Below, piece by piece: positions 1 through 32,000 of a stretch of DNA of 32,000 bases. The position numbers were made by a program, and so were the translations under genes. Source of the DNA: Haloferax volcanii DS2. Its GTDB lineage: Archaea; Halobacteriota; Halobacteria; Halobacteriales; Haloferacaceae. Positions within the stretch are counted from its first letter, which is position 1, and each line of letters starts with the position of its first letter. Under the pieces are notes generated by a model. The model was not told where the DNA came from, did not search any database, and saw only the letters and a program-made list of their open reading frames with translations. Where the stretch lies: assembly GCF_000025685.1 (NCBI RefSeq), contig NC_013966.1, forward strand, positions 300,001-332,000, in the 5' to 3' direction.

Positions 1-32
1 TCCCTGAGTCAGAGACAGACACGCGGAGTCTC

Positions 33-899
33 GTGCTCTCGTTGTTCCCCCTCGATGGCTCGCTTGCCGAACGGTACGTCGTCGACCTGACCGAGACGCA
101 GCCGCCGTGGGACGAAGCTGCGTTCAACGCCACGCTCAACGGCACGGCATACACGACGCGACACCACACGCCGTTCCTCGCTCGCGGGAGCGAGACACCC
201 ACCTACGCGCGTCGAAACGGGACGTACTACCACCTCGACTCGCTCGTTGTCGGCGAGGAGACCGTCAGCCATCCGGTACTCCGACTGTTCGAGGTCGGCC
301 GCGCCGACGAACTCGACACCGCCCCGGACCACGTCACGCACTCGTCGCTTCCCGAGGGCGACCAACAGGCGGTGCAAGTCGCGTACTTCGCCGCTCGGGC
401 GCGAGGGAACACCGGCGGCGCTCCGCGCGGCCTCGTCCAACGCGACGGCTACGTGTATCGGACCGACGACGCGGCGGAGGCGAGCGACCTCCTCGAAGAA
501 TCGGGGGCGTCCCACGTCGAATTCCGGGATACCATCTACGAAGTCGAAATCGCCCGCGAGACGTTTCACGAATCCGTCTACCGGGCCGACGCCGACCCGG
601 TCGCCGACTCGACGGCCGAGATGGAGACGATACTTCGGGCGTCGCTCCTCGACGCGCGGGCGACCCGGGAGGCACTCTCGCAGGCGGAGCGGGAGATTCT
701 CCGGCAAGCGGCGGCCGACACCTACCGCGAGTCGCATCCGTACTCCGAGGCGTTCACGTCGCTCCTGACGAAACTCGACCACTGGGCGTACCTCGACGGC
801 GACATCGAGAACGACGCGGGCGTCGAGGCGGGGTCGCGTCGGTTCCTCCTGTACGACGAGCGCTACTTCACGTATAGACTCGACTTCGCATCCGAGTAA
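33..899 (+). CDS. hypothetical acidic protein of no recognisable family; possibly 5'-partial
   Basis: 288-codon ORF with D/E-rich haloarchaeal composition and a GTG at 33. The frame has no stop between nt 3 and 33, so the true start may lie upstream of the window. The overlapping minus-strand ORF 9..1013 is an Arg/Pro-rich shadow. Confidence 0.55.
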   Translation: MLSLFPLDGSLAERYVVDLTETQPPWDEAAFNATLNGTAYTTRHHTPFLARGSETPTYARRNGTYYHLDSLVVGEETVSHPVLRLFEVGRADELDTAPDHVTHSSLPEGDQQAVQVAYFAARARGNTGGAPRGLVQRDGYVYRTDDAAEASDLLEESGASHVEFRDTIYEVEIARETFHESVYRADADPVADSTAEMETILRASLLDARATREALSQAEREILRQAAADTYRESHPYSEAFTSLLTKLDHWAYLDGDIENDAGVEAGSRRFLLYDERYFTYRLDFASE

Positions 900-1130
900 C
901 TCGCCCGTACTCTCGATTCGAGCCGAACGGAGGGTACAACCCCAGACGTGCGGCAGTCGGAGCGTCGCGTCGCCGCCGAGGGAGGCGAAAGTACGGAGCG
1001 GGAGAGACGACACGGCATCACAAAACCACGGTCGTGAACCGACGTTCGTCCAGTTTTCGGTGACGCGTCCAGCGGAGCGACTGCCGTACGATGGCGAACA
1101 CCCGAAGCCGGGTTTCGTCGGGGACGCTTC

Positions 1131-1470
1131 AGAATATATTATTGAATACTGTCTTGTTATTCTATTAGTTCCTAAATTGATGTGAGTGATTTGAGTTCAA
1201 TAACCTCGCATTTTCAGCAATAAAGAAGATTTATTGAAAATTATTTCTATATGTGTATTGAAATCACAAAATAGGCGAGAATAGTGGGTATTATTTAGAT
1301 AAATGGCTATAAATGGCCTTCGCCCCGGACACACACGACGTAATCCGAGTTAGTAGCAGAAAGCCGTCTAAACGCCTATTCTGTATTCGACTGTAAAACG
1401 GACGGCCGGCAGCCATCGACATAACTTATCAAAATTTAGTATTATCTGTGTAAATGGGGTTTTTCCATTA
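1131..1470. other. strongly AT-rich non-coding island in a long (~740 bp) intergenic gap
   Basis: Hand count of nt 1141-1200 gives 17 G+C out of 60, while flanking genes are clearly GC-rich. No credible ORF. 'tattgaa' occurs three times and 'aaatggc' occurs as a tandem pair. Confidence 0.7.
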
Positions 1471-1643
1471 TGCATCACCTATCGACCTCGACGGGCCACC
1501 GGTCGAGTACCCGAGACCGACGAGCGACGAGCGTCCGCATCACGGCACGCTCTGTGGATTCCGGCAATTGGCCGCCACCGCACGGAGTACGCGAGAGTGG
1601 TGTCGACGGCTGCCGAAGCGTCCGCGGGTCGCAACGGTCACGG

Positions 1644-3020
1644 TCACGCGTCGGGCTCGGTAGCCGGCGCGTCACCGAACAGATACTGAAGCAGGTAGCC
1701 AGCGAGCAGCGCGGCGACGGTGACGAGCGCCGCGACGGGATGCTCGACGGAGAGCCCCACGGCGAGAAGCGCGAGGAAGCAGCAGGCGATTGCGGCCGTC
1801 AAGAGACCGCCGGGCGCGCGGAACGGCGCGGCAACGTCACCGCGATAGACGCGTAGCCCGACGAAGGACGCGATGTTGATGGCGTACGGGAGGACCGTCC
1901 CGACGAGCGCGGCGAGGACGATTCCACCGACGACCTGCCTCCCGATGACGACAGCGCCGGCGCCGATGGCGACGGTGCAGAGCGCGACGTACGGCGAGTT
2001 CGTCTGCTCGCTGGTGGCAGCGAACGCGCTCGGGAGGAGGCTCCGGTCGGCGAGCGCCGAGAGGACGCGCGCGGAACTGGTCAGGCCGACGAGCATCGTC
2101 GTGAAGATGGCGATGAGCGCGGCAACCGGGAGGAGGTACTGCGCGAACACCGGAAGTCCGGCGTCGCCGAGGACGGCCGAGAGCGGCGCGACCATCACGA
2201 GGTTTCCGTTCCGGAAGGCGCTCGGCGCGACCGTGAGATGGAGCGCGAGGACGATAGCGGTGTAGAACGCAGTCGTGAGAAGGAGGCTCCCGACGATTGC
2301 GCGGGGTATCGTCTCGTTCGGCCGCTTTACTTCGCCGGCGGCCGCGGGGACGACTGTCCAGGCCCCGTAGCCTGTGATAGCGAGGCCGACGGCCGCGAGG
2401 AATTCCGTCCCGCTTCCGGTGACGAACGGCGTGGCGTTCGACGCGTCGCCGTTGGCGAGGCCGACGCCGCCGACGACGGTGAGCACCGTGAGGAGGAACG
2501 CGGTGAAGACGAGGTTCGTCCGCTTGGTGACGTCGATGCCGGCGAGCGTGACGCCGAGGCTGGCAACAATCGCAAGCAGCCCCAGCGGCACCGTCTGACC
2601 CTGGACGCTTGCGAGTTCGGGAATCGCGCCGAGGTAGTTCGCCACGTACCACGCCGAGACGGCGACGCCGAACACCCACCCCAGCGCGTACGACGTGCCC
2701 TCCATGTACGAGGCGAACCGGCGGACGGCCCTGCTTCTCCCAAGGGTCTTCACGGGAAAGATAGCCGGGCCGCCCGACTCGGGAAACGCGGTTGCGAGTT
2801 CAGTGTAACAAAGTGCGATACTGACCATCCCGACCCCCGCGACCAGCCACGCGAGAACCGCGGCCGGGCCGACTAACTGACCAGTGAACGCCGGAAAGAA
2901 GAATATCGACGAACCCATCATGCCGCCGACGCTCAACAGTAGGAGGTCCCAGAGTCCGACCGTACGAGGACCGTCGCTCTCGGTAACGGCTGTCATGCCT
3001 TTCGTTCCGAAAGTTCGCAT
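1644..3020 (-). CDS. APC-superfamily amino acid/polyamine permease
   Basis: 458 aa with about 12 predicted hydrophobic helices. The N-terminal 'LLLSVGGMMGSSIFFFP' and 'YTELATAFPESGGP' are typical APC permease motifs. An alternative ATG start is at 2996. Confidence 0.88.
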   Translation of the reverse strand: MRTFGTKGMTAVTESDGPRTVGLWDLLLLSVGGMMGSSIFFFPAFTGQLVGPAAVLAWLVAGVGMVSIALCYTELATAFPESGGPAIFPVKTLGRSRAVRRFASYMEGTSYALGWVFGVAVSAWYVANYLGAIPELASVQGQTVPLGLLAIVASLGVTLAGIDVTKRTNLVFTAFLLTVLTVVGGVGLANGDASNATPFVTGSGTEFLAAVGLAITGYGAWTVVPAAAGEVKRPNETIPRAIVGSLLLTTAFYTAIVLALHLTVAPSAFRNGNLVMVAPLSAVLGDAGLPVFAQYLLPVAALIAIFTTMLVGLTSSARVLSALADRSLLPSAFAATSEQTNSPYVALCTVAIGAGAVVIGRQVVGGIVLAALVGTVLPYAINIASFVGLRVYRGDVAAPFRAPGGLLTAAIACCFLALLAVGLSVEHPVAALVTVAALLAGYLLQYLFGDAPATEPDA

Positions 3021-3462
3021 CTTAACTATTGCGCTCTTACGAGCGTTCTCCGCGGATCACGCGGTACCCGACCACGTGTCGGACGCTTCTCGCCGAGCGC
3101 GTACGCTTGATTCGAGCCGAGCGCCGCGGTCTCCTGCCAACACGTACGGACACACATTCCCAGTCTGAACGGATTAGGAAAAATTCCACATAAACGAGTA
3201 GCTAGTGGTCAGAAATAGATTAGAAACCGATATAGATAAAACAATATTCAGCTAACTGGCCTACTATACACAATTTGTCCGGCAAAATACCAAATTACAG
3301 CGTTATAATTGTAACATCTGAACCTCGTCTGCTCGGCCGCCCCGGTGAGTCGGTCCGACCGGAGTATCAGCGGCGGTGGAGTCGGGTCGTATGAGTTCTC
3401 ACCCGCGCGTAGCGTGCGAGTCTGTGTGACAAAGACAAACACTAAATGCACGCATGTAACAT

Positions 3463-4617
3463 ATGATGGATATGAGCGTGACAGTCGAACGAGAAACGGC
3501 CATATCCATCGACGGACTCCGGAAATCGTTCGCCGGAGAGCCAGTACTGCGTGGAATAGACCTATCAATCGACGAGGGAGACTTCTGCGTCGTCGTGGGG
3601 TCCAGCGGGAGCGGGAAGTCGACGCTGCTGAAATGCATCTCGGGATTGCTCTCGTTCGAACGGGGCGCGGTCTTCGTCGACGGCGAAGACGTGACGAACC
3701 GCTCGGTCGAAGCGCGGGACATCGGATTCGTGTTTCAGGACTTCGAAGACCGGCTGTTTCCCCACATGACCGTCGAGGAGAACGTCGCTTTCGGCCTGCG
3801 TGAGGCCGGGACGTACGACGCCGAGGAGATATCCCGGCGGGTGGACGAGACCCTCCAACTGCTGTCTATCTCAGAGACAAAGACGAGTCTGCCCTCGGAG
3901 CTCTCGGGCGGCCAGCAACAGCGGGTGGAACTGGCGCGGCAACTCGTCCGCGAGTGCGACGTGATGTTGTTGGACGACCCGCTTGCGGACTTAGACTACA
4001 AGCTGCAAAAGCGGATGGTGCTGGAGATACGGCGAATCCACGAGGAGTTCGGAAGCACGTTCGTCTACGTGACTCACAACCAAGACCAGGCGCTGAAACT
4101 GGCCGACAAACTCGTCGTGATGAACGACGGCGTCATCGAACAGGTCGGCACGCCCGAGGAGGTGTACGACGCCCCCGAGACGGCGTTCGTCGGCCGGTTC
4201 ATCGGCGACAACAACCCGCTTCTCGGGACGGTGACCGAACACGACGGCGACCGGGTCGTCATCGACACCGACCTTGGGAGCGTCGTCGCCGAGTCGCGGG
4301 AACAGCCGCCGTCGGTGGGCGAGGAGACGATGGTGCTCCTCCGGCCGGAGGACGTCGCCCTCGGGGACGACGCCGACGCGTGCGACAACGGCTCGACGGG
4401 GACCGTCGAAGACCTGACGTACACCGGCGAGTATACCGAGTTCGCCGTCTCGTTTCCAAACGTGACCCGCGAGTTCCAGGTCCGTCGCTCGGGCGATGTC
4501 CGCCGATTCGAGGAGGGCGACGAGATTCGAATCGGCTGGGACGCCGCCGAGGGCGTCTGCTACGACCGGCTGAGCGCGTCCGACTCGGTGACCGTCGACG
4601 ACCTGATGGAGGTGTGA
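3463..4617 (+). CDS. ABC transporter ATP-binding protein (PotA/CysA-like, with C-terminal TOBE-like extension)
   Basis: Walker A 'GSSGSGKST', signature 'LSGGQQQRV', Walker B 'VMLLDDPL', then 'DYKLQKRM'. A C-terminal region of about 130 aa follows the ATPase core. Confidence 0.93.
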   Translation: MMDMSVTVERETAISIDGLRKSFAGEPVLRGIDLSIDEGDFCVVVGSSGSGKSTLLKCISGLLSFERGAVFVDGEDVTNRSVEARDIGFVFQDFEDRLFPHMTVEENVAFGLREAGTYDAEEISRRVDETLQLLSISETKTSLPSELSGGQQQRVELARQLVRECDVMLLDDPLADLDYKLQKRMVLEIRRIHEEFGSTFVYVTHNQDQALKLADKLVVMNDGVIEQVGTPEEVYDAPETAFVGRFIGDNNPLLGTVTEHDGDRVVIDTDLGSVVAESREQPPSVGEETMVLLRPEDVALGDDADACDNGSTGTVEDLTYTGEYTEFAVSFPNVTREFQVRRSGDVRRFEEGDEIRIGWDAAEGVCYDRLSASDSVTVDDLMEV

Positions 4618-4618
4618 G

Positions 4619-5785
4619 ATGGCGACGAGCGACCACACCCACGCGGACGAAGCCAGCGCGGGACTCTCGGTCGACGGCCTGACGAAGATATACCCCGACG
4701 GCACGCTCGCGGTCGACGATATCAGCTTCAGCATCGACGCGGGAGACTTCTGCGTTATCATTGGTCCCTCCGGCTGCGGCAAGTCCACGACGCTCCACTC
4801 ACTCGTCGGTAACGTGCCGCCGACCAAAGGGACTGTGACGCTCGACGGACGCGACATCACGGACGCGCCGACCTATCGCCGCGACATCGGACTGGTCTTT
4901 CAGGACTTCCAGCTGTTCCCGCATCTCACGGTCGAGGAAAACATCCGATACGGGCTCGAACGGATGGACGTGTCCGCCGCGGAAGCCGACGACCACGTGG
5001 CGTCGATGGCCGAGATGATGCAGTTGGAGGGGATGCTTGACCGCGACCCCGCCGAACTCTCCGCCGGCCAGCAACAGCGCGTCGCGTTGGCCCGCTCGCT
5101 GGTGCTCGAACCGAAACTGCTCCTCCTCGACGAACCGCTCGGCGACATGGACTACAAGCTCCAAAAGCGGATGGAGCGGGAGCTGCTCCGACTCCACCGC
5201 GAACTGGAGACGACGTTCGTCTACGTGACCCACGACCAGACGCAGGCGATGCGGCTCGCCGACCAGATGGTCGTGATGAACGACGGGCAAATCGAACACT
5301 CCGGGCCCGTCAGGGAGGTGTACAACCGGCCGCGGACGGCCTTTACCGCCGCGTTCGTCGGGGACTCGAACCTGTTTTCGGGGACGGTGACCGACGTGGA
5401 CGCCGGGGGAGCCGTCGCCGTCGTCGACACCGACTTCGGCGCGTTCCGCGTCTCGACCGCGAACGCCGACTCGAAGCCCGAGAACCTCGTCGACCGGTCG
5501 GTGGTGTTCGCCGTCCGCCCGCAGTTCGTTCGCCTCGAAGACGGCGAGAACGGCCTCGACTGCGACGTTGACGACGTCATCCACCGCTCCGGCGAGGGGA
5601 CGCAAATAGTAATGACCGCGCGCGGGAGCGAGGGGACGAAGCAGATACAGGCGAAGTCCGACGACCGGGTCGAACCGGCCGCCGACGCGGTGACGGTCGG
5701 CTGGAACGCGGACGATGCCATCCTCCTCGAACGGACGAGCGTGGCCGGCGACGTGGACCTCCAAGAGGACATCCTCGGCGAGTAG
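4619..5785 (+). CDS. second ABC transporter ATP-binding protein (PotA-like, distinct paralog)
   Basis: Walker A 'GPSGCGKST', signature 'LSAGQQQRV', Walker B 'LLLLDEPL'. The ATG lies 1 nt after the upstream TGA at 4615-4617. Confidence 0.93.
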   Translation: MATSDHTHADEASAGLSVDGLTKIYPDGTLAVDDISFSIDAGDFCVIIGPSGCGKSTTLHSLVGNVPPTKGTVTLDGRDITDAPTYRRDIGLVFQDFQLFPHLTVEENIRYGLERMDVSAAEADDHVASMAEMMQLEGMLDRDPAELSAGQQQRVALARSLVLEPKLLLLDEPLGDMDYKLQKRMERELLRLHRELETTFVYVTHDQTQAMRLADQMVVMNDGQIEHSGPVREVYNRPRTAFTAAFVGDSNLFSGTVTDVDAGGAVAVVDTDFGAFRVSTANADSKPENLVDRSVVFAVRPQFVRLEDGENGLDCDVDDVIHRSGEGTQIVMTARGSEGTKQIQAKSDDRVEPAADAVTVGWNADDAILLERTSVAGDVDLQEDILGE

Positions 5786-5913
5786 CGGAGCCGGGGGCTG
5801 CCGAATGCGGCAGCGACACGCCGCGGGGGACACGTTCCCCTGGCACTGAGCTGTGCGTAGATTCGTCCATTGTTGTCTTCTTTCTGTGGACATCGAGTCA
5901 CTGTCTGCGAAAA

Positions 5914-5922
5914 TTTTTATAC
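5914..5922 (+). promoter_or_regulatory. TATA-box-like element for a leaderless transcript starting at 5947
   Basis: 'tttttatac' centred about 28 nt upstream of the ATG at 5947. This is the spacing expected for archaeal leaderless mRNAs. Confidence 0.45.
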
Positions 5923-5946
5923 ATTCTCCACAATGGGTACGGATAC

Positions 5947-7179
5947 ATGGCTATCGAGGTAGACGAGACGCGGTTCGTCGAGACGATGAAAGAGCAAGCC
6001 GAAATCGGCGGCACGGACGGAGGCGGGCTGCACCGCCTCGCGCTCTCCGACGAGGACGCCGAGATTCGGGCGTGGTTCGCAGACCAAGTGTCGGAGGCGG
6101 GGCTCGAACTCACCGTCGACGAGTTCGGCAATATGTTCGGCTACCGCGAGGGGACCGACCCCGACGCCGGGACCATCCTCGTGGGGTCGCATTTGGACTC
6201 CCAGCCGTACGGTGGCATCTACGACGGCGCGATGGGCGTCGTCGCCGCGCTCGAGTTGGTCCGCGCGCTGAACGACGAGGGAATCGAGACGAGACACCCC
6301 ATCGAAATCGTCAACTGGACGAACGAGGAGGGCTCGCGGTTCCAGCCGGCCATGCAGGGCTCCGGCGTCTGGGCGGGCGAACACGACATCGAGACGGAGT
6401 ACGCCAAGACGGACGCCGACGGCGAGGTCTTCGAGGAGGAACTGGAGCGCATCGGCTACAAGGGCGACGTGCCCGCCGAACCGCAGCGCGACTACGACTC
6501 GTACCTCGAACTCCACATCGAGCAGGGACCGTACCTCGAAGAGAACGACGCCGACGTGGGAATCGTCACGGGCATCGTCGGCTTCACCTGGGGCGCGATT
6601 ACCTTCCACGGCGAGGCCGACCACTCGGGGCCGACGCCGATGCACTACCGGAGCGACGCCCTCGTTGCCGCGGCGGACGTCATCACACAGATTCGGCGCA
6701 TCCCCGACACGCTGGGCGAGCGGACCGTCGGCACGACCGGCTACATCGACGCGAAGCCCAACTCCATCAACATCATCCCCGAGGAGGTGACGTTCACGTG
6801 GGGATTCCGCGATCCCGACGAGGCGGTCATCGAGGAGGCTAGGGCGCGCGTCCTCGCGGAGGCGGAGGCGACCGCCGAGCGCGAGGGCGTCAACTGGGAG
6901 TACGAAGACCGGATGTGGACCGACCCGGTTCGGTTCGCGGACGGCTGCGTCGACGCCGTCGAACTGGCGACCGAGGAACTGGGCTACGACGGTATGCGTA
7001 TCTTCAGCGGTGCGGGACACGACGCGACTCACACCCACAAGGTGATGGACACGGGGATGGTGTTTTCGGTCTCCGAGGACGGCAAGAGCCACAGCGAGGA
7101 CGAATACACGAGCTGGGACGACTGCTACAAGGCGGCCAACACGCTGGCGAACGCCGCGTACGAACTGGCCACGGAGTAA
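5947..7179 (+). CDS. M20-family Zn amidohydrolase: N-carbamoyl-L-amino-acid hydrolase / beta-ureidopropionase / allantoate amidohydrolase type
   Basis: 410 aa. The N-terminal 'GGLHRLALSDED...VDEFGNMFG...VGSHLDSQPYGGIYDGAMGVVAALE...WTNEEGSRF' is the characteristic hydantoinase/carbamoylase-family amidase pattern. Confidence 0.9.
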   Translation: MAIEVDETRFVETMKEQAEIGGTDGGGLHRLALSDEDAEIRAWFADQVSEAGLELTVDEFGNMFGYREGTDPDAGTILVGSHLDSQPYGGIYDGAMGVVAALELVRALNDEGIETRHPIEIVNWTNEEGSRFQPAMQGSGVWAGEHDIETEYAKTDADGEVFEEELERIGYKGDVPAEPQRDYDSYLELHIEQGPYLEENDADVGIVTGIVGFTWGAITFHGEADHSGPTPMHYRSDALVAAADVITQIRRIPDTLGERTVGTTGYIDAKPNSINIIPEEVTFTWGFRDPDEAVIEEARARVLAEAEATAEREGVNWEYEDRMWTDPVRFADGCVDAVELATEELGYDGMRIFSGAGHDATHTHKVMDTGMVFSVSEDGKSHSEDEYTSWDDCYKAANTLANAAYELATE

Positions 7180-7181
7180 TT

Positions 7182-8231
7182 ATGAAGGCAAATTTCGACC
7201 GCGAGTTCACTCGCGCAGGCATCTGGAACTGGGAGAAACCGCACATCGAAGACGAGATTCGGTACGCACAGTACGCCGAGGAGGCCGGGCTGGACTCGGT
7301 CTGGCAGGGGGAGTCGCGGCTGGTCCGCGACGCCATGACCGTCATGGGCGCGTACACGCAGGTCACAGACGAGATAGATCTCGCGCCCGGTGTGACGAAC
7401 TGCTACACGCGGAACGTGGCGGTGATGGCACAGACGTTCTCGACGCTCCACGAGCTCTCGGGCGGGCGGATGAAACTGGGCATCGGCGCGTGGTGGGACC
7501 CGCTGGCGTCGAAAGTCGGCATCGAACGGGAGCACCCGCTCCGTCGGATGTGGGAGTACTGTACCGTCACCAAGCGCCTGCTGGACCTCGAAAACGTAAC
7601 GTACGAGGGGCAGACGCTCTCCGTCGACGACATCGAACTCGATCTCGTTCGCTCGGACGCACAGCCCCGTGACGTGCCCATCTACGTCGGCGCGACGGGC
7701 GAGACGATGCACAAGCTGACCGGCGAACTGGTCGGGAAAGGCATCGCCGGCGGCATCTTCATGAACTACCTTATCCCGCCCGAGCACAACCTGAAAGGCC
7801 TCGAAAAGCTGAAAGAGGGCGTCGAAAAGCAGGACGGGACGCTGGAAGGCGCCGACCGCCCGCAGCTCATCGCCGTCGCAATGGACGAGGACGCGGACGT
7901 GGCCATCGACCAGGCGCGCGGTCTCGCCACACAGTACATCGGCCAGCAGCCGCACATCAGGAAGGCGTCGGGCATCGATCCCGAACTGGCGGAGAAAGTT
8001 CAAGCCGAGATGGGCGGGTGGCCGGCCTCCGCCGAGGACATCGAGCGCGCCTCGCAGTACGTCGACGACGACGTGGTGACGAACATCGTCGCTGCGGGCA
8101 CCCGCGACGACGTTATCGACCGGGTCCGCGACTACTGTGCCGCCGGCTGTACCGAGCCGGTCGTCTACCCCCTGACGGACAACATGGAGGCGGTCATCGA
8201 CGCGCTGGCCGAAGCCAAAGCAGAGGCGTAG
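7182..8231 (+). CDS. LLM-class (luciferase-like) flavin/F420-dependent oxidoreductase
   Basis: In-frame ATG at 7182, 2 nt after the upstream TAA. The 349-aa product has an LLM/Mer-like TIM-barrel pattern ('GLDSVWQGESRL', 'GGRMKLGIGAWW', 'PIYVGATGETM'). The 5' extension in ORF-track entry 6915..8231 overlaps the previous gene and is Arg-rich. Confidence 0.82.
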   Translation: MKANFDREFTRAGIWNWEKPHIEDEIRYAQYAEEAGLDSVWQGESRLVRDAMTVMGAYTQVTDEIDLAPGVTNCYTRNVAVMAQTFSTLHELSGGRMKLGIGAWWDPLASKVGIEREHPLRRMWEYCTVTKRLLDLENVTYEGQTLSVDDIELDLVRSDAQPRDVPIYVGATGETMHKLTGELVGKGIAGGIFMNYLIPPEHNLKGLEKLKEGVEKQDGTLEGADRPQLIAVAMDEDADVAIDQARGLATQYIGQQPHIRKASGIDPELAEKVQAEMGGWPASAEDIERASQYVDDDVVTNIVAAGTRDDVIDRVRDYCAAGCTEPVVYPLTDNMEAVIDALAEAKAEA

Positions 8232-8299
8232 CAGCGGAGTCGTCGAGGAAACGAGCGGAGCGAAGCGGAGAGCTGACCGGACCGAACCCCGACCACAGC

Positions 8300-8305
8300 T
8301 TTATC
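8300..8305 (+). promoter_or_regulatory. TATA-box-like element upstream of the SDR gene
   Basis: 'tttatc' centred about 26 nt upstream of the ATG at 8329. Confidence 0.4.
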
Positions 8306-8328
8306 GCGGCCGCCGCCGACATCGAGTC

Positions 8329-9084
8329 ATGAGCCGAGTAGCGAACAAGACGGCGTTGATCACCGGCGCGTCCAGCGGCATCGGCCGCGGCGTCGCCGTC
8401 GCACTCGCGGAGGCGGGCGCGACGGTCGGGGTGAATCACTATCCGAGCGACGAGGAGCGAACGCGGGCGGCCGAGGTGGTCGCCGAAATCGAGGCGGCCG
8501 GCGGCGAGGCGGCAGCCTTTCCCGGCGACGTGAGCGACGCGGCGAGCGTCGACGAACTCGTCGACGGGTTCGAGGCGACGTACGGGACGCCGGACGTGCT
8601 CGTCAACAACGCCGGCATCCTCAGGCGGTCCCGTCTCGACGAGATGAGCGTTGCGGAGTGGGACGAGGTGTTGGACGTCGACCTCCGCGGGGTGTTCCTT
8701 GTGACCCGCCGCGTCGTCCCGGGGATGATCGACCGCGGGTCGGGGAGCGTCGTCAACGTGGCGTCGCAGTTGGGCTTCAAGGGTGCGGCGGGGTTCACCC
8801 ACTACTGCGCCGCCAAGGGCGGCGTCATCGCGTTCACTCGCGCGCTGGCGCGCGAAGTCGCCCCCGACGTGCGCGTGAACGCCATCGCGCCCGGGCCGGT
8901 CGAGACGCCCCTTCTCAGCGACATCTCCGAGCAGTGGCGGCGCGAGAAGGCGGCCGAACTCCCGATGGAGCGGGCCGGCCGCGTCGAGGACGTGGCACCG
9001 ACGGCGGTGTTTCTCGCCAGCGACGAGAGCAGCTACTACACGGGGCAGACGCTCTCGCCGGACGGCGGCGACGCCATGCACTGA
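8329..9084 (+). CDS. SDR-family oxidoreductase (classical short-chain dehydrogenase)
   Basis: Cofactor motif 'TGASSGIGRG', 'NNAG', and catalytic 'YCAAK'. 251 aa. Confidence 0.9.
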   Translation: MSRVANKTALITGASSGIGRGVAVALAEAGATVGVNHYPSDEERTRAAEVVAEIEAAGGEAAAFPGDVSDAASVDELVDGFEATYGTPDVLVNNAGILRRSRLDEMSVAEWDEVLDVDLRGVFLVTRRVVPGMIDRGSGSVVNVASQLGFKGAAGFTHYCAAKGGVIAFTRALAREVAPDVRVNAIAPGPVETPLLSDISEQWRREKAAELPMERAGRVEDVAPTAVFLASDESSYYTGQTLSPDGGDAMH

Positions 9085-9112
9085 GCCGTCCGTGTCACAG
9101 CATACCGTGGAC

Positions 9113-9118
9113 TTATAT
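9113..9118 (+). promoter_or_regulatory. TATA-box-like element upstream of the permease gene
   Basis: 'ttatat' centred about 29 nt upstream of the ATG at 9145. Confidence 0.4.
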
Positions 9119-9144
9119 TGGTGGCTCCGAATGGCTCTCTGTAG

Positions 9145-9996
9145 ATGTCGACACAAACCGAACGTTCCGAGGAGACTGTAGCGTCGGGTCAGTCCCCGAT
9201 CACGGGGGTCATCGAGGCCGTCAGCGTCAAGCGAGTACTTCTGGCGTACTTCCTGCTTGCCGCGGCGTACATCTATTTGCCCATCTTTTCGGTCATTGCG
9301 TTTTCGTTCAATTCGGGTGGGCTGACGTTTCCATTCGTCGAGTTCACCTTCGAGTGGTACGGAGAGTTGCTTGCCAACGAGGGACTCATCGAGGCCGTCC
9401 GGCGGTCGGTCACGCTGGCGCTCGTCGTGACCGTCATCACGACGGTGCTTGCGACGGCGACGGCGCTGGCGTACCGCTACGACTTCTGGGGACAGCGCGG
9501 CCTGCTGTTTCTCCTCATCCTGGGCATCATCACGCCCGGCATCACGTACGGCGTCGGCGCGACGCTGCTTCTCAACGAGGTGCTCGGGCTGACGAAGAAC
9601 CTGTGGCTCGCGGTTCCTGTCCACGTCGTCTGGGCGCTTCCCTTCGCGGTCATCGTCCTCCTCGCGGGGTTCCCGCCGGCGCTCAAGGAAAACGAGGAGG
9701 CCGCACGCGTGCTGGGCGCGGGGCCACTCTCGCGGTTCCGAAACGTGATACTCCCGCAGATAGCGCCGACACTCCTCGGTGCGGCCGTATTCGCATTCAC
9801 GCTGTCGTACAACGAGGCGACGCGGAGTCTCCTGCTCGTGGGGAATCAGAACACGATGCCGCTCGAGGTATTCGCCATCGCCGCCGGCACGCGCGTCCAG
9901 CCCTACCTGTTCGCGCTCGGGAGCCTCACCACCGTCTTCTCGACGCTCCTCTTAGCCGCCGCGGGACTGCTCATCGTGTACAACCGCCGGTCCTGA
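9145..9996 (+). CDS. ABC transporter permease (PotC-like)
   Basis: 283 aa with about 6 hydrophobic helices. The N-terminal 'YIYLPIFSVIAFSFN' and the EAA-like loop 'ENEEAARVLGAGPLSRFRNVILPQIAPTLLG' are typical of binding-protein-dependent transport inner-membrane components. Confidence 0.88.
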   Translation: MSTQTERSEETVASGQSPITGVIEAVSVKRVLLAYFLLAAAYIYLPIFSVIAFSFNSGGLTFPFVEFTFEWYGELLANEGLIEAVRRSVTLALVVTVITTVLATATALAYRYDFWGQRGLLFLLILGIITPGITYGVGATLLLNEVLGLTKNLWLAVPVHVVWALPFAVIVLLAGFPPALKENEEAARVLGAGPLSRFRNVILPQIAPTLLGAAVFAFTLSYNEATRSLLLVGNQNTMPLEVFAIAAGTRVQPYLFALGSLTTVFSTLLLAAAGLLIVYNRRS

Positions 9997-10065
9997 GGGT
10001 CGGTGACTCGGACCGGGTCGGCGGTCTGCGATATTCTTGGACCGTTCAGAGACGTCGCGTGACGG

Positions 10066-10830
10066 TCAGTGGCTGGTCCACCCGCCATCGACTGAGAGCA
10101 CCGCTCCGGTGACGAAGTCGCTCTCGTCGGAGGCGAGAAACAGCGCGGCGTCGGCCACGTCTTCGGGCGACCCGAACGTCGGCCACGGCGTCGCGGCCTC
10201 CCATTCGGCGATTATCTCGGGGGCGTTCTCGCGCCACTCGACGTTCTGCGCCGTCTCGATGATACCGGGAGCCAAGGCGTTGATGTTCACCTCGTCGGGC
10301 GCGTAGTCCAGCGCCATCTGGCGGGTGAGGTTGGCGACGGCCCCTTTCGAAGCGCAGTAGGCGGCGCTCCGGCCGCCGCCGACCAGTCCGAAGATGGACG
10401 CGAGGTTGACGACCTTGCCGGCGCTCTCGCGGAGGTGCGGCAGGGCGTACTTCGAACAGAGGAACGTCCCGCGGGCGTTCACGTCTACGATGGCGTCCCA
10501 GTCCTCGACGGGCGTCGCTTCGGCCTCATACTGGTAGTAGATGCCCGCGTTGTTCACCAGCACGTCTAACTGACCGTAGGAGTCGACCGCGTGTTCGACG
10601 GCCGCCTCCGCCGCCGCCGGGTCGGACACGTCGCACTCGACGAAGGAGTACTCCGCGCCGGTGTCGTCTAATTTCTCGAACACTGACCGCTCGTCGTCCA
10701 GTTTCGGCTCCCGGCGCACGTCGGCGACGACCACCGTCGCCCCCTCGCGGCCGAACGCCGCCGCGATTGCGTTGCCGATACCGCTCGATGCACCAGTGAC
10801 TAACGCGACCGAACCGTCTAATCGTGACAC
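10066..10830 (-). CDS. SDR-family oxidoreductase
   Basis: 'TGASSGIGNA', 'NNAG', catalytic 'YCASK'. 254 aa. Opposite strand to the flanking transporter genes. Confidence 0.9.
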   Translation of the reverse strand: MSRLDGSVALVTGASSGIGNAIAAAFGREGATVVVADVRREPKLDDERSVFEKLDDTGAEYSFVECDVSDPAAAEAAVEHAVDSYGQLDVLVNNAGIYYQYEAEATPVEDWDAIVDVNARGTFLCSKYALPHLRESAGKVVNLASIFGLVGGGRSAAYCASKGAVANLTRQMALDYAPDEVNINALAPGIIETAQNVEWRENAPEIIAEWEAATPWPTFGSPEDVADAALFLASDESDFVTGAVLSVDGGWTSH

Positions 10831-10985
10831 GTGGTGTCAATTCATATCGCGGTACAAGTAGTTAGCGACGGGGGAGCAACCACGGGAGCGAAACGTCCGT
10901 TTCGGTCCGCTCCGTCGGGCGGGCGGGTGAAACCCAATCGGTCACACAAATATCCGAAAAAGACGCAAAAGACTAAGTAGTGTCG

Positions 10986-10992
10986 TTATAGA
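10986..10992 (+). promoter_or_regulatory. TATA-box-like element upstream of the binding-protein gene
   Basis: 'ttataga' centred about 26 nt upstream of the second in-frame ATG (11015). This argues the true start may be MNRRNFVK rather than 11003. Confidence 0.4.
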
Positions 10993-11002
10993 CTCCTATT
11001 CC

Positions 11003-12424
11003 ATGCCTGATAGCATGAATAGGCGAAACTTTGTAAAGTTTGCGAGCGGAGCGGCCGCCGGGGCCGCCCTCGCCGGATGCGCCGGGAACGGCGGCGACGG
11101 CGGATCGGGGACGACGAGCGGCTCCGGTGAAGGTGACACGACGTCGAGCAGTTCCGGCGGCGGAACCACCGACGGGTCTCGGCCGCTGGAGTGGATCGGT
11201 CCCGCGTGGGCGGTTCGCGACGGACAGGCTGACAAGTTCACCGAGATGACCGATATCTCGGTTAACGTCACCACGGCCGACATCCCGACGACCCAACAGC
11301 AGGTGCTCAGCGGCGGGCAGGCGAACATGGACATGGTCTCGTCGGACTCGCCCGGCGCGGGCGCTATCGTCCAGGACAATGACGCGAGTATTCCCGTCCC
11401 GGTCGACGAACTCGACAACTGGAACCCCGACCTGGTGTCGGACCTGTTTACCAACCCCACCGAACGGCTGAGCCACCTGGGAGAACAGACCGAGACGGTG
11501 CTCGACCTGCTGTGGGCCGACGACGAGCAGACCGAGATGCTGCTGCCGCCGCACGTGTACAACTTCGACGCCATCGGCTACAACCCGACGCAGGTGGACG
11601 ACGTGAGCACGTGGTCGGCGCTGTTCGACGACCAGTACTCGGGGCAGGTGGCGATGGGCGCGGTGTCGTCTATTGCGATTCCGGAGACGCTGATGCATCT
11701 CCTGGACAACGACATGATAGACGCCGACATCGGCCAGCTCAACAACCCGACCGAAGAGCAGATGGACCAGGCGGTCGACTTCCTCGTCAGCGAGAAGCAG
11801 GCGGGACAGTTCCGCTCGACGTGGACCGCCTACGGAACCTCAGTGAACCTGATGGCGTCCGAAGAGGCCATCCTCGGCGACCTCTGGCAGCCGGCGGCGA
11901 TGGACGTCCGCCGGAGCGGCACGCCGTGTACCTACGCCACGATGTCCGAGGGCGTGCAGGGCTACCGCTACTGGTACGGTGGCATCGCGCCGTTACGTCC
12001 CGGCGCGCGCGACCGGAACAACCTCAACGAGGTGTACTCGCTCATCAACGATGTCCACTACGGCGCGTGGTTCCCGGGATACATCCAGAACTGGGGATAC
12101 TCGGTCCCGCACTACCCGAACCAGGAACTCGTCCGAACCGGTTCTGACGAGTCCGGCGAGGGGATGGGTCCGGAGTACTACGACTGGGCCTACGAGGGCG
12201 AGAGCACCTACACCCCCCTCTCGGAGACGCAGTTCGAGTCCGAGGCGCTGTTCGACCCCATGGAGTACGAGTGGTCGATGGAGGAAGGCGACTCCGCCAG
12301 CGACGGCATTGCCCGCGACTCCGGCCCAATCGAGGAGCGCATCGACCGCATCGGCTTCTTCCAAATCTGGCCCGACAACTCCGAGTATATGCTCTCGCGG
12401 TGGTCGGACTTTACCAGCGCCTGA
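11003..12424 (+). CDS. ABC transporter substrate-binding lipoprotein (family 1 / PotD-like), Tat-exported
   Basis: Twin-arginine motif 'NRRNFVKF', lipobox 'LAGC', and a Gly/Ser/Thr-rich linker, followed by a ~400-aa acidic solute-binding domain. The alternative start is 11015. Confidence 0.88.
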   Translation: MPDSMNRRNFVKFASGAAAGAALAGCAGNGGDGGSGTTSGSGEGDTTSSSSGGGTTDGSRPLEWIGPAWAVRDGQADKFTEMTDISVNVTTADIPTTQQQVLSGGQANMDMVSSDSPGAGAIVQDNDASIPVPVDELDNWNPDLVSDLFTNPTERLSHLGEQTETVLDLLWADDEQTEMLLPPHVYNFDAIGYNPTQVDDVSTWSALFDDQYSGQVAMGAVSSIAIPETLMHLLDNDMIDADIGQLNNPTEEQMDQAVDFLVSEKQAGQFRSTWTAYGTSVNLMASEEAILGDLWQPAAMDVRRSGTPCTYATMSEGVQGYRYWYGGIAPLRPGARDRNNLNEVYSLINDVHYGAWFPGYIQNWGYSVPHYPNQELVRTGSDESGEGMGPEYYDWAYEGESTYTPLSETQFESEALFDPMEYEWSMEEGDSASDGIARDSGPIEERIDRIGFFQIWPDNSEYMLSRWSDFTSA

Positions 12425-12448
12425 ACCGACGCCCACCGCGGTGCGAAA

Positions 12449-12454
12449 TTTATT
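12449..12454 (+). promoter_or_regulatory. TATA-box-like element upstream of the permease gene
   Basis: 'tttatt' about 30 nt upstream of the ATG at 12482 and only about 15 nt from the GTG at 12467. This favours 12482 as the start. Confidence 0.4.
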
Positions 12455-12481
12455 TGTACCGTCCTCGTGACTTGCCAACAC

Positions 12482-13378
12482 ATGGCATTAGAAACGTCCG
12501 AAGACACGACCACGCCGAGCCTCGGCGAGCGGTTTCGGTTCGGCGAAGTGCAGGCGCTCGTGACACCGACGGTGCTTTGGTTCTCCGCGTTCCTGCTCGC
12601 GCCGCTTGCGATTATCGCCGTGTACAGCTTCCTCACCTACGAGAGCTTCAGTGTCGTCTGGGAGTTCTCGCTGACCGCCTGGGAGTCCGTGTTCGACCAG
12701 ACAGTCTACTCCACGTTCGTCAGGACGCTCGTCGTCGGCGTTGGCGTGACGGCGCTGTGTCTGCTGTTCGGCTACCCCATCGCGTACTACCTGCGGTTTT
12801 ACACGAGCGAGAGCGGCGGCACGCTACTGCTTTTGTTCCTCGTTATCCCCTTCTGGACATCGGCGCTCATCCGCACCATCGGGTGGAACCCAATTCTCGG
12901 ACGGACGGGCGTCATCAACAGACTGCTCCTCTGGGTCGGCGTCGTCGAGGAGCCGCTCAGTTGGCTGTTATTCTCCCCATTCTCGCAGATGGTGGGATAC
13001 GTCGCCGCGTACGTGGTGTTCATGGCCGCGCCCATCTTTGTCTCGCTGTCGCAGATAGACGAAGACCTGCTCGACGCCTCCGAGACGCTCCGCGGCGGGC
13101 CGGTGGCGACGTTCAGACACATCACGCTCCCATTGAGCCTGCCCGGGGTGACCATCGGTGCCATCTTCGTGTTCGTCCTCTCTATCGGCGACTTCATGGT
13201 CCCGCAGTTCCTCTCGGGCGGCGAGTCGACCATCACCACACTCATCTATCTCGCGGTGAACAACGGGCTGAACTACCCCAACGCGGCCGCGCTCTCTATC
13301 GTGCTCCTACTCGTTATCTTCGTCGTCGTCTACGCGATGACGCGCATCGTCGACATCAGCGAGATTACGCAAGGGTGA
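12482..13378 (+). CDS. ABC transporter permease (PotB-like)
   Basis: About 298 aa with 6 hydrophobic helices and the EAA-like loop 'IDEDLLDASETLRGGPVATFRHITLPLSLPG'. The ORF track starts at GTG 12467; I prefer ATG 12482. Confidence 0.88.
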   Translation: MALETSEDTTTPSLGERFRFGEVQALVTPTVLWFSAFLLAPLAIIAVYSFLTYESFSVVWEFSLTAWESVFDQTVYSTFVRTLVVGVGVTALCLLFGYPIAYYLRFYTSESGGTLLLLFLVIPFWTSALIRTIGWNPILGRTGVINRLLLWVGVVEEPLSWLLFSPFSQMVGYVAAYVVFMAAPIFVSLSQIDEDLLDASETLRGGPVATFRHITLPLSLPGVTIGAIFVFVLSIGDFMVPQFLSGGESTITTLIYLAVNNGLNYPNAAALSIVLLLVIFVVVYAMTRIVDISEITQG

Positions 13379-13439
13379 GGATGGCATGGCCGCCGGCGTA
13401 GCGCCCGACTACCGGCTATTTTTGCGACAACGCGCTCAG

Positions 13440-13445
13440 TTATAT
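13440..13445 (+). promoter_or_regulatory. TATA-box-like element upstream of the deacetylase-fold gene
   Basis: 'ttatat' centred about 25 nt upstream of the ATG at 13467. Confidence 0.4.
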
Positions 13446-13466
13446 TCTCTCCGCGAAAGCGTACTA

Positions 13467-14375
13467 ATGCTTAGCATGGGAGACATTGACGTAGCTATCG
13501 GTGTAGACGCCGACTGTGTAGCTGGCTGGCTCGGGTCGTACGGCGGGGCCGACTCGCCGGCGGACCTCTCTCGGGGCCTCTCGGCGGGCAACGAGGGAAT
13601 TCCGAGAATGGTCCAGCTGTTCGAAGACGAGGGTATCGACACGACGTGGTACATTCCCGGCCACACCATCGAGACGTTCCGCGACGAGGTGGAGGCGGTC
13701 GCCGCGGGCGGCCACGAAATCGGAGTCCACGGGTACTCACACGAGAACCCGACGGACCTCTCGCGGGAACAGGAAGATGCCATCATCGAGAAATCTATCG
13801 AGCTCATCGAGGATGTGACGGGCGACCCGCCGGTGGGTCACCGCGCGAGCTGGTGGGAGTTCAGCGAGAACACGCCGGAACTGGTCGAGAAACACGGCTT
13901 CCTGTACGACAGCAGCCTGATGGAACGAGAGTTCGAGCCGGGCTACATGCGGAAAGGCGACAGCTGGACGAAGATTCAGTACGAACAGGACGCCGAGACG
14001 TGGATGTCGCCGTACGAGTACGGCGCTGAGACCGACGTGGTGGAGATACCTATCAGCTGGTATCGTGACGACATTCCGCCGATGCTGTTCATCAAACAGC
14101 CCCTCTACCACTCGGGGTACAAGGACCCGAACATGATGTACGAGCAGTACTACAAAAAGCAGTTCGAGTACCTGTACAACCGCCGCGGGGCGGGCGTCTA
14201 CACGTTCACCATCCACCCCGACCTGCACGGCCTGCCACACATGATTCCGTTCCTCGAAGACTTCATTCAGTACGTGAAGAGCCACGAGAACGCCGAGTTC
14301 AAGACGCTCGAAGCGGTCGCCCGGAAGTACAAAGACGACCCGAGCGTCTACGAGAGCGAAAGCGGCTACGTCTGA
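13467..14375 (+). CDS. polysaccharide deacetylase-fold (NodB/PuuE-like) hydrolase
   Basis: The pattern 'IGVDADCVAGW...TWYIPGHT...GHEIGVHGYSHE...' matches the NodB-homology/PuuE-type fold. The start is placed at internal ATG 13467 (alternative 13476). The upstream part of ORF 13386..14375 overlaps the permease 3' region. Confidence 0.8.
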   Translation: MLSMGDIDVAIGVDADCVAGWLGSYGGADSPADLSRGLSAGNEGIPRMVQLFEDEGIDTTWYIPGHTIETFRDEVEAVAAGGHEIGVHGYSHENPTDLSREQEDAIIEKSIELIEDVTGDPPVGHRASWWEFSENTPELVEKHGFLYDSSLMEREFEPGYMRKGDSWTKIQYEQDAETWMSPYEYGAETDVVEIPISWYRDDIPPMLFIKQPLYHSGYKDPNMMYEQYYKKQFEYLYNRRGAGVYTFTIHPDLHGLPHMIPFLEDFIQYVKSHENAEFKTLEAVARKYKDDPSVYESESGYV

Positions 14376-14481
14376 CCAGACTGTCAGCGACCGACCGTCA
14401 GTGCGACGACCGTCTCCGAACCGACTTTTTCGACGTTTCGACCGCGACGAACCAGCGCCGCGAGCGTCCGCGGCCGGCCGG

Positions 14482-15456
14482 TTACTCGAACGCTGCGCGG
14501 ATAGCCGCCAAGTCGTCGCCGACCGATTCCAACACGAGCATGAGCTTGATGCGCGCCTTGTGTGCCGGGAGGTCCGACCCGTCGATGACGCGGCGGTCAC
14601 GGAGCGTCTCTCCGCCACCGGGTGACCCGTACACCGGCGCGACCGCCCCGCCCTGACACCGCGTCGTGACGACGACGGGGTAGCCGTCTTCGGCCAGCGA
14701 GCCGGCGGCCTCGCCCAGCGCGTTCGTCGCATTCCCCAATCCGGTCCCTTCGAGGACGACGCCGTCGGCCCCCGCCTCGACGACGGACCGGAGCTGTCGG
14801 TCGTCGGCCCCGATGTAGCTCTGGACGACGGCCACGTCTTTCGAAGACTCGATGGCGTCCACCGACGCGGACCGACTCCCGGGTTTGCGGAGGAGGCGCG
14901 TTCCCTCGCGGGTGAACCGAGCGACCGGTGACGCGTCCGGCGAGGCGAACGCATCGAGGTCGCTGGTGTGTATCTTGGTCGCGTCGCGGGCGGCGTGGAG
15001 TTGCTCGTCGAAAGCGACGTAGACGCCGCCGCGCCCCGTGAACGACTCGTCGACGGCCGCGCGGACGGCCGTGAGGAGGTTGCTCGGGCCGTCGGCGCTT
15101 ACCTCGTTCGGGCGGCGCTGCGCGCCGGTGAACACCACCGGCACGTCGAGGTCCAACGCGAGGTCAAGGTAGTACGCGGACTCTTCCATCGTGTCCGTTC
15201 CGTGGGTGACGACGACACCGTCGGCACCGTCCACGGCGGCGTCGCGCGCCGCGTGAGCGGTCGCCGCGACCGTCTCGAAGTCCATGTCGAAGCTCGGACG
15301 GAGCGCCACGTCCCGTACCTCGACTTCGGCGTACTCACCGAGTTCGGGAACGGCGTCAACGAGCGCCGCGCCGCGCTTGCTCGGCGTCGCGCCGCCTTCG
15401 CCGTCGGTGCTTGCGATAGTGCCGCCGGTGCTGAGAACCGTGACCTGTGGAGGCAT
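14482..15456 (-). CDS. L-asparaginase (type I/archaeal family)
   Basis: The catalytic N-terminal 'VLSTGGTIAS' and 'THGTDTMEES' motifs are present. The start is set at ATG 15456 (MPPQVTVLS...). The 56-codon upstream extension in the ORF track is Arg/Cys-rich and unlike this family. Confidence 0.88.
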   Translation of the reverse strand: MPPQVTVLSTGGTIASTDGEGGATPSKRGAALVDAVPELGEYAEVEVRDVALRPSFDMDFETVAATAHAARDAAVDGADGVVVTHGTDTMEESAYYLDLALDLDVPVVFTGAQRRPNEVSADGPSNLLTAVRAAVDESFTGRGGVYVAFDEQLHAARDATKIHTSDLDAFASPDASPVARFTREGTRLLRKPGSRSASVDAIESSKDVAVVQSYIGADDRQLRSVVEAGADGVVLEGTGLGNATNALGEAAGSLAEDGYPVVVTTRCQGGAVAPVYGSPGGGETLRDRRVIDGSDLPAHKARIKLMLVLESVGDDLAAIRAAFE

Positions 15457-15758
15457 ATGAGTGCTGTTGGGGCTCCGCGGATTAGCTCTTTCGTCCACGC
15501 AAACGCGAGCGGCGGCCCGGTGAGACCCCGCGACCACGGCCGGCGACGCTCGACCCGCCGACGACCGCCGACACACCTCAACGGCGAACGTGTCGGTCGA
15601 GGGAACAATGCAGCAGTCTGCCAAACAATATTAAGAATCAATGGAACTATTACGATTATAGCTCTGTAATTTGGAGGGCGGTGACTCCGGTTGCACCGCC
15701 TGGTGACGGACGAAACGAATCTGACGAACGACTCGGTTCAGCGGCGATCGGGTGAACC

Positions 15759-15767
15759 TTTTTACTA
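15759..15767 (+). promoter_or_regulatory. TATA-box-like element upstream of the hydantoinase gene
   Basis: 'tttttacta' centred about 27 nt upstream of the ATG at 15790. Confidence 0.45.
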
Positions 15768-15789
15768 TCGGCCCGGAATTATCGATGGT

Positions 15790-17169
15790 ATGCCAGTCGA
15801 CACACTGATTACTGGTGGTACGGTCGTCACCGCGACGGACACGTTCGACGCCGACGTAGCGATAGACGGCGAGGAAATCGTCGCCGTCGGCGACGCGTCG
15901 TCGATGCCGGACGCGACGGAGACGATTGACGCCGAGGGACTGCTCGTGATGCCCGGCATGATTGACCCGCACGTCCACATCGACGACATGTTCTCGATAG
16001 ACACCCACGAGACGGCGTCGGCGGCGGCGGCCCTCGGGGGCGTCACCTCCTACGTCGACTTCGCCTGGCAGGCGTGGACGGGCGAGTTGTCCATCTTCGA
16101 GGAAGGCGGGACGCTGTTAGAGGGTATCGAGCGCAAGCGCGAGAAGGCCGCGAACGCCCACGTCGACTACGCCTTCCACGGGGCTATCACCCGCGAGGAC
16201 CCGGCGGTGCTGTCGGAGCTCGCAGACGCCGTCGACGCAGGGGTCTCCTCGTTCAAGATGTTCACCACCTACGAACACGGCCTCTCGAACGGGTTCATGC
16301 ACACCGTGATGGAGGAGATAGCCGACATCGACGCCGTCGGCGTCTACCACACCGAGGACGCCTCGCTCATCGACGCGCTCACAGCGCGGTTCAAAGCGGA
16401 GGGTCGCGGCGACCCGACCGATTACCTGCAGTCGCGGCCGGACTACGCCGAGGCGATGGCCGCCGAGGATGCCGTGCGGATGGCCCAAGAGACGGGGGCG
16501 AAGTACTACGGCATCCACACCTCCTGCCGCAAGTCCGCGGAGGTGCTGTCGCAGTTCCGCGACGACGGCTCGGCGGTCCGCGCAGAGACCTGCACCCACT
16601 ACACGACGCTCACCGACGACGTGTTCGAGACGCAGGGTAACCTTCCCATGATAGCGCCGCCAATCCGCAAACAGGATGACGTAGAGGCGATGTTCGAACA
16701 TCTCGCCGACGGCACGCTCGACGTGGTTTCGACGGACCACTGCGGCTACAAACGCGAGTCCAAGGAGGTAGACAACTGGTGGGACTCGACGTTCGGCGCG
16801 AACGCCCTTCAGGTGTCCGTGCCGGTGTTCCACGACGAGGCGGTCAACGAGCGCGACTTCTCGTACCCGTTCCTCGTCCGCGTGATGAGCCGGAACCCCG
16901 CGCGCATCTTCGGGATGTCGGACAAAGGCACTCTGGACCCTGGCACGGACGCGGACGTGATTCTGTTCGACCCCGAGGAGACGTACACGATTACTGCCGA
17001 GGACAACGCCTCGAACGCCGACTTCTCCATCTACGAGGGCCGAGAGGTCACCGGTCGCGTGAAAAAGACGTTCGTCCGCGGCGAACTCATCGCTGACGAC
17101 GGCGAAATCGTCTCCGAGCCGGGCCACGGCGAGTACATCAACCGGGAACTGCCGGACTGGGACGCCTGA
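15790..17169 (+). CDS. dihydropyrimidinase / D-hydantoinase (cyclic amidohydrolase)
   Basis: 'LITGGTVV...' N-terminus, metal-binding 'IDPHVHID', the carboxylated-lysine context 'SSFKMFTTY', and the 'STDHC' region. The start is at ATG 15790; the ORF-track start at 15691 is a TTG. Confidence 0.92.
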   Translation: MPVDTLITGGTVVTATDTFDADVAIDGEEIVAVGDASSMPDATETIDAEGLLVMPGMIDPHVHIDDMFSIDTHETASAAAALGGVTSYVDFAWQAWTGELSIFEEGGTLLEGIERKREKAANAHVDYAFHGAITREDPAVLSELADAVDAGVSSFKMFTTYEHGLSNGFMHTVMEEIADIDAVGVYHTEDASLIDALTARFKAEGRGDPTDYLQSRPDYAEAMAAEDAVRMAQETGAKYYGIHTSCRKSAEVLSQFRDDGSAVRAETCTHYTTLTDDVFETQGNLPMIAPPIRKQDDVEAMFEHLADGTLDVVSTDHCGYKRESKEVDNWWDSTFGANALQVSVPVFHDEAVNERDFSYPFLVRVMSRNPARIFGMSDKGTLDPGTDADVILFDPEETYTITAEDNASNADFSIYEGREVTGRVKKTFVRGELIADDGEIVSEPGHGEYINRELPDWDA

Positions 17170-17220
17170 GACCGCCGGGAGGGACAGGCTTTTCACCGTC
17201 TGGTCTCATTCGACGTGTGA

Positions 17221-18993
17221 ATGAGTAACGCAGCACAGGAGCCAGCGGTGCCGACCGACAGCGACGGCGCACCGCTGTTTCCACACGCGAACGTGGTCGC
17301 GGTGAACGCCTTCGCCGACGTGCTGGCCTCCGCGCTGGGGCCGGCGTCGCGCGACAAGATGATTGTCAACGCGCTCAGAAGCCGCGGGCCGGACGAAAAC
17401 GAGGTTCCCCACGCGGCCAACGAGATGACAGCCGACGACATCACCGTCACGAGCGACGGGGCGAGCCTGCTGGAGTCGCTTCCGACCACGCATCCCATCG
17501 CGCCGGTCGTGACGCGGGTTATCGGCCCGGAGCGGCCGGGCGAGACGGCCGTCGAGGGCGCGGACATCCCCGACGGCGTCACCGCGACGGTGGTGCTCAT
17601 GTCGGAGCTGCTCGACGAGGCGGTCGAGCTGTTCGACCGAGGTGTCCACCCGTACGACCTCCGAGCCGGTTACCACCGGGCGATGGACGCCGCCCTCGCG
17701 GAACTTGACGCGGCGACGACGCCGCACGACGGCCGGCGAGCGACGGACCTCGCGATTGCGCGGACCGCGATGACCGGAAACGACGTGGGCGGCGTCGTCG
17801 GCGGGTTGGCCGAGGGCGTCGTCGACGCCGTCGACGCCGTCGGCTTCCCGACCGAGGCGACGCTTGCGGTGCGGTGCGTGAGCAAGGGGTCGATGAGTGA
17901 CTCCCGGCTCGTCGACGGCGCGGTGCTCGGCGTGAACCACCGCGTCTCGGAGGAGATGCCTGTCCGCGTCGAGGACGCGACCGTGCTCGCGCTGGGCGGA
18001 TTCAAGCGGTCGCTGTCGGACCCAGAGCTGTGGACCGAGGGCGCCTCTCTTGACCTCTCGTCGCCCGACGACGCCGCGGCGATGGAAGACGTGTACACGG
18101 AGCGGCGCGAGCGGGTGGTCGACCGCATCGACGACCTCGGGGTCGACGTCGTCGTCACCCGCCTCGGCATCAACGACGAGTACCAGCGACTCCTCGCCGA
18201 CCGCGGCATCGTCGGCATCAGGCGAGTGAACCGGCTCCATCTCGAACAGGTGGCGCGGGCGACGGGCGCAAGCGTCGTGACCAACCCGACCGACGTCTCC
18301 GCGGGCGACCTCGGACACGCCGGCGTCGTCGAGGAAGTGATGCGCGAACCGCGCCGGCACCGCCGGAAAAACCGGTTTATGACCGTCTTCGAGGGCTGTG
18401 AGAACCCCGACTCGGTGACGGTGCTCCTCCGCGGTGTGACCGATCAAATCGCGGCGCAGGCGACGAGCGAAGTGCGGAAGGCCGCCGCGGCCGTCGGCGC
18501 GGCCCGCGGCCGCGGCGGGAACCGGGGTGGTGTCATCCCCGGCGGCGGCGCAATCGAACTCCGCATGGCCGCCGCCGTCCGCGAGGCCGCGCGCGCGGAG
18601 CCGTCGCGGGCGCAACTGGCGATGACGGCGTTCGCCGACGCCCTCGAAGCCGTCGTGGCGACGCTCGTCCGCAACGCGGGCGAAGACCACGTCGAACTGC
18701 TGGCCGACCTGAAGGCGGCACACGCCGCGGGCGACGACGCCGCGGGGTTCGTCCTTCCGGACGGCGAGGTCGGAAACGCCGCCGAGTGCGGCGTCTTCGA
18801 CGCCGCGGCGACGAAGCGCCGGGTCGTGCTGCGCGCCTCGGAGGTGGCGAATCTCGTGCTCAGAGTCGACGACGCCGTGGACGCCGACTTCACCGAGGAG
18901 CCGGCGGGACCGGGCGAGGCAATCTACGACGAAGAGGCCGAAAAACACGCTGACTACCTCGAACACACCGACGGGACGCGCTGGGATATCTGA
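17221..18993 (+). CDS. highly divergent group II chaperonin (thermosome/CCT) family paralog
   Basis: Recognisable equatorial-domain motifs: 'LGPASRDKMIV' (compare LGPKGMDKMLV), 'ITVTSDGASLL' (compare ITITNDGATIL), 'IPGGGAIE' and 'VFDAAATKR'. The nucleotide-binding GDGTT(T/S) motif reads 'PDGVTAT' (nt 17569-17589) and there are N-terminal insertions. Confidence 0.85.
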   Translation: MSNAAQEPAVPTDSDGAPLFPHANVVAVNAFADVLASALGPASRDKMIVNALRSRGPDENEVPHAANEMTADDITVTSDGASLLESLPTTHPIAPVVTRVIGPERPGETAVEGADIPDGVTATVVLMSELLDEAVELFDRGVHPYDLRAGYHRAMDAALAELDAATTPHDGRRATDLAIARTAMTGNDVGGVVGGLAEGVVDAVDAVGFPTEATLAVRCVSKGSMSDSRLVDGAVLGVNHRVSEEMPVRVEDATVLALGGFKRSLSDPELWTEGASLDLSSPDDAAAMEDVYTERRERVVDRIDDLGVDVVVTRLGINDEYQRLLADRGIVGIRRVNRLHLEQVARATGASVVTNPTDVSAGDLGHAGVVEEVMREPRRHRRKNRFMTVFEGCENPDSVTVLLRGVTDQIAAQATSEVRKAAAAVGAARGRGGNRGGVIPGGGAIELRMAAAVREAARAEPSRAQLAMTAFADALEAVVATLVRNAGEDHVELLADLKAAHAAGDDAAGFVLPDGEVGNAAECGVFDAAATKRRVVLRASEVANLVLRVDDAVDADFTEEPAGPGEAIYDEEAEKHADYLEHTDGTRWDI

Positions 18994-19082
18994 GACGCGG
19001 CGCGTCGACGTGTGGGTGCCGACGGGTGGTCGCTGCCGACCTCGAAAAAGAAGCAACCGTGTTCCGTTCGATTCGGGTCGCG

Positions 19083-20552
19083 TCAGGCGTCCGGCCAGCG
19101 CTCGATGTAGACGGCCTCATCGGTGTAGAAGCGAATCGCGTCGTCGCCCTGCGCGTGGAGGTCGCCGAAGAAGGAGTCCTTCCAGCCGCCGAAGTGGAAG
19201 AACGCCATCGGCGCGGCGGTGCCCGCGTTCACCGCGAGGTTGCCCGCCTCCACCTCGTGTCGGAACCGCTTGGCGTCGGCCCCGCGGTCGGTGAACAGAC
19301 TGGACGCGTTGCCGAACTCGCTTCGGTTGACGACCTCGACGGCGTGGTCGAAGTCGTCGGCGCGGACAAGCGCCAACACCGGCCCGAAAATCTCCTCGCG
19401 AGCAATCGTGTCGTCGGGCGACACGTCGCCGAAGACGGTCGGCCCGAGGAAGCTCCCCTCGGCGGGCACGTCGGCGTCGCGGCCGTCGTACAGGAGCGTC
19501 GCCCCCTCTTCGACCCCGGTTTCGACGTACTCCTTGACGCGGTCGCGGGCCGCCCCGGAGATGAGCGGGCCCATGTCGACGTCCTCGGAGAGACCGTTGT
19601 CCAACGTCATCCCCGCCGCGATGTCGACGACGCACTCTGCGAACTCGTCGTAAATCGCGTCCTCGACGACCGCGACGGGGTTGGCGAGGCAGCGCTGGCC
19701 CGTGTTGGCGAACGCGGATCCGATGGTCTGTTCGGCCGCGAAGTCGAGGTTCGCGGAGGCGGCGACGACGATATGATTTTTCGCGCCGCCCTGCGCCTGC
19801 ACGCGCTTGCCGTGCGCGGCGGCCGTCTTGTAGACGTGCTTGGCGACGGGCGTGCTCCCGACGAAGGAGATGCCCTCGACGCCGTCGTGTTCGACGAGCG
19901 CGTTCACCGTGTCGGCGCCCCCGTTGACGAGTTGGACGACGCCGTCCGGGAAGCCGGCCTCGTCGACGAGTTCGAAGATGAGCCGGGCGGTCACGGGCGT
20001 CTTCTCGCTCGGCTTGAGCACGAACGCGTTGCCGGTGGCGACCGCGTACGGCAGGAACCACAGCGGAATCATCCCCGGGAAGTTAAACGGCGTGACCGCA
20101 GCGAACACCCCGAGCGGCTTTCTGACCGCCGTTTCGTCGATGCCGGGCGCGGCGTTCGGAAGGTGGCCCGCCTGCATCATCGACGGGATGCCGCAGGCGA
20201 CCTCGACGTTCTCGATGCCTCGGCGCAGTTCGCCTTTGGCCTCGTCGAACGTCTTGCCGTGCTCGCGGACGAGCGCCTCGGCGATGTCGTCTTGGTTCGC
20301 TTCGAGCAGTCGCTTCAGCTCGAACAGGGGTTGGATGCGCTCTTCGACGGGCGTCGACCGCCACGTCTCGAACGCCGCCTTCCCCGCGCTCACCGCGTCG
20401 TCGATGTCCGCCGCGGTGCTGTAGGTGACCGACGCGACGGTGTCTCTCGTCGCCGGGTCGACCACGTCCCGCCCGTCGTCGCCGGACGCCGGACGCCATT
20501 CCCCGTCGACGTAGTTCTGTACTTCGCCTCCCGCTGAAGCGTCTTCTCGCAT
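19083..20552 (-). CDS. mmsA: methylmalonate-semialdehyde / malonate-semialdehyde dehydrogenase (CoA-acylating aldehyde dehydrogenase)
   Basis: 489 aa of ALDH fold with catalytic Cys context 'GQRCLA', 'FVLKPSEKTP', and the MMSDH-typical C-terminal 'FHFGGWKDSFFGDLHAQG'. Confidence 0.92.
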   Translation of the reverse strand: MREDASAGGEVQNYVDGEWRPASGDDGRDVVDPATRDTVASVTYSTAADIDDAVSAGKAAFETWRSTPVEERIQPLFELKRLLEANQDDIAEALVREHGKTFDEAKGELRRGIENVEVACGIPSMMQAGHLPNAAPGIDETAVRKPLGVFAAVTPFNFPGMIPLWFLPYAVATGNAFVLKPSEKTPVTARLIFELVDEAGFPDGVVQLVNGGADTVNALVEHDGVEGISFVGSTPVAKHVYKTAAAHGKRVQAQGGAKNHIVVAASANLDFAAEQTIGSAFANTGQRCLANPVAVVEDAIYDEFAECVVDIAAGMTLDNGLSEDVDMGPLISGAARDRVKEYVETGVEEGATLLYDGRDADVPAEGSFLGPTVFGDVSPDDTIAREEIFGPVLALVRADDFDHAVEVVNRSEFGNASSLFTDRGADAKRFRHEVEAGNLAVNAGTAAPMAFFHFGGWKDSFFGDLHAQGDDAIRFYTDEAVYIERWPDA

Positions 20553-20723
20553 GGTACGTTCGACTGCAGTTCGCTCCCAATTAAGTCTTTCCTACGATTT
20601 TCGAAATATAGCTCTAAAGAAAGAATTTGTCCATTGAATTTCAAAGAGTCTCGAACGCTGTTCTAGAAATAAGCATCTAGTGCAAAGATTAATCAATAGC
20701 AGGGTAGTAGTCGTTCAACAACG

Positions 20724-22061
20724 ATGCCGGAGCGAGAACCAAGCGGCGGGTCCGAACTGAACGAGACGGAGCGGGTCGACAAAGAGCACGTGTTCGGGAC
20801 GTGGTCGTTCCAGAAGGACGTATCGCCGACGCAGGTCGTTGACGCCGACGGAGCGCAGTTCACCACTGCGGACGGTGGCCAGTACGTCGACTTTTCGAGC
20901 CAGTTGATGTGCTCGAACCTCGGTCACTCCGCGGACGCGGTCATCGACGCGGTCGAAGAACAGATGCGGAAGGCGGCGTACGTCTCGCCGGGCTACACGA
21001 CCGATGCGCGGGCGAAGCTCGGAAAGAAGCTCGCGGAGGTGACACCCGGGGATCTCTCGAAGACGTTCTTCTCCACGAGTGGAACCGAAGCGGTGGAGGC
21101 GGCAATCAAAATCGCCCGGTTCTATACGGGGAAACAGAAAGTCGTCTCGCGCTATCGTTCGTACCACGGCGCGACGTACGGGTCGATAAGCGTCACCGGC
21201 GACCCCCGCCGGCTGCCCGCCGAACCGGGGATTCCAGGGACTATCAAAGCGCCCGACCCGTACGCCTACGGCTCGACGCTTGACCCGATGGAGAGTGTCG
21301 AGTACATCGACGAGATGCTCGAACTCGAAGGCGACACCGTCGCGGCGATTCTGGTTGAGCCAATCGTCGGGTCGAACGGCATACTCGTCCCACCGGACGA
21401 GTACCTGCCGCGGCTGAAGGAAATCGCCCACGACCACGGGGCGCTGCTCATTTGCGACGAGGTGATGTCCGGGTTCGGACGGACCGGCGAGTGGTTCGGC
21501 TGCGACGTGTTCGACGTCGAACCCGACATCATGACGATGGCGAAGGGGCTGACCGGCGCGTACCAACCGCTCGGGGCGACCATCGTCACGTCCGAAATCG
21601 CCGAGCACTTCGAGGAGAACATGTTCTGTCACGGTCACACGTACTCCGGCCACCCGGCCGCCGTCGCCGCCGGCCTTGCAACCATCGAGACCTACCAAAA
21701 AGAGAACCTCATCGACCGCGCCAACGAGATGGGCGGGTACGTCGGCGAGCGCATCGAGGAGCTCGCGGCGGACCATCCCAGCGTCGGCGAGACGCGCGGC
21801 GTCGGTCTGTTCCGCGGCATCGAGCTGTCGCGCCGCGCCGACGAGCGCGTCCCCTTCGGTACACGCTCGGACAAGATTAGTTCGGGGAGCACCGTCGTCG
21901 ACGAGGTGGCCGCAACCGCGAAGGAAAACGGGGCGTACGTCGCGAACATGATCAACACGCTCATCATCGCGCCCCCGCTCACCATCACGAAAGACGAAGT
22001 CGACACCGCCATCGACGCGCTCAATGCCGGGCTGGCGGTGTCCGACGCGGCGATGGACTAG
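20724..22061 (+). CDS. class III PLP aminotransferase (omega-amino acid / beta-alanine:pyruvate type)
   Basis: 'SGTEAVEAAIKIAR', 'LICDEVMSGFGRTG', the PLP-lysine context 'IMTMAKGLTGAY', and 'GHTYSGHP'. Confidence 0.92.
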   Translation: MPEREPSGGSELNETERVDKEHVFGTWSFQKDVSPTQVVDADGAQFTTADGGQYVDFSSQLMCSNLGHSADAVIDAVEEQMRKAAYVSPGYTTDARAKLGKKLAEVTPGDLSKTFFSTSGTEAVEAAIKIARFYTGKQKVVSRYRSYHGATYGSISVTGDPRRLPAEPGIPGTIKAPDPYAYGSTLDPMESVEYIDEMLELEGDTVAAILVEPIVGSNGILVPPDEYLPRLKEIAHDHGALLICDEVMSGFGRTGEWFGCDVFDVEPDIMTMAKGLTGAYQPLGATIVTSEIAEHFEENMFCHGHTYSGHPAAVAAGLATIETYQKENLIDRANEMGGYVGERIEELAADHPSVGETRGVGLFRGIELSRRADERVPFGTRSDKISSGSTVVDEVAATAKENGAYVANMINTLIIAPPLTITKDEVDTAIDALNAGLAVSDAAMD

Positions 22062-22087
22062 CCCCGACGGACCGACACGGCTTTTTC

Positions 22088-22108
22088 CCGACGGCGCATA
22101 GCCGTCGG
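22088..22108. promoter_or_regulatory. 8-5-8 perfect inverted repeat abutting the Lrp start codon, preceded by a T5 run
   Basis: 'ccgacggc' (22088-22095), spacer 'gcata', 'gccgtcgg' (22101-22108). The T5 run is at 22082-22086 and the ATG at 22110. Confidence 0.4.
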
Positions 22109-22109
22109 T

Positions 22110-22643
22110 ATGACCAACGGACTCCGGTCGGTCGCGGATTTGGATGAGACGGACCTCGCCATCCTCGAGCGCGTCGAAGCCGACTTCGACGTGAGTTTGG
22201 AGACGCTGGCGGTTGAACTCGACATCTCGAAATCGGCCGTCCACTACCGGATCAACAAGCTGAAAGAAAGTGGTGTGATCCGCGGCGTCACGGCCGACGT
22301 GGACCCGCGGTCGCTCGGGTTGGAGATGGTCGCCATCACCGACGTCTCCGTCACCCACGAGACGGGTTACTCCGACGAAATCGGCGCGGAACTCGACGCC
22401 CTCGTCGGCGTCGAACAGGTGTACTACACGATGGGCGACATCGACTTCGTCGTCATCAGTCGCGTCCAATCCCGAGAACAACTGAACGCGCTCATCGACC
22501 GGATGGTGGCTATCGATGGCGTGAATGAGACCTCCTCGAAGTTCGTGATGCAGGAGTTCGAAAACGACCGCAGATACGTCTCGAACCTCAGCGAGGAGGC
22601 CCGCGCCGCCGTCATCAACCCGTCGAACGACGCCGACGGCTGA
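22110..22643 (+). CDS. Lrp/AsnC-family transcriptional regulator
   Basis: An N-terminal HTH ('LDETDLAILERVEADFDVSLETLAVELDISKSAVHYRINKLKESGVI') is followed by an AsnC-type ligand/oligomerisation domain. Confidence 0.9.
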   Translation: MTNGLRSVADLDETDLAILERVEADFDVSLETLAVELDISKSAVHYRINKLKESGVIRGVTADVDPRSLGLEMVAITDVSVTHETGYSDEIGAELDALVGVEQVYYTMGDIDFVVISRVQSREQLNALIDRMVAIDGVNETSSKFVMQEFENDRRYVSNLSEEARAAVINPSNDADG

Positions 22644-22804
22644 CGGCCGGCGAGCAGGTGCTGGCGGCCGCCATCGAGAAAAGACACGACAGTCGCAGGA
22701 AGGCCCACAACCTCGGCGGACCGGACCACAATCTCGGAGGATGATTTTGATGTATGAGTTATTTGTAGCGTCGGTAAGGAAATCAGCCGCTCAATAGCGC
22801 GTGC

Positions 22805-23116
22805 TTACTGATCGAGATCCGGTTGTATCAGTACTGTCAATGAATCTGCGTCGCGGCCAACTGGTTCAACTCGGAATCCATGAGCTTCAACGATGTACCG
22901 AATATCACTCGGCACAAGGTCGATGTCCCCAGCATCGTATATCTGAGGAAGAAATCGACGCCAACCAGAGGGTTTCTCACGGCAGTCCTCTTGATTAAGT
23001 GGAACTACTCCACTAGCCTCCTTATCGTAACCCTCGTCCCGGGAAATCGTACTATATCCGCGTTCGTGGAGCGAATTAAGTAGATCTCGGAAGCCATCGG
23101 CCATCGTCTCACCCAA
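22805..23116 (-). CDS. hypothetical small acidic protein in the low-GC junction
   Basis: 103-codon ORF (alternative start MADGF at 23104) with acidic composition and no recognisable family. It ends exactly where the transposase remnant begins. Confidence 0.4.
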   Translation of the reverse strand: MGETMADGFRDLLNSLHERGYSTISRDEGYDKEASGVVPLNQEDCREKPSGWRRFLPQIYDAGDIDLVPSDIRYIVEAHGFRVEPVGRDADSLTVLIQPDLDQ

Positions 23117-23134
23117 TCATCACTAAAAGAATAA

Positions 23135-23490
23135 GTGTTTCCATGGCCGGTATCCGCGTTACCCCTGTACGTCCCCTCGACGAAAGGAGACGGAACAGCA
23201 GTGTTTGCAACGAACCTCAGGATTGGGCCAGCCGAGGCCGAGGCGTACTGTCAGCGATACAGCCGCCGATGGCAAATCGAAAACGCGTACAAGTCGATCA
23301 AGTACGACTTCTTAGCGAAAACCTCCTCGAAAGACTACCGCGTCAGGCTCTTCTACTTCGTGTTCGCAGCGTTACTGCACAATATCTGGCGGCTTACCGA
23401 CTTTCTCCTGAAAGCAGGAGTAGCGGCGATATGGACTATGCGCCTGTCCTGACAGCTGGTGAATGGTGGAATGGGTTTCTTCTGCACTGA
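23135..23490 (+). pseudogene. 5'-truncated, frameshifted IS4-family (haloarchaeal ISH-type) transposase remnant
   Basis: It contains the IS4 C-terminal Y-(2)-R-(3)-E-(6)-K signature 'YSRRWQIENAYKSIK'. The reading frame switches near 23425 from ORF 23135..23452 to ORF 23143..23490 ('DMDYAPVLTAGEW...'). Only about 115 aa of C-terminal sequence is present, with no N-terminal DDE region. Confidence 0.8.
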
Positions 23491-23713
23491 TCCCAGCAGA
23501 CTAAGCAGCTCCCAATTCGGTTCGCCCTTCGTGAGTGGAAACACTATCTCGAGGCAGGAGTTTCGGACGGAAATCCGACATTTGCAGAGTTCGATTCGAT
23601 AATCGACCGAAGAGGTCGATCAGGATAGATAATTCTGACTAATACATCATTGAATAAAACTGAACGCTGGCCATCCTCCGAAACAGTGGCCATCCCGACC
23701 AATAAATTTGGTA

Positions 23714-23765
23714 TAGCGATATATGATTCATTGAGTAATTTCGGCAGCGGGTCGATATATCGCTA
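23714..23765. repeat. 11-bp perfect inverted repeat with 30-nt spacer
   Basis: 'tagcgatatat' (23714-23724) and 'atatatcgcta' (23755-23765), in an AT-rich non-coding stretch. Confidence 0.6.
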
Positions 23766-23767
23766 AT

Positions 23768-23794
23768 CCTCGTTGTCTACGTGCGACAACGAGG
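23768..23794. other. perfect 10-bp stem / 7-nt loop hairpin
   Basis: 'cctcgttgtc' (23768-23777), loop 'tacgtgc', 'gacaacgagg' (23785-23794). It lies immediately after the previous inverted repeat. Confidence 0.6.
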
Positions 23795-24115
23795 TAATCG
23801 AAAGTGGTAGTTCGAAGTCATATTTATGCTAACTCCGAAAACCTTGGTTCTTAGAACGAGCCACTAACGGGCGACGCTTGTTTCCGTGCGACGAGGTGCT
23901 CGACCGGTCGGGGGGTTCGAGCTGTGACTTACCCTTGTAGGCTGTCGGTTTTCGCTACCTGACAGTCTGTGAGCGACTTTTCTGGAATCGGATAGTCGAT
24001 TTCAGCTACTGGCACGTCAAGTCGTACTGTTCCCGATGAGGCCCAGTTGGCTGTCGATGTAGCCGTTGTTGTCGGCACGGACAATCCGGCGGGTGACTCG
24101 CGCTGTCCGCGAGAG

Positions 24116-24907
24116 TTAGCGACGTAGTTCCACCAGTGGCTCGTCACACTGCGGGCAAGTGAGTCGCTCGACGGTCACGGACGCACAACACGTCTCGTGA
24201 GTCACCTGCTCGTATTCGGTCGATTCGTCACACCGGAGACAGCGGTCAACCGTTGCGCGGACGCTTCGGAGGAGGGCGGCGATTTCGTCCGGCGGACGTT
24301 CGTTCCACCCAGTATATCGCTCCGAGAAGACCGCTTTCGCCCGAAGGTCCGCGTCAAGCGCAAGCGAGGACGGCCACGCTGCGATAGGGTCGCCGTCGTC
24401 CGAAAGCGTGTAGCGACCCTGCTGGCTGGTGAACGAGCCGTCGGTCGGAGGGAGTTCGAGGATGTCGCGTGCGAGCGAAGCCGATGGCGACTGCGGCGGG
24501 TCAACCGCGGCCAGCGACGCTTTGAACTCCGGGTCGAGAGCGAAGTCTCCATCCGAGGACTCGCGTAAAAGCCCCTGCGAGAGAAGCCATGCGTCGGTGC
24601 TCTCCTCGCGTGACACCGTCAGCGGCTGCTTGCCGAACCACGCGAGGAGCCGTGACGGCAGGTAGCGCTTCGTCAGTTCCGGCGTGCCCGGAACGAGGTA
24701 GCCTCGAAAGTACACCGTCGCGAGCGCCCCGGTCAACGCCACAACGGCCGCGACACCGGACAGCGGAATCAAGACGACCGCGACGAGTGCCGAGAGAGCA
24801 ACGTTCACCGCCGTACAGGCCCAACACCGATTCGAGCCAGTGTACTCGTCTCGACGCAGTCGGCCACCGAGGTCGTTCGTAACGCGGGATAGAGGCACGT
24901 ATGTCAC
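24116..24907 (-). CDS. membrane-anchored zinc-ribbon protein of unknown function, co-transcribed with the halocin precursor
   Basis: GTG start 10 nt downstream of the halocin stop. An N-terminal 'CWAC' is followed by two hydrophobic helices ('AVNVALSALVAVVLIPLSGVAAVVALTGALATVYF'). The C-terminus is 'CLRCDE...(15)...CC...(10)...CPQCDE', i.e. CxxC...CxxC. Confidence 0.72.
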   Translation of the reverse strand: MTYVPLSRVTNDLGGRLRRDEYTGSNRCWACTAVNVALSALVAVVLIPLSGVAAVVALTGALATVYFRGYLVPGTPELTKRYLPSRLLAWFGKQPLTVSREESTDAWLLSQGLLRESSDGDFALDPEFKASLAAVDPPQSPSASLARDILELPPTDGSFTSQQGRYTLSDDGDPIAAWPSSLALDADLRAKAVFSERYTGWNERPPDEIAALLRSVRATVDRCLRCDESTEYEQVTHETCCASVTVERLTCPQCDEPLVELRR

Positions 24908-24917
24908 TGCCCCCTAC

Positions 24918-25835
24918 TTAGCACCAGTTCGTCCGGTCAGCACAGACCTCTTCAGCGACGGCTTCGCCGCATCCGGAGAGGGCGTCGGCCACGTCGCAGA
25001 TGATACCGACGAAGCCGACACAGGTCAGGCCGGCGATGGGGACCGCAATCCCGGTGAGCCCGCAGATGAACGCGCCGGTCGCCGCGCAGCCGACGCTACA
25101 AGTGAGGCCGACGGCGAACCCACAGGCGTAACAGCCGTCGACATCGACGTCGTCGTCGAGGAGGTCCCACGCGAGGTTCGACAGGTCACTCCCCGTGGTG
25201 AACCCGTCGTAAATCTCGTCGATGACGGCGTTCGTGTCGACGTTGTTGACGGCCCGCCGAGTCGCATCGGCATCGAGGTCGAGTTCGGTAGACGCCAAGC
25301 CATCGGAGCTGTTTGCGGCGGACACCGTCTGTTCACCGGCCTCGGCGTCGAATCGCTCGATACGGGTGGTGAATCCGTCTTTCGTCTTGTGCGTGTAATC
25401 GAGAACGCTCAGAATGAGCGAATCCGACGTGGCGTCTTCGGCGAGCACGACGGCGGCTTCGGCGTCGTCGTTCGGGTGCTTGACCGGGTACTCGACGACG
25501 TACCGGTGAATCTTCTCGCCGTCCGGCGCGTCGTCGGCGGCGACCTCGACTTCGCCGACGGTGACCGACTCGCCGCGAGACACTGTCCCGTCACGGGAGT
25601 TCGCCTTCGCTTCGAGACGGTCGAACTCGTCGCTCTTCGCCAACCGAGTCGCCACTTTCGCCTCAGCTTCGCCGTCGAGAATGCTGATGTTCTCGGCAGC
25701 GACGGCGTTCCCGGCGGCGGCAGGGGACAACGCGAGCCCCGTCCCGACCGCGCCGGCGCGACGAACGAAACTGCGTCGGTTGAGTCCGCTCTCCTGTTCG
25801 TTACTGTCGTGTTCGTTGTCGTTAGCTCGGGTCAT
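24918..25835 (-). CDS. halC8: halocin C8-like archaeocin precursor (Tat signal + pro/immunity-like region + Cys-rich C-terminal peptide)
   Basis: Twin-arginine signal 'NRRSFVRRAGAVGTGLALSPAAAGNAVAAE', an acidic middle region of about 180 aa, and the C-terminal 'DVDVDGCYACGFAVGLTCSVGCAATGAFICGLTGIAVPIAGLTCVGFVGIICDVADALSGCGEAVAEEVCADRTNWC' with 10 Cys. I chose the start at ATG 25835; the upstream ATG at 25880 is also in frame. Confidence 0.85.
   Translation of the reverse strand: MTRANDNEHDSNEQESGLNRRSFVRRAGAVGTGLALSPAAAGNAVAAENISILDGEAEAKVATRLAKSDEFDRLEAKANSRDGTVSRGESVTVGEVEVAADDAPDGEKIHRYVVEYPVKHPNDDAEAAVVLAEDATSDSLILSVLDYTHKTKDGFTTRIERFDAEAGEQTVSAANSSDGLASTELDLDADATRRAVNNVDTNAVIDEIYDGFTTGSDLSNLAWDLLDDDVDVDGCYACGFAVGLTCSVGCAATGAFICGLTGIAVPIAGLTCVGFVGIICDVADALSGCGEAVAEEVCADRTNWC
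24921..25151 (-). other. predicted mature halocin peptide region (77 aa, 10 Cys, hydrophobic)
   Basis: This is the C-terminal segment of the precursor starting at 'DVDVDGC'. The boundary is inferred by analogy to the ~76-aa, 10-Cys halocin C8, and the exact cleavage site is not determinable from sequence. Confidence 0.55.
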
Positions 25836-25991
25836 CGTGTTACCCAATCGACACCATGGCGGGGACACACATTGCGTCATGGACCGTTAGAGAACCGCAC
25901 CGACTGCGGTCGCCGCGCACGAGGTGACGTAACGACACAGCAACTGCACGAATCCGTCACGCTCTGCGGAGACGGTGCAGTTCGGAAGTGG

Positions 25992-26015
25992 TGACTGTAA
26001 TCCGGATTTCAGTCA
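25992..26015. promoter_or_regulatory. 24-bp near-perfect palindrome (candidate operator) 7 nt upstream of the regulator start codon
   Basis: 'tgactgtaatccggatttcagtca' has 11 of 12 positions self-complementary, with the only mismatch at t25998/t26009. It overlaps the position where a TATA/BRE for a leaderless 26022 start would sit. Confidence 0.5.
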
Positions 26016-26021
26016 ACAGAA

Positions 26022-26849
26022 ATGTCAAGTAATGAAGGTCAAAAGTCGTCGGTGATGCCGTCTCCAACCACCGAAGAGATAATCGACCTCGTCACCCGCC
26101 GGTGGGACGTCTTAGAGTCGCTTTCGGATCGCGCATTATCCAAGCCGGAATTAGAGGCGACGCTCGGGGTCTCTCGTTCGACGGTGGACCGGGCAATCGG
26201 TGAACTCGAAGCGGCGTCGATGGTCGTCCGCGACCCGTCGAGCGGCTACCGGCTGACGGAGCTCGGTCGGCCGGTGTATCGGCTGTGCAAACGGACTCGA
26301 CGGTGTCTCGATGCCGTGACCGAAGCGCACTCCCACGGGTCGGCGGTTCCATCGGGCGCGAACGGCGAGCTACCGATGTACGACGGGGCGAGGCTCGTGT
26401 CCTCGGAGCCGCACGTTCCGGACAAGCCACTGCAACATCTCCTCGACACGATGCGCGAGGCGGAGTCGCTACGCGGCTACACCCCGGTCGTGTTACAACA
26501 GTACGTCGAGGTGTGCCACAAGCACGCCACGCGCCGAGAGGCCGATGTCGAACTCGTCGTGCCCCCGCAAGTCCATCAGTGCCTGCGGACGACGTATCCC
26601 GACGAGTACCGACGCGCGCGTCGGGCCTCGTGCGTCCGCCTCCACGAAACGTCGGCCTCGCTGCCGTTCGGACTGCTCCTGTTCGGTGAGGGGGCGGACC
26701 GGACGTGCGCGCTCGTGTCGTACTCGAAGGCCGGTGCGACGGGCGTGCTGTTCAACGATACGGCCTCGGCGATTGGTTGGGCGACGCAGACGTACCGCGA
26801 GCTCAAGGCCGATTCGACCCCGGTCGACCAGCCGAAAGCGACGCAGTAA
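26022..26849 (+). CDS. winged-helix transcriptional regulator with large C-terminal domain (haloarchaeal ArsR/MarR-like wHTH + effector domain)
   Basis: The N-terminal 'LSKPELEATLGVSRSTVDRAIGELEAASMVVRDPSSGYRLTELG' is a wHTH, followed by a C-terminal domain of about 170 aa. It is divergently transcribed from the halocin gene with a 186-bp gap. Confidence 0.8.
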   Translation: MSSNEGQKSSVMPSPTTEEIIDLVTRRWDVLESLSDRALSKPELEATLGVSRSTVDRAIGELEAASMVVRDPSSGYRLTELGRPVYRLCKRTRRCLDAVTEAHSHGSAVPSGANGELPMYDGARLVSSEPHVPDKPLQHLLDTMREAESLRGYTPVVLQQYVEVCHKHATRREADVELVVPPQVHQCLRTTYPDEYRRARRASCVRLHETSASLPFGLLLFGEGADRTCALVSYSKAGATGVLFNDTASAIGWATQTYRELKADSTPVDQPKATQ

Positions 26850-26857
26850 CCGTGCGC

Positions 26858-27058
26858 TCATCCGTCGAACTCCGGTGTAAACAGCTCTTCGACGGAACAA
26901 TCGAAATAGCGCGCGAGCTTGAACGCGAGTTCGAGCGACGGGTCGTACCGCGAGTGTTCGATGGCGTAGATGGTCTGTCGACTGACGCCGACCGCAGTCG
27001 CCAGTTCCTCTTGAGTGATGTGTTCTTCGGCCCGCTTCACTCGGATGTCGTTCTCCAT
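26858..27058 (-). CDS. XRE-family (HTH_3) small transcriptional regulator
   Basis: 66 aa. 'ITQEELATAVGVSRQTIYAIEHSRYDPSLELAFKLARYF' is a canonical Cro/C1-type HTH. Confidence 0.88.
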   Translation of the reverse strand: MENDIRVKRAEEHITQEELATAVGVSRQTIYAIEHSRYDPSLELAFKLARYFDCSVEELFTPEFDG

Positions 27059-27063
27059 CGGTG

Positions 27064-27459
27064 TCAGACGCGCTGTCGGAACTCGGTCGCGCCGAGGACG
27101 CAGAACATCGTCCCGAGACCTGCGACCGCGAGGAAGGTGACTGCGCTCGGGACCGGCCGGGTACTGAGGGCGTACGACGCGAACACGCCGACTAACGACG
27201 CGAGCATGACTCCGCCGGTCGTACTGAGCGCGCGGTCGATGTTGCGCACGTCGCGTTCGTCGACCACGCTGTCGGAGGACGACCCGCTTCGAACCGCGTA
27301 TCCGACGTTCGCGAAGACGGCGATGACCGCAGGAACGACCACTAACTCACCGACTGAGGGAGGGGGTTCCGCACCGAGAAAGGGAGAGACAACCGCCGAC
27401 AGGAGCGCCGGAACGACGAACAGCAGGAAACTGTACGTCGGTGGGAGCCACCGCGACAT
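27064..27459 (-). CDS. small integral membrane protein (4 predicted helices), operon partner of the XRE regulator
   Basis: ATG at 27459 lies 1 nt after the upstream TGA (27461-27463). Hydrophobic segments alternate with a short acidic loop. Its stop is 5 nt before the XRE start. Confidence 0.7.
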   Translation of the reverse strand: MSRWLPPTYSFLLFVVPALLSAVVSPFLGAEPPPSVGELVVVPAVIAVFANVGYAVRSGSSSDSVVDERDVRNIDRALSTTGGVMLASLVGVFASYALSTRPVPSAVTFLAVAGLGTMFCVLGATEFRQRV

Positions 27460-27460
27460 C

Positions 27461-27691
27461 TCACTGTCCCCCACTTCCGAACTCGCTCGACAGGATTCCG
27501 GGGAGGTCGGTCAGCCAACTAACGACCGCACAGACGATCATCACGCCGACAGCGGCCATATAGCCCCACACCGTAACCGTGTCGAGTACAAAGTCGATTG
27601 CGACGAATCCCGAGAGGATGACAGCGCCGCTGACCGCCGCCGCGACGACGACGAGCAGCGCACCGTAAGCGCGCATCGGACTGTTTACCAT
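27461..27691 (-). CDS. small integral membrane protein (2 predicted helices)
   Basis: 'MVNSPMRAYGALLVVVAAAVSGAVILSGFVAIDF...YMAAVGVMIVCAVVSWL'. The start at ATG 27691 is supported by a TATA-like element about 28 nt upstream. The ORF track extends to 27748. Confidence 0.6.
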   Translation of the reverse strand: MVNSPMRAYGALLVVVAAAVSGAVILSGFVAIDFVLDTVTVWGYMAAVGVMIVCAVVSWLTDLPGILSSEFGSGGQ

Positions 27692-27716
27692 ACGATAAAC
27701 GTGTATTTCCAACAAC

Positions 27717-27722
27717 ATAAAT
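27717..27722 (-). promoter_or_regulatory. TATA-box-like element for the small-membrane-protein/XRE operon
   Basis: Minus-strand 'atttat' (within 'ctttacatttatg') centred about 28 nt upstream of the ATG at 27691. Confidence 0.4.
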
Positions 27723-28145
27723 GTAAAGGCCGCTTTCCATAATGTCAAACGGACACGTCATCCATTCGATACCGATGGCGAGTACAGCGGCGATTCTCAC
27801 CGAGTTCGAAATCTCCGACAAACTATCCGATACGAATCTGGTGACTCGCTATACTGCGGTCGGGTTGGCTCTGGTTCGGCACGGTTGGTGTAGAACGACA
27901 TATTCCAATCGTTCTGGTTGGAACGACTCCCGAGAACGAGTCGGACAACAGGCGACCACCGCGCTCGCTGAAACGGTCGGTCTGGCCCGCAATCTGCGAA
28001 CTGCTCTTCCCCGCCGGAGCGCCGGTCGCCACGGCTCTCGCAGGTCGTTCGTCACTCGTACTTGGAGCCGCCTCGAATCAAACGACGGGGTATATCGCAC
28101 ACTCGACGGCTCGAACAACCGCTCGTCGAGACGTTCGCTATCAGT

Positions 28146-29093
28146 TCATTCGACAGCGTTCCTCGTCGCTCCCTCGTCGGAAGGCTGTGAATCCGCTGTC
28201 CCACCAGTCCAGTAGTCGGCTAGCGGACCGTCAACACCGGTGAGTTGAATCCACGCCTGCGAAGTAATTCCGAGAACGACGATCGAGATGATCGACGACT
28301 CCACCGAGAGTGCCGTCTGAGTGAGTAAGAAGGTCGGTGAACCGAACGTCGCATCCGGCATGACCTGTCCGAGAAGCAGACTGAACGCCATATTGATTCC
28401 GTAGGGAACGATGAGGGCTGCACCCAGTCGGAGGCGGTTCCCAGCGACGGTGCGCCAACTTTGGACGAACGCTGTCGTGACCGTCGCATCGCGAACGGCG
28501 ATTTCTTGCTCGACAAACGCAAACGTCAACAGGACGAACCCGACTGGCAGCAGACCCACCAGTATCGCTGGAACAACGAGGAGAGGTGTGTACCACGCAC
28601 CGACGAGCGTCGTCCGCAGTGATTCGGGAAGCACGGCGAAGACCCCGACCGTCCCGAGAGTGACGACGATCACGACGAGGAAGATCAGAACGAACATGGC
28701 CAGTACCCTGAGTAACGTGGCGATGAACAGTCGCAGCGTCGCCCAGCCAAGAGTTCGGAACACCAACTGTTCCGGGAGGTGATCGCGCCCGTCGTCGATG
28801 AGCGAACGAACCGCAACGATCTGTATCGGTACCGTCAGTACGCCGCCAGTGAGCCCGCCGAGGAGTGCGGCGCTCGCTGAGACCAGCGACGGGAGGGCCG
28901 TCCCGGGTGCCGGCGTCCCTGGTGGTGACGCCGCTCCGGCCATCCCGAGCGGGACGTACGTGGTCGCCAACACCCAGACAAACGCGCTTTGGAGAACAAC
29001 TGCAACGAAAAAGGTCGCCATGAGGAGGACGCCATTTCGCGTGAGAACGCGTCCGAGTCCGTCGGACACAGTCTGTCGAACGTGGAGGACCAT
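28146..29093 (-). CDS. polytopic membrane protein of unknown function (paralog A)
   Basis: About 315 aa with 6-7 hydrophobic helices. It shares an ungapped conserved block with the 30580..31347 product ('QEIAVRDATVTTAFVQSWRTVAGNRL' versus 'QAIVIDGASAIDSFKRSYRVVRGNLL'). ATG 29093 aligns with the paralog N-terminus; GTG 29129 is also possible. Confidence 0.75.
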   Translation of the reverse strand: MVLHVRQTVSDGLGRVLTRNGVLLMATFFVAVVLQSAFVWVLATTYVPLGMAGAASPPGTPAPGTALPSLVSASAALLGGLTGGVLTVPIQIVAVRSLIDDGRDHLPEQLVFRTLGWATLRLFIATLLRVLAMFVLIFLVVIVVTLGTVGVFAVLPESLRTTLVGAWYTPLLVVPAILVGLLPVGFVLLTFAFVEQEIAVRDATVTTAFVQSWRTVAGNRLRLGAALIVPYGINMAFSLLLGQVMPDATFGSPTFLLTQTALSVESSIISIVVLGITSQAWIQLTGVDGPLADYWTGGTADSQPSDEGATRNAVE

Positions 29094-29294
29094 ACACCCC
29101 GCTTCTCCGTGCCGTGAGTTCAAACCCACGGGTGCTTTTCTGGTTCGGAAAATATCGCGTTCGGGGGAAGGAGGCCCATTCCGGGGGCCTGACGAACGAC
29201 AGGAGGACCGAGACGGAGACCGGCACGTGGGACGATGGCAGCGAGACGCTAAAGTGGGGCCGTCGACTTTCTGGCCTGGAAAAAGAGTAGAGGG

Positions 29295-29302
29295 TATTAA
29301 TT
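29295..29302 (+). promoter_or_regulatory. TATA-box-like element upstream of the wHTH gene
   Basis: 'tattaatt' centred about 27 nt upstream of the GTG at 29325. This favours 29325 over the TTG at 29301, which overlaps the element itself. Confidence 0.4.
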
Positions 29303-29324
29303 GCTCCGCCCTGAAGTGTTCGAC

Positions 29325-29672
29325 GTGAGTGAGGAGCCCTCCGCCGAGGAAATCTTCGCGCTCCTCGATGACGAGTACGCGCGTGCGATCCTCGCTCAGA
29401 CGAGCATCGAACCGATGTCCGCCAAAACCTTGAGCGATCGATGTGATGCCTCCCTACCCACGATATACCGGCGCACGGAGCGACTCGTCGACTGTGACTT
29501 ACTCGCAGAACAGACCGAAATCGGTGAAAGCGGCCACCATTACAGCGTCTTCGAGGCGCGACTCGACAGTCTTACCGTCGAAGTGGACGAGGGAGACATC
29601 TCAGTGAGTCTCGACACGGGCCGGGCCGAAGACCCGGCCGACCGCTTCACCGACCTCTGGGAGGGAATCTGA
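29325..29672 (+). CDS. small winged-helix (ArsR-like) transcriptional regulator
   Basis: 'EEIFALLDDEYARAILAQTSIEPMSAKTLSDRCDASLPTIYRRTERLVDCDLLAEQ' is a typical haloarchaeal wHTH. Its stop is 1 nt before the next gene. Confidence 0.8.
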   Translation: MSEEPSAEEIFALLDDEYARAILAQTSIEPMSAKTLSDRCDASLPTIYRRTERLVDCDLLAEQTEIGESGHHYSVFEARLDSLTVEVDEGDISVSLDTGRAEDPADRFTDLWEGI

Positions 29673-29673
29673 G

Positions 29674-29997
29674 ATGGTTCAACCCAGCATGGACCTGTAC
29701 GTGAACTACCTCGTGTTGCTGGCGGTGACGCTACTGGCGTTGGTTCTCAGCCTTGCCATCGTTTTTCAAGCCTACCGCGGATACCGACGCAATCGAAGCC
29801 AGCCGATGCTGTGGCTCGCGGTTGGACTGGTCCTCCTCACGGCCGTGCCGTTCGTGATATCGTTGACGGTCGCATCGGCCGGAACCGCGCTCGGGTTCGA
29901 CCCGGTTGTGTACACGTACTACGTCCCCATACTGAACAGACTCATCGAAGTCGTCGGACTGGTCTGTATCCTCTATTCGCTTTATAGCCGACCCTGA
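29674..29997 (+). CDS. small 3-helix membrane protein, operon partner of the wHTH regulator
   Basis: 107 aa with three hydrophobic segments and a basic loop 'AYRGYRRNRSQP' after helix 1. The ATG is 1 nt after the upstream stop. Confidence 0.75.
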   Translation: MVQPSMDLYVNYLVLLAVTLLALVLSLAIVFQAYRGYRRNRSQPMLWLAVGLVLLTAVPFVISLTVASAGTALGFDPVVYTYYVPILNRLIEVVGLVCILYSLYSRP

Positions 29998-30239
29998 ACC
30001 ACTGCTATCGCTTCGAGTTCCGCTCGATAGTGCCGTCATCCCGGAACTGTGGCGTCGTTGTATCCATCGACAGGTGATAGCGCCCGGAGGTCGTCCGACA
30101 GACCGGAAACATCTCTCTTGAGGGAGTTGTCTCAGTTCTCCGATGAGAGGAGACAGCAGTCAGTAACGGGGGTTCGTCGTTCACGTCGACCGCTCGTTCG
30201 AAGCGACAATCCGCTGGAATCAGAAGGACGGGAGAGGAC

Positions 30240-30422
30240 TCACCTTGCTGTCGGGTCGTCGCTTGAACGCTCGTACGGCTCCGCAGTCGCGTCGTGCCGC
30301 CCTCGATAAGAGAGCCAGACGACCACGGTCAACGGAACGAACACAATCGCAACGGTAGCCGCCGGTAGAAAGGAAACGAAGGGAGCGAACACCGTCCATG
30401 AACTGATGGCGTCGCAGGACAC
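30240..30422 (-). CDS. possible small membrane protein (tentative)
   Basis: 60-codon ORF with a GTG start, a hydrophobic N-terminal two-thirds ('WTVFAPFVSFLPAATVAIVFVPLTVVVWL') followed by 'SYRGRHD', and an acidic tail. No family support. Confidence 0.3.
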   Translation of the reverse strand: MSCDAISSWTVFAPFVSFLPAATVAIVFVPLTVVVWLSYRGRHDATAEPYERSSDDPTAR

Positions 30423-30579
30423 GGACGAAGTGCGTTCGTCGCAATAGACAGTGGGCAGTTCGCGCGTTCGAGAGAAGAACCCCGTCGAAACCGATTCCGC
30501 TGGGAAGATTAGTAATCTGACCCACCGGACGGGGCAGAGTGTTTGCGGGCAAACGAACGACTGCGTACTGCGCCGTAGT

Positions 30580-31347
30580 TCACCCGGTCAGTTCGTCGTA
30601 GACGGCGACGGAGAACGTGAGCAGGAACGCCGACACGACACTACCGATGACCGCCGCGAGGAGACCCACGACGACGAGGAGAGGCGTCGAGAGCGTCGGC
30701 AGACCGGCCGCCGAGGCGGCGTCGGCGCTAGCCAAGAGCGAGACGCCGGCGTAGACACCACCGGAAAGCGCGCCGATGACCAGTGCGAGAAGCATGTACC
30801 CGACCGTCGCCAGAAGGTTCCCTCGGACCACGCGATAACTCCGCTTGAACGAGTCGATTGCGGACGCACCGTCGATGACGATAGCCTGGCCGTAGAACTG
30901 GACGAAGAACGCCACGACGAGATACAGGAGTCCCGCAATGGCCGCCAGACCGATAAACGCCGTCCCGATAGAGCCGTGCGTCAGGAACGCCCCGAAGCCG
31001 GCCGCGACACCGACCGCACCGATGACGCCGTTGACGACGAGCAAGAGGACGTAGGCGATCAGCAACGAGAGATAGTTGGCCTTCCCGTCGGCGACGAAAC
31101 GGGACAGCGAGCTACGGGTGGTCAGGGCCTCGTCGGCCATCCCGAACATGCCGCCCTGGATGAAGGGCGTCACGAGGAGGAAAACCGCGGAGATACCCAG
31201 CGAGTAGAGCGTCGAGACGAGCGGATACGACGACTGCAACAGCAGCTGGGGGACTAGCAGCGCGAACACGATCAGTTGTGGGACCAACAGACCCGGAGCA
31301 CGCTTGAGCGCACCCGGTGTCCGTCGGAGGGCTTGGAGGACTCCCAT
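30580..31347 (-). CDS. polytopic membrane protein of unknown function (paralog B)
   Basis: 255 aa with about 6 hydrophobic helices and the conserved block shared with 28146..29093. A TATA-like element lies about 26 nt upstream of the ATG at 31347. Confidence 0.8.
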   Translation of the reverse strand: MGVLQALRRTPGALKRAPGLLVPQLIVFALLVPQLLLQSSYPLVSTLYSLGISAVFLLVTPFIQGGMFGMADEALTTRSSLSRFVADGKANYLSLLIAYVLLLVVNGVIGAVGVAAGFGAFLTHGSIGTAFIGLAAIAGLLYLVVAFFVQFYGQAIVIDGASAIDSFKRSYRVVRGNLLATVGYMLLALVIGALSGGVYAGVSLLASADAASAAGLPTLSTPLLVVVGLLAAVIGSVVSAFLLTFSVAVYDELTG

Positions 31348-31370
31348 GGATGAGAAAACGAGGCCCGATG

Positions 31371-31376
31371 GTATAA
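31371..31376 (-). promoter_or_regulatory. TATA-box-like element upstream of paralog B
   Basis: Minus-strand 'ttatac' centred about 26 nt upstream of the ATG at 31347. Confidence 0.4.
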
Positions 31377-31608
31377 CCGCCGACGCTGGTTTTCTGACTC
31401 GGAAAATAAGTCACAGTGCCGTTGTTTCGAGAGCCGGAGAACGCCACCGACCAAGAAGGTGAACGGTCTCGACGTGAATTCCGTCAATGAGACGGCTCAT
31501 TGGAGAGGTCACTCTCGGGGACGTTCCCGACCCCGCATCGGCGTCCGTGAGCATTCGCTATCGCCTACTGAGTAAGAGATACACTGGCCGTGAATCGTTC
31601 AGCTCGTT

Positions 31609-32000
31609 TCAGGCCCCCGGAACCCCAGACTGTCCATCGTTGGGGCGGAAGAGGCGGCCGATTCGTCGGGCTAGAGTGCCGAGGGCGAATCCAAGGATTC
31701 CGATGGGGATACCCCAGAGTAGTGCGAGGAACAGCGCAGTTCCGAGCGTCTCGACGGCACCGACTGTCTCGAAGTGCATCGCCGTCGTGCCGAAAAGCCG
31801 ATGAAGGTTACTCGGTGAGAAGTGCGCAATCGGCAGTCCGTATCTGGAGAGACCAATCCCGAAGATGGGGCCCATCACGAGAGCTATCGACGGCACCAAC
31901 CCCGAGTTTTTCGTCGAGAAGATTGTCGCGAGCGCCACGAGCGTACTCAACCCGAGGAGGGCGACAGCGGTGGGTCCAGTGGTGCTCCAGAGACCTGCAA
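31609..32000 (-). CDS. membrane protein, 5'-partial (continues beyond window end)
   Basis: The hydrophobic product has no stop in frame between 31950 and 32000 by hand translation ('AGLWSTTGPTAVALLG' precedes the TTG at 31950), so the gene probably starts outside the window. Confidence 0.55.
   Translation of the reverse strand, partial: AGLWSTTGPTAVALLGLSTLVALATIFSTKNSGLVPSIALVMGPIFGIGLSRYGLPIAHFSPSNLHRLFGTTAMHFETVGAVETLGTALFLALLWGIPIGILGFALGTLARRIGRLFRPNDGQSGVPGA

Follow-up and report, generated by a model that had tools for sequence, protein, structure and literature searches.

A putative reductive pyrimidine-type catabolic island of Haloferax volcanii with a candidate F420-type oxidoreductase for its first step

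Genes of the island and their expression

We analysed a window of 32,000 nucleotides of Haloferax volcanii DS2 DNA, in which gene order places the island described here at HVO_A0293-A0307 of the megaplasmid pHV4. Pfam, NCBIfam and PDB searches find the genes named in an initial annotation where it had put them and in the families it had given. On the plus strand the island opens with two ABC ATPases carrying Pfam ABC_tran and TOBE_2 domains, the potA1-like HVO_A0293 (3463..4617) and the potA2-like HVO_A0294 (4619..5785). A TATA-like element (5914-5923) then precedes the gene of an M20 carbamoylase-family amidase (amaB2, HVO_A0295; 5947..7179), which is followed by that of a Mer-like LLM oxidoreductase (HVO_A0295A; 7182..8231). 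Next come a first short-chain dehydrogenase, SDR 1 (8329..9084; Pfam adh_short_C2, 215 bits), for which malonate-semialdehyde or 3-hydroxy-acid oxidoreduction is one possible role, ABC permease 1 (9145..9996), the minus-strand SDR 2 (10066..10830; adh_short_C2, 224 bits), a TAT-signal, potD-like solute-binding protein (HVO_A0299; 11003..12424; SBP_bac_8 and a weak TAT_signal match) and ABC permease 2 (HVO_A0300; 12467..13378), both permeases matching BPD_transp_1. The two ATPases, two permeases and binding protein form a PotABCD-like system that is polyamine-type by Pfam family; the binding protein itself has no NCBIfam match, and its Atlas neighbours are generic archaeal solute-binding proteins only.

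The remaining genes, apart from two on the minus strand, again lie on the plus strand. They begin with a NodB-fold, polysaccharide-deacetylase-family hydrolase (HVO_A0301; 13467..14375, its open frame starting at 13386; Pfam Polysacc_deac_1), which scores 316 bits against structure 3qbu (Helicobacter HP0310) but no more than 50-57 bits against PuuE allantoinase. An L-asparaginase-family amidohydrolase follows on the minus strand (14482..15456; Asparaginase and Asparaginase_C), and then a cyclic amidohydrolase of the D-hydantoinase/dihydropyrimidinase type (dpyS, HVO_A0303; 15790..17169) and a divergent thermosome (group II chaperonin) paralog (HVO_A0304; 17221..18993; Cpn60_TCP1, 325 bits), which stays below the cut-offs of the thermosome NCBIfam models. 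The NodB-fold protein, asparaginase and thermosome paralog had gone without mention in the text of the initial annotation. The island closes with a CoA-acylating malonate/methylmalonate-semialdehyde dehydrogenase, MMSDH (mmsA, HVO_A0305; 19083..20552, minus strand), a class III omega-aminotransferase (gabT6, HVO_A0306; 20724..22061; Aminotran_3, 316 bits) and an Lrp/AsnC-family regulator (22110..22643; HTH_24 and AsnC_trans_reg).

In four public runs of stranded RNA sequencing, reads cover each island gene on the expected strand, including the minus-strand genes of SDR 2 and the asparaginase. In a published comparison of growth on L-alanine versus ammonium the entire cluster, the LLM gene included, is raised by log2 4.6-6.5 (PMC6801745). 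Since uracil was present under both of the conditions compared (PMC6801745), this induction reflects nitrogen control rather than induction by pyrimidines. The same study, working from transcriptomics on exactly this locus, with the same gene order and annotation, proposed that DpyS and AmaB2 take dihydrouracil to beta-alanine and that GabT6 and MmsA follow, and suggested L-alanine transport for the ABC system; it did not remark on the absence of a dihydropyrimidine dehydrogenase and gave HVO_A0295A no role (PMC6801745). The initial view that such a route is not known to be experimentally characterised in haloarchaea must be amended in that the route had already been proposed for this locus.

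Shared core genes and an optional module

Comparison with about 45 haloarchaeal loci and 295 Halobacteria genomes shows that the Haloferax island is a composite. Its conserved core consists of the M20 carbamoylase, the LLM oxidoreductase, the hydantoinase, the class III aminotransferase, MMSDH and the Lrp regulator. Orthologs of the M20 gene (70-87% identity) adjoin the hydantoinase gene in 17 loci, and in 12 loci, spread over several genera, an LLM ortholog (72-89%) adjoins the M20 gene; orthologs of the aminotransferase (73-85%), MMSDH (65-81%) and the regulator (61-73%) occur in about 14, 11 and 10 loci, respectively. Hydantoinase, M20 enzyme, aminotransferase, MMSDH (or AFOR) and regulator recur in several haloarchaeal families, usually flanked by NCS1 or NCS2 nucleobase permeases, and an isochorismatase-family gene joins the cluster in some relatives (L046-L049, L015, L018 and L023).

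The ABC importer, SDR 2, NodB protein, asparaginase and thermosome paralog make up the optional module. Of all parts the transporter is conserved least, recurring in only three to four related loci: orthologs of ATPase 1 (54-64%) are confined to L023 and L049, ATPase 2 has orthologs (65%) in these two loci, permease 1 in L023 and L052, and the binding protein (65%) in L052. SDR 2 has an ortholog (74%) only in L023, and those of the asparaginase (61-63%) occur in L023 and L052. Orthologs of the thermosome paralog (48-60%) adjoin the hydantoinase ortholog in L007 and L049, and in L023 and L052 several kilobases separate the two. SDR 1 orthologs (65-72%) are found in only four loci, L046-L049, where they follow the LLM gene or the isochorismatase gene behind it. 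The ABC importer, counted by the initial annotation as completing the catabolic set, therefore falls outside the conserved set, the Haloferax island having an importer where most of its relatives have a nucleobase permease.

This distribution bears on one alternative to a dedicated route, namely that the locus serves general scavenging under nitrogen starvation, with PotABCD-like import of polyamines, beta-alanine or amino acids and only loosely associated amidohydrolases. Such a reading would accommodate the polyamine-type transporter, the rise of all genes on L-alanine, and the fact that omega-transaminase and MMSDH also handle polyamine-derived beta-alanine. However, the transporter on which it leans is just the part that relatives seldom share, while the amidohydrolase, LLM and aminotransferase genes move as a group without it, and we consider this reading very unlikely.

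Candidate enzymes for the steps after ring reduction

The canonical Pyd pathway comprises PydA or PreT/PreA, PydB and PydC together with a beta-alanine aminotransferase and a malonate-semialdehyde dehydrogenase; in yeast and Agrobacterium the ureidopropionase-type carbamoylase has the M20 form. The post-reduction order of dihydropyrimidinase (DHPase)-type amidohydrolase, M20 carbamoylase, omega-aminotransferase and CoA-acylating MMSDH is present, by family, in the island, so that the step 2, step 3 and beta-alanine branch assignments made initially hold at the family level, and the nucleobase permeases of the relatives are a further likeness. The MMSDH scores 514 bits with TIGR01722 against a cut-off of 448, and the nearest structures to the aminotransferase are taurine:2-oxoglutarate and other omega-transaminases, its amine substrate probably being beta-alanine or beta-aminoisobutyrate. 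The M20 enzyme, at 408 bits with TIGR01879 (cut-off 204), has as nearest structures L-carbamoylases and the N-carbamoyl-beta-alanine amidohydrolase 8c46 (314-327 bits, 8c46 at 314), and scores 243 bits against yeast beta-alanine synthase versus 187 bits against allantoate amidohydrolase; it is thereby placed in the family, and beta-ureidopropionase is its putative role.

The hydantoinase reaches 344 bits with TIGR02033, under the dihydropyrimidinase equivalog cut-off of 393, and its nearest solved structures are D-hydantoinases and DHPases (245 bits). All metal ligands and Tyr155 are kept, while two substrate-contact positions differ from the canonical enzymes, Ala replacing Ser288 and the PNG motif of Asn336 reading FG. 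We think it probable that steps 2-5 act on a dihydropyrimidine-like ureide.

A candidate for the first step

What the island lacks is any known enzyme for the reduction itself. The sole real DHO_dh domain (PF01180) in the 4.01-Mb genome belongs to a 351-aa PyrD, apart from which there are two weak fragments, and the Fer4_20/PreT domain (PF14691) is absent from the genome, controls for the model being positive. PF09663 (barbiturase, AtzD/TrzD family) has no match in the genome, and the control genomes are equally without one. None of the 295 sampled Halobacteria genomes contains a dihydropyrimidine dehydrogenase; each has one PyrD-type DHO_dh, and the single second copy found is also PyrD-like. 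The absence of PydA/PreTA, first noticed for the island, is thus genome-wide and extends across the sampled haloarchaea. This leaves the two alternatives considered at the outset, an already saturated substrate or a non-orthologous reductase, and the comparative data favour the second. Among the reductase candidates then named, the LLM protein gains by its adjacency to the carbamoylase in 12 loci, while the two SDRs, kept in four (SDR 1) and one (SDR 2), lose ground.

The ATG of the LLM gene lies 2 nt downstream of the M20 stop codon, so the two genes are translationally coupled. Its 14 best NCBIfam matches are all to F420-class LLM families, every one under its cut-off, so that from these matches F420 use can only be predicted. 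A phmmer search gives E=2e-28 against Mer versus E=1e-6 against FMN-type LLMs. With the AlphaFold model (pLDDT 91.6) Foldseek returns Mer with bound F420 as the closest structures (TM 0.85/0.90, rmsd 2.2-2.3), and F420 enzymes fill ranks 1-22. Judged by sequence and predicted fold, the protein is nearer to the F420-binding LLMs of the Mer/Fgd/Adf clade than to FMN monooxygenases. F420 biosynthesis genes have been listed for Haloferax volcanii (PMC8305020), and we find homologs of cofH and a chromosomal Fno in the genome.

We therefore propose, as a reading with about equal chances of holding and failing, that these genes specify a catabolic route of the reductive pyrimidine type whose first step is carried out by an F420H2-dependent LLM enzyme. 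Uracil, thymine or a closely similar compound would in this way be scavenged as a source of nitrogen and of carbon as well. The Mer-like protein would reduce the pyrimidine C5=C6 bond with F420H2, regenerated by the chromosomal Fno, and so stand in for PydA/PreTA. DpyS would open the dihydropyrimidine ring, AmaB2 would free beta-alanine or beta-aminoisobutyrate with CO2 and NH3, the aminotransferase would move the amino group onto a 2-oxo acid, and MMSDH would yield acetyl-CoA or propionyl-CoA from the malonate or methylmalonate semialdehyde, expression presumably being controlled by the Lrp-type regulator and by nitrogen limitation. What the data establish are the gene families, the lack of known first-step enzymes, the synteny, the co-induction and the transcription of the genes; every substrate in this scheme, as well as the reliance of the LLM protein on F420 and its role as reductase, we infer. 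That this protein is the pyrimidine ring reductase seems to us an evenly poised question. If so, the island would be an archaeal case of a candidate LLM-for-PydA replacement, in a genetically tractable host.

The pairing of LLM and M20 genes speaks for this proposal. An LLM ortholog of more than 70% identity occurs in eight genomes, each of which also has an M20 gene orthologous at 76% or above. In 18 of 21 genomes there is a second, paralogous pair (LLM 50%, M20 45-50%) with 3-10 kb between its two members. This second pair and its metagenomic relatives lie in clusters with SsnA-, HyuA-, YgeX-, YgeW- and XDH-like genes, where an F420 LLM is predicted in place of the PydA-homologous reductase (PMC12507026). 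On the other hand, about 31 of the 39 sampled genomes carrying an AmaB2 ortholog have neither an LLM ortholog nor PydA, so the LLM protein cannot be the universal first enzyme, and such clusters would require another reductase or a saturated substrate. Full hydantoinase-M20-aminotransferase clusters in Natrialbaceae-like genomes belong to this LLM-less set.

Could the Haloferax route likewise start from a saturated cyclic ureide or N-carbamoyl compound that the cell imports from the brine, such as a dihydropyrimidine, a 5-substituted hydantoin or an N-carbamoyl amino acid, with no ring reduction at all and the LLM protein unrelated or concerned with side-chain redox? The many LLM-less and PydA-less genomes would then be the natural case, and the ABC importer in place of a nucleobase permease, the broad L-carbamoylases among the closest solved relatives of the M20 enzyme and the two altered contact positions of the hydantoinase would all fit. 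Yet aminotransferase and MMSDH are kept at 65-85% identity beside the hydantoinase, which argues for a beta-amino acid product rather than alpha-amino acids from hydantoins; most relatives flank the core with NCS1/NCS2 permeases, and the tight, twice-evolved LLM-M20 pairing would go unexplained. Systems of the hyu type for 5-substituted hydantoins have a hydantoin racemase and an NCS1 hydantoin permease along with hydantoinase and carbamoylase; neither a racemase nor an NCS1 gene is found among the window genes, though some related loci do have NCS1 permeases. We regard a saturated starting substrate as unlikely.

If reduction does occur, the ring might still be that of another unsaturated heterocycle, for instance orotate, a modified pyrimidine or, by analogy with reductive urate breakdown, a purine-derived dione. 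The nearest LLM relatives beyond the orthogroup, about 50% identical, belong to reductive purine clusters with SsnA-, HyuA-, YgeX-, YgeW- and XDH-like genes, some LLM-less clusters are accompanied by xanthine-permease-type NCS2 genes, and on the other megaplasmid a hydantoinase paralog of 62% identity sits in a purine (uricase) cluster, where it has been read as an allantoinase (PMC8305020). Against this, no XDH-, SsnA-, YgeX- or YgeW-type gene is found among the window genes, nor is there a molybdenum hydroxylase, PALP lyase or carbamoyltransferase among them; the type-A hydantoinase orthologs all cluster separately from the purine-cluster paralogs, and the M20 enzyme is only 36-37% identical to its purine-cluster counterpart. 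The beta-alanine/MMSDH branch, moreover, suits pyrimidines and not the diaminopropionate end of the purine route. A heterocycle other than uracil or thymine thus appears quite improbable.

The purine clusters supply a predicted parallel to the proposed replacement of PydA. In reductive uric-acid clusters an F420 LLM is predicted to replace the PydA-homologous reductase, UacX/YgfK (Li et al. 2025, PMC12507026). The island shares with them the LLM subfamily (about 50% identity) and the placement of the LLM gene beside ring-opening amidohydrolases and an M20 ureido-acid hydrolase; unlike the island, they carry XdhD, SsnA, HyuA, YgeW or UacY, and YgeX. A genetic precedent concerns the reaction. 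In mureidomycin/napsamycin biosynthesis SSGG-03002/NpsU, an F420/FMN-type oxidoreductase, reduces the uracil C5=C6 bond according to genetic evidence, in vitro activity not having been obtained (PMC10714638). The likeness lies in a deazaflavin/flavin-type saturation of the uracil ring; the difference is that NpsU is biosynthetic and acts on a uridyl-peptide intermediate.

The Rut pathway, too, relies on an LLM-fold enzyme, the monooxygenase RutA, along with the isochorismatase-family hydrolase RutB, and an isochorismatase-family gene accompanies some of the related clusters. We reject the island protein as a RutA: the RutA model TIGR03612 has no match at the LLM gene (four weak ones elsewhere in the genome reach at most 70 bits against a cut-off of 498), in fold and sequence the protein is of the Mer-like F420 kind rather than an FMN monooxygenase, and a hydantoinase would be superfluous in such a pathway.

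Next to the island, on the minus strand, lies an APC-family amino-acid permease (1644..3020; Pfam AA_permease_2, 120 bits) of uncertain membership, whose 78%-identical ortholog adjoins an LLM gene of the 50% type in the haloarchaeal locus L054.

Gene content and transcription of the island

Open reading frames and family searches gave us the gene order of the window, which lies on a replicon that is presumably pHV4, in a source genome of 4,012,900 bp and five replicons, one other of which measures 437,906 bp. All the genes named in the initial annotation were found where it had placed them. Two ABC ATPases with a TOBE_2 domain (3463-4617 and 4619-5785) are followed by an M20 hydantoinase/carbamoylase-family amidase (AmaB2, 5947-7179), a luciferase-like (LLM) oxidoreductase (HVO_A0295A, 7182-8231), the SDR protein SDR1 (8329-9084), an ABC permease (9145-9996), a second SDR protein on the minus strand (SDR2, 10066-10830), a TAT-signal solute-binding protein (11003-12424), another ABC permease (12467-13378), a NodB-fold hydrolase (13467-14375) and an L-asparaginase on the minus strand (14482-15456). 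Next come a D-hydantoinase/dihydropyrimidinase-like amidohydrolase (DpyS, 15790-17169), a divergent thermosome paralog (17221-18993), a CoA-acylating methylmalonate-semialdehyde dehydrogenase on the minus strand (MMSDH, or MmsA, 19083-20552), a class III aminotransferase (GabT6, 20724-22061) and an Lrp/AsnC regulator (22110-22643).

This is the order given for HVO_A0293 to HVO_A0306 in PMC6801745, which reports a log2 4.6-6.5 induction of the whole cluster, luciferase-family HVO_A0295A included, on L-alanine versus ammonium. Since uracil was present in both media of that study, the induction reflects nitrogen control and co-regulation rather than induction by pyrimidines. In the scheme put forward by its authors, dihydrouracil is turned into beta-alanine by DpyS and AmaB2 and then carried on to acetyl-CoA by GabT6 and MmsA; the LLM protein was left without a role and the absent first enzyme was not remarked upon. 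The locus and the proposed roles of four of its enzymes are thus already in print; what our analysis adds is that the reductase is missing and that the LLM protein is a candidate for it. The literature we searched contained neither enzymology for the HVO_A0293-HVO_A0306 locus nor any paper on an F420-dependent uracil reductase.

In stranded RNA data from four public runs, every island gene is covered by reads on the expected strand. Coverage is unbroken over the M20 and LLM genes. Just two bases separate the M20 stop codon (7177-7179) from the LLM start codon, and a TATA-like element lies upstream of the pair. Some reads in all four runs join 17852-17869 to 8549-8566 with CCT between, but we rejected a 17869-to-8549 rearrangement, because the joined 38-mer has an exact match at chromosome C1:2095628 and the reads therefore stem from another gene, a mapping artefact. 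A search of 14 upstream regions of the island for shared 9-mers, with at most one mismatch, returned only GC-rich words of the kind that composition predicts, so that no Lrp operator can be proposed.

A proposed pyrimidine pathway lacking its usual first enzyme

Reductive pyrimidine degradation is a textbook pathway, whose first enzyme (dihydropyrimidine dehydrogenase, PydA/PreTA) is to our knowledge always an iron-sulfur flavoprotein of the DHO_dh family. The initial annotation had seen no such enzyme in this stretch, and its absence extends to the whole source genome, where the only match to the DHO_dh domain is a 351-aa PyrD, the DPD/PreT Fe-S domain has no match (with positive controls), and the search for the RutA monooxygenase returned nothing relevant. 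Barbiturase had no match in the source genome either, but the control genomes were silent too, and this result carries no weight. Together with the gene families, the genome-wide lack of a canonical reductase supports the earlier reading of the region as a hydantoin or reductive-pyrimidine-type island.

The 295 sampled Halobacteria genomes have one PyrD-type DHO_dh match each, except for one genome with two; we rejected the second copy, in genome G189, as a PydA, since it is a 388-aa PyrD-like frame. Close hydantoinase homologs occur in 51 of these 295 genomes and M20 orthologs of at least 61% identity in about 39. That PydA is missing throughout, also where these two enzymes occur, makes its absence a feature of the class, not of the strain. 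The island itself, on the other hand, is an accessory trait of this megaplasmid, because orthologs of the LLM protein, the hydantoinase and the M20 amidase are absent from all 15 other Haloferax genomes sampled.

The hydantoinase scores below the dihydropyrimidinase equivalog cut-off. Ser288 is replaced by Ala and the PNG motif at Asn336 by FG, as throughout the haloarchaeal subfamily; all metal ligands and Tyr155 are retained. For the M20 enzyme we rejected the NCBIfam subfamily name, allantoate amidohydrolase, since solved allantoate amidohydrolases score far below carbamoylases and since the true purine cluster, with paralogs of its own, sits on the other megaplasmid.

The LLM protein as a candidate ring reductase

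How could the pathway begin? The best family matches of the LLM protein are all F420-class LLM models, although every score lies below its cut-off, and the nearest solved sequences are Mer enzymes. The best match to its confident structure model (pLDDT 91.6) is Mer in complex with F420 (TM 0.85/0.90); structural neighbours 1-22 are all F420 enzymes, and FMN monooxygenases rank lower. The source genome encodes an Fno homolog above its cut-off as well as cofH-like genes. Thus the LLM protein is likely to use F420, a cofactor whose biosynthesis genes are listed in PMC8305020 and whose role in haloarchaea is there called enigmatic.

In 12 loci, which belong to Haloferacaceae, Haladaptataceae, Natrialbaceae and others, an LLM ortholog of 72-89% identity directly adjoins the M20 gene. 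Eight sampled genomes have such an LLM ortholog, and every one of them also has an M20 ortholog with 76% identity or more. A second LLM group, of about 50% identity, is found in 21 sampled Halobacteria genomes, 18 of which have an M20 gene of 45-50% identity at 3-10 kb. Metagenomic relatives of this second group lie amid xanthine-dehydrogenase subunits and SsnA/HyuA-like amidohydrolases, with ornithine-carbamoyltransferase-like and carbamate-kinase-like genes and cofC. This corresponds to the gene set that PMC12507026 assigns to reductive uric-acid degradation. In that study, Chloroflexota have a putative F420 luciferase-family enzyme in place of the PydA-homologous reductase. Taken with these contexts, this places one LLM subfamily in two nucleobase pathways that run parallel. 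Each time a DHO_dh-type reductase is absent, and the LLM gene is accompanied by an M20 hydrolase of ureido acids and an amidohydrolase that opens the ring. More distant LLM relatives, at 40-61% identity, again lie beside AmaB-type M20 genes or cyclic/SsnA-type amidohydrolases, the representatives at 40-44% being on short contigs in which only adjacency of the amidohydrolases can be read.

A representative of the second group, locus L053 (G220:C10:172863-192862), has in order an M20 gene, a D-aminoacylase-like amidohydrolase, two Bmp binding proteins with ABC components, the LLM gene, a PALP enzyme and two further amidohydrolases. This locus and 20 other sampled Halobacteria genomes have SsnA-, HyuA-, UacY- and YgeX-like genes, Bmp-type ABC uptake and an AmaB-type M20, and the LLM of 50% identity occupies the place of YgfK/UacX. 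The cluster of these aerobic haloarchaea resembles the "anaerobic" reductive uric-acid pathway.

In the pathway we envisage, the LLM protein with F420H2 would reduce the C5=C6 bond of the pyrimidine, DpyS would open the ring and AmaB2 would remove the carbamoyl group, after which the aminotransferase and then MMSDH would pass the carbon to acetyl- or propionyl-CoA. The steps after ring reduction, with aminotransferase and MMSDH counted singly, follow from established family knowledge. For the first step, we infer a possible role of the LLM protein from gene context, predicted fold and the purine parallel; there is a precedent, known from genetics, in mureidomycin biosynthesis, where a deazaflavin/flavin-type enzyme saturates the uracil ring (PMC10714638). 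Tentatively, and with confidence slightly short of even, we propose that HVO_A0295A and its orthologs reduce uracil/thymine with F420H2, which would make them dihydropyrimidine dehydrogenases of unrelated fold, and that in other haloarchaea the paralogous LLM-carbamoylase pair does the corresponding reaction on rings derived from purines.

Our results bear on the role of F420 in haloarchaea. If the proposal is true, a deazaflavin LLM enzyme at the first step would be a clean non-orthologous displacement, would explain archaeal pyrimidine-degradation clusters devoid of PydA and would be the first defined catabolic role for F420 in haloarchaea. Haloferax volcanii is a genetically tractable model archaeon, in which the question is directly testable. 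If the LLM protein is not the reductase, the conserved core would still point to an as yet uncharacterised way of scavenging nitrogen from cyclic ureides in hypersaline environments.

About 31 of the 39 or so genomes with an M20 ortholog have no LLM gene. Complete LLM-less clusters have other genes in its place, for an aldehyde:ferredoxin oxidoreductase, a CocE/NonD hydrolase, a zinc-ADH-family (acryloyl-CoA-reductase-like) protein and a transducer; either another reductase is present in them, or saturated ureides can serve as the entry point of the core. These LLM-less hydantoinase-carbamoylase-aminotransferase clusters (loci L008-L010, L017, L019, L032, L062 and L063) are without MMSDH and also have two NCS2 permeases; their transducer is of the PAS-MCP type.

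Conserved core, optional module and neighbouring genes

The comparison took in 29 haloarchaeal loci surrounding hydantoinase relatives, to which 18 more regions were added. Its synteny tables rest on tblastn, since GC3-based gene picking overlooked genes where GC was lower. The clusters fall into two kinds. In type A, a hydantoinase of 63-84% and an M20 amidase of 70-87% identity, mostly adjacent, occur with a class III aminotransferase (73-85%), MMSDH (65-81%) and Lrp, in a neighbourhood of NCS1 or divergent NCS2 nucleobase permeases; the Haloferax island holds no nucleobase permease. In type B the hydantoinase is accompanied by a xanthine-type permease and by another M20, which is 36-37% identical to AmaB2. 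In the source organism, type B is represented by locus L059 (G000:C4:348356-349732) on the 437,906-bp replicon, where a hydantoinase paralog of 62% identity lies next to a xanthine-type NCS2 permease; this is the purine cluster that PMC8305020 discusses. A maximum-likelihood tree places all 20 type-A hydantoinases in one group with no type-B sequence inside, at moderate support (83/88). The paralogs of the window and of L059 differ after the catalytic Asp, with STDHCGY versus STDHVA.

The ABC importer, SDR2, the NodB protein, the asparaginase and the thermosome paralog occur together in only three or four genomes (loci L023, L049 and L052) and on this distribution form an optional module. Thus the importer that had been called dedicated to the set is present, but it lies outside the conserved core. 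A ligand search for its binding protein (11003-12424) gave no NCBIfam match and only generic archaeal SBP clusters in the protein atlas.

An isochorismatase-family hydrolase, weakly RutB/biuret-hydrolase-like, stands beside the LLM or hydantoinase gene in loci L046-L049, L015, L018 and L023; the Haloferax island has none. The amino-acid permease just upstream of the island (1644-3020, minus strand) has a 78%-identical ortholog adjoining a 50%-type LLM gene in another haloarchaeon (locus L054), and may be a functional member of LLM clusters. The NodB-fold protein (13467-14375) is strikingly close to Helicobacter pylori HP0310 (3qbu, 316 bits) and far from PuuE allantoinase. Finally, the thermosome paralog (17221-18993) has relatives of 48-60% identity in four other haloarchaea; in L007 and L049 they adjoin the hydantoinase ortholog, and in L023 and L052 they lie several kb from it. 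This suggests a dedicated chaperonin-like partner of the hydantoinase or of the module.

What the first reader, a model, noticed from the sequence alone, without database searches (positions are those of the whole stretch)
17221..18993. Degenerate thermosome (group II chaperonin) paralog encoded 51 nt downstream of the hydantoinase
The 590-aa product is clearly CCT/thermosome-like, with LGPASRDKMIV, ITVTSDGASLL, IPGGGAIE and VFDAAATKR. However, the conserved nucleotide-binding GDGTT(T/S) motif reads PDGVTAT (nt 17569-17589). About 8 extra residues lie between the HP motif and that loop. An insertion of about 17 residues (NALRSRGPDENEVPHAANEMTADD) replaces the short loop after the first motif, and the C-terminus lacks the usual Gly/Met-rich tail. 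It sits in a catabolic gene cluster rather than alone like housekeeping cct genes. Only a weak TATA-like element (cttttcac, about 28 nt upstream) is present, so it may be co-transcribed with the hydantoinase. It could be a dedicated assembly factor for the oligomeric metallo-amidohydrolases here, or a chaperonin fold recruited to a non-chaperone role.
Basis: partly seen in the sequence, partly recalled or inferred. Interest (0 to 1): 0.65.

Follow-up and report, generated by a model that had tools for sequence, protein, structure and literature searches.

The report
Overlooked hydrolysis-impaired fourth haloarchaeal chaperonin
Haloferax volcanii's megaplasmid pHV4 encodes an undescribed fourth chaperonin-like protein whose ATP-splitting residues have been replaced in a fixed, conserved way, and which across salt-loving archaea is always inherited together with one particular nutrient importer and amide-degrading gene island, so it looks like a client-dedicated helper, not a general protein folder.

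Summary
ORF 17221-18993 (+) encodes a 590-aa group II chaperonin homologue with PDGVTAT in place of GDGTT, two inserts and no Gly/Met tail. Primer matches place the window on Haloferax volcanii pHV4. By gene order the gene is HVO_A0304, which no searchable paper mentions.

It belongs to a discrete haloarchaeal clade (about 109 clusters, 100/100 bootstrap, no intermediates). The clade keeps the full three-domain fold and the nucleotide cradle. It has fixed replacements at three sites: P-loop Thr to Val/Ile, the gamma-phosphate-sensing Lys to Asn, and the catalytic Asp to Lys, which is preceded by an invariant Arg.

The conserved linkage is not to the hydantoinase (a minority of loci). It is to an ABC importer plus a NodB-type and other amidohydrolase island, and it holds in both directions in almost every case tested. 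The gene has its own conserved TATA-like promoter. The homologous bacterial cluster has a COG0523 GTPase module and no chaperonin-like gene.

Best reading: a non-cycling, client-dedicated chaperone or adaptor, analogous to BBS6/10/12. The mechanism is inferred. This is a new variant of a known kind, directly testable in a genetic model.

The parts
17221..18993 (+). Chaperonin-like ORF (590 aa + stop). By gene order this is HVO_A0304 of H. volcanii pHV4 (pHV4 317,221-318,993).
   Evidence: identity of the window
17189..17196 (+). TATA-like promoter element (cTTTTCAc; T-run starts at -31), preceded by GGGA at about -40. The mRNA is probably leaderless.
   Evidence: H. volcanii promoter consensus TTWT and 72% leaderless transcripts, PMC4983044
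17371..17433 (+). Variable insert at the tip of the stem-loop hairpin (residues 51-71). Low-confidence/disordered in the model.
17521..17544 (+). Clade-specific 8-residue insert (consensus GPERPGxT region, residues 101-108) immediately before the P-loop. This is the most conserved segment of the clade.
17569..17589 (+). P-loop variant PDGVTAT (canonical GDGTTT). The Mg-binding Asp118 is kept. Thr to Val120 (V/I in 44 of 46 clade members). Gly to Pro117.
17764..17793 (+). Nucleotide-sensing-loop equivalent TAMTGNDVGG. Asn187 (nt 17779-17781) replaces the gamma-phosphate-contacting Lys (Mm-cpn K161); Asn in 46 of 46.
   Evidence: PMC5635000
18349..18375 (+). Basic insert PRRHRRKNR (residues 377-385) in a hairpin after the apical domain. 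6-11 Lys/Arg in most clade members.
18475..18480 (+). Arg419-Lys420. Lys420 occupies the position of the catalytic Asp (Mm-cpn D386). R in 46 of 46, K in 44 of 46.
   Evidence: PMC5019054, PMC5635000
18889..18990 (+). Conserved acidic C-terminal extension (...EPxxPxDxIYDxxAExHxDxLE..GTRWD) that replaces the Gly/Met tail. The model predicts a helix at 570-582.
15691..17169 (+). Upstream neighbour: dihydropyrimidinase/hydantoinase-type cyclic amidohydrolase (dpyS/dht, HVO_A0303).
13386..14375 (+). NodB-fold polysaccharide-deacetylase-like amidohydrolase (HVO_A0301). 49% identical to the deacetylase of the homologous bacterial cluster. Candidate client.
11003..13378 (+). SBP (potD, HVO_A0299; Tat signal) and permease potB (HVO_A0300) of the co-inherited ABC importer.
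9145..9996 (+). Second permease ('perm1') of the importer. In most other genomes it is the immediate neighbour of the chaperonin-like gene.
3460..5785 (+). Two PotA-type ABC ATPase genes (potA1/potA2, HVO_A0293/A0294).
5800..9084 (+). Carbamoylase-family M20 amidase (amaB2), F420-type luciferase-like oxidoreductase and an SDR. Gene starts are approximate.
14482..15624 (-). Asparaginase (ansB, HVO_A0302).
19083..22643 (.). mmsA (19083-20552, -), omega-aminotransferase gabT6 (20724-22061, +) and the Lrp-type regulator (22110-22643, +).

Best explanation
The gene (HVO_A0304 by order on H. volcanii pHV4) belongs to a discrete, haloarchaea-specific family that arose by duplication of a haloarchaeal thermosome gene and then diverged rapidly.

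SHOWN: it keeps the whole three-domain group II chaperonin fold including the lid, with all domains under similar purifying selection. It keeps the nucleotide cradle: Gly-Pro, the stem-loop Asp, the P-loop Asp-Gly, the GGG motif and NAGxD. The residues that bind the gamma-phosphate and activate water are replaced in a fixed way: Thr to Val/Ile, sensing-loop Lys to Asn, and catalytic Asp to Lys with an invariant Arg before it. The elements that knit subunits into a ring and transmit allostery are remodelled: the conserved N-terminal strand motif is lost, there is a variable insert at the stem-loop tip, and there is a new conserved acidic C-terminal tail. The gene has its own conserved promoter-like element. 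It is co-inherited, in both directions tested, with one ABC importer and a set of amide-hydrolysing enzymes.

INFERRED: it probably still binds a nucleotide or another anionic ligand in a remodelled pocket, but it cannot run the ATP-hydrolysis-driven open/close folding cycle. It most likely acts as a non-cycling, client-dedicated chaperone or adaptor, working like vertebrate BBS6/10/12. It would bind and stabilise one or more island proteins and possibly hand them to the housekeeping Cct1/Cct2 thermosome. The best candidates are the NodB-fold deacetylase-like amidohydrolase and components of the importer. In the homologous alphaproteobacterial cluster a COG0523 (CobW-type) GTPase module sits beside the deacetylase gene, and haloarchaea lack it. 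This suggests that each lineage recruited a different accessory maturation factor.
For: - Family and fold: Pfam Cpn60_TCP1 1.1e-96. AF2 model pLDDT 83.7, pTM 0.80. Foldseek TM 0.85-0.89 to Mm-cpn, KS-1 and Thermoplasma thermosome subunits.
- Separate clade: below all NCBIfam thermosome cut-offs (300 vs 450 bits; 281 vs 671). About 109 clusters at 42-63% identity, then a drop to 37% or less. In the exhaustive profile search, full-length clade members score 628 bits or more and canonical proteins 390 or less, with no intermediates. NJ monophyly 100/100.
- Active site: D60-equivalent D79 in 46/46; D91-equivalent D118 in 46/46; T93 to V/I in 44/46; K161 to N in 46/46; D386 to K in 44/46; R419 in 46/46.
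- Roles of these residues: D386A binds ATP but cannot hydrolyse it (PMC5019054). The catalytic Asp pair, the P-loop Asp/Thr contacts and the gamma-phosphate Lys are described in PMC5635000.
- Even conservation of the apical domain and lid.
- Linkage: importer genes lie beside the gene in 17-19 of 20 representative genomes. The same 8 of 72,556 plasmids carry both genes. The SBP family has the same size and organisms. Three of three candidate counter-examples have the gene, and so does a 45%-identical peripheral SBP locus.
- Own promoter.
- Bacterial cluster with CobW, and no CobW in 498 kb of haloarchaeal loci.
- It does not replace the housekeeping chaperonin: Ths1/2/3 cannot all be deleted in H. 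volcanii (PMC7305310).
- BBS analogy (PMC9325507; PMC2846930).
Against: - No biochemical or genetic data exist for any member. Oligomeric state, nucleotide binding, hydrolysis and clients are all untested.
- Lys420/Arg419 might support an unconventional catalytic mechanism.
- The gene is not in the list of 11 cluster genes induced on L-alanine in H. volcanii, and it lacks the Lrp-type motif. A strictly dedicated factor might be expected to be co-induced, although the stored expression table is truncated, so this is only absence from the induced list.
- Conserved synteny could partly reflect the island spreading as a unit by horizontal transfer, without functional coupling.
- The CobW comparison is an argument from position only. 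The protein has no metal-binding motif.
Confidence: 0.45

Rival explanations
1. It is a non-catalytic specialised subunit that co-assembles into the housekeeping Cct1/2/3 thermosome ring and changes its client range when the island is present. It is not a free-standing adaptor.
For: The full group II fold with lid, and the equatorial domain, are conserved. Hetero-oligomeric CCT rings tolerate single catalytic Asp-to-Ala subunits with little loss of folding activity (PMC5413064). Its nearest canonical relatives are haloarchaeal thermosomes.
Against: The elements that form the inter-subunit beta-sheet are altered. The N-terminal strand motif is lost (conservation 0.29 vs 0.48). There is a 12-20-residue variable insert at the stem-loop tip and a new C-terminal tail (roles from PMC5635000). 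The gene is sporadic and mostly on megaplasmids, whereas the Cct partners are universal.
Confidence: 0.2
2. The chaperonin fold has been repurposed as a ligand-binding regulator. The remodelled nucleotide pocket would sense a nucleotide or pyrimidine-related metabolite and modulate the adjacent ABC importer or the pathway enzymes.
For: The most conserved clade-specific features all surround the nucleotide pocket: the GPERPG insert (0.80), PDGVT, TGND and RK. The gene is most tightly linked to permease genes, not enzyme genes. The island handles pyrimidine/hydantoin-type compounds.
Against: The apical domain and lid, which a pocket-only sensor would not need, are as conserved as in true chaperonins. 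There is no recognisable output or DNA-binding domain. No precedent is known to me.
Confidence: 0.15
3. It is still an autonomous ATP-driven chaperonin that uses substitute catalytic residues, perhaps adapted to fold island enzymes at high salt.
For: The Mg-binding Asp, the stem-loop catalytic Asp, GGG and Gly-Pro are retained. A new basic pair (Arg419-Lys420) could contact the gamma-phosphate in place of the lost sensing-loop Lys; a positive charge there is what matters in group III chaperonins (PMC5635000).
Against: Loss of the equivalent Asp alone (D386A) abolishes hydrolysis in Mm-cpn (PMC5019054). Three separate hydrolysis or sensing residues are changed together. The protein does not rescue loss of all three cct genes in H. 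volcanii (PMC7305310).
Confidence: 0.12
4. It is a decaying or neutral paralogue that merely hitch-hikes with a mobile island.
For: It is sporadically distributed and mostly on megaplasmids. It is not among the induced genes in the one expression study of the cluster.
Against: ORFs of 549-624 aa are intact in about 109 clusters from more than 12 genera at only 42-63% identity. There are 40 invariant columns and 32 clade-specific signature positions. The promoter element is conserved. The gene is retained through many rearrangements of the island.
Confidence: 0.05

Closest known systems
Archaeal thermosome / haloarchaeal Cct1-Cct3 (group II chaperonins)
   Same: Homologous over the full length (Pfam PF00118). 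Same equatorial-intermediate-apical architecture with a built-in lid (TM 0.85-0.89). Retains Gly-Pro, the stem-loop Asp, the P-loop Asp-Gly, GGG and NAGxD. Its nearest canonical relatives are haloarchaeal thermosomes.
   Different: Separate monophyletic clade below all curated thermosome cut-offs. P-loop PDGVT. Sensing-loop Lys replaced by Asn and catalytic Asp by Lys. Four clade-specific inserts. N-terminal strand motif lost. An acidic conserved tail replaces the Gly/Met tail. Accessory, island-linked and mostly plasmid-borne, not a universal housekeeping gene.
Vertebrate chaperonin-like proteins BBS6/MKKS, BBS10, BBS12
   Same: Derived from group II chaperonins. Three-domain fold kept. Gly-Pro kept while ATP-hydrolysis residues are lost. 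Extra insertions in the equatorial and intermediate domains. Fast-evolving. Serve one specific assembly pathway as substrate-binding adaptors for CCT (PMC9325507, PMC2846930).
   Different: Independent origin: archaeal, from haloarchaeal thermosomes, not from CCT8-like ancestors. Different substitutions. The client is unknown. No evidence yet of any interaction with the housekeeping chaperonin.
Low-activity or ATPase-dispensable subunits of eukaryotic CCT/TRiC (e.g. CCT6, CCT8)
   Same: Group II subunits whose own ATP hydrolysis is dispensable for ring function (PMC5413064).
   Different: Those subunits keep the catalytic Asp and canonical motifs and are obligate ring members. Here the catalytic residues themselves are replaced and the ring-forming elements are altered.
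Group III chaperonins (Carboxydothermus-type)
   Same: A divergent branch with a built-in lid and an altered gamma-phosphate sensor.
   Different: Group III proteins keep GDGTTT and both catalytic Asp residues, lack the extended sensing loop and use an Arg there (PMC5635000). This clade keeps the loop length but has lost its Lys and the catalytic Asp. By profile score its nearest relatives are thermosomes.
COG0523 (CobW/CobW_C) metallochaperone GTPases
   Same: An accessory NTPase-fold gene embedded in the homologous importer/SDR/deacetylase cluster of Rhizobium, Ensifer and Thioclava, beside the deacetylase gene.
   Different: No sequence or fold relationship. The comparison rests on position in the cluster only. 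The chaperonin-like protein has no metal-binding motif.

Membership tests
Group II chaperonin superfamily (Cpn60/TCP-1) | Significant match to the Cpn60_TCP1 profile over the whole protein | tested here: met
   PF00118, E = 1.1e-96, residues 71-555 on profile positions 22-488 of 490
Group II chaperonin superfamily (Cpn60/TCP-1) | Equatorial-intermediate-apical fold with a helical-protrusion lid | tested here: met
   AF2 pLDDT 83.7, pTM 0.80; Foldseek TM(target) 0.85-0.89 to 1q3r, 3kfb, 1a6d
Functional thermosome (NCBIfam thermosome_alpha/beta, thermosome_arch) | Score at or above the curated family cut-off | tested here: not met
   300.4 vs 450; 290 vs 400; 281 vs 671.1 bits
Functional thermosome | P-loop GDGTT(T/S), whose Thr side chains bind the beta/gamma-phosphates | tested here: not met
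   PDGVTAT. First Thr replaced by Val/Ile in 44 of 46 clade members; Gly replaced by Pro/Thr/Tyr and never Gly. The Asp-Gly is kept.
Functional thermosome | Catalytic Asp of the intermediate domain (Mm-cpn D386) | tested here: not met
   Lys420 (K in 44 of 46). HMMER and two MAFFT alignments agree.
Functional thermosome | Conserved Lys of the nucleotide-sensing loop that contacts the gamma-phosphate (Mm-cpn K161) | tested here: not met
   Asn187, N in 46 of 46; canonical set K in 11 of 11
Functional thermosome | Stem-loop catalytic Asp (Mm-cpn D60), Gly-Pro and GGG nucleotide-cradle motifs | tested here: met
   D79 in 46/46; G40-P41 in 46/46; G441/G443 conserved
Functional thermosome | Conserved N-terminal strand and short stem loop that form the inter-subunit beta-sheet | tested here: inconclusive
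   The N-terminal motif is not conserved (0.29 vs 0.48) and is disordered in the model. There is a variable 12-20-residue insert at the stem-loop tip. Assembly itself was not modelled.
Functional thermosome | Double-ring oligomer with ATP-dependent lid closure and ATPase activity | not testable with these tools
   Needs purified protein. No multimer prediction tool was available.
Haloarchaeal Cct1-Cct3 clades | Nests phylogenetically within the ordinary Cct clades | tested here: not met
   55 clade and 37 canonical sequences: monophyletic 100/100, stem 0.32 substitutions/site. No intermediates in the exhaustive search.
BBS6/10/12-type chaperonin-like adaptors (working analogy, not homology) | Group II-derived; fold and Gly-Pro kept; hydrolysis residues lost; extra insertions | tested here: met
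   criteria from PMC2846930 and PMC9325507
BBS6/10/12-type chaperonin-like adaptors | Orthology with the vertebrate BBS genes | tested here: not met
   The closest relatives are haloarchaeal thermosomes. The clade is confined to Halobacteria-type sequences.
BBS6/10/12-type chaperonin-like adaptors | Binds a specific client and bridges it to the housekeeping chaperonin | not testable with these tools
   Requires pull-down/MS in H. volcanii.
Group III chaperonins | GDGTTT and both catalytic Asp kept; sensing loop shortened, with an Arg | tested here: not met
   The loop length is retained (TAMTGNDVGG), the catalytic Asp is lost and the P-loop is altered (criteria from PMC5635000).
COG0523 metallochaperones | CobW/CobW_C domains | tested here: not met
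   Only PF00118 hits the protein. CobW domains are found only in the bacterial cluster's GTPase.

The most novel reading that the evidence does not exclude
This is the first prokaryotic example of a client-specific, hydrolysis-dead chaperonin-like adaptor. It would be an archaeal counterpart of BBS6/10/12 that evolved independently. Its remodelled nucleotide pocket (Arg-Lys in place of the catalytic Asp) would lock it in one state. It would mature or assemble a specific importer and NodB-type amidohydrolase system, taking the role that a COG0523 GTPase module plays in the homologous bacterial cluster.
Probability: 0.3. Interest if true: 0.78.

Novelty: new variant of a known kind. Interest (0 to 1): 0.6.

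Why it matters
Haloferax volcanii is the standard model for archaeal chaperonin genetics and is described as having three chaperonin genes. A fourth, catalytically remodelled paralogue on pHV4 appears never to have been discussed. Across haloarchaea it forms a conserved family with a fixed set of active-site replacements and an unusually strict genomic partnership with one importer and amidohydrolase island. If it is a dedicated non-cycling adaptor, it would show that sub-functionalisation of group II chaperonins into client-specific pseudo-ATPases is not confined to eukaryotes, where it is known from BBS6/10/12. It would also give a tractable system, with gene deletion, tagging and defined nitrogen sources, for asking how a chaperonin fold works without its ATP cycle. 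It also flags an uncharacterised transporter and amidohydrolase pathway shared between alphaproteobacterial and haloarchaeal replicons, in which the two lineages carry different accessory factors.

Tried and rejected
1. Hydantoinase-specific synteny. tblastn of window proteins against 20 genomes shows the hydantoinase adjacent only in the closest relatives. Rejected in favour of linkage to the importer and NodB-type enzyme.
2. Co-transcription with the hydantoinase as the only route to expression. A conserved promoter-like motif at about -30 argues against it. The bacterial sigma-70/terminator scan was uninformative for an archaeon.
3. Intermediate lineages between the clade and canonical thermosomes. 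None appeared in an exhaustive profile search of 1.84 billion representatives. The two high-scoring ~1050-aa hits are tandem-fused canonical-type thermosomes, not clade members.
4. Group III chaperonin membership. Rejected on motifs (against PMC5635000).
5. A CobW-type GTPase or the small bacterial hypothetical protein in haloarchaeal islands. No hits in 498 kb.
6. Published data on the gene. No paper in the library contains HVO_A0304. It is not in the held supplements of the nitrogen-source microarray (table truncated), ArcPP, the dRNA-seq TSS study or the mixed RNA-seq study. No supplements are held for the ribosome-profiling paper.
7. Literature on divergent haloarchaeal chaperonins or on COG0523-deacetylase links. 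Nothing relevant.
8. An Lrp-type motif upstream of the gene. Absent, although the motif is enriched elsewhere in the window.
9. RNA genes in the window. None.
10. Peripheral SBP locus L030. The contig ends too soon to tell whether the gene is present.
11. Homo-oligomer or client-complex structure prediction.
Full report
**1. Observation**

The ORF exists exactly as described: 17221-18993 (+), ATG start, 590 codons.

- Its third-position GC is 0.88, typical of real genes in this window. The long antisense ORF on the opposite strand has 0.75.
- It matches Pfam Cpn60_TCP1 with E = 1.1e-96.
- All four quoted peptides are present, and PDGVTAT is at nt 17569-17589.
- Alignment to solved group II chaperonins and to canonical thermosomes confirms a ~19-residue insert after MIVNAL and an 8-residue insert just before the P-loop equivalent. 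A different, acidic C-terminal tail replaces the Gly/Met-rich one.
- The upstream gene is a dihydropyrimidinase/hydantoinase-type cyclic amidohydrolase. The intergenic gap is 51 nt, and cttttcac lies at 17189-17196.

**2. Where the window comes from**

- The 90%-identity cluster of the protein contains named Haloferax strains. The longest contig carrying the exact sequence is 635,786 bp.
- A paper on nitrogen-source responses of H. volcanii (PMC6801745) describes an 18.6-kb pHV4 cluster, HVO_A0293-A0306, with the same gene order.
- Its two qPCR primers for HVO_A0299 match the window perfectly at 11825-11844 (+) and 11931-11950 (-). That gives the published 126-bp amplicon.
- The published end of gabT6 (322,061) corresponds to window 22,061, so window position + 300,000 = pHV4 position.
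- The chaperonin-like gene lies between dpyS/dht (HVO_A0303) and mmsA (HVO_A0305). It is therefore HVO_A0304 by order, which is an inference.
- No paper in the searchable library contains that locus tag, and none of the held supplements of four H. volcanii omics papers lists it. The relevant expression table was truncated in storage.

**3. A discrete family**

- The protein scores below every curated thermosome cut-off in NCBIfam: 300 vs 450, 290 vs 400 and 281 vs 671 bits.
- In a 5.8-billion-protein database it has about 109 relatives at 42-63% identity, all haloarchaeal where named. The next hits are canonical thermosomes at 37% or less.
- An exhaustive profile search of 1.84 billion representatives gives full-length clade members at 628-874 bits and canonical thermosomes from 390 bits down, with nothing in between. 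Reading the sequences confirms the split.
- A neighbour-joining tree of 55 clade and 37 canonical sequences recovers the clade in 100 of 100 bootstraps, on a stem of 0.32 substitutions per site. Haloarchaeal thermosomes are its nearest canonical relatives.
- The likely history is a duplication of a haloarchaeal thermosome gene followed by rapid divergence.

**4. Anatomy**

The AlphaFold2 model built on the clade alignment is confident (pLDDT 83.7, pTM 0.80). It superposes on thermosome, Mm-cpn and CCT subunits with TM 0.85-0.89 over about 540 columns, lid included.

Numbering was anchored on Methanococcus maripaludis Mm-cpn through an alignment of a canonical relative to PDB entries. The clade shows the following:

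- Retained: Gly-Pro (46/46), the stem-loop Asp (D60 = D79, 46/46), the P-loop Asp-Gly (D91-G92 = D118-G119, 46/46), GGG and NAGxD.
- Replaced: G90 to Pro; T93 to Val/Ile (44/46); the sensing-loop Lys K161 to Asn (46/46); the catalytic D386 to Lys (44/46), preceded by an invariant Arg (46/46).

The literature gives these residues their meaning:

- D386A binds ATP but cannot hydrolyse it (PMC5019054).
- The stem-loop and intermediate-domain Asp residues are the catalytic pair.
- The P-loop Asp/Thr residues bind Mg and the beta/gamma-phosphates.
- The sensing-loop Lys contacts the gamma-phosphate.
- The stem loop, together with the neighbouring subunit's termini, forms the inter-subunit beta-sheet that transmits closure (PMC5635000).

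Thirty-two signature positions separate the clade from canonical proteins. They include:

- the GPERPG insert, the most conserved segment of all (0.80);
- a basic PRRxRRKxR insert, present in most members;
- a conserved tail...EPxxPxDxIYDxxAExHxDxLE..GTRWD.

The canonical N-terminal strand motif is not conserved (0.29 vs 0.48), and the stem-loop tip carries a variable insert. Conservation is otherwise even across the equatorial, intermediate and apical domains (0.59-0.71). The lid scores 0.47, against 0.44 in canonical proteins. The whole chaperonin body is therefore under selection, not just the pocket.

**5. Genomic association**

- A scan of one genome per species, using clade-specific peptide patterns, returned 20 loci from at least ten genera.
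- The hydantoinase is adjacent only in the closest relatives.
- The importer genes (SBP, two permeases, two ATPases) are present in 17-19 of the 20 loci. The gene usually sits between the two permease genes on the opposite strand.
- Four arrangements occur. In some the gene is co-directional with the deacetylase-like paralogue and a permease.
- Among 72,556 plasmids, 8 carry the gene. Exactly the same 8 carry an orthologue (59% identity or more) of the SBP.
- The SBP family has 98 clusters from the same organisms. At least 20 pairs lie on contigs of identical length.
- Three apparent SBP-only organisms, examined directly, all have a 579-583-aa Cpn60_TCP1 gene in the canonical slot.
- A peripheral locus whose SBP is only 45% identical also has a clade-type gene. 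One truncated contig is inconclusive.

The island encodes:

- a carbamoylase-family M20 amidase (463 bits, cut-off 452);
- a CoA-acylating (methyl)malonate-semialdehyde dehydrogenase (514 bits, cut-off 448);
- an omega-aminotransferase, an asparaginase, an F420-type luciferase-like oxidoreductase, SDRs and a NodB-fold deacetylase-like enzyme;
- in other genomes, a hydantoin racemase, HyuA/HyuB, PxpA/KipI/KipA/biotin carboxylase and creatininase.

Together these amount to a nitrogen-scavenging system for pyrimidine, hydantoin and cyclic-amide compounds.

**6. Expression signals**

- A TATA-like hexamer starts at -29 to -32 in 11 of 21 loci, including those where the gene follows a hydantoinase. 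The background is 1.2% of random windows and 14% of other ORF starts. It is usually preceded by GGGA.
- This fits the H. volcanii promoter consensus and the predominance of leaderless mRNAs (PMC4983044).
- The AT-rich Lrp-type motif of the cluster is enriched in the window (5 hits vs 0.14 expected) but is absent upstream of this gene.
- The gene is not among the 11 cluster genes reported as induced on L-alanine.

**7. A bacterial counterpart**

- The SBP's distant bacterial homologues lie in a conserved cluster in Rhizobium, Ensifer and Thioclava: ATPase-permease-permease-SDR-SDR-SBP-ATPase-deacetylase-small protein-GTPase-SBP2-amidase/asparaginase.
- The window's deacetylase-like protein is 49% identical to the Rhizobium one, an SDR 45%, and the permeases 35%.
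- The GTPase is a COG0523 CobW/CobW_C protein.
- Neither it nor the small protein has any match in 498 kb of haloarchaeal loci.
- So the two versions of one cluster carry different accessory genes. That this is a functional substitution is an inference from position only.

**8. Interpretation**

- Shown: a conserved, expressed-looking, thermosome-derived family with a remodelled hydrolysis site and remodelled ring/allostery elements, co-inherited with one importer and amidohydrolase island.
- Inferred: it cannot run the ATP-driven cycle. It acts as a dedicated, non-cycling chaperone or adaptor for island proteins, working like BBS6/10/12 (PMC9325507, PMC2846930).
- Consistent with a non-general role: H. 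volcanii cannot lose all three canonical chaperonin genes even though it carries this gene (PMC7305310).
- Rivals: a non-catalytic subunit inside the housekeeping ring, which is tolerated in CCT (PMC5413064); a repurposed ligand sensor; a chaperonin with substitute catalytic residues; a neutral passenger. The extent of conservation makes the last unlikely.

**9. Novelty**

I found no curated family model and no paper that describes this clade. It is a new variant of a known kind (group II chaperonin-like pseudo-ATPase). Its strict genomic partnership and its presence in a genetic model organism make it readily testable.

Noticed in passing
proteins P0130 (1057 aa) and P0133 (1047 aa); source unknown: Two proteins of about 1050 aa are tandem fusions of two complete thermosome-type units in one polypeptide (P-loops GDGTK/GDGSK; Lys-rich, non-halophile composition). 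A covalently duplicated group II chaperonin subunit is unusual.
   Followed up: no
proteins P0144, P0141, P0240: Other divergent, apparently haloarchaeal thermosome paralogues also have altered P-loops (GAGVTT with sensing-loop AGN; SDGTTS; GDGATS) but keep the catalytic Asp. Haloarchaea may therefore hold several independently degenerating chaperonin lineages.
   Followed up: no
L023 4272-16136 (Rhizobium johnstonii pRL12), L024 (Thioclava), L025 (Ensifer): A conserved alphaproteobacterial cluster is homologous to the haloarchaeal island: ATPase-perm-perm-SDR-SDR-SBP-ATPase-deacetylase-108-aa protein-CobW GTPase-second SBP-amidase/asparaginase, flanked by biotin carboxylase/KipI/KipA/LamB genes. 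Its substrate is apparently uncharacterised, and it suggests inter-domain transfer of the island.
   Followed up: partly
window 3437, 10968, 20580, 21990, 23126: The published Lrp-type AT-rich motif AAAGACTAART (1 mismatch or fewer) occurs 5 times, against 0.14 expected. Besides the reported sites near potA1, potD and mmsA/gabT6, there are hits at 21990 (inside the 3' end of gabT6, upstream of lrp) and at 23126 (in the low-GC stretch).
   Followed up: partly
window 22800-24100: A stretch of about 1.3 kb has unusually low GC (0.51 against about 0.64 around it) and no convincing ORF. It carries short imperfect inverted repeats (22726-22743/23672-23689; 22999-23015/24117-24133) and may be a remnant of a mobile element or a regulatory region.
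   Followed up: partly
window 24918-25886 (-) and 24116-24913 (-): A protein with a halocin-8-like N-terminal domain (PF22862, 1.3e-44) is followed by a 265-aa ORF with no family match. A FilR1/HVO_A0261-type regulator lies next to them (26001-26849, +).
   Followed up: no
window 9145-9996 versus L005-L019: In H. volcanii the permease gene 'perm1' lies 7 kb from the chaperonin-like gene. In most other genomes the two are immediate neighbours, either divergent (gap of about 100-150 bp) or co-directional. The H. volcanii arrangement looks derived.
   Followed up: partly
L030 8001-10770 (metagenome contig): A peripheral SBP relative (47% identity) is followed by the permease and then by an unrelated 103-aa ORF before the contig ends. 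No chaperonin-like gene lies in the 8 kb upstream, so this is a possible exception to the otherwise strict co-occurrence.
   Followed up: partly
L026 20067-20702; plasmid records H1-H8: The island is often on megaplasmids or secondary replicons (8 PLSDB plasmids of 115-620 kb) and in Halobium palmae sits next to an IS240-type transposase fragment. This fits spread as a mobile accessory island.
   Followed up: no

Follow-up and report, generated by a model that had tools for sequence, protein, structure and literature searches.

The window, a stretch of 32,000 nucleotides of Haloferax volcanii DS2 DNA, contains a halocin C8-like locus with the following features (window positions; the basis of each call is in brackets).

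23135..23700, plus strand: IS transposase remnant at the downstream edge of the island (DDE_Tnp_1; GC 0.506)
24116..24907, minus strand: DUF8054-family protein, 263 aa, GTG start (ORF, Pfam domains of homologues, alignments, AlphaFold2 model, dN/dS)
24908..24917, minus strand: 10-nt spacer, GTAGGGGGCA on the coding strand (read from the sequence)
24918..25835, minus strand: halocin C8-like precursor, 305 aa (PF22862 and TIGR04449 matches, homologue starts)
24921..25133, minus strand: predicted mature halocin C8-like peptide (TIGR04449 match, residues 250-320 of the 320-aa ORF)
25836..26021, no strand: putative divergent control region between precursor and regulator (alignment blocks, inverted repeats)
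26022..26849, plus strand: wHTH regulator with HVO_A0261_N and FilR1_middle domains, 275 aa (Pfam)
26858..27058, minus strand: XRE-type HTH regulator, 66 aa (Pfam HTH_3, 9.3e-17)
27064..27474, minus strand: DUF2178-like membrane protein, 131-136 aa (precomputed PF09946, weak)
27461..27691, minus strand: small1, a 76-aa two-TM protein (HMM search)

The precursor gene lies within a longer ORF (24918-25880, 320 aa); its homologues begin at MTRANDN, which places the ATG at 25835. The product is composed of a Tat signal, a HalI-like N-terminal domain and a C-terminal halocin C8 domain. It matches Hac8_like_N (PF22862) with E = 1.3e-44 and 151.6 bits (Pfam cut-off 27) and TIGR04449 halocin_C8_dom with 46.6 bits (cut-off 24; 5.1e-12). 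Ten Cys residues are located in the final 71 residues, and all 10 of the 10 Cys columns are conserved in the alignments. The precursor carries the twin-arginine motif NRRSFVRR, and its predicted twin-arginine signal peptide, NRRSFVRRAGAVGTGLAL, read from the translation, aligns with the RR motif of the homologues. Annotated halocin C8-like proteins on plasmids of H. lucentense and H. alexandrinus are 98.7% identical to the precursor. A metagenome scan with the HalC8 alignment returned a single near-identical locus and no others, and viral-contig scans for the HalC8 and DUF8054 families gave no match. The HalC8 protein searches were partly dominated by low-complexity words, and those gave 6-7 matches.

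The sequence-only reading had placed a GTG-initiated gene only 10 nt behind the precursor stop, and this arrangement was confirmed base by base. Plus-strand positions 24918-24920 are TTA, which gives TAA on the minus strand, and positions 24905-24907 are CAC, which gives GTG. All later starts lie downstream of the conserved N-terminal YTGxNRCxxCT motif, which supports the GTG start. The spacer has no T-run and contains a G-run, a possible weak Shine–Dalgarno site. The spacing between the two genes is 7-14 nt in L001, L081, L087 and L090 and is kept down to 66% protein identity. Compared with relatives, all three genes (precursor, DUF8054 and regulator) show dN/dS values of 0.11-0.36, which indicates purifying selection, and the values of 0.23-0.36 for the DUF8054 gene show that this copy is maintained. 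Purifying selection and the kept spacing together mean that the three genes are real and not chance ORFs. The DUF8054 gene is almost certainly co-transcribed with the precursor, and its translation is probably coupled to that of the precursor.

The DUF8054 protein consists of an N-terminal RCWAC, a two-helix hairpin, a conserved RGYLVPGTPELTKRYLP segment, a globular α/β domain and a C-terminal ribbon. Its Cys residues are C28/C31 (CWAC), C223/C226, C240/C241 and C251/C254, so that all eight family Cys are present. In the AlphaFold2 model (mean pLDDT 86), residues 29-46 and 51-71 form helices, and residues 231-262 form a C-terminal sheet of three strands. The C223/C226 and C251/C254 knuckles flank the strands 231-238, 243-251 and 256-262, which is the arrangement of a zinc ribbon, and the CC pair lies between the knuckles. 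Sequence and model thus bear out the CWAC, the two transmembrane helices and the CxxC ribbon described earlier, and the ribbon presumably binds zinc. The most conserved segment of the family, residues 68-100, is modelled with low confidence. The hairpin has a predicted external loop of about four residues with basic residues on both flanks. By the positive-inside rule, an N-in/C-in topology is expected, in which the mass of the protein, with the eight conserved Cys and the ribbon, would face the cytoplasm.

The 275-aa wHTH regulator had been read as divergent and 186 bp upstream of the precursor. This distance is exact, since the precursor ATG is at 25835 and the regulator ATG at 26022, and the position is HalR-like. 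Between the two genes, the putative control region contains the inverted repeats I1 and I4 and blocks of sequence whose conservation extends down to 73% protein identity. The regulator matches PF25213 (HVO_A0261_N; 4.5e-15) and PF08350 (FilR1_middle; 2.3e-28). FilR1 of Methanosaeta harundinacea is a response regulator of the FilI/FilR two-component system, the receiver domain of which is phosphorylated by FilI (PMC3991700). Both proteins combine FilR1_middle with an ArsR/wHTH DNA-binding domain; however, there is no receiver (REC) domain among the 12 Pfam families listed for the regulator in the window, and therefore some other input is needed. In L005, L006, L057, L088 and the Haloferax clade, a relative of this regulator adjoins a HalC8-like or halocin-like gene.

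The proposal of a compact module of precursor, zinc-ribbon protein and regulator is too narrow, as an adjacent operon travels along with these genes. This operon, small1-DUF2178-XRE (26858-27691), is closed by the XRE gene and is convergent with the FilR1-type gene. The XRE gene is syntenic in L001, L081, L090 and L092-95 and is also found beside the halocin-like locus L057, where the counterpart of the DUF2178-like protein matches PF09946 at 5.7e-06. The small1 HMM gave 17 matches among ~107 loci, all of them HalC8 loci (the Haloferax clade, L089, L090, Halobacterium, H. larsenii, N. altunense and N. sediminis), and none in the 77 DUF8054 loci without HalC8. The small1 family tracks HalC8 still more widely than DUF8054 and FilR1 do. 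On the other side, synteny with the H. lucentense plasmid pSVX82-2 ends at the IS remnant; the megablast match starts at ~23706, and the remnant region itself matches a Halogeometricum transposase. GC3 of the island is below that of core genes, and the presence/absence comparison gave no megablast-level match to H. volcanii plasmids.

DUF8054 is defined by PF26236 (N), PF26238 (M) and PF26237 (C) and occurs Halobacteria-wide at no fewer than 569 loci. Among the matches listed, the 99%-identical P0001 and all 120 homologues carry the three domains, and a custom family HMM covers the full length of the protein in the window. The alignments show the invariant motifs YTGxNRCxxCT, RGYLVPGTPxLTKRY, WxS..A...D and CxxC..CC..CxxC in this protein, which keeps G24, R27, C28, C31, T32, N35, R68-P73, W178, S180, D187, W201, R217 and the six C-terminal Cys. 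It nevertheless represents a diverged branch with 31-41% identity to typical members; it has CWAC where the family has a near-invariant CxPC, and CLRC where the family has CPxC. Its operon with a halocin precursor is also rare across the family. The eight Cys are invariant in 203 of the 210 members, and C226 and C254 have been lost together in one subclade, to which the halocin-linked L088 and L096 belong. A HalC8-like gene is present at only three of the 80 best species-level DUF8054 loci. Thus, the zinc-ribbon protein in the window is a diverged paralogue within a large housekeeping-like family and is not halocin-specific.

No catalytic-family, defence or viral match was obtained for DUF8054 with Pfam, a PDB sequence profile, PADLOC and PHROGs, and no fold or sequence relative assigns it a function; weak matches of the ribbon are limited to ZPR1, MqsA and Ogr-type zinc fingers. 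We also considered two zinc sites, one formed by the N-terminal CxxC and the CC pair and the other by the ribbon, an idea to which the loss of C226 and C254 is neutral. A cytoplasmic DsbB/VKOR-like oxidase was rejected as unsupported. DsbB and VKOR are four-helix bundles with extracytoplasmic Cys pairs, whereas DUF8054 has two transmembrane helices, CPxCG-type knuckles, Cys on the basic, presumably cytoplasmic side and no fold match. Among the papers searched, none mentions DUF8054, although Makarova et al. (2019) or Besse et al. (2017) could already note the halocin linkage. Most haloarchaeal genomes encode DUF8054, and the linkage described here places the family in a functional context for the first time.

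Five separate HalC8 lineages, with four different gene orders among them, carry DUF8054 at a distance of no more than ~0.5 kb from a HalC8-like gene. In the Haloferax clade, it is co-directional with the precursor at the short gap given above. It is divergent from the precursor in L088, with FilR1 convergent, in L005, with FilR1 downstream, and on the Halobacterium plasmids, where the DUF8054 copies are decayed. In L006, the order is HalC8-like gene, 125-aa gene and DUF8054, with FilR1 upstream. L057 encodes a different precursor, a Tat-signal protein with 18 Cys that reaches an hhalign probability of 89.6% with the N-terminal part of the HalC8 profile, and it is accompanied by FilR1, DUF8054, XRE and DUF2178. 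An intact adjacent DUF8054 gene and a FilR1-type regulator occur together in 5/5 halocin-type lineages with contigs long enough to judge, a count that covers few lineages and has ascertainment bias because these were partly found via DUF8054 itself. At halocin-type loci, only the decayed Halobacterium copy of DUF8054 occurs without FilR1. Six lineages (H. larsenii, N. altunense, N. sediminis, L089, L101 and L104), about half of those examined, have a HalC8-like gene with neither DUF8054 nor FilR1 adjacent. By chance, a DUF8054 gene would lie no more than 3 kb from any one gene with a rough probability of ~0.003 per locus (~2 copies per 3.5 Mb), and at least five of ~11 HalC8 lineages have it so placed. 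The expected co-occurrence with halocin C8 homologues was therefore found, in several independent lineages and gene orders and, by this rough figure, far above chance. The proposal of a module is thus partly supported: the linkage recurs but is neither exclusive nor obligatory. Together with a FilR1-type regulator, the pairing of DUF8054 and precursor forms a genuine accessory of halocin loci, though an optional one, the role of which we infer below.

Among archaeal peptide toxins, halocin C8 has been studied best. In Natrinema sp. AS7092, the gene order is halU-halR-halC8-halT1-halT2-halT3, and ProC8 is processed to HalI and HalC8; none of the neighbours is characterised, and ABC transporter genes follow halC8 (10.64898/2026.07.27.741052). 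Both loci share a Tat-signal precursor, a HalI-like N-terminal domain and a ten-Cys halocin C8 domain, a regulator gene occupies the position immediately upstream in each, and the precursor in the window is ~34-37% identical to the ProC8-like P0127. However, the precursor is followed by DUF8054 and then the IS remnant in the window and by three ABC transporter genes (HalT1-3) in AS7092. The earlier reading had left it open whether the zinc-ribbon protein corresponds to a published accessory gene; it does not take the HalT position. The nearest ABC genes in relatives are an oppositely oriented phosphonate transporter, phnCDE, ~1 kb away, which is absent from the window. The ProC8-like contigs L100 and P0128 span only ~1.2 kb.

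Our preferred reading, held tentatively and as possible more than probable, is that this dedicated DUF8054 copy serves as a cytoplasm-facing membrane partner of the divergent FilR1-type (HalR-like) regulator. Produced together with the precursor, it would be an adaptor or tether through which precursor production or export at the membrane feeds back on halocin operon transcription; it would be neither a maturation enzyme nor an immunity protein. We favour this reading because the linkage to halocin-like precursors recurs in differing gene orders, and because DUF8054 and FilR1 are jointly present in the five lineages counted above and jointly absent from the six others. DUF8054 also adjoins wHTH regulators elsewhere in the family: DUF7344 wHTH-plus-TM regulators lie <1 kb away at 18/80 species loci (30 of the 37 DUF7344 matches are that close), and a FilR1-type gene adjoins it directly in L050. 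The short hairpin, the large cytoplasmic domain with its ribbon, the absence of a catalytic-family match and the maintenance of the copy point the same way. Zinc-binding anti-sigma factors and the FlgM/ExsE logic provide membrane-tethered anti-regulators and secretion-coupled feedback. The resemblance is a functional analogy only, a cytoplasm-facing Cys/zinc membrane protein beside a transcription factor and a secreted product; DUF8054 has no sequence or fold similarity to these anti-regulators, no HxxxCxxC motif and no ZAS family match, and to our knowledge archaea have no sigma factors.

The main rival, which we consider rather unlikely, is an export or maturation helper that acts on the precursor at the cytoplasmic membrane face. 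Possible tasks are holding or targeting the Cys-rich Tat substrate, handling its thiols or metal ahead of export, or presenting it to a processing protease. The gene would then be a specialised version of a general factor that, at loci without such a copy, the housekeeping paralogue provides in trans. The coupling of DUF8054 to the precursor and not to the regulator counts against the adaptor and fits a precursor-acting factor at least equally well. Proteins with a Tat-like signal and at least six Cys make up 7.4% of genes up to two positions from DUF8054 and 1.0% of those more than five positions away (odds ratio 7.6, Fisher p = 1e-5, 13/65 loci), although signals were screened with a crude regular expression and the loci lack phylogenetic independence. 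In Haloferax and Halogranum, the gene before the chromosomal copy encodes a Tat-signal protein with 34-51 Cys, and the copy faces an S8 protease gene; the eight Cys are nearly invariant, and the cleavage mechanism of ProC8 is still unexplained (10.64898/2026.07.27.741052). Against a helper, DUF8054 is divergent from the precursor in L088, L005 and Halobacterium and is missing beside it in six HalC8 lineages; no chaperone, protease or oxidoreductase fold was found for it, all its Cys are predicted to be cytoplasmic, and CPxCG-type knuckles resemble structural zinc sites. Some of the same facts weigh on the adaptor too: an adjacent DUF8054 or FilR1 gene is missing from about half of the HalC8 lineages, and Halobacterium tolerates a decayed copy. 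FilR1-type regulators are, moreover, numerous in haloarchaea. It is quite improbable that DUF8054 has no specific halocin role and that a multi-copy family in variable regions rich in secreted-protein genes repeatedly landed beside cassettes and was co-inherited in Haloferax. This would agree with the 77 of 80 DUF8054 loci without HalC8, with the IS remnant and low GC3 of the island, and with Halorientalis, where the same orthologue occurs with (L006) and without (L035, L036 and L063) the HalC8/FilR1 pair. A rough NJ tree does not group the halocin-linked copies and gives no support to a single clade; this split likewise counts against the adaptor, as does the poorly modelled segment 68-100, and means either repeated recruitment or an unreliable tree. 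However, the recurrence exceeds the rough chance figure, spacing and purifying selection are maintained, and L057 has the same parts list around a different Cys-rich precursor.

Similarly improbable, in our view, is accessory self-protection, in which the membrane protein shields the producer. A stronger form of this idea takes a housekeeping DUF8054 to be what halocin C8 attacks in the cell, and the protein in the window to be a resistant duplicate of it. Toxin operons commonly end with a membrane immunity gene downstream of the toxin, and a diverged second family copy inside a toxin locus, with the canonical paralogue retained 6-9 kb away in relatives, is the classic signature of target-duplication resistance. 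However, immunity is already provided by HalI, the N-terminal portion of ProC8, according to Sun et al. (2005), as relayed in 10.64898/2026.07.27.741052. In addition, only about four residues of DUF8054 are predicted to be exposed outside the cell, the small two-TM proteins small1 and small2 track HalC8 more widely and are better immunity-like candidates, and Halobacterium keeps its HalC8-like genes despite the decayed DUF8054.

Returning to the adaptor, we regard as unlikely its extension to a hitherto unrecognised haloarchaea-wide class, in which DUF8054 proteins would be cytoplasm-facing membrane zinc-ribbon adaptors linking production or export of secreted proteins (halocin-type Cys-rich Tat substrates and TasA/camelysin-like proteins) to wHTH regulators of the FilR1 type or with DUF7344. 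If true, such a class would represent secretion-coupled transcription control in an archaeal form, with the paralogue in the window as its most tractable example. DUF8054, the FilR1-type regulator and small1 are concrete deletable candidates in culturable Haloferax strains.

The locus is a halocin C8 locus, a known kind, in variant form, and DUF8054 and the FilR1-type regulator are a recurrent, previously undescribed accessory pair, of which an earlier mention in the literature is possible. This linkage provides the first context for the widespread DUF8054 family. The junction of the precursor and the zinc-ribbon gene is built as follows.

24920-24918, minus strand: stop codon TAA of the halocin C8-like precursor, read directly from the sequence
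24917-24908, minus strand: 10-nt spacer GTAGGGGGCA between this stop and the GTG, read directly from the sequence
24907-24116, minus strand: zinc-ribbon ORF of 263 aa, from GTG at 24907 to its end at 24116

The precursor starts with MTRANDN in its homologues, which gives 305 aa with the ATG at 25835; since the regulator ATG lies at 26022, 186 bp separate the two. The sequence-only reading had placed the precursor stop, 10-nt gap, GTG start and 186-bp divergent spacing identically, and the CWAC, two helices and C-terminal CxxC...CxxC that it described in the zinc-ribbon protein are recovered from the sequence and an AlphaFold2 model. With a match to Pfam Hac8_like_N (1.3e-44), a TIGR04449 score above the cut-off, the twin-arginine motif NRRSFVRR and ten Cys within the C-terminal peptide, the precursor is a bona fide halocin C8-like protein. 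The regulator is composed of HVO_A0261_N and FilR1_middle domains, and the precursor, zinc-ribbon and regulator genes are all under purifying selection (dN/dS 0.11-0.36). In the precursor/regulator intergenic region (25836-26021), several sequence blocks remain conserved in relatives with as little as 73% protein identity; among these blocks are TTGAAAT, GTGACG..TT.GTGCAG and, immediately 5' of the precursor ATG, ATTGGGTAACAC. Inverted repeats are located at 25892-25908/25967-25983 and 25942-25949/25975-25982; together with the conserved blocks, these are candidate operators.

The zinc-ribbon protein can be assigned to DUF8054 (PF26236, PF26238, PF26237) through its homologues, as a 99%-identical protein and every listed homologue carry these three domains. 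Its cysteines are arranged as C28xxC31 and then C223xxC226...C240C241...C251xxC254; in the AlphaFold2 model (mean pLDDT 86), helices span residues 29-46 and 51-71, and the C-terminal Cys pattern sits on a three-stranded sheet. The family is restricted to haloarchaea-type genomes, with at least 569 loci confirmed in species-representative genomes and two or three copies in several genomes. An alignment of 86 sequences contains 26 invariant columns, among them those of YTGxNRCxxCT, which precedes helix 1, those of RGYLVPGTPxLTKRY, which follows helix 2, and six C-terminal Cys. The copy in the window is diverged, with 31-41% identity to typical members and CWAC where these have CxPC. Because the hairpin has basic residues at both ends and an outer loop of about four residues, the whole protein probably lies on the cytoplasmic side. 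Fold searches against PDB and viral structures, a profile search of the PDB, and comparisons with NCBIfam, PADLOC and PHROGs gave nothing informative on DUF8054, and no mention of the family was found in the literature searched.

Gene calls by RefSeq and Logan place the start of DUF8054 in Haloferax too far downstream by 33-64 codons, so that the product, of 230 or 199 aa, lacks the invariant YTGxNRCxxC and some of helix 1; the GTG 10 nt past the precursor stop gives back the family N-terminus. In relatives, a second, canonical paralogue lies 6-9 kb downstream, past a phnCDE transporter; a rearrangement at an IS remnant explains why the window does not contain this stretch.

L095 10031-10723 (window 24116-24808): late-started DUF8054 call, WP_004064528.1
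L092 16597-17415, L093 19471-20289 and L095 15610-16428: canonical DUF8054 paralogue, 272 aa, 34% identical

The HalC8-DUF8054 link is rare when counted from DUF8054, as only three loci (L001, L005, L006) among the best 80 at species level have a HalC8 profile partner, and frequent and varied in form when counted from halocins. In the Haloferax clade, the precursor and DUF8054 are co-directional with a gap of 7-14 nt, an arrangement kept down to 66-73% identity. L088, with a precursor of 44% identity, combines a divergent DUF8054 with a convergent FilR1; L005 has a divergent DUF8054 followed by a FilR1-type gene, and in L006 a HalC8-like gene, here degenerate, and one of FilR1 type both lie upstream. 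Halobacterium plasmids, whose precursor is 30% identical, have a divergent but decayed DUF8054: GN101 carries a frameshifted copy, KBTZ01 a truncated one and 91-R6 one interrupted by an IS5 element. In NRC-1, the HalC8-like gene is itself truncated, between IS elements. The DUF8054 pseudogenes beside HalC8-like genes on these plasmids are unannotated in the plasmid tables:

L096 5526-6468
L106 2888-3475
L107 5984-6521

In Haloferax sp. Q22 (L057), FilR1, XRE, DUF2178 and DUF8054 genes surround a different Tat-signal precursor, whose N-terminal part has remote similarity to the HalC8 profile (hhalign probability 89.6%). This protein may represent an undescribed halocin type.

L057 8861-9997, minus strand: Tat-signal protein with 18 Cys packed into a hydrophobic C-terminus

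At a density of about two DUF8054 copies in 3.5 Mb, any given gene would have one within 3 kb with a probability of about 0.003, and this proximity to HalC8 is seen in at least five of about 11 lineages; the linkage is therefore far beyond chance, by a rough estimate made without phylogenetic correction. Neither DUF8054 nor FilR1 was found in the sequenced flanks of HalC8-like genes from H. larsenii, N. altunense, N. sediminis and the metagenomic loci L089, L101 and L104. Where DUF8054 is intact and adjacent, a FilR1-type gene is present too (five of five lineages), and six lineages lack both. The presence/absence matrix resolves three types of locus (HalC8 alone, with small membrane proteins, and with FilR1 and DUF8054), and the Haloferax island unites the latter two. 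The earlier idea of a halocin module holds in that the pair recurs at halocins of several lineages, but HalC8 also occurs without both; the proposed neighbourhood co-occurrence is borne out from the halocin side and is rare among the best DUF8054 loci. Overall, the observation was confirmed and its interpretation supported in part, and the island exceeds the outline first drawn.

The small membrane protein small1 (27461-27691, minus strand; 76 aa, two TM) is encoded by the first gene of a tight small1-DUF2178-XRE operon. Its HMM gave 17 matches over about 107 loci, at HalC8 loci only (Haloferax clade, L089, L090, Halobacterium, H. larsenii, N. altunense and N. sediminis), and small1 follows HalC8 over a wider range than DUF8054 does. 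Another family of two-TM proteins, small2, with members of 68-77 aa, is absent from the window. Halobacterium and H. larsenii encode it 20-25 nt past HalC8, and L088, L102 and L103 also have it in the vicinity of HalC8; YYAG..(V/A)RSD forms the C-terminus of three of its four seed members. Either of two rhomboids is a possible candidate for the ProC8 cleavage protease.

L096 7940-8146, L097 7935-8141, L088 1622-1831, L103 4349-4582 and L102 9104-9328: small2
L103 6291-7226 (N. sediminis): rhomboid intramembrane protease with N-terminal AN1-type zinc finger, directly downstream of HalC8
L097 4510-5145 (H. larsenii): rhomboid, about 1.8 kb upstream of HalC8

Across the family, the order wHTH regulator, DUF8054, secreted protein is a recurring theme. 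Neighbourhood clustering covered 65 callable species loci. In 18 of 80 loci, DUF7344 (wHTH and TM) is encoded no more than 1 kb from DUF8054, mostly flanking both sides, and clusters of TasA/camelysin-like secreted proteins follow. The bracketed DUF8054 is canonical in 18 species, and the arrays beyond carry SipW-type signal peptides; no description of this cluster was found in the literature.

L010, L015, L016, L024, L037, L042, L066, L071 and others, about 1 kb either side of 10001: DUF7344/DUF8054 clusters

Chromosomal DUF8054 of Haloferax and Halogranum is preceded by a Tat-signal protein with 34-51 Cys and faces an S8 protease. In a crude screen that ignores shared ancestry, Tat-like or SipW-like signals occur in 18.9% of genes within two positions of DUF8054 and 9.0% of those more than five positions away; for a Tat-like signal with at least six Cys, the values in this uncorrected screen are 7.4 and 1.0% (odds ratio 7.6).

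For DUF8054 at the halocin locus, we tentatively rank first a role as partner of the FilR1-type regulator, which fits the strict FilR1-type co-presence, the family-wide wHTH neighbours and the adaptor-like architecture. An export or maturation helper acting for the precursor, ranked second, is a more doubtful proposal, to which the 10-nt coupling of the two genes and the enrichment of Cys-rich secreted proteins among the neighbours point. Accessory immunity or a resistant target copy, listed third, is distinctly improbable, as HalI is already the known immunity protein, external exposure of DUF8054 is minimal, and small1 and small2 make stronger candidates for an immunity-like role. Hitchhiking, listed fourth, would account for one Halorientalis orthologue found both with and without the HalC8/FilR1 pair, but recurrence in several lineages and purifying selection make it rather improbable. 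The genes of the halocin island are concrete, testable candidates, whose mechanism we infer.

In Natrinema, the published order is halU-halR-halC8-halT1-3, with uncharacterized neighbours (preprint 10.64898/2026.07.27.741052). DUF8054 in the window stands at the HalT position after the precursor and is therefore no HalT equivalent itself; the regulator corresponds to HalR in its place in the gene order alone. Either DUF8054 or small1 may be the counterpart of HalU.

The window from about 23.7 to 32 kb shares 98.5% DNA identity with Haloferax lucentense and H. alexandrinus megaplasmids. The H. lucentense plasmid is syntenic only as far as an IS4/DDE transposase remnant (23135-23700, GC 0.51), to the left of which lie ordinary metabolic genes; GC3 is 0.69-0.80 for genes at 23-30 kb compared with 0.84-0.92 for these. 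Further genes of the island, all syntenic with the Haloferax plasmids, are the following.

28146-29129, 29301-29997 and 30580-31347: two DUF7847 paralogues and an HTH_20/HVO_A0261_N plus DUF7521 gene pair

Follow-up and report, generated by a model that had tools for sequence, protein, structure and literature searches.

A halocin C8-type precursor gene in a portable six-gene cassette of Haloferax volcanii DS2

The closest described relatives of the gene analyzed here are halocin C8 and its precursor ProC8 (Natrinema sp. AS7092 and Natrinema altunense; UniProt P83716). ProC8, a 283-aa protein, is exported through the twin-arginine translocation (Tat) pathway (bioRxiv 10.64898/2026.07.27.741052, citing Sun et al. 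2005, Li et al. 2003, and Besse et al. 2017). In its passages on this system, the same preprint describes cleavage of ProC8 by a yet-unnamed protease into HalI and the 76-aa HalC8, to which sensitive cells respond by swelling and lysing. Those passages also place halR upstream and halT1-3 downstream of the Natrinema gene and describe halU as conserved in Natrinema and Haloterrigena. A helix-loop-helix is reported as essential for HalI in the title of Mei et al. 2008, as cited in PMC11509114.

We analyzed a 32,000-nucleotide stretch of H. volcanii DS2 DNA (NC_013966.1:300001-332000; here, the window), in which a sequence-only reading had proposed a halocin C8-type precursor at positions 24918 to 25835. 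That reading gave no strand. The features relevant to the gene and its surroundings are as follows.

23166 to 23689, plus strand: insertion sequence (IS) remnant (open reading frame [ORF] 23135 to 23452), comprising the 3′-terminal ~105 codons of a transposase gene of the IS4/ISH type (RWQIENAYKSIK) and the element end
24116 to 27821: six-gene halocin cassette, 3.7 kb, delimited by blastn against Haloferax gibbonsii ATCC 33959 (locus L001; 90% nucleotide identity)
24116 to 24907, minus strand: DUF8054 paralogue, 263 aa, with an N-terminal CxxC, two transmembrane (TM) helices, the motif RGYLVPGTPxLTKRYLP, and a C-terminal Zn ribbon
24918 to 25835, minus strand: halC8-like gene, encoding a predicted Tat signal (aa 1 to 47), a HalI-like acidic domain (aa 48 to 228), and a HalC8-like peptide (aa 229 to 305; nucleotides 24918 to 25151, stop included)
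25836 to 26021: divergent intergenic region, 186 bp, with blocks GTGTGACGnATTnGTGCAG, ACGGTCCATGA, and ATTGGGTAACACGATG conserved in a six-locus alignment
26022 to 26849, plus strand: HalR-like regulator, 275 aa, with winged helix-turn-helix (wHTH) HVO_A0261_N and FilR1_middle domains (Pfam), divergent from the halocin gene
26858 to 27058, minus strand: XRE-family HTH protein, 66 aa (PF01381, E 9e-17), conserved in L001, L014, and L006
27064 to 27474, minus strand: predicted 4-TM membrane protein, 136 aa (131 aa in RefSeq), conserved in L001, L014, and L006
27476 to 27748, minus strand: small membrane protein, 76 to 95 aa depending on the start, first gene of a three-gene minus-strand run (76-aa call in L006 and Haloferax lucentense)

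The halC8-like gene is an intact minus-strand ORF of 305 codons, whose product has the N-terminal stretch MTRANDNEHDSNEQESGLNRRSFVRRAGAVGTGLALSPAAAGNAVAAEN and ends in DVDVDGCYACGF...CADRTNWC. Read on the plus strand, the same interval yields a meaningless antisense product rich in R, G, V, and D, which assigns the gene to the minus strand. A start at 25880, 45 nt upstream, would give the longest ORF and was rejected: all homologues and the RefSeq model begin at the Met at 25835, and in L006/L007 a stop lies two codons after the upstream ATG.

Both halves of the product match curated family models over the whole length of each model. Residues 52 to 164 align with positions 1 to 106 of the 106-position Pfam model PF22862 (Hac8_like_N; 151.7 bits against a cutoff of 27, E 1.1e-44), and residues 235 to 305 align with positions 1 to 69 of the 69-position NCBIfam model TIGR04449 (halocin_C8_dom; 46.7 bits against a cutoff of 24, E 4.9e-12). 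These matches rule out a lack of similarity to the family. The three segments described by the sequence-only reading are also present. Residues 1 to 47 consist of the twin-arginine motif NRRSFVR, an Ala/Gly h-region, and an AVA-A c-region, and N19-R20-R21 does not vary among the aligned close family members, which supports the proposed export signal at the level of the motif. The acidic region, put at about 180 aa, spans 181 residues (48 to 228) with a pI of 4.15, 42 D+E against 16 K+R, and no Cys. The 77-aa C-terminal segment (residues 229 to 305, DVDVDGC...TNWC) is hydrophobic (GRAVY +1.06), 31% Gly+Ala, and carries exactly 10 Cys (positions 235, 238, 246, 250, 258, 272, 280, 289, 298, and 305).

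An exhaustive phmmer search over 1.84 billion representatives returned 23 related clusters in all, while word-indexed homologue searches, profile search included, found only six or seven halocin relatives, and locus scans with a 7-sequence alignment yielded three genome loci and one metagenome locus. When 19 diverse members were aligned, nine Cys columns were invariant, and a minority of the more divergent sequences had the tenth Cys shifted by a single alignment column. The representative of the ProC8 cluster (P0007, 283 aa), whose C terminus is almost the published HalC8 sequence, is 41% identical to the 305-aa product. In the alignment with the product of the ProC8 gene taken from the N. 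altunense AJ2 genome (locus L003), a single one-residue indel suffices to bring all 10 Cys into register. The sequence-only reading had named a lack of family similarity and nonalignable cysteines as findings that would count against it; similarity is present and the cysteines can be aligned, so it stands on both points. Together, the sequence comparisons support a halocin C8-type precursor with a predicted Tat signal, a HalI-like N-terminal part, and a 10-Cys C-terminal peptide.

Structural modeling was of limited help. A PDB search found no sequence relative of the product, and an AF2 model of the precursor built from a 6-sequence alignment was poor (pLDDT 46) and did not inform the fold of the peptide. 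Within that model, the best-predicted element is a helix-loop-helix at residues 55 to 80, followed by a β-sheet; its predicted position fits the helix-loop-helix reported as essential for HalI.

We therefore favor a ProC8-type halocin precursor, at a probability of roughly 0.88, with export, cleavage, toxicity, and immunity inferred by analogy with the Natrinema system. The Tat pathway would export the 305-aa protein by means of its NRRSFVR signal. An extracellular cut just before or within DDD-VDVDGC, homologous to PA|DIDITGC of ProC8, would then release a hydrophobic, 10-Cys peptide of ~77 aa, probably with five disulfides, that would kill sensitive haloarchaea by damaging the envelope. The N-terminal HalI-like part of ~180 to 228 aa, with its predicted helix-loop-helix, would be kept by the producer and neutralize the peptide, conferring self-immunity. 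Expression would probably be controlled by the divergent HalR-like wHTH/FilR1 regulator. The gene itself travels within the 3.7-kb cassette on DNA of the Haloferax megaplasmid type. Direct support comes from the two domain memberships, the Cys register, the signal motif, the selection acting on the gene, the association with the regulator, and the portability of the cassette.

Selection was estimated as dN/dS by the Nei-Gojobori method against five homologous loci of informative divergence. Values for the C8 peptide are 0.01 to 0.08, with 99% identity at a dS of 0.56, and those for the HalI-like part are 0.09 to 0.25. The gene is intact and under purifying selection, with the tightest constraint on the putative toxin. 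These values bear on the possibility that the window holds an orphan copy serving immunity only, which would shield its host from the HalC8-type peptides of neighbors while its own peptide is not an active toxin. Such a copy would suit a HalI-like domain that is well conserved as a family, and toxins are not always kept, since some relatives have decayed (P0005/L016 is frameshifted, and the copy on pNRC200 is split by IS elements). However, an immunity-only relic is disfavored because the putative toxin is the most constrained portion of the gene, and the retention of all 10 Cys would be unexpected in a dispensable toxin moiety; we regard this explanation as very unlikely.

Slightly less probable still is that the C terminus is an unreleased membrane anchor or structural element with a nonantagonistic role, such as signaling or stimulation of DNA uptake, as proposed for halocin H4. 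The hydrophobicity of the segment over its 77 aa would suit an anchor, release of the peptide in the window clade is argued by analogy with Natrinema, and in Haloferax mediterranei DNA uptake has been connected with a halocin (PMC6759562). Against this, the homologous ProC8 segment is described in the preprint passages cited above as released and bactericidal in Natrinema (bioRxiv 10.64898/2026.07.27.741052), and the window peptide is 57% identical to HalC8, with its Cys in the same register. A modular toxin would also fit the occurrence of the C8 segment as a protein of its own (P0025, 73 aa) and within fusions to large proteins (P0017, 955 aa). Finally, both strands here carry long overlapping ORFs (e.g., 24840 to 25994 on the plus strand, 384 aa), but a chance ORF or antisense artifact of GC-rich DNA is refuted by the two above-cutoff HMM matches and by strong purifying selection in the minus-strand frame, and homologues of the product are known across genera.

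The ProC8-type reading extends to the neighboring regulator. The gene upstream of N. altunense halC8 also encodes HVO_A0261_N and FilR1_middle domains (24% identity, E 2e-16), and because the two-domain architecture is identical in Natrinema and the window, the HalR association is conserved across genera. A HalR-like regulator likewise adjoins halC8-like genes in L001, L014, L006, L007, L016, and L004. In the intergenic region, the conserved blocks persist down to relatives with ~69% protein identity, and a 24-nt near-palindrome (inverted repeat I7, 25989 to 26018) abuts the regulator start and is kept only in the closest relatives. These elements are possibly operator sites or a long 5′ untranslated region, and we infer from them a regulatory role for the region from 25836 to 26021.

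On its other side, the halC8-like gene is followed by the DUF8054 paralogue, whose GTG start lies 10 nt past the halocin stop and is preceded by GGGGG. Given this spacing, the two genes are probably cotranscribed, and DUF8054 appears to be translationally linked to the halocin gene. Homologues of the DUF8054 product carry PF26236/7/8 (DUF8054_N/M/C), a family with 376 matches that is widespread in haloarchaea. The window-type protein retains all family-invariant residues, including the invariant Cys and the RGYLVPGTPxLTKRYLP motif, and is under purifying selection (dN/dS 0.23 to 0.28). Its AF2 model is confident (pLDDT 85.7), and a fold comparison with that model matched no solved PDB fold. 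A full-text literature search on DUF8054 found nothing.

DUF8054 genes repeatedly neighbor halC8-like genes, in four or more arrangements. The tandem pair is found in the window, L001, L014, L015, L016, L006/L007, and L018 (the L015/L016 tandem DUF8054 is 66% identical). L004 (halocin 44% identical) has DUF8054 on the strand opposite the halocin, and L017 (halocin 24% identical) has it divergent; in Halobacterium sp. GN101 it adjoins the halocin divergently but is frameshifted. Halocin-adjacent copies (e.g., L001 8931-9722, L015 1133-1915, L004 757-1569, L017 1122-1994, and L020 3529-4474) resemble one another no more than they resemble core copies (29 to 39% identity), which suggests that DUF8054 was recruited to these loci repeatedly or has diverged rapidly. 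Conversely, DUF8054 was absent within ±8 kb of the halC8-like genes of Natrinema and Haloterrigena and within ±5 kb of those of Haloferax larsenii and pNRC200. Halolamina and its relatives lack a halocin in the vicinity of DUF8054, which stands there in the core order CBS protein, DUF8054, M24 peptidase; Halorubrum and several megaplasmids have the gene in other contexts. Plasmid DUF8054 genes of Halorubrum, Halorussus, and Haloarcula were checked and have no halocin annotated nearby; the family is therefore not exclusively halocin linked. The H. lucentense plasmid pSVX82-2 (L018) carries a second paralogue (911 to 1729, minus strand) ~5.5 kb from the halocin-linked copy and 34% identical to it, adjoining RNase HI and phnDCEE. 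Replacement of the left flank at the IS scar explains why the window has no such second copy.

From this pattern we tentatively suggest, as a possibility that is still rather doubtful, that the halocin is not a single-gene system in the window clade and that DUF8054 is an accessory, providing extra immunity, a resistant decoy of the target, or help in maturation or export. The recurrent neighbor is a modest lead, offering a concrete candidate for an immunity role or target; if core DUF8054 were the target or receptor, it would point to the mode of action of halocin C8.

The sequence-only reading had placed the gene in a compositionally distinct, IS-flanked island consistent with a mobile locus. 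Mobility is supported: the cassette recurs in H. gibbonsii ATCC 33959 at 90% identity with other genes on both flanks, and it is therefore portable. The rest of the description is overstated. The GC content of the gene is 0.64, ordinary for the window, and that of the cassette is 0.63 to 0.64, like most of the window; only 22.5 to 24.0 kb is low (0.51 to 0.56). The IS component amounts to one 0.5-kb transposase remnant on one side, inside this low-GC flank; it is 89.5% identical to the 3′ portion of a transposase gene from Halogeometricum borinquense pHBOR02. Among about 30 ORFs of the window scanned with Pfam, none was an intact transposase or IS, and only this remnant turned up. Positions 23706 to 32000 are collinear (~98%) with the H. 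lucentense and Haloferax alexandrinus plasmids and positions 1 to 23700 are not, so the remnant marks a rearrangement breakpoint. The accurate description is of a mobile cassette that adjoins an IS scar. An Rfam search of 22.6 to 28.2 kb found no family.

The three-gene run from 26858 to 27748 (minus strand) is conserved together with the cassette in H. gibbonsii, H. lucentense, and the metagenome contig L006. The 27064-27474 gene is labeled a hypothetical protein in H. lucentense, and a Pfam scan of its 136-aa product found no family match; nor could the smaller membrane protein of the run be assigned to a family. To the left of the IS remnant, positions 1 to 22650 encode transport and catabolism functions: an amino-acid permease, two ABC ATPases, an M20 peptidase, a luciferase-like monooxygenase, an SDR protein, an SBP, an amidohydrolase, a thermosome-type chaperonin paralogue, an aldehyde dehydrogenase, a class III aminotransferase, and an Lrp/AsnC regulator. 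This block is only ~75% identical to megaplasmid genes of other haloarchaeal genera.

The practical value of the locus lies in a clean, intact 3.7-kb cassette that is portable and belongs to a genus amenable to genetics. It suits work on three questions about halocin C8, namely the identity of the protease that cuts the precursor, the target of the peptide, and the means by which HalI protects the producer.

Among described systems, the window product shares with Natrinema ProC8 the three-part architecture and a peptide of 76 to 77 aa. The N. altunense HalC8 is identical to the window peptide at 44 of 77 positions (57%) with all 10 Cys in register, whereas overall identity to ProC8 is only 37 to 41% and that of the HalI parts is ~30%. 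Relative to Natrinema HalI, the window protein has insertions of ~8 aa at 96 to 103 and ~20 aa at 205 to 226, which account for its 305 aa against 283 in ProC8. Before the predicted mature N terminus, the window product has LLDDD where ProC8 has PTPA; because these residues are unlike, the cleavage site is uncertain and, by homology to PA|DIDITGC, would be DDD|VDVDGC or DD|DVDVDGC. The HalR-type wHTH/FilR1 regulator adjoins the gene in both systems but is co-oriented with it in Natrinema and divergent in the window. The Natrinema neighbors halU and halT1-3 have no counterpart in the window cassette, which instead carries the DUF8054 gene, the XRE regulator, and two small membrane-protein genes that are not at the Natrinema locus. 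A tblastn search with the proteins of the window cassette and its flanks against ±8 kb of N. altunense halC8 found the halocin as the sole counterpart, and the ORFs beside that gene encode a 534-aa multi-TM protein and SBP, permease, and ATPase proteins.

A second subfamily, from Halobacterium and H. larsenii (including Halobacterium sp. GN101 megaplasmid 2 and pNRC200), has both Pfam/TIGR domains and the 10-Cys domain and is plasmid borne, at ~30% identity to the window product. In contrast to the window, a conserved 68-aa two-TM protein follows the halocin in this subfamily. Two-TM proteins of 65 to 69 aa lie beside halC8-like genes of other subfamilies in Halobacterium GN101, H. larsenii, and two metagenome contigs (L020 5940-6146, L022 5935-6141, L004 1622-1831 on the minus strand, and L017 3119-3316), directly 3′ of the halocin in three loci and, in L004, upstream of it on the opposite strand. 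Three of the four end in ...YYAGVSxRSD, and the window cassette has no counterpart. Candidate roles for this small protein are immunity or an accessory function. On pNRC200 of Halobacterium salinarum NRC-1 (L021), the halC8-like gene is split (4995 to 5783 and 8764 to 8970), with its last ~33 codons 3 kb away past ISH30 and ISH27-2 and with ISH8C just upstream; it looks like an IS-inactivated halocin gene, although it is annotated as a halocin C8-like CDS. In L017, a 322-aa protein without a Pfam match is encoded two genes downstream of the halC8-like gene (4592 to 5560, plus strand). It matches the signal region of the halocin profile weakly (E 3e-4) and may be merely another Tat-signal protein.

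The nearest relatives lie within Haloferax. RefSeq WP_006600928.1, a "halocin C8-like domain-containing protein" that is also a MULTISPECIES entry for unclassified Haloferax, is 98.7% identical to the window product, and copies with 97 to 98.7% identity are present on plasmids of H. lucentense (pSVX82-2, 285 kb) and H. alexandrinus (297 kb). These plasmids have the same six-gene cassette, and their right-hand neighborhood matches to the window end. To the left they carry phnDCEE and a second DUF8054 gene, in contrast to the IS remnant and the block of unrelated metabolic genes in the window. The window copy adds little to the halocin C8 family, since the family, its architecture, and its occurrence in Haloferax are already covered by curated models and RefSeq. 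Its identification as halocin C8-like is correct and already known, the 97 to 98.7% identical copies being labeled halocin C8-like in RefSeq.
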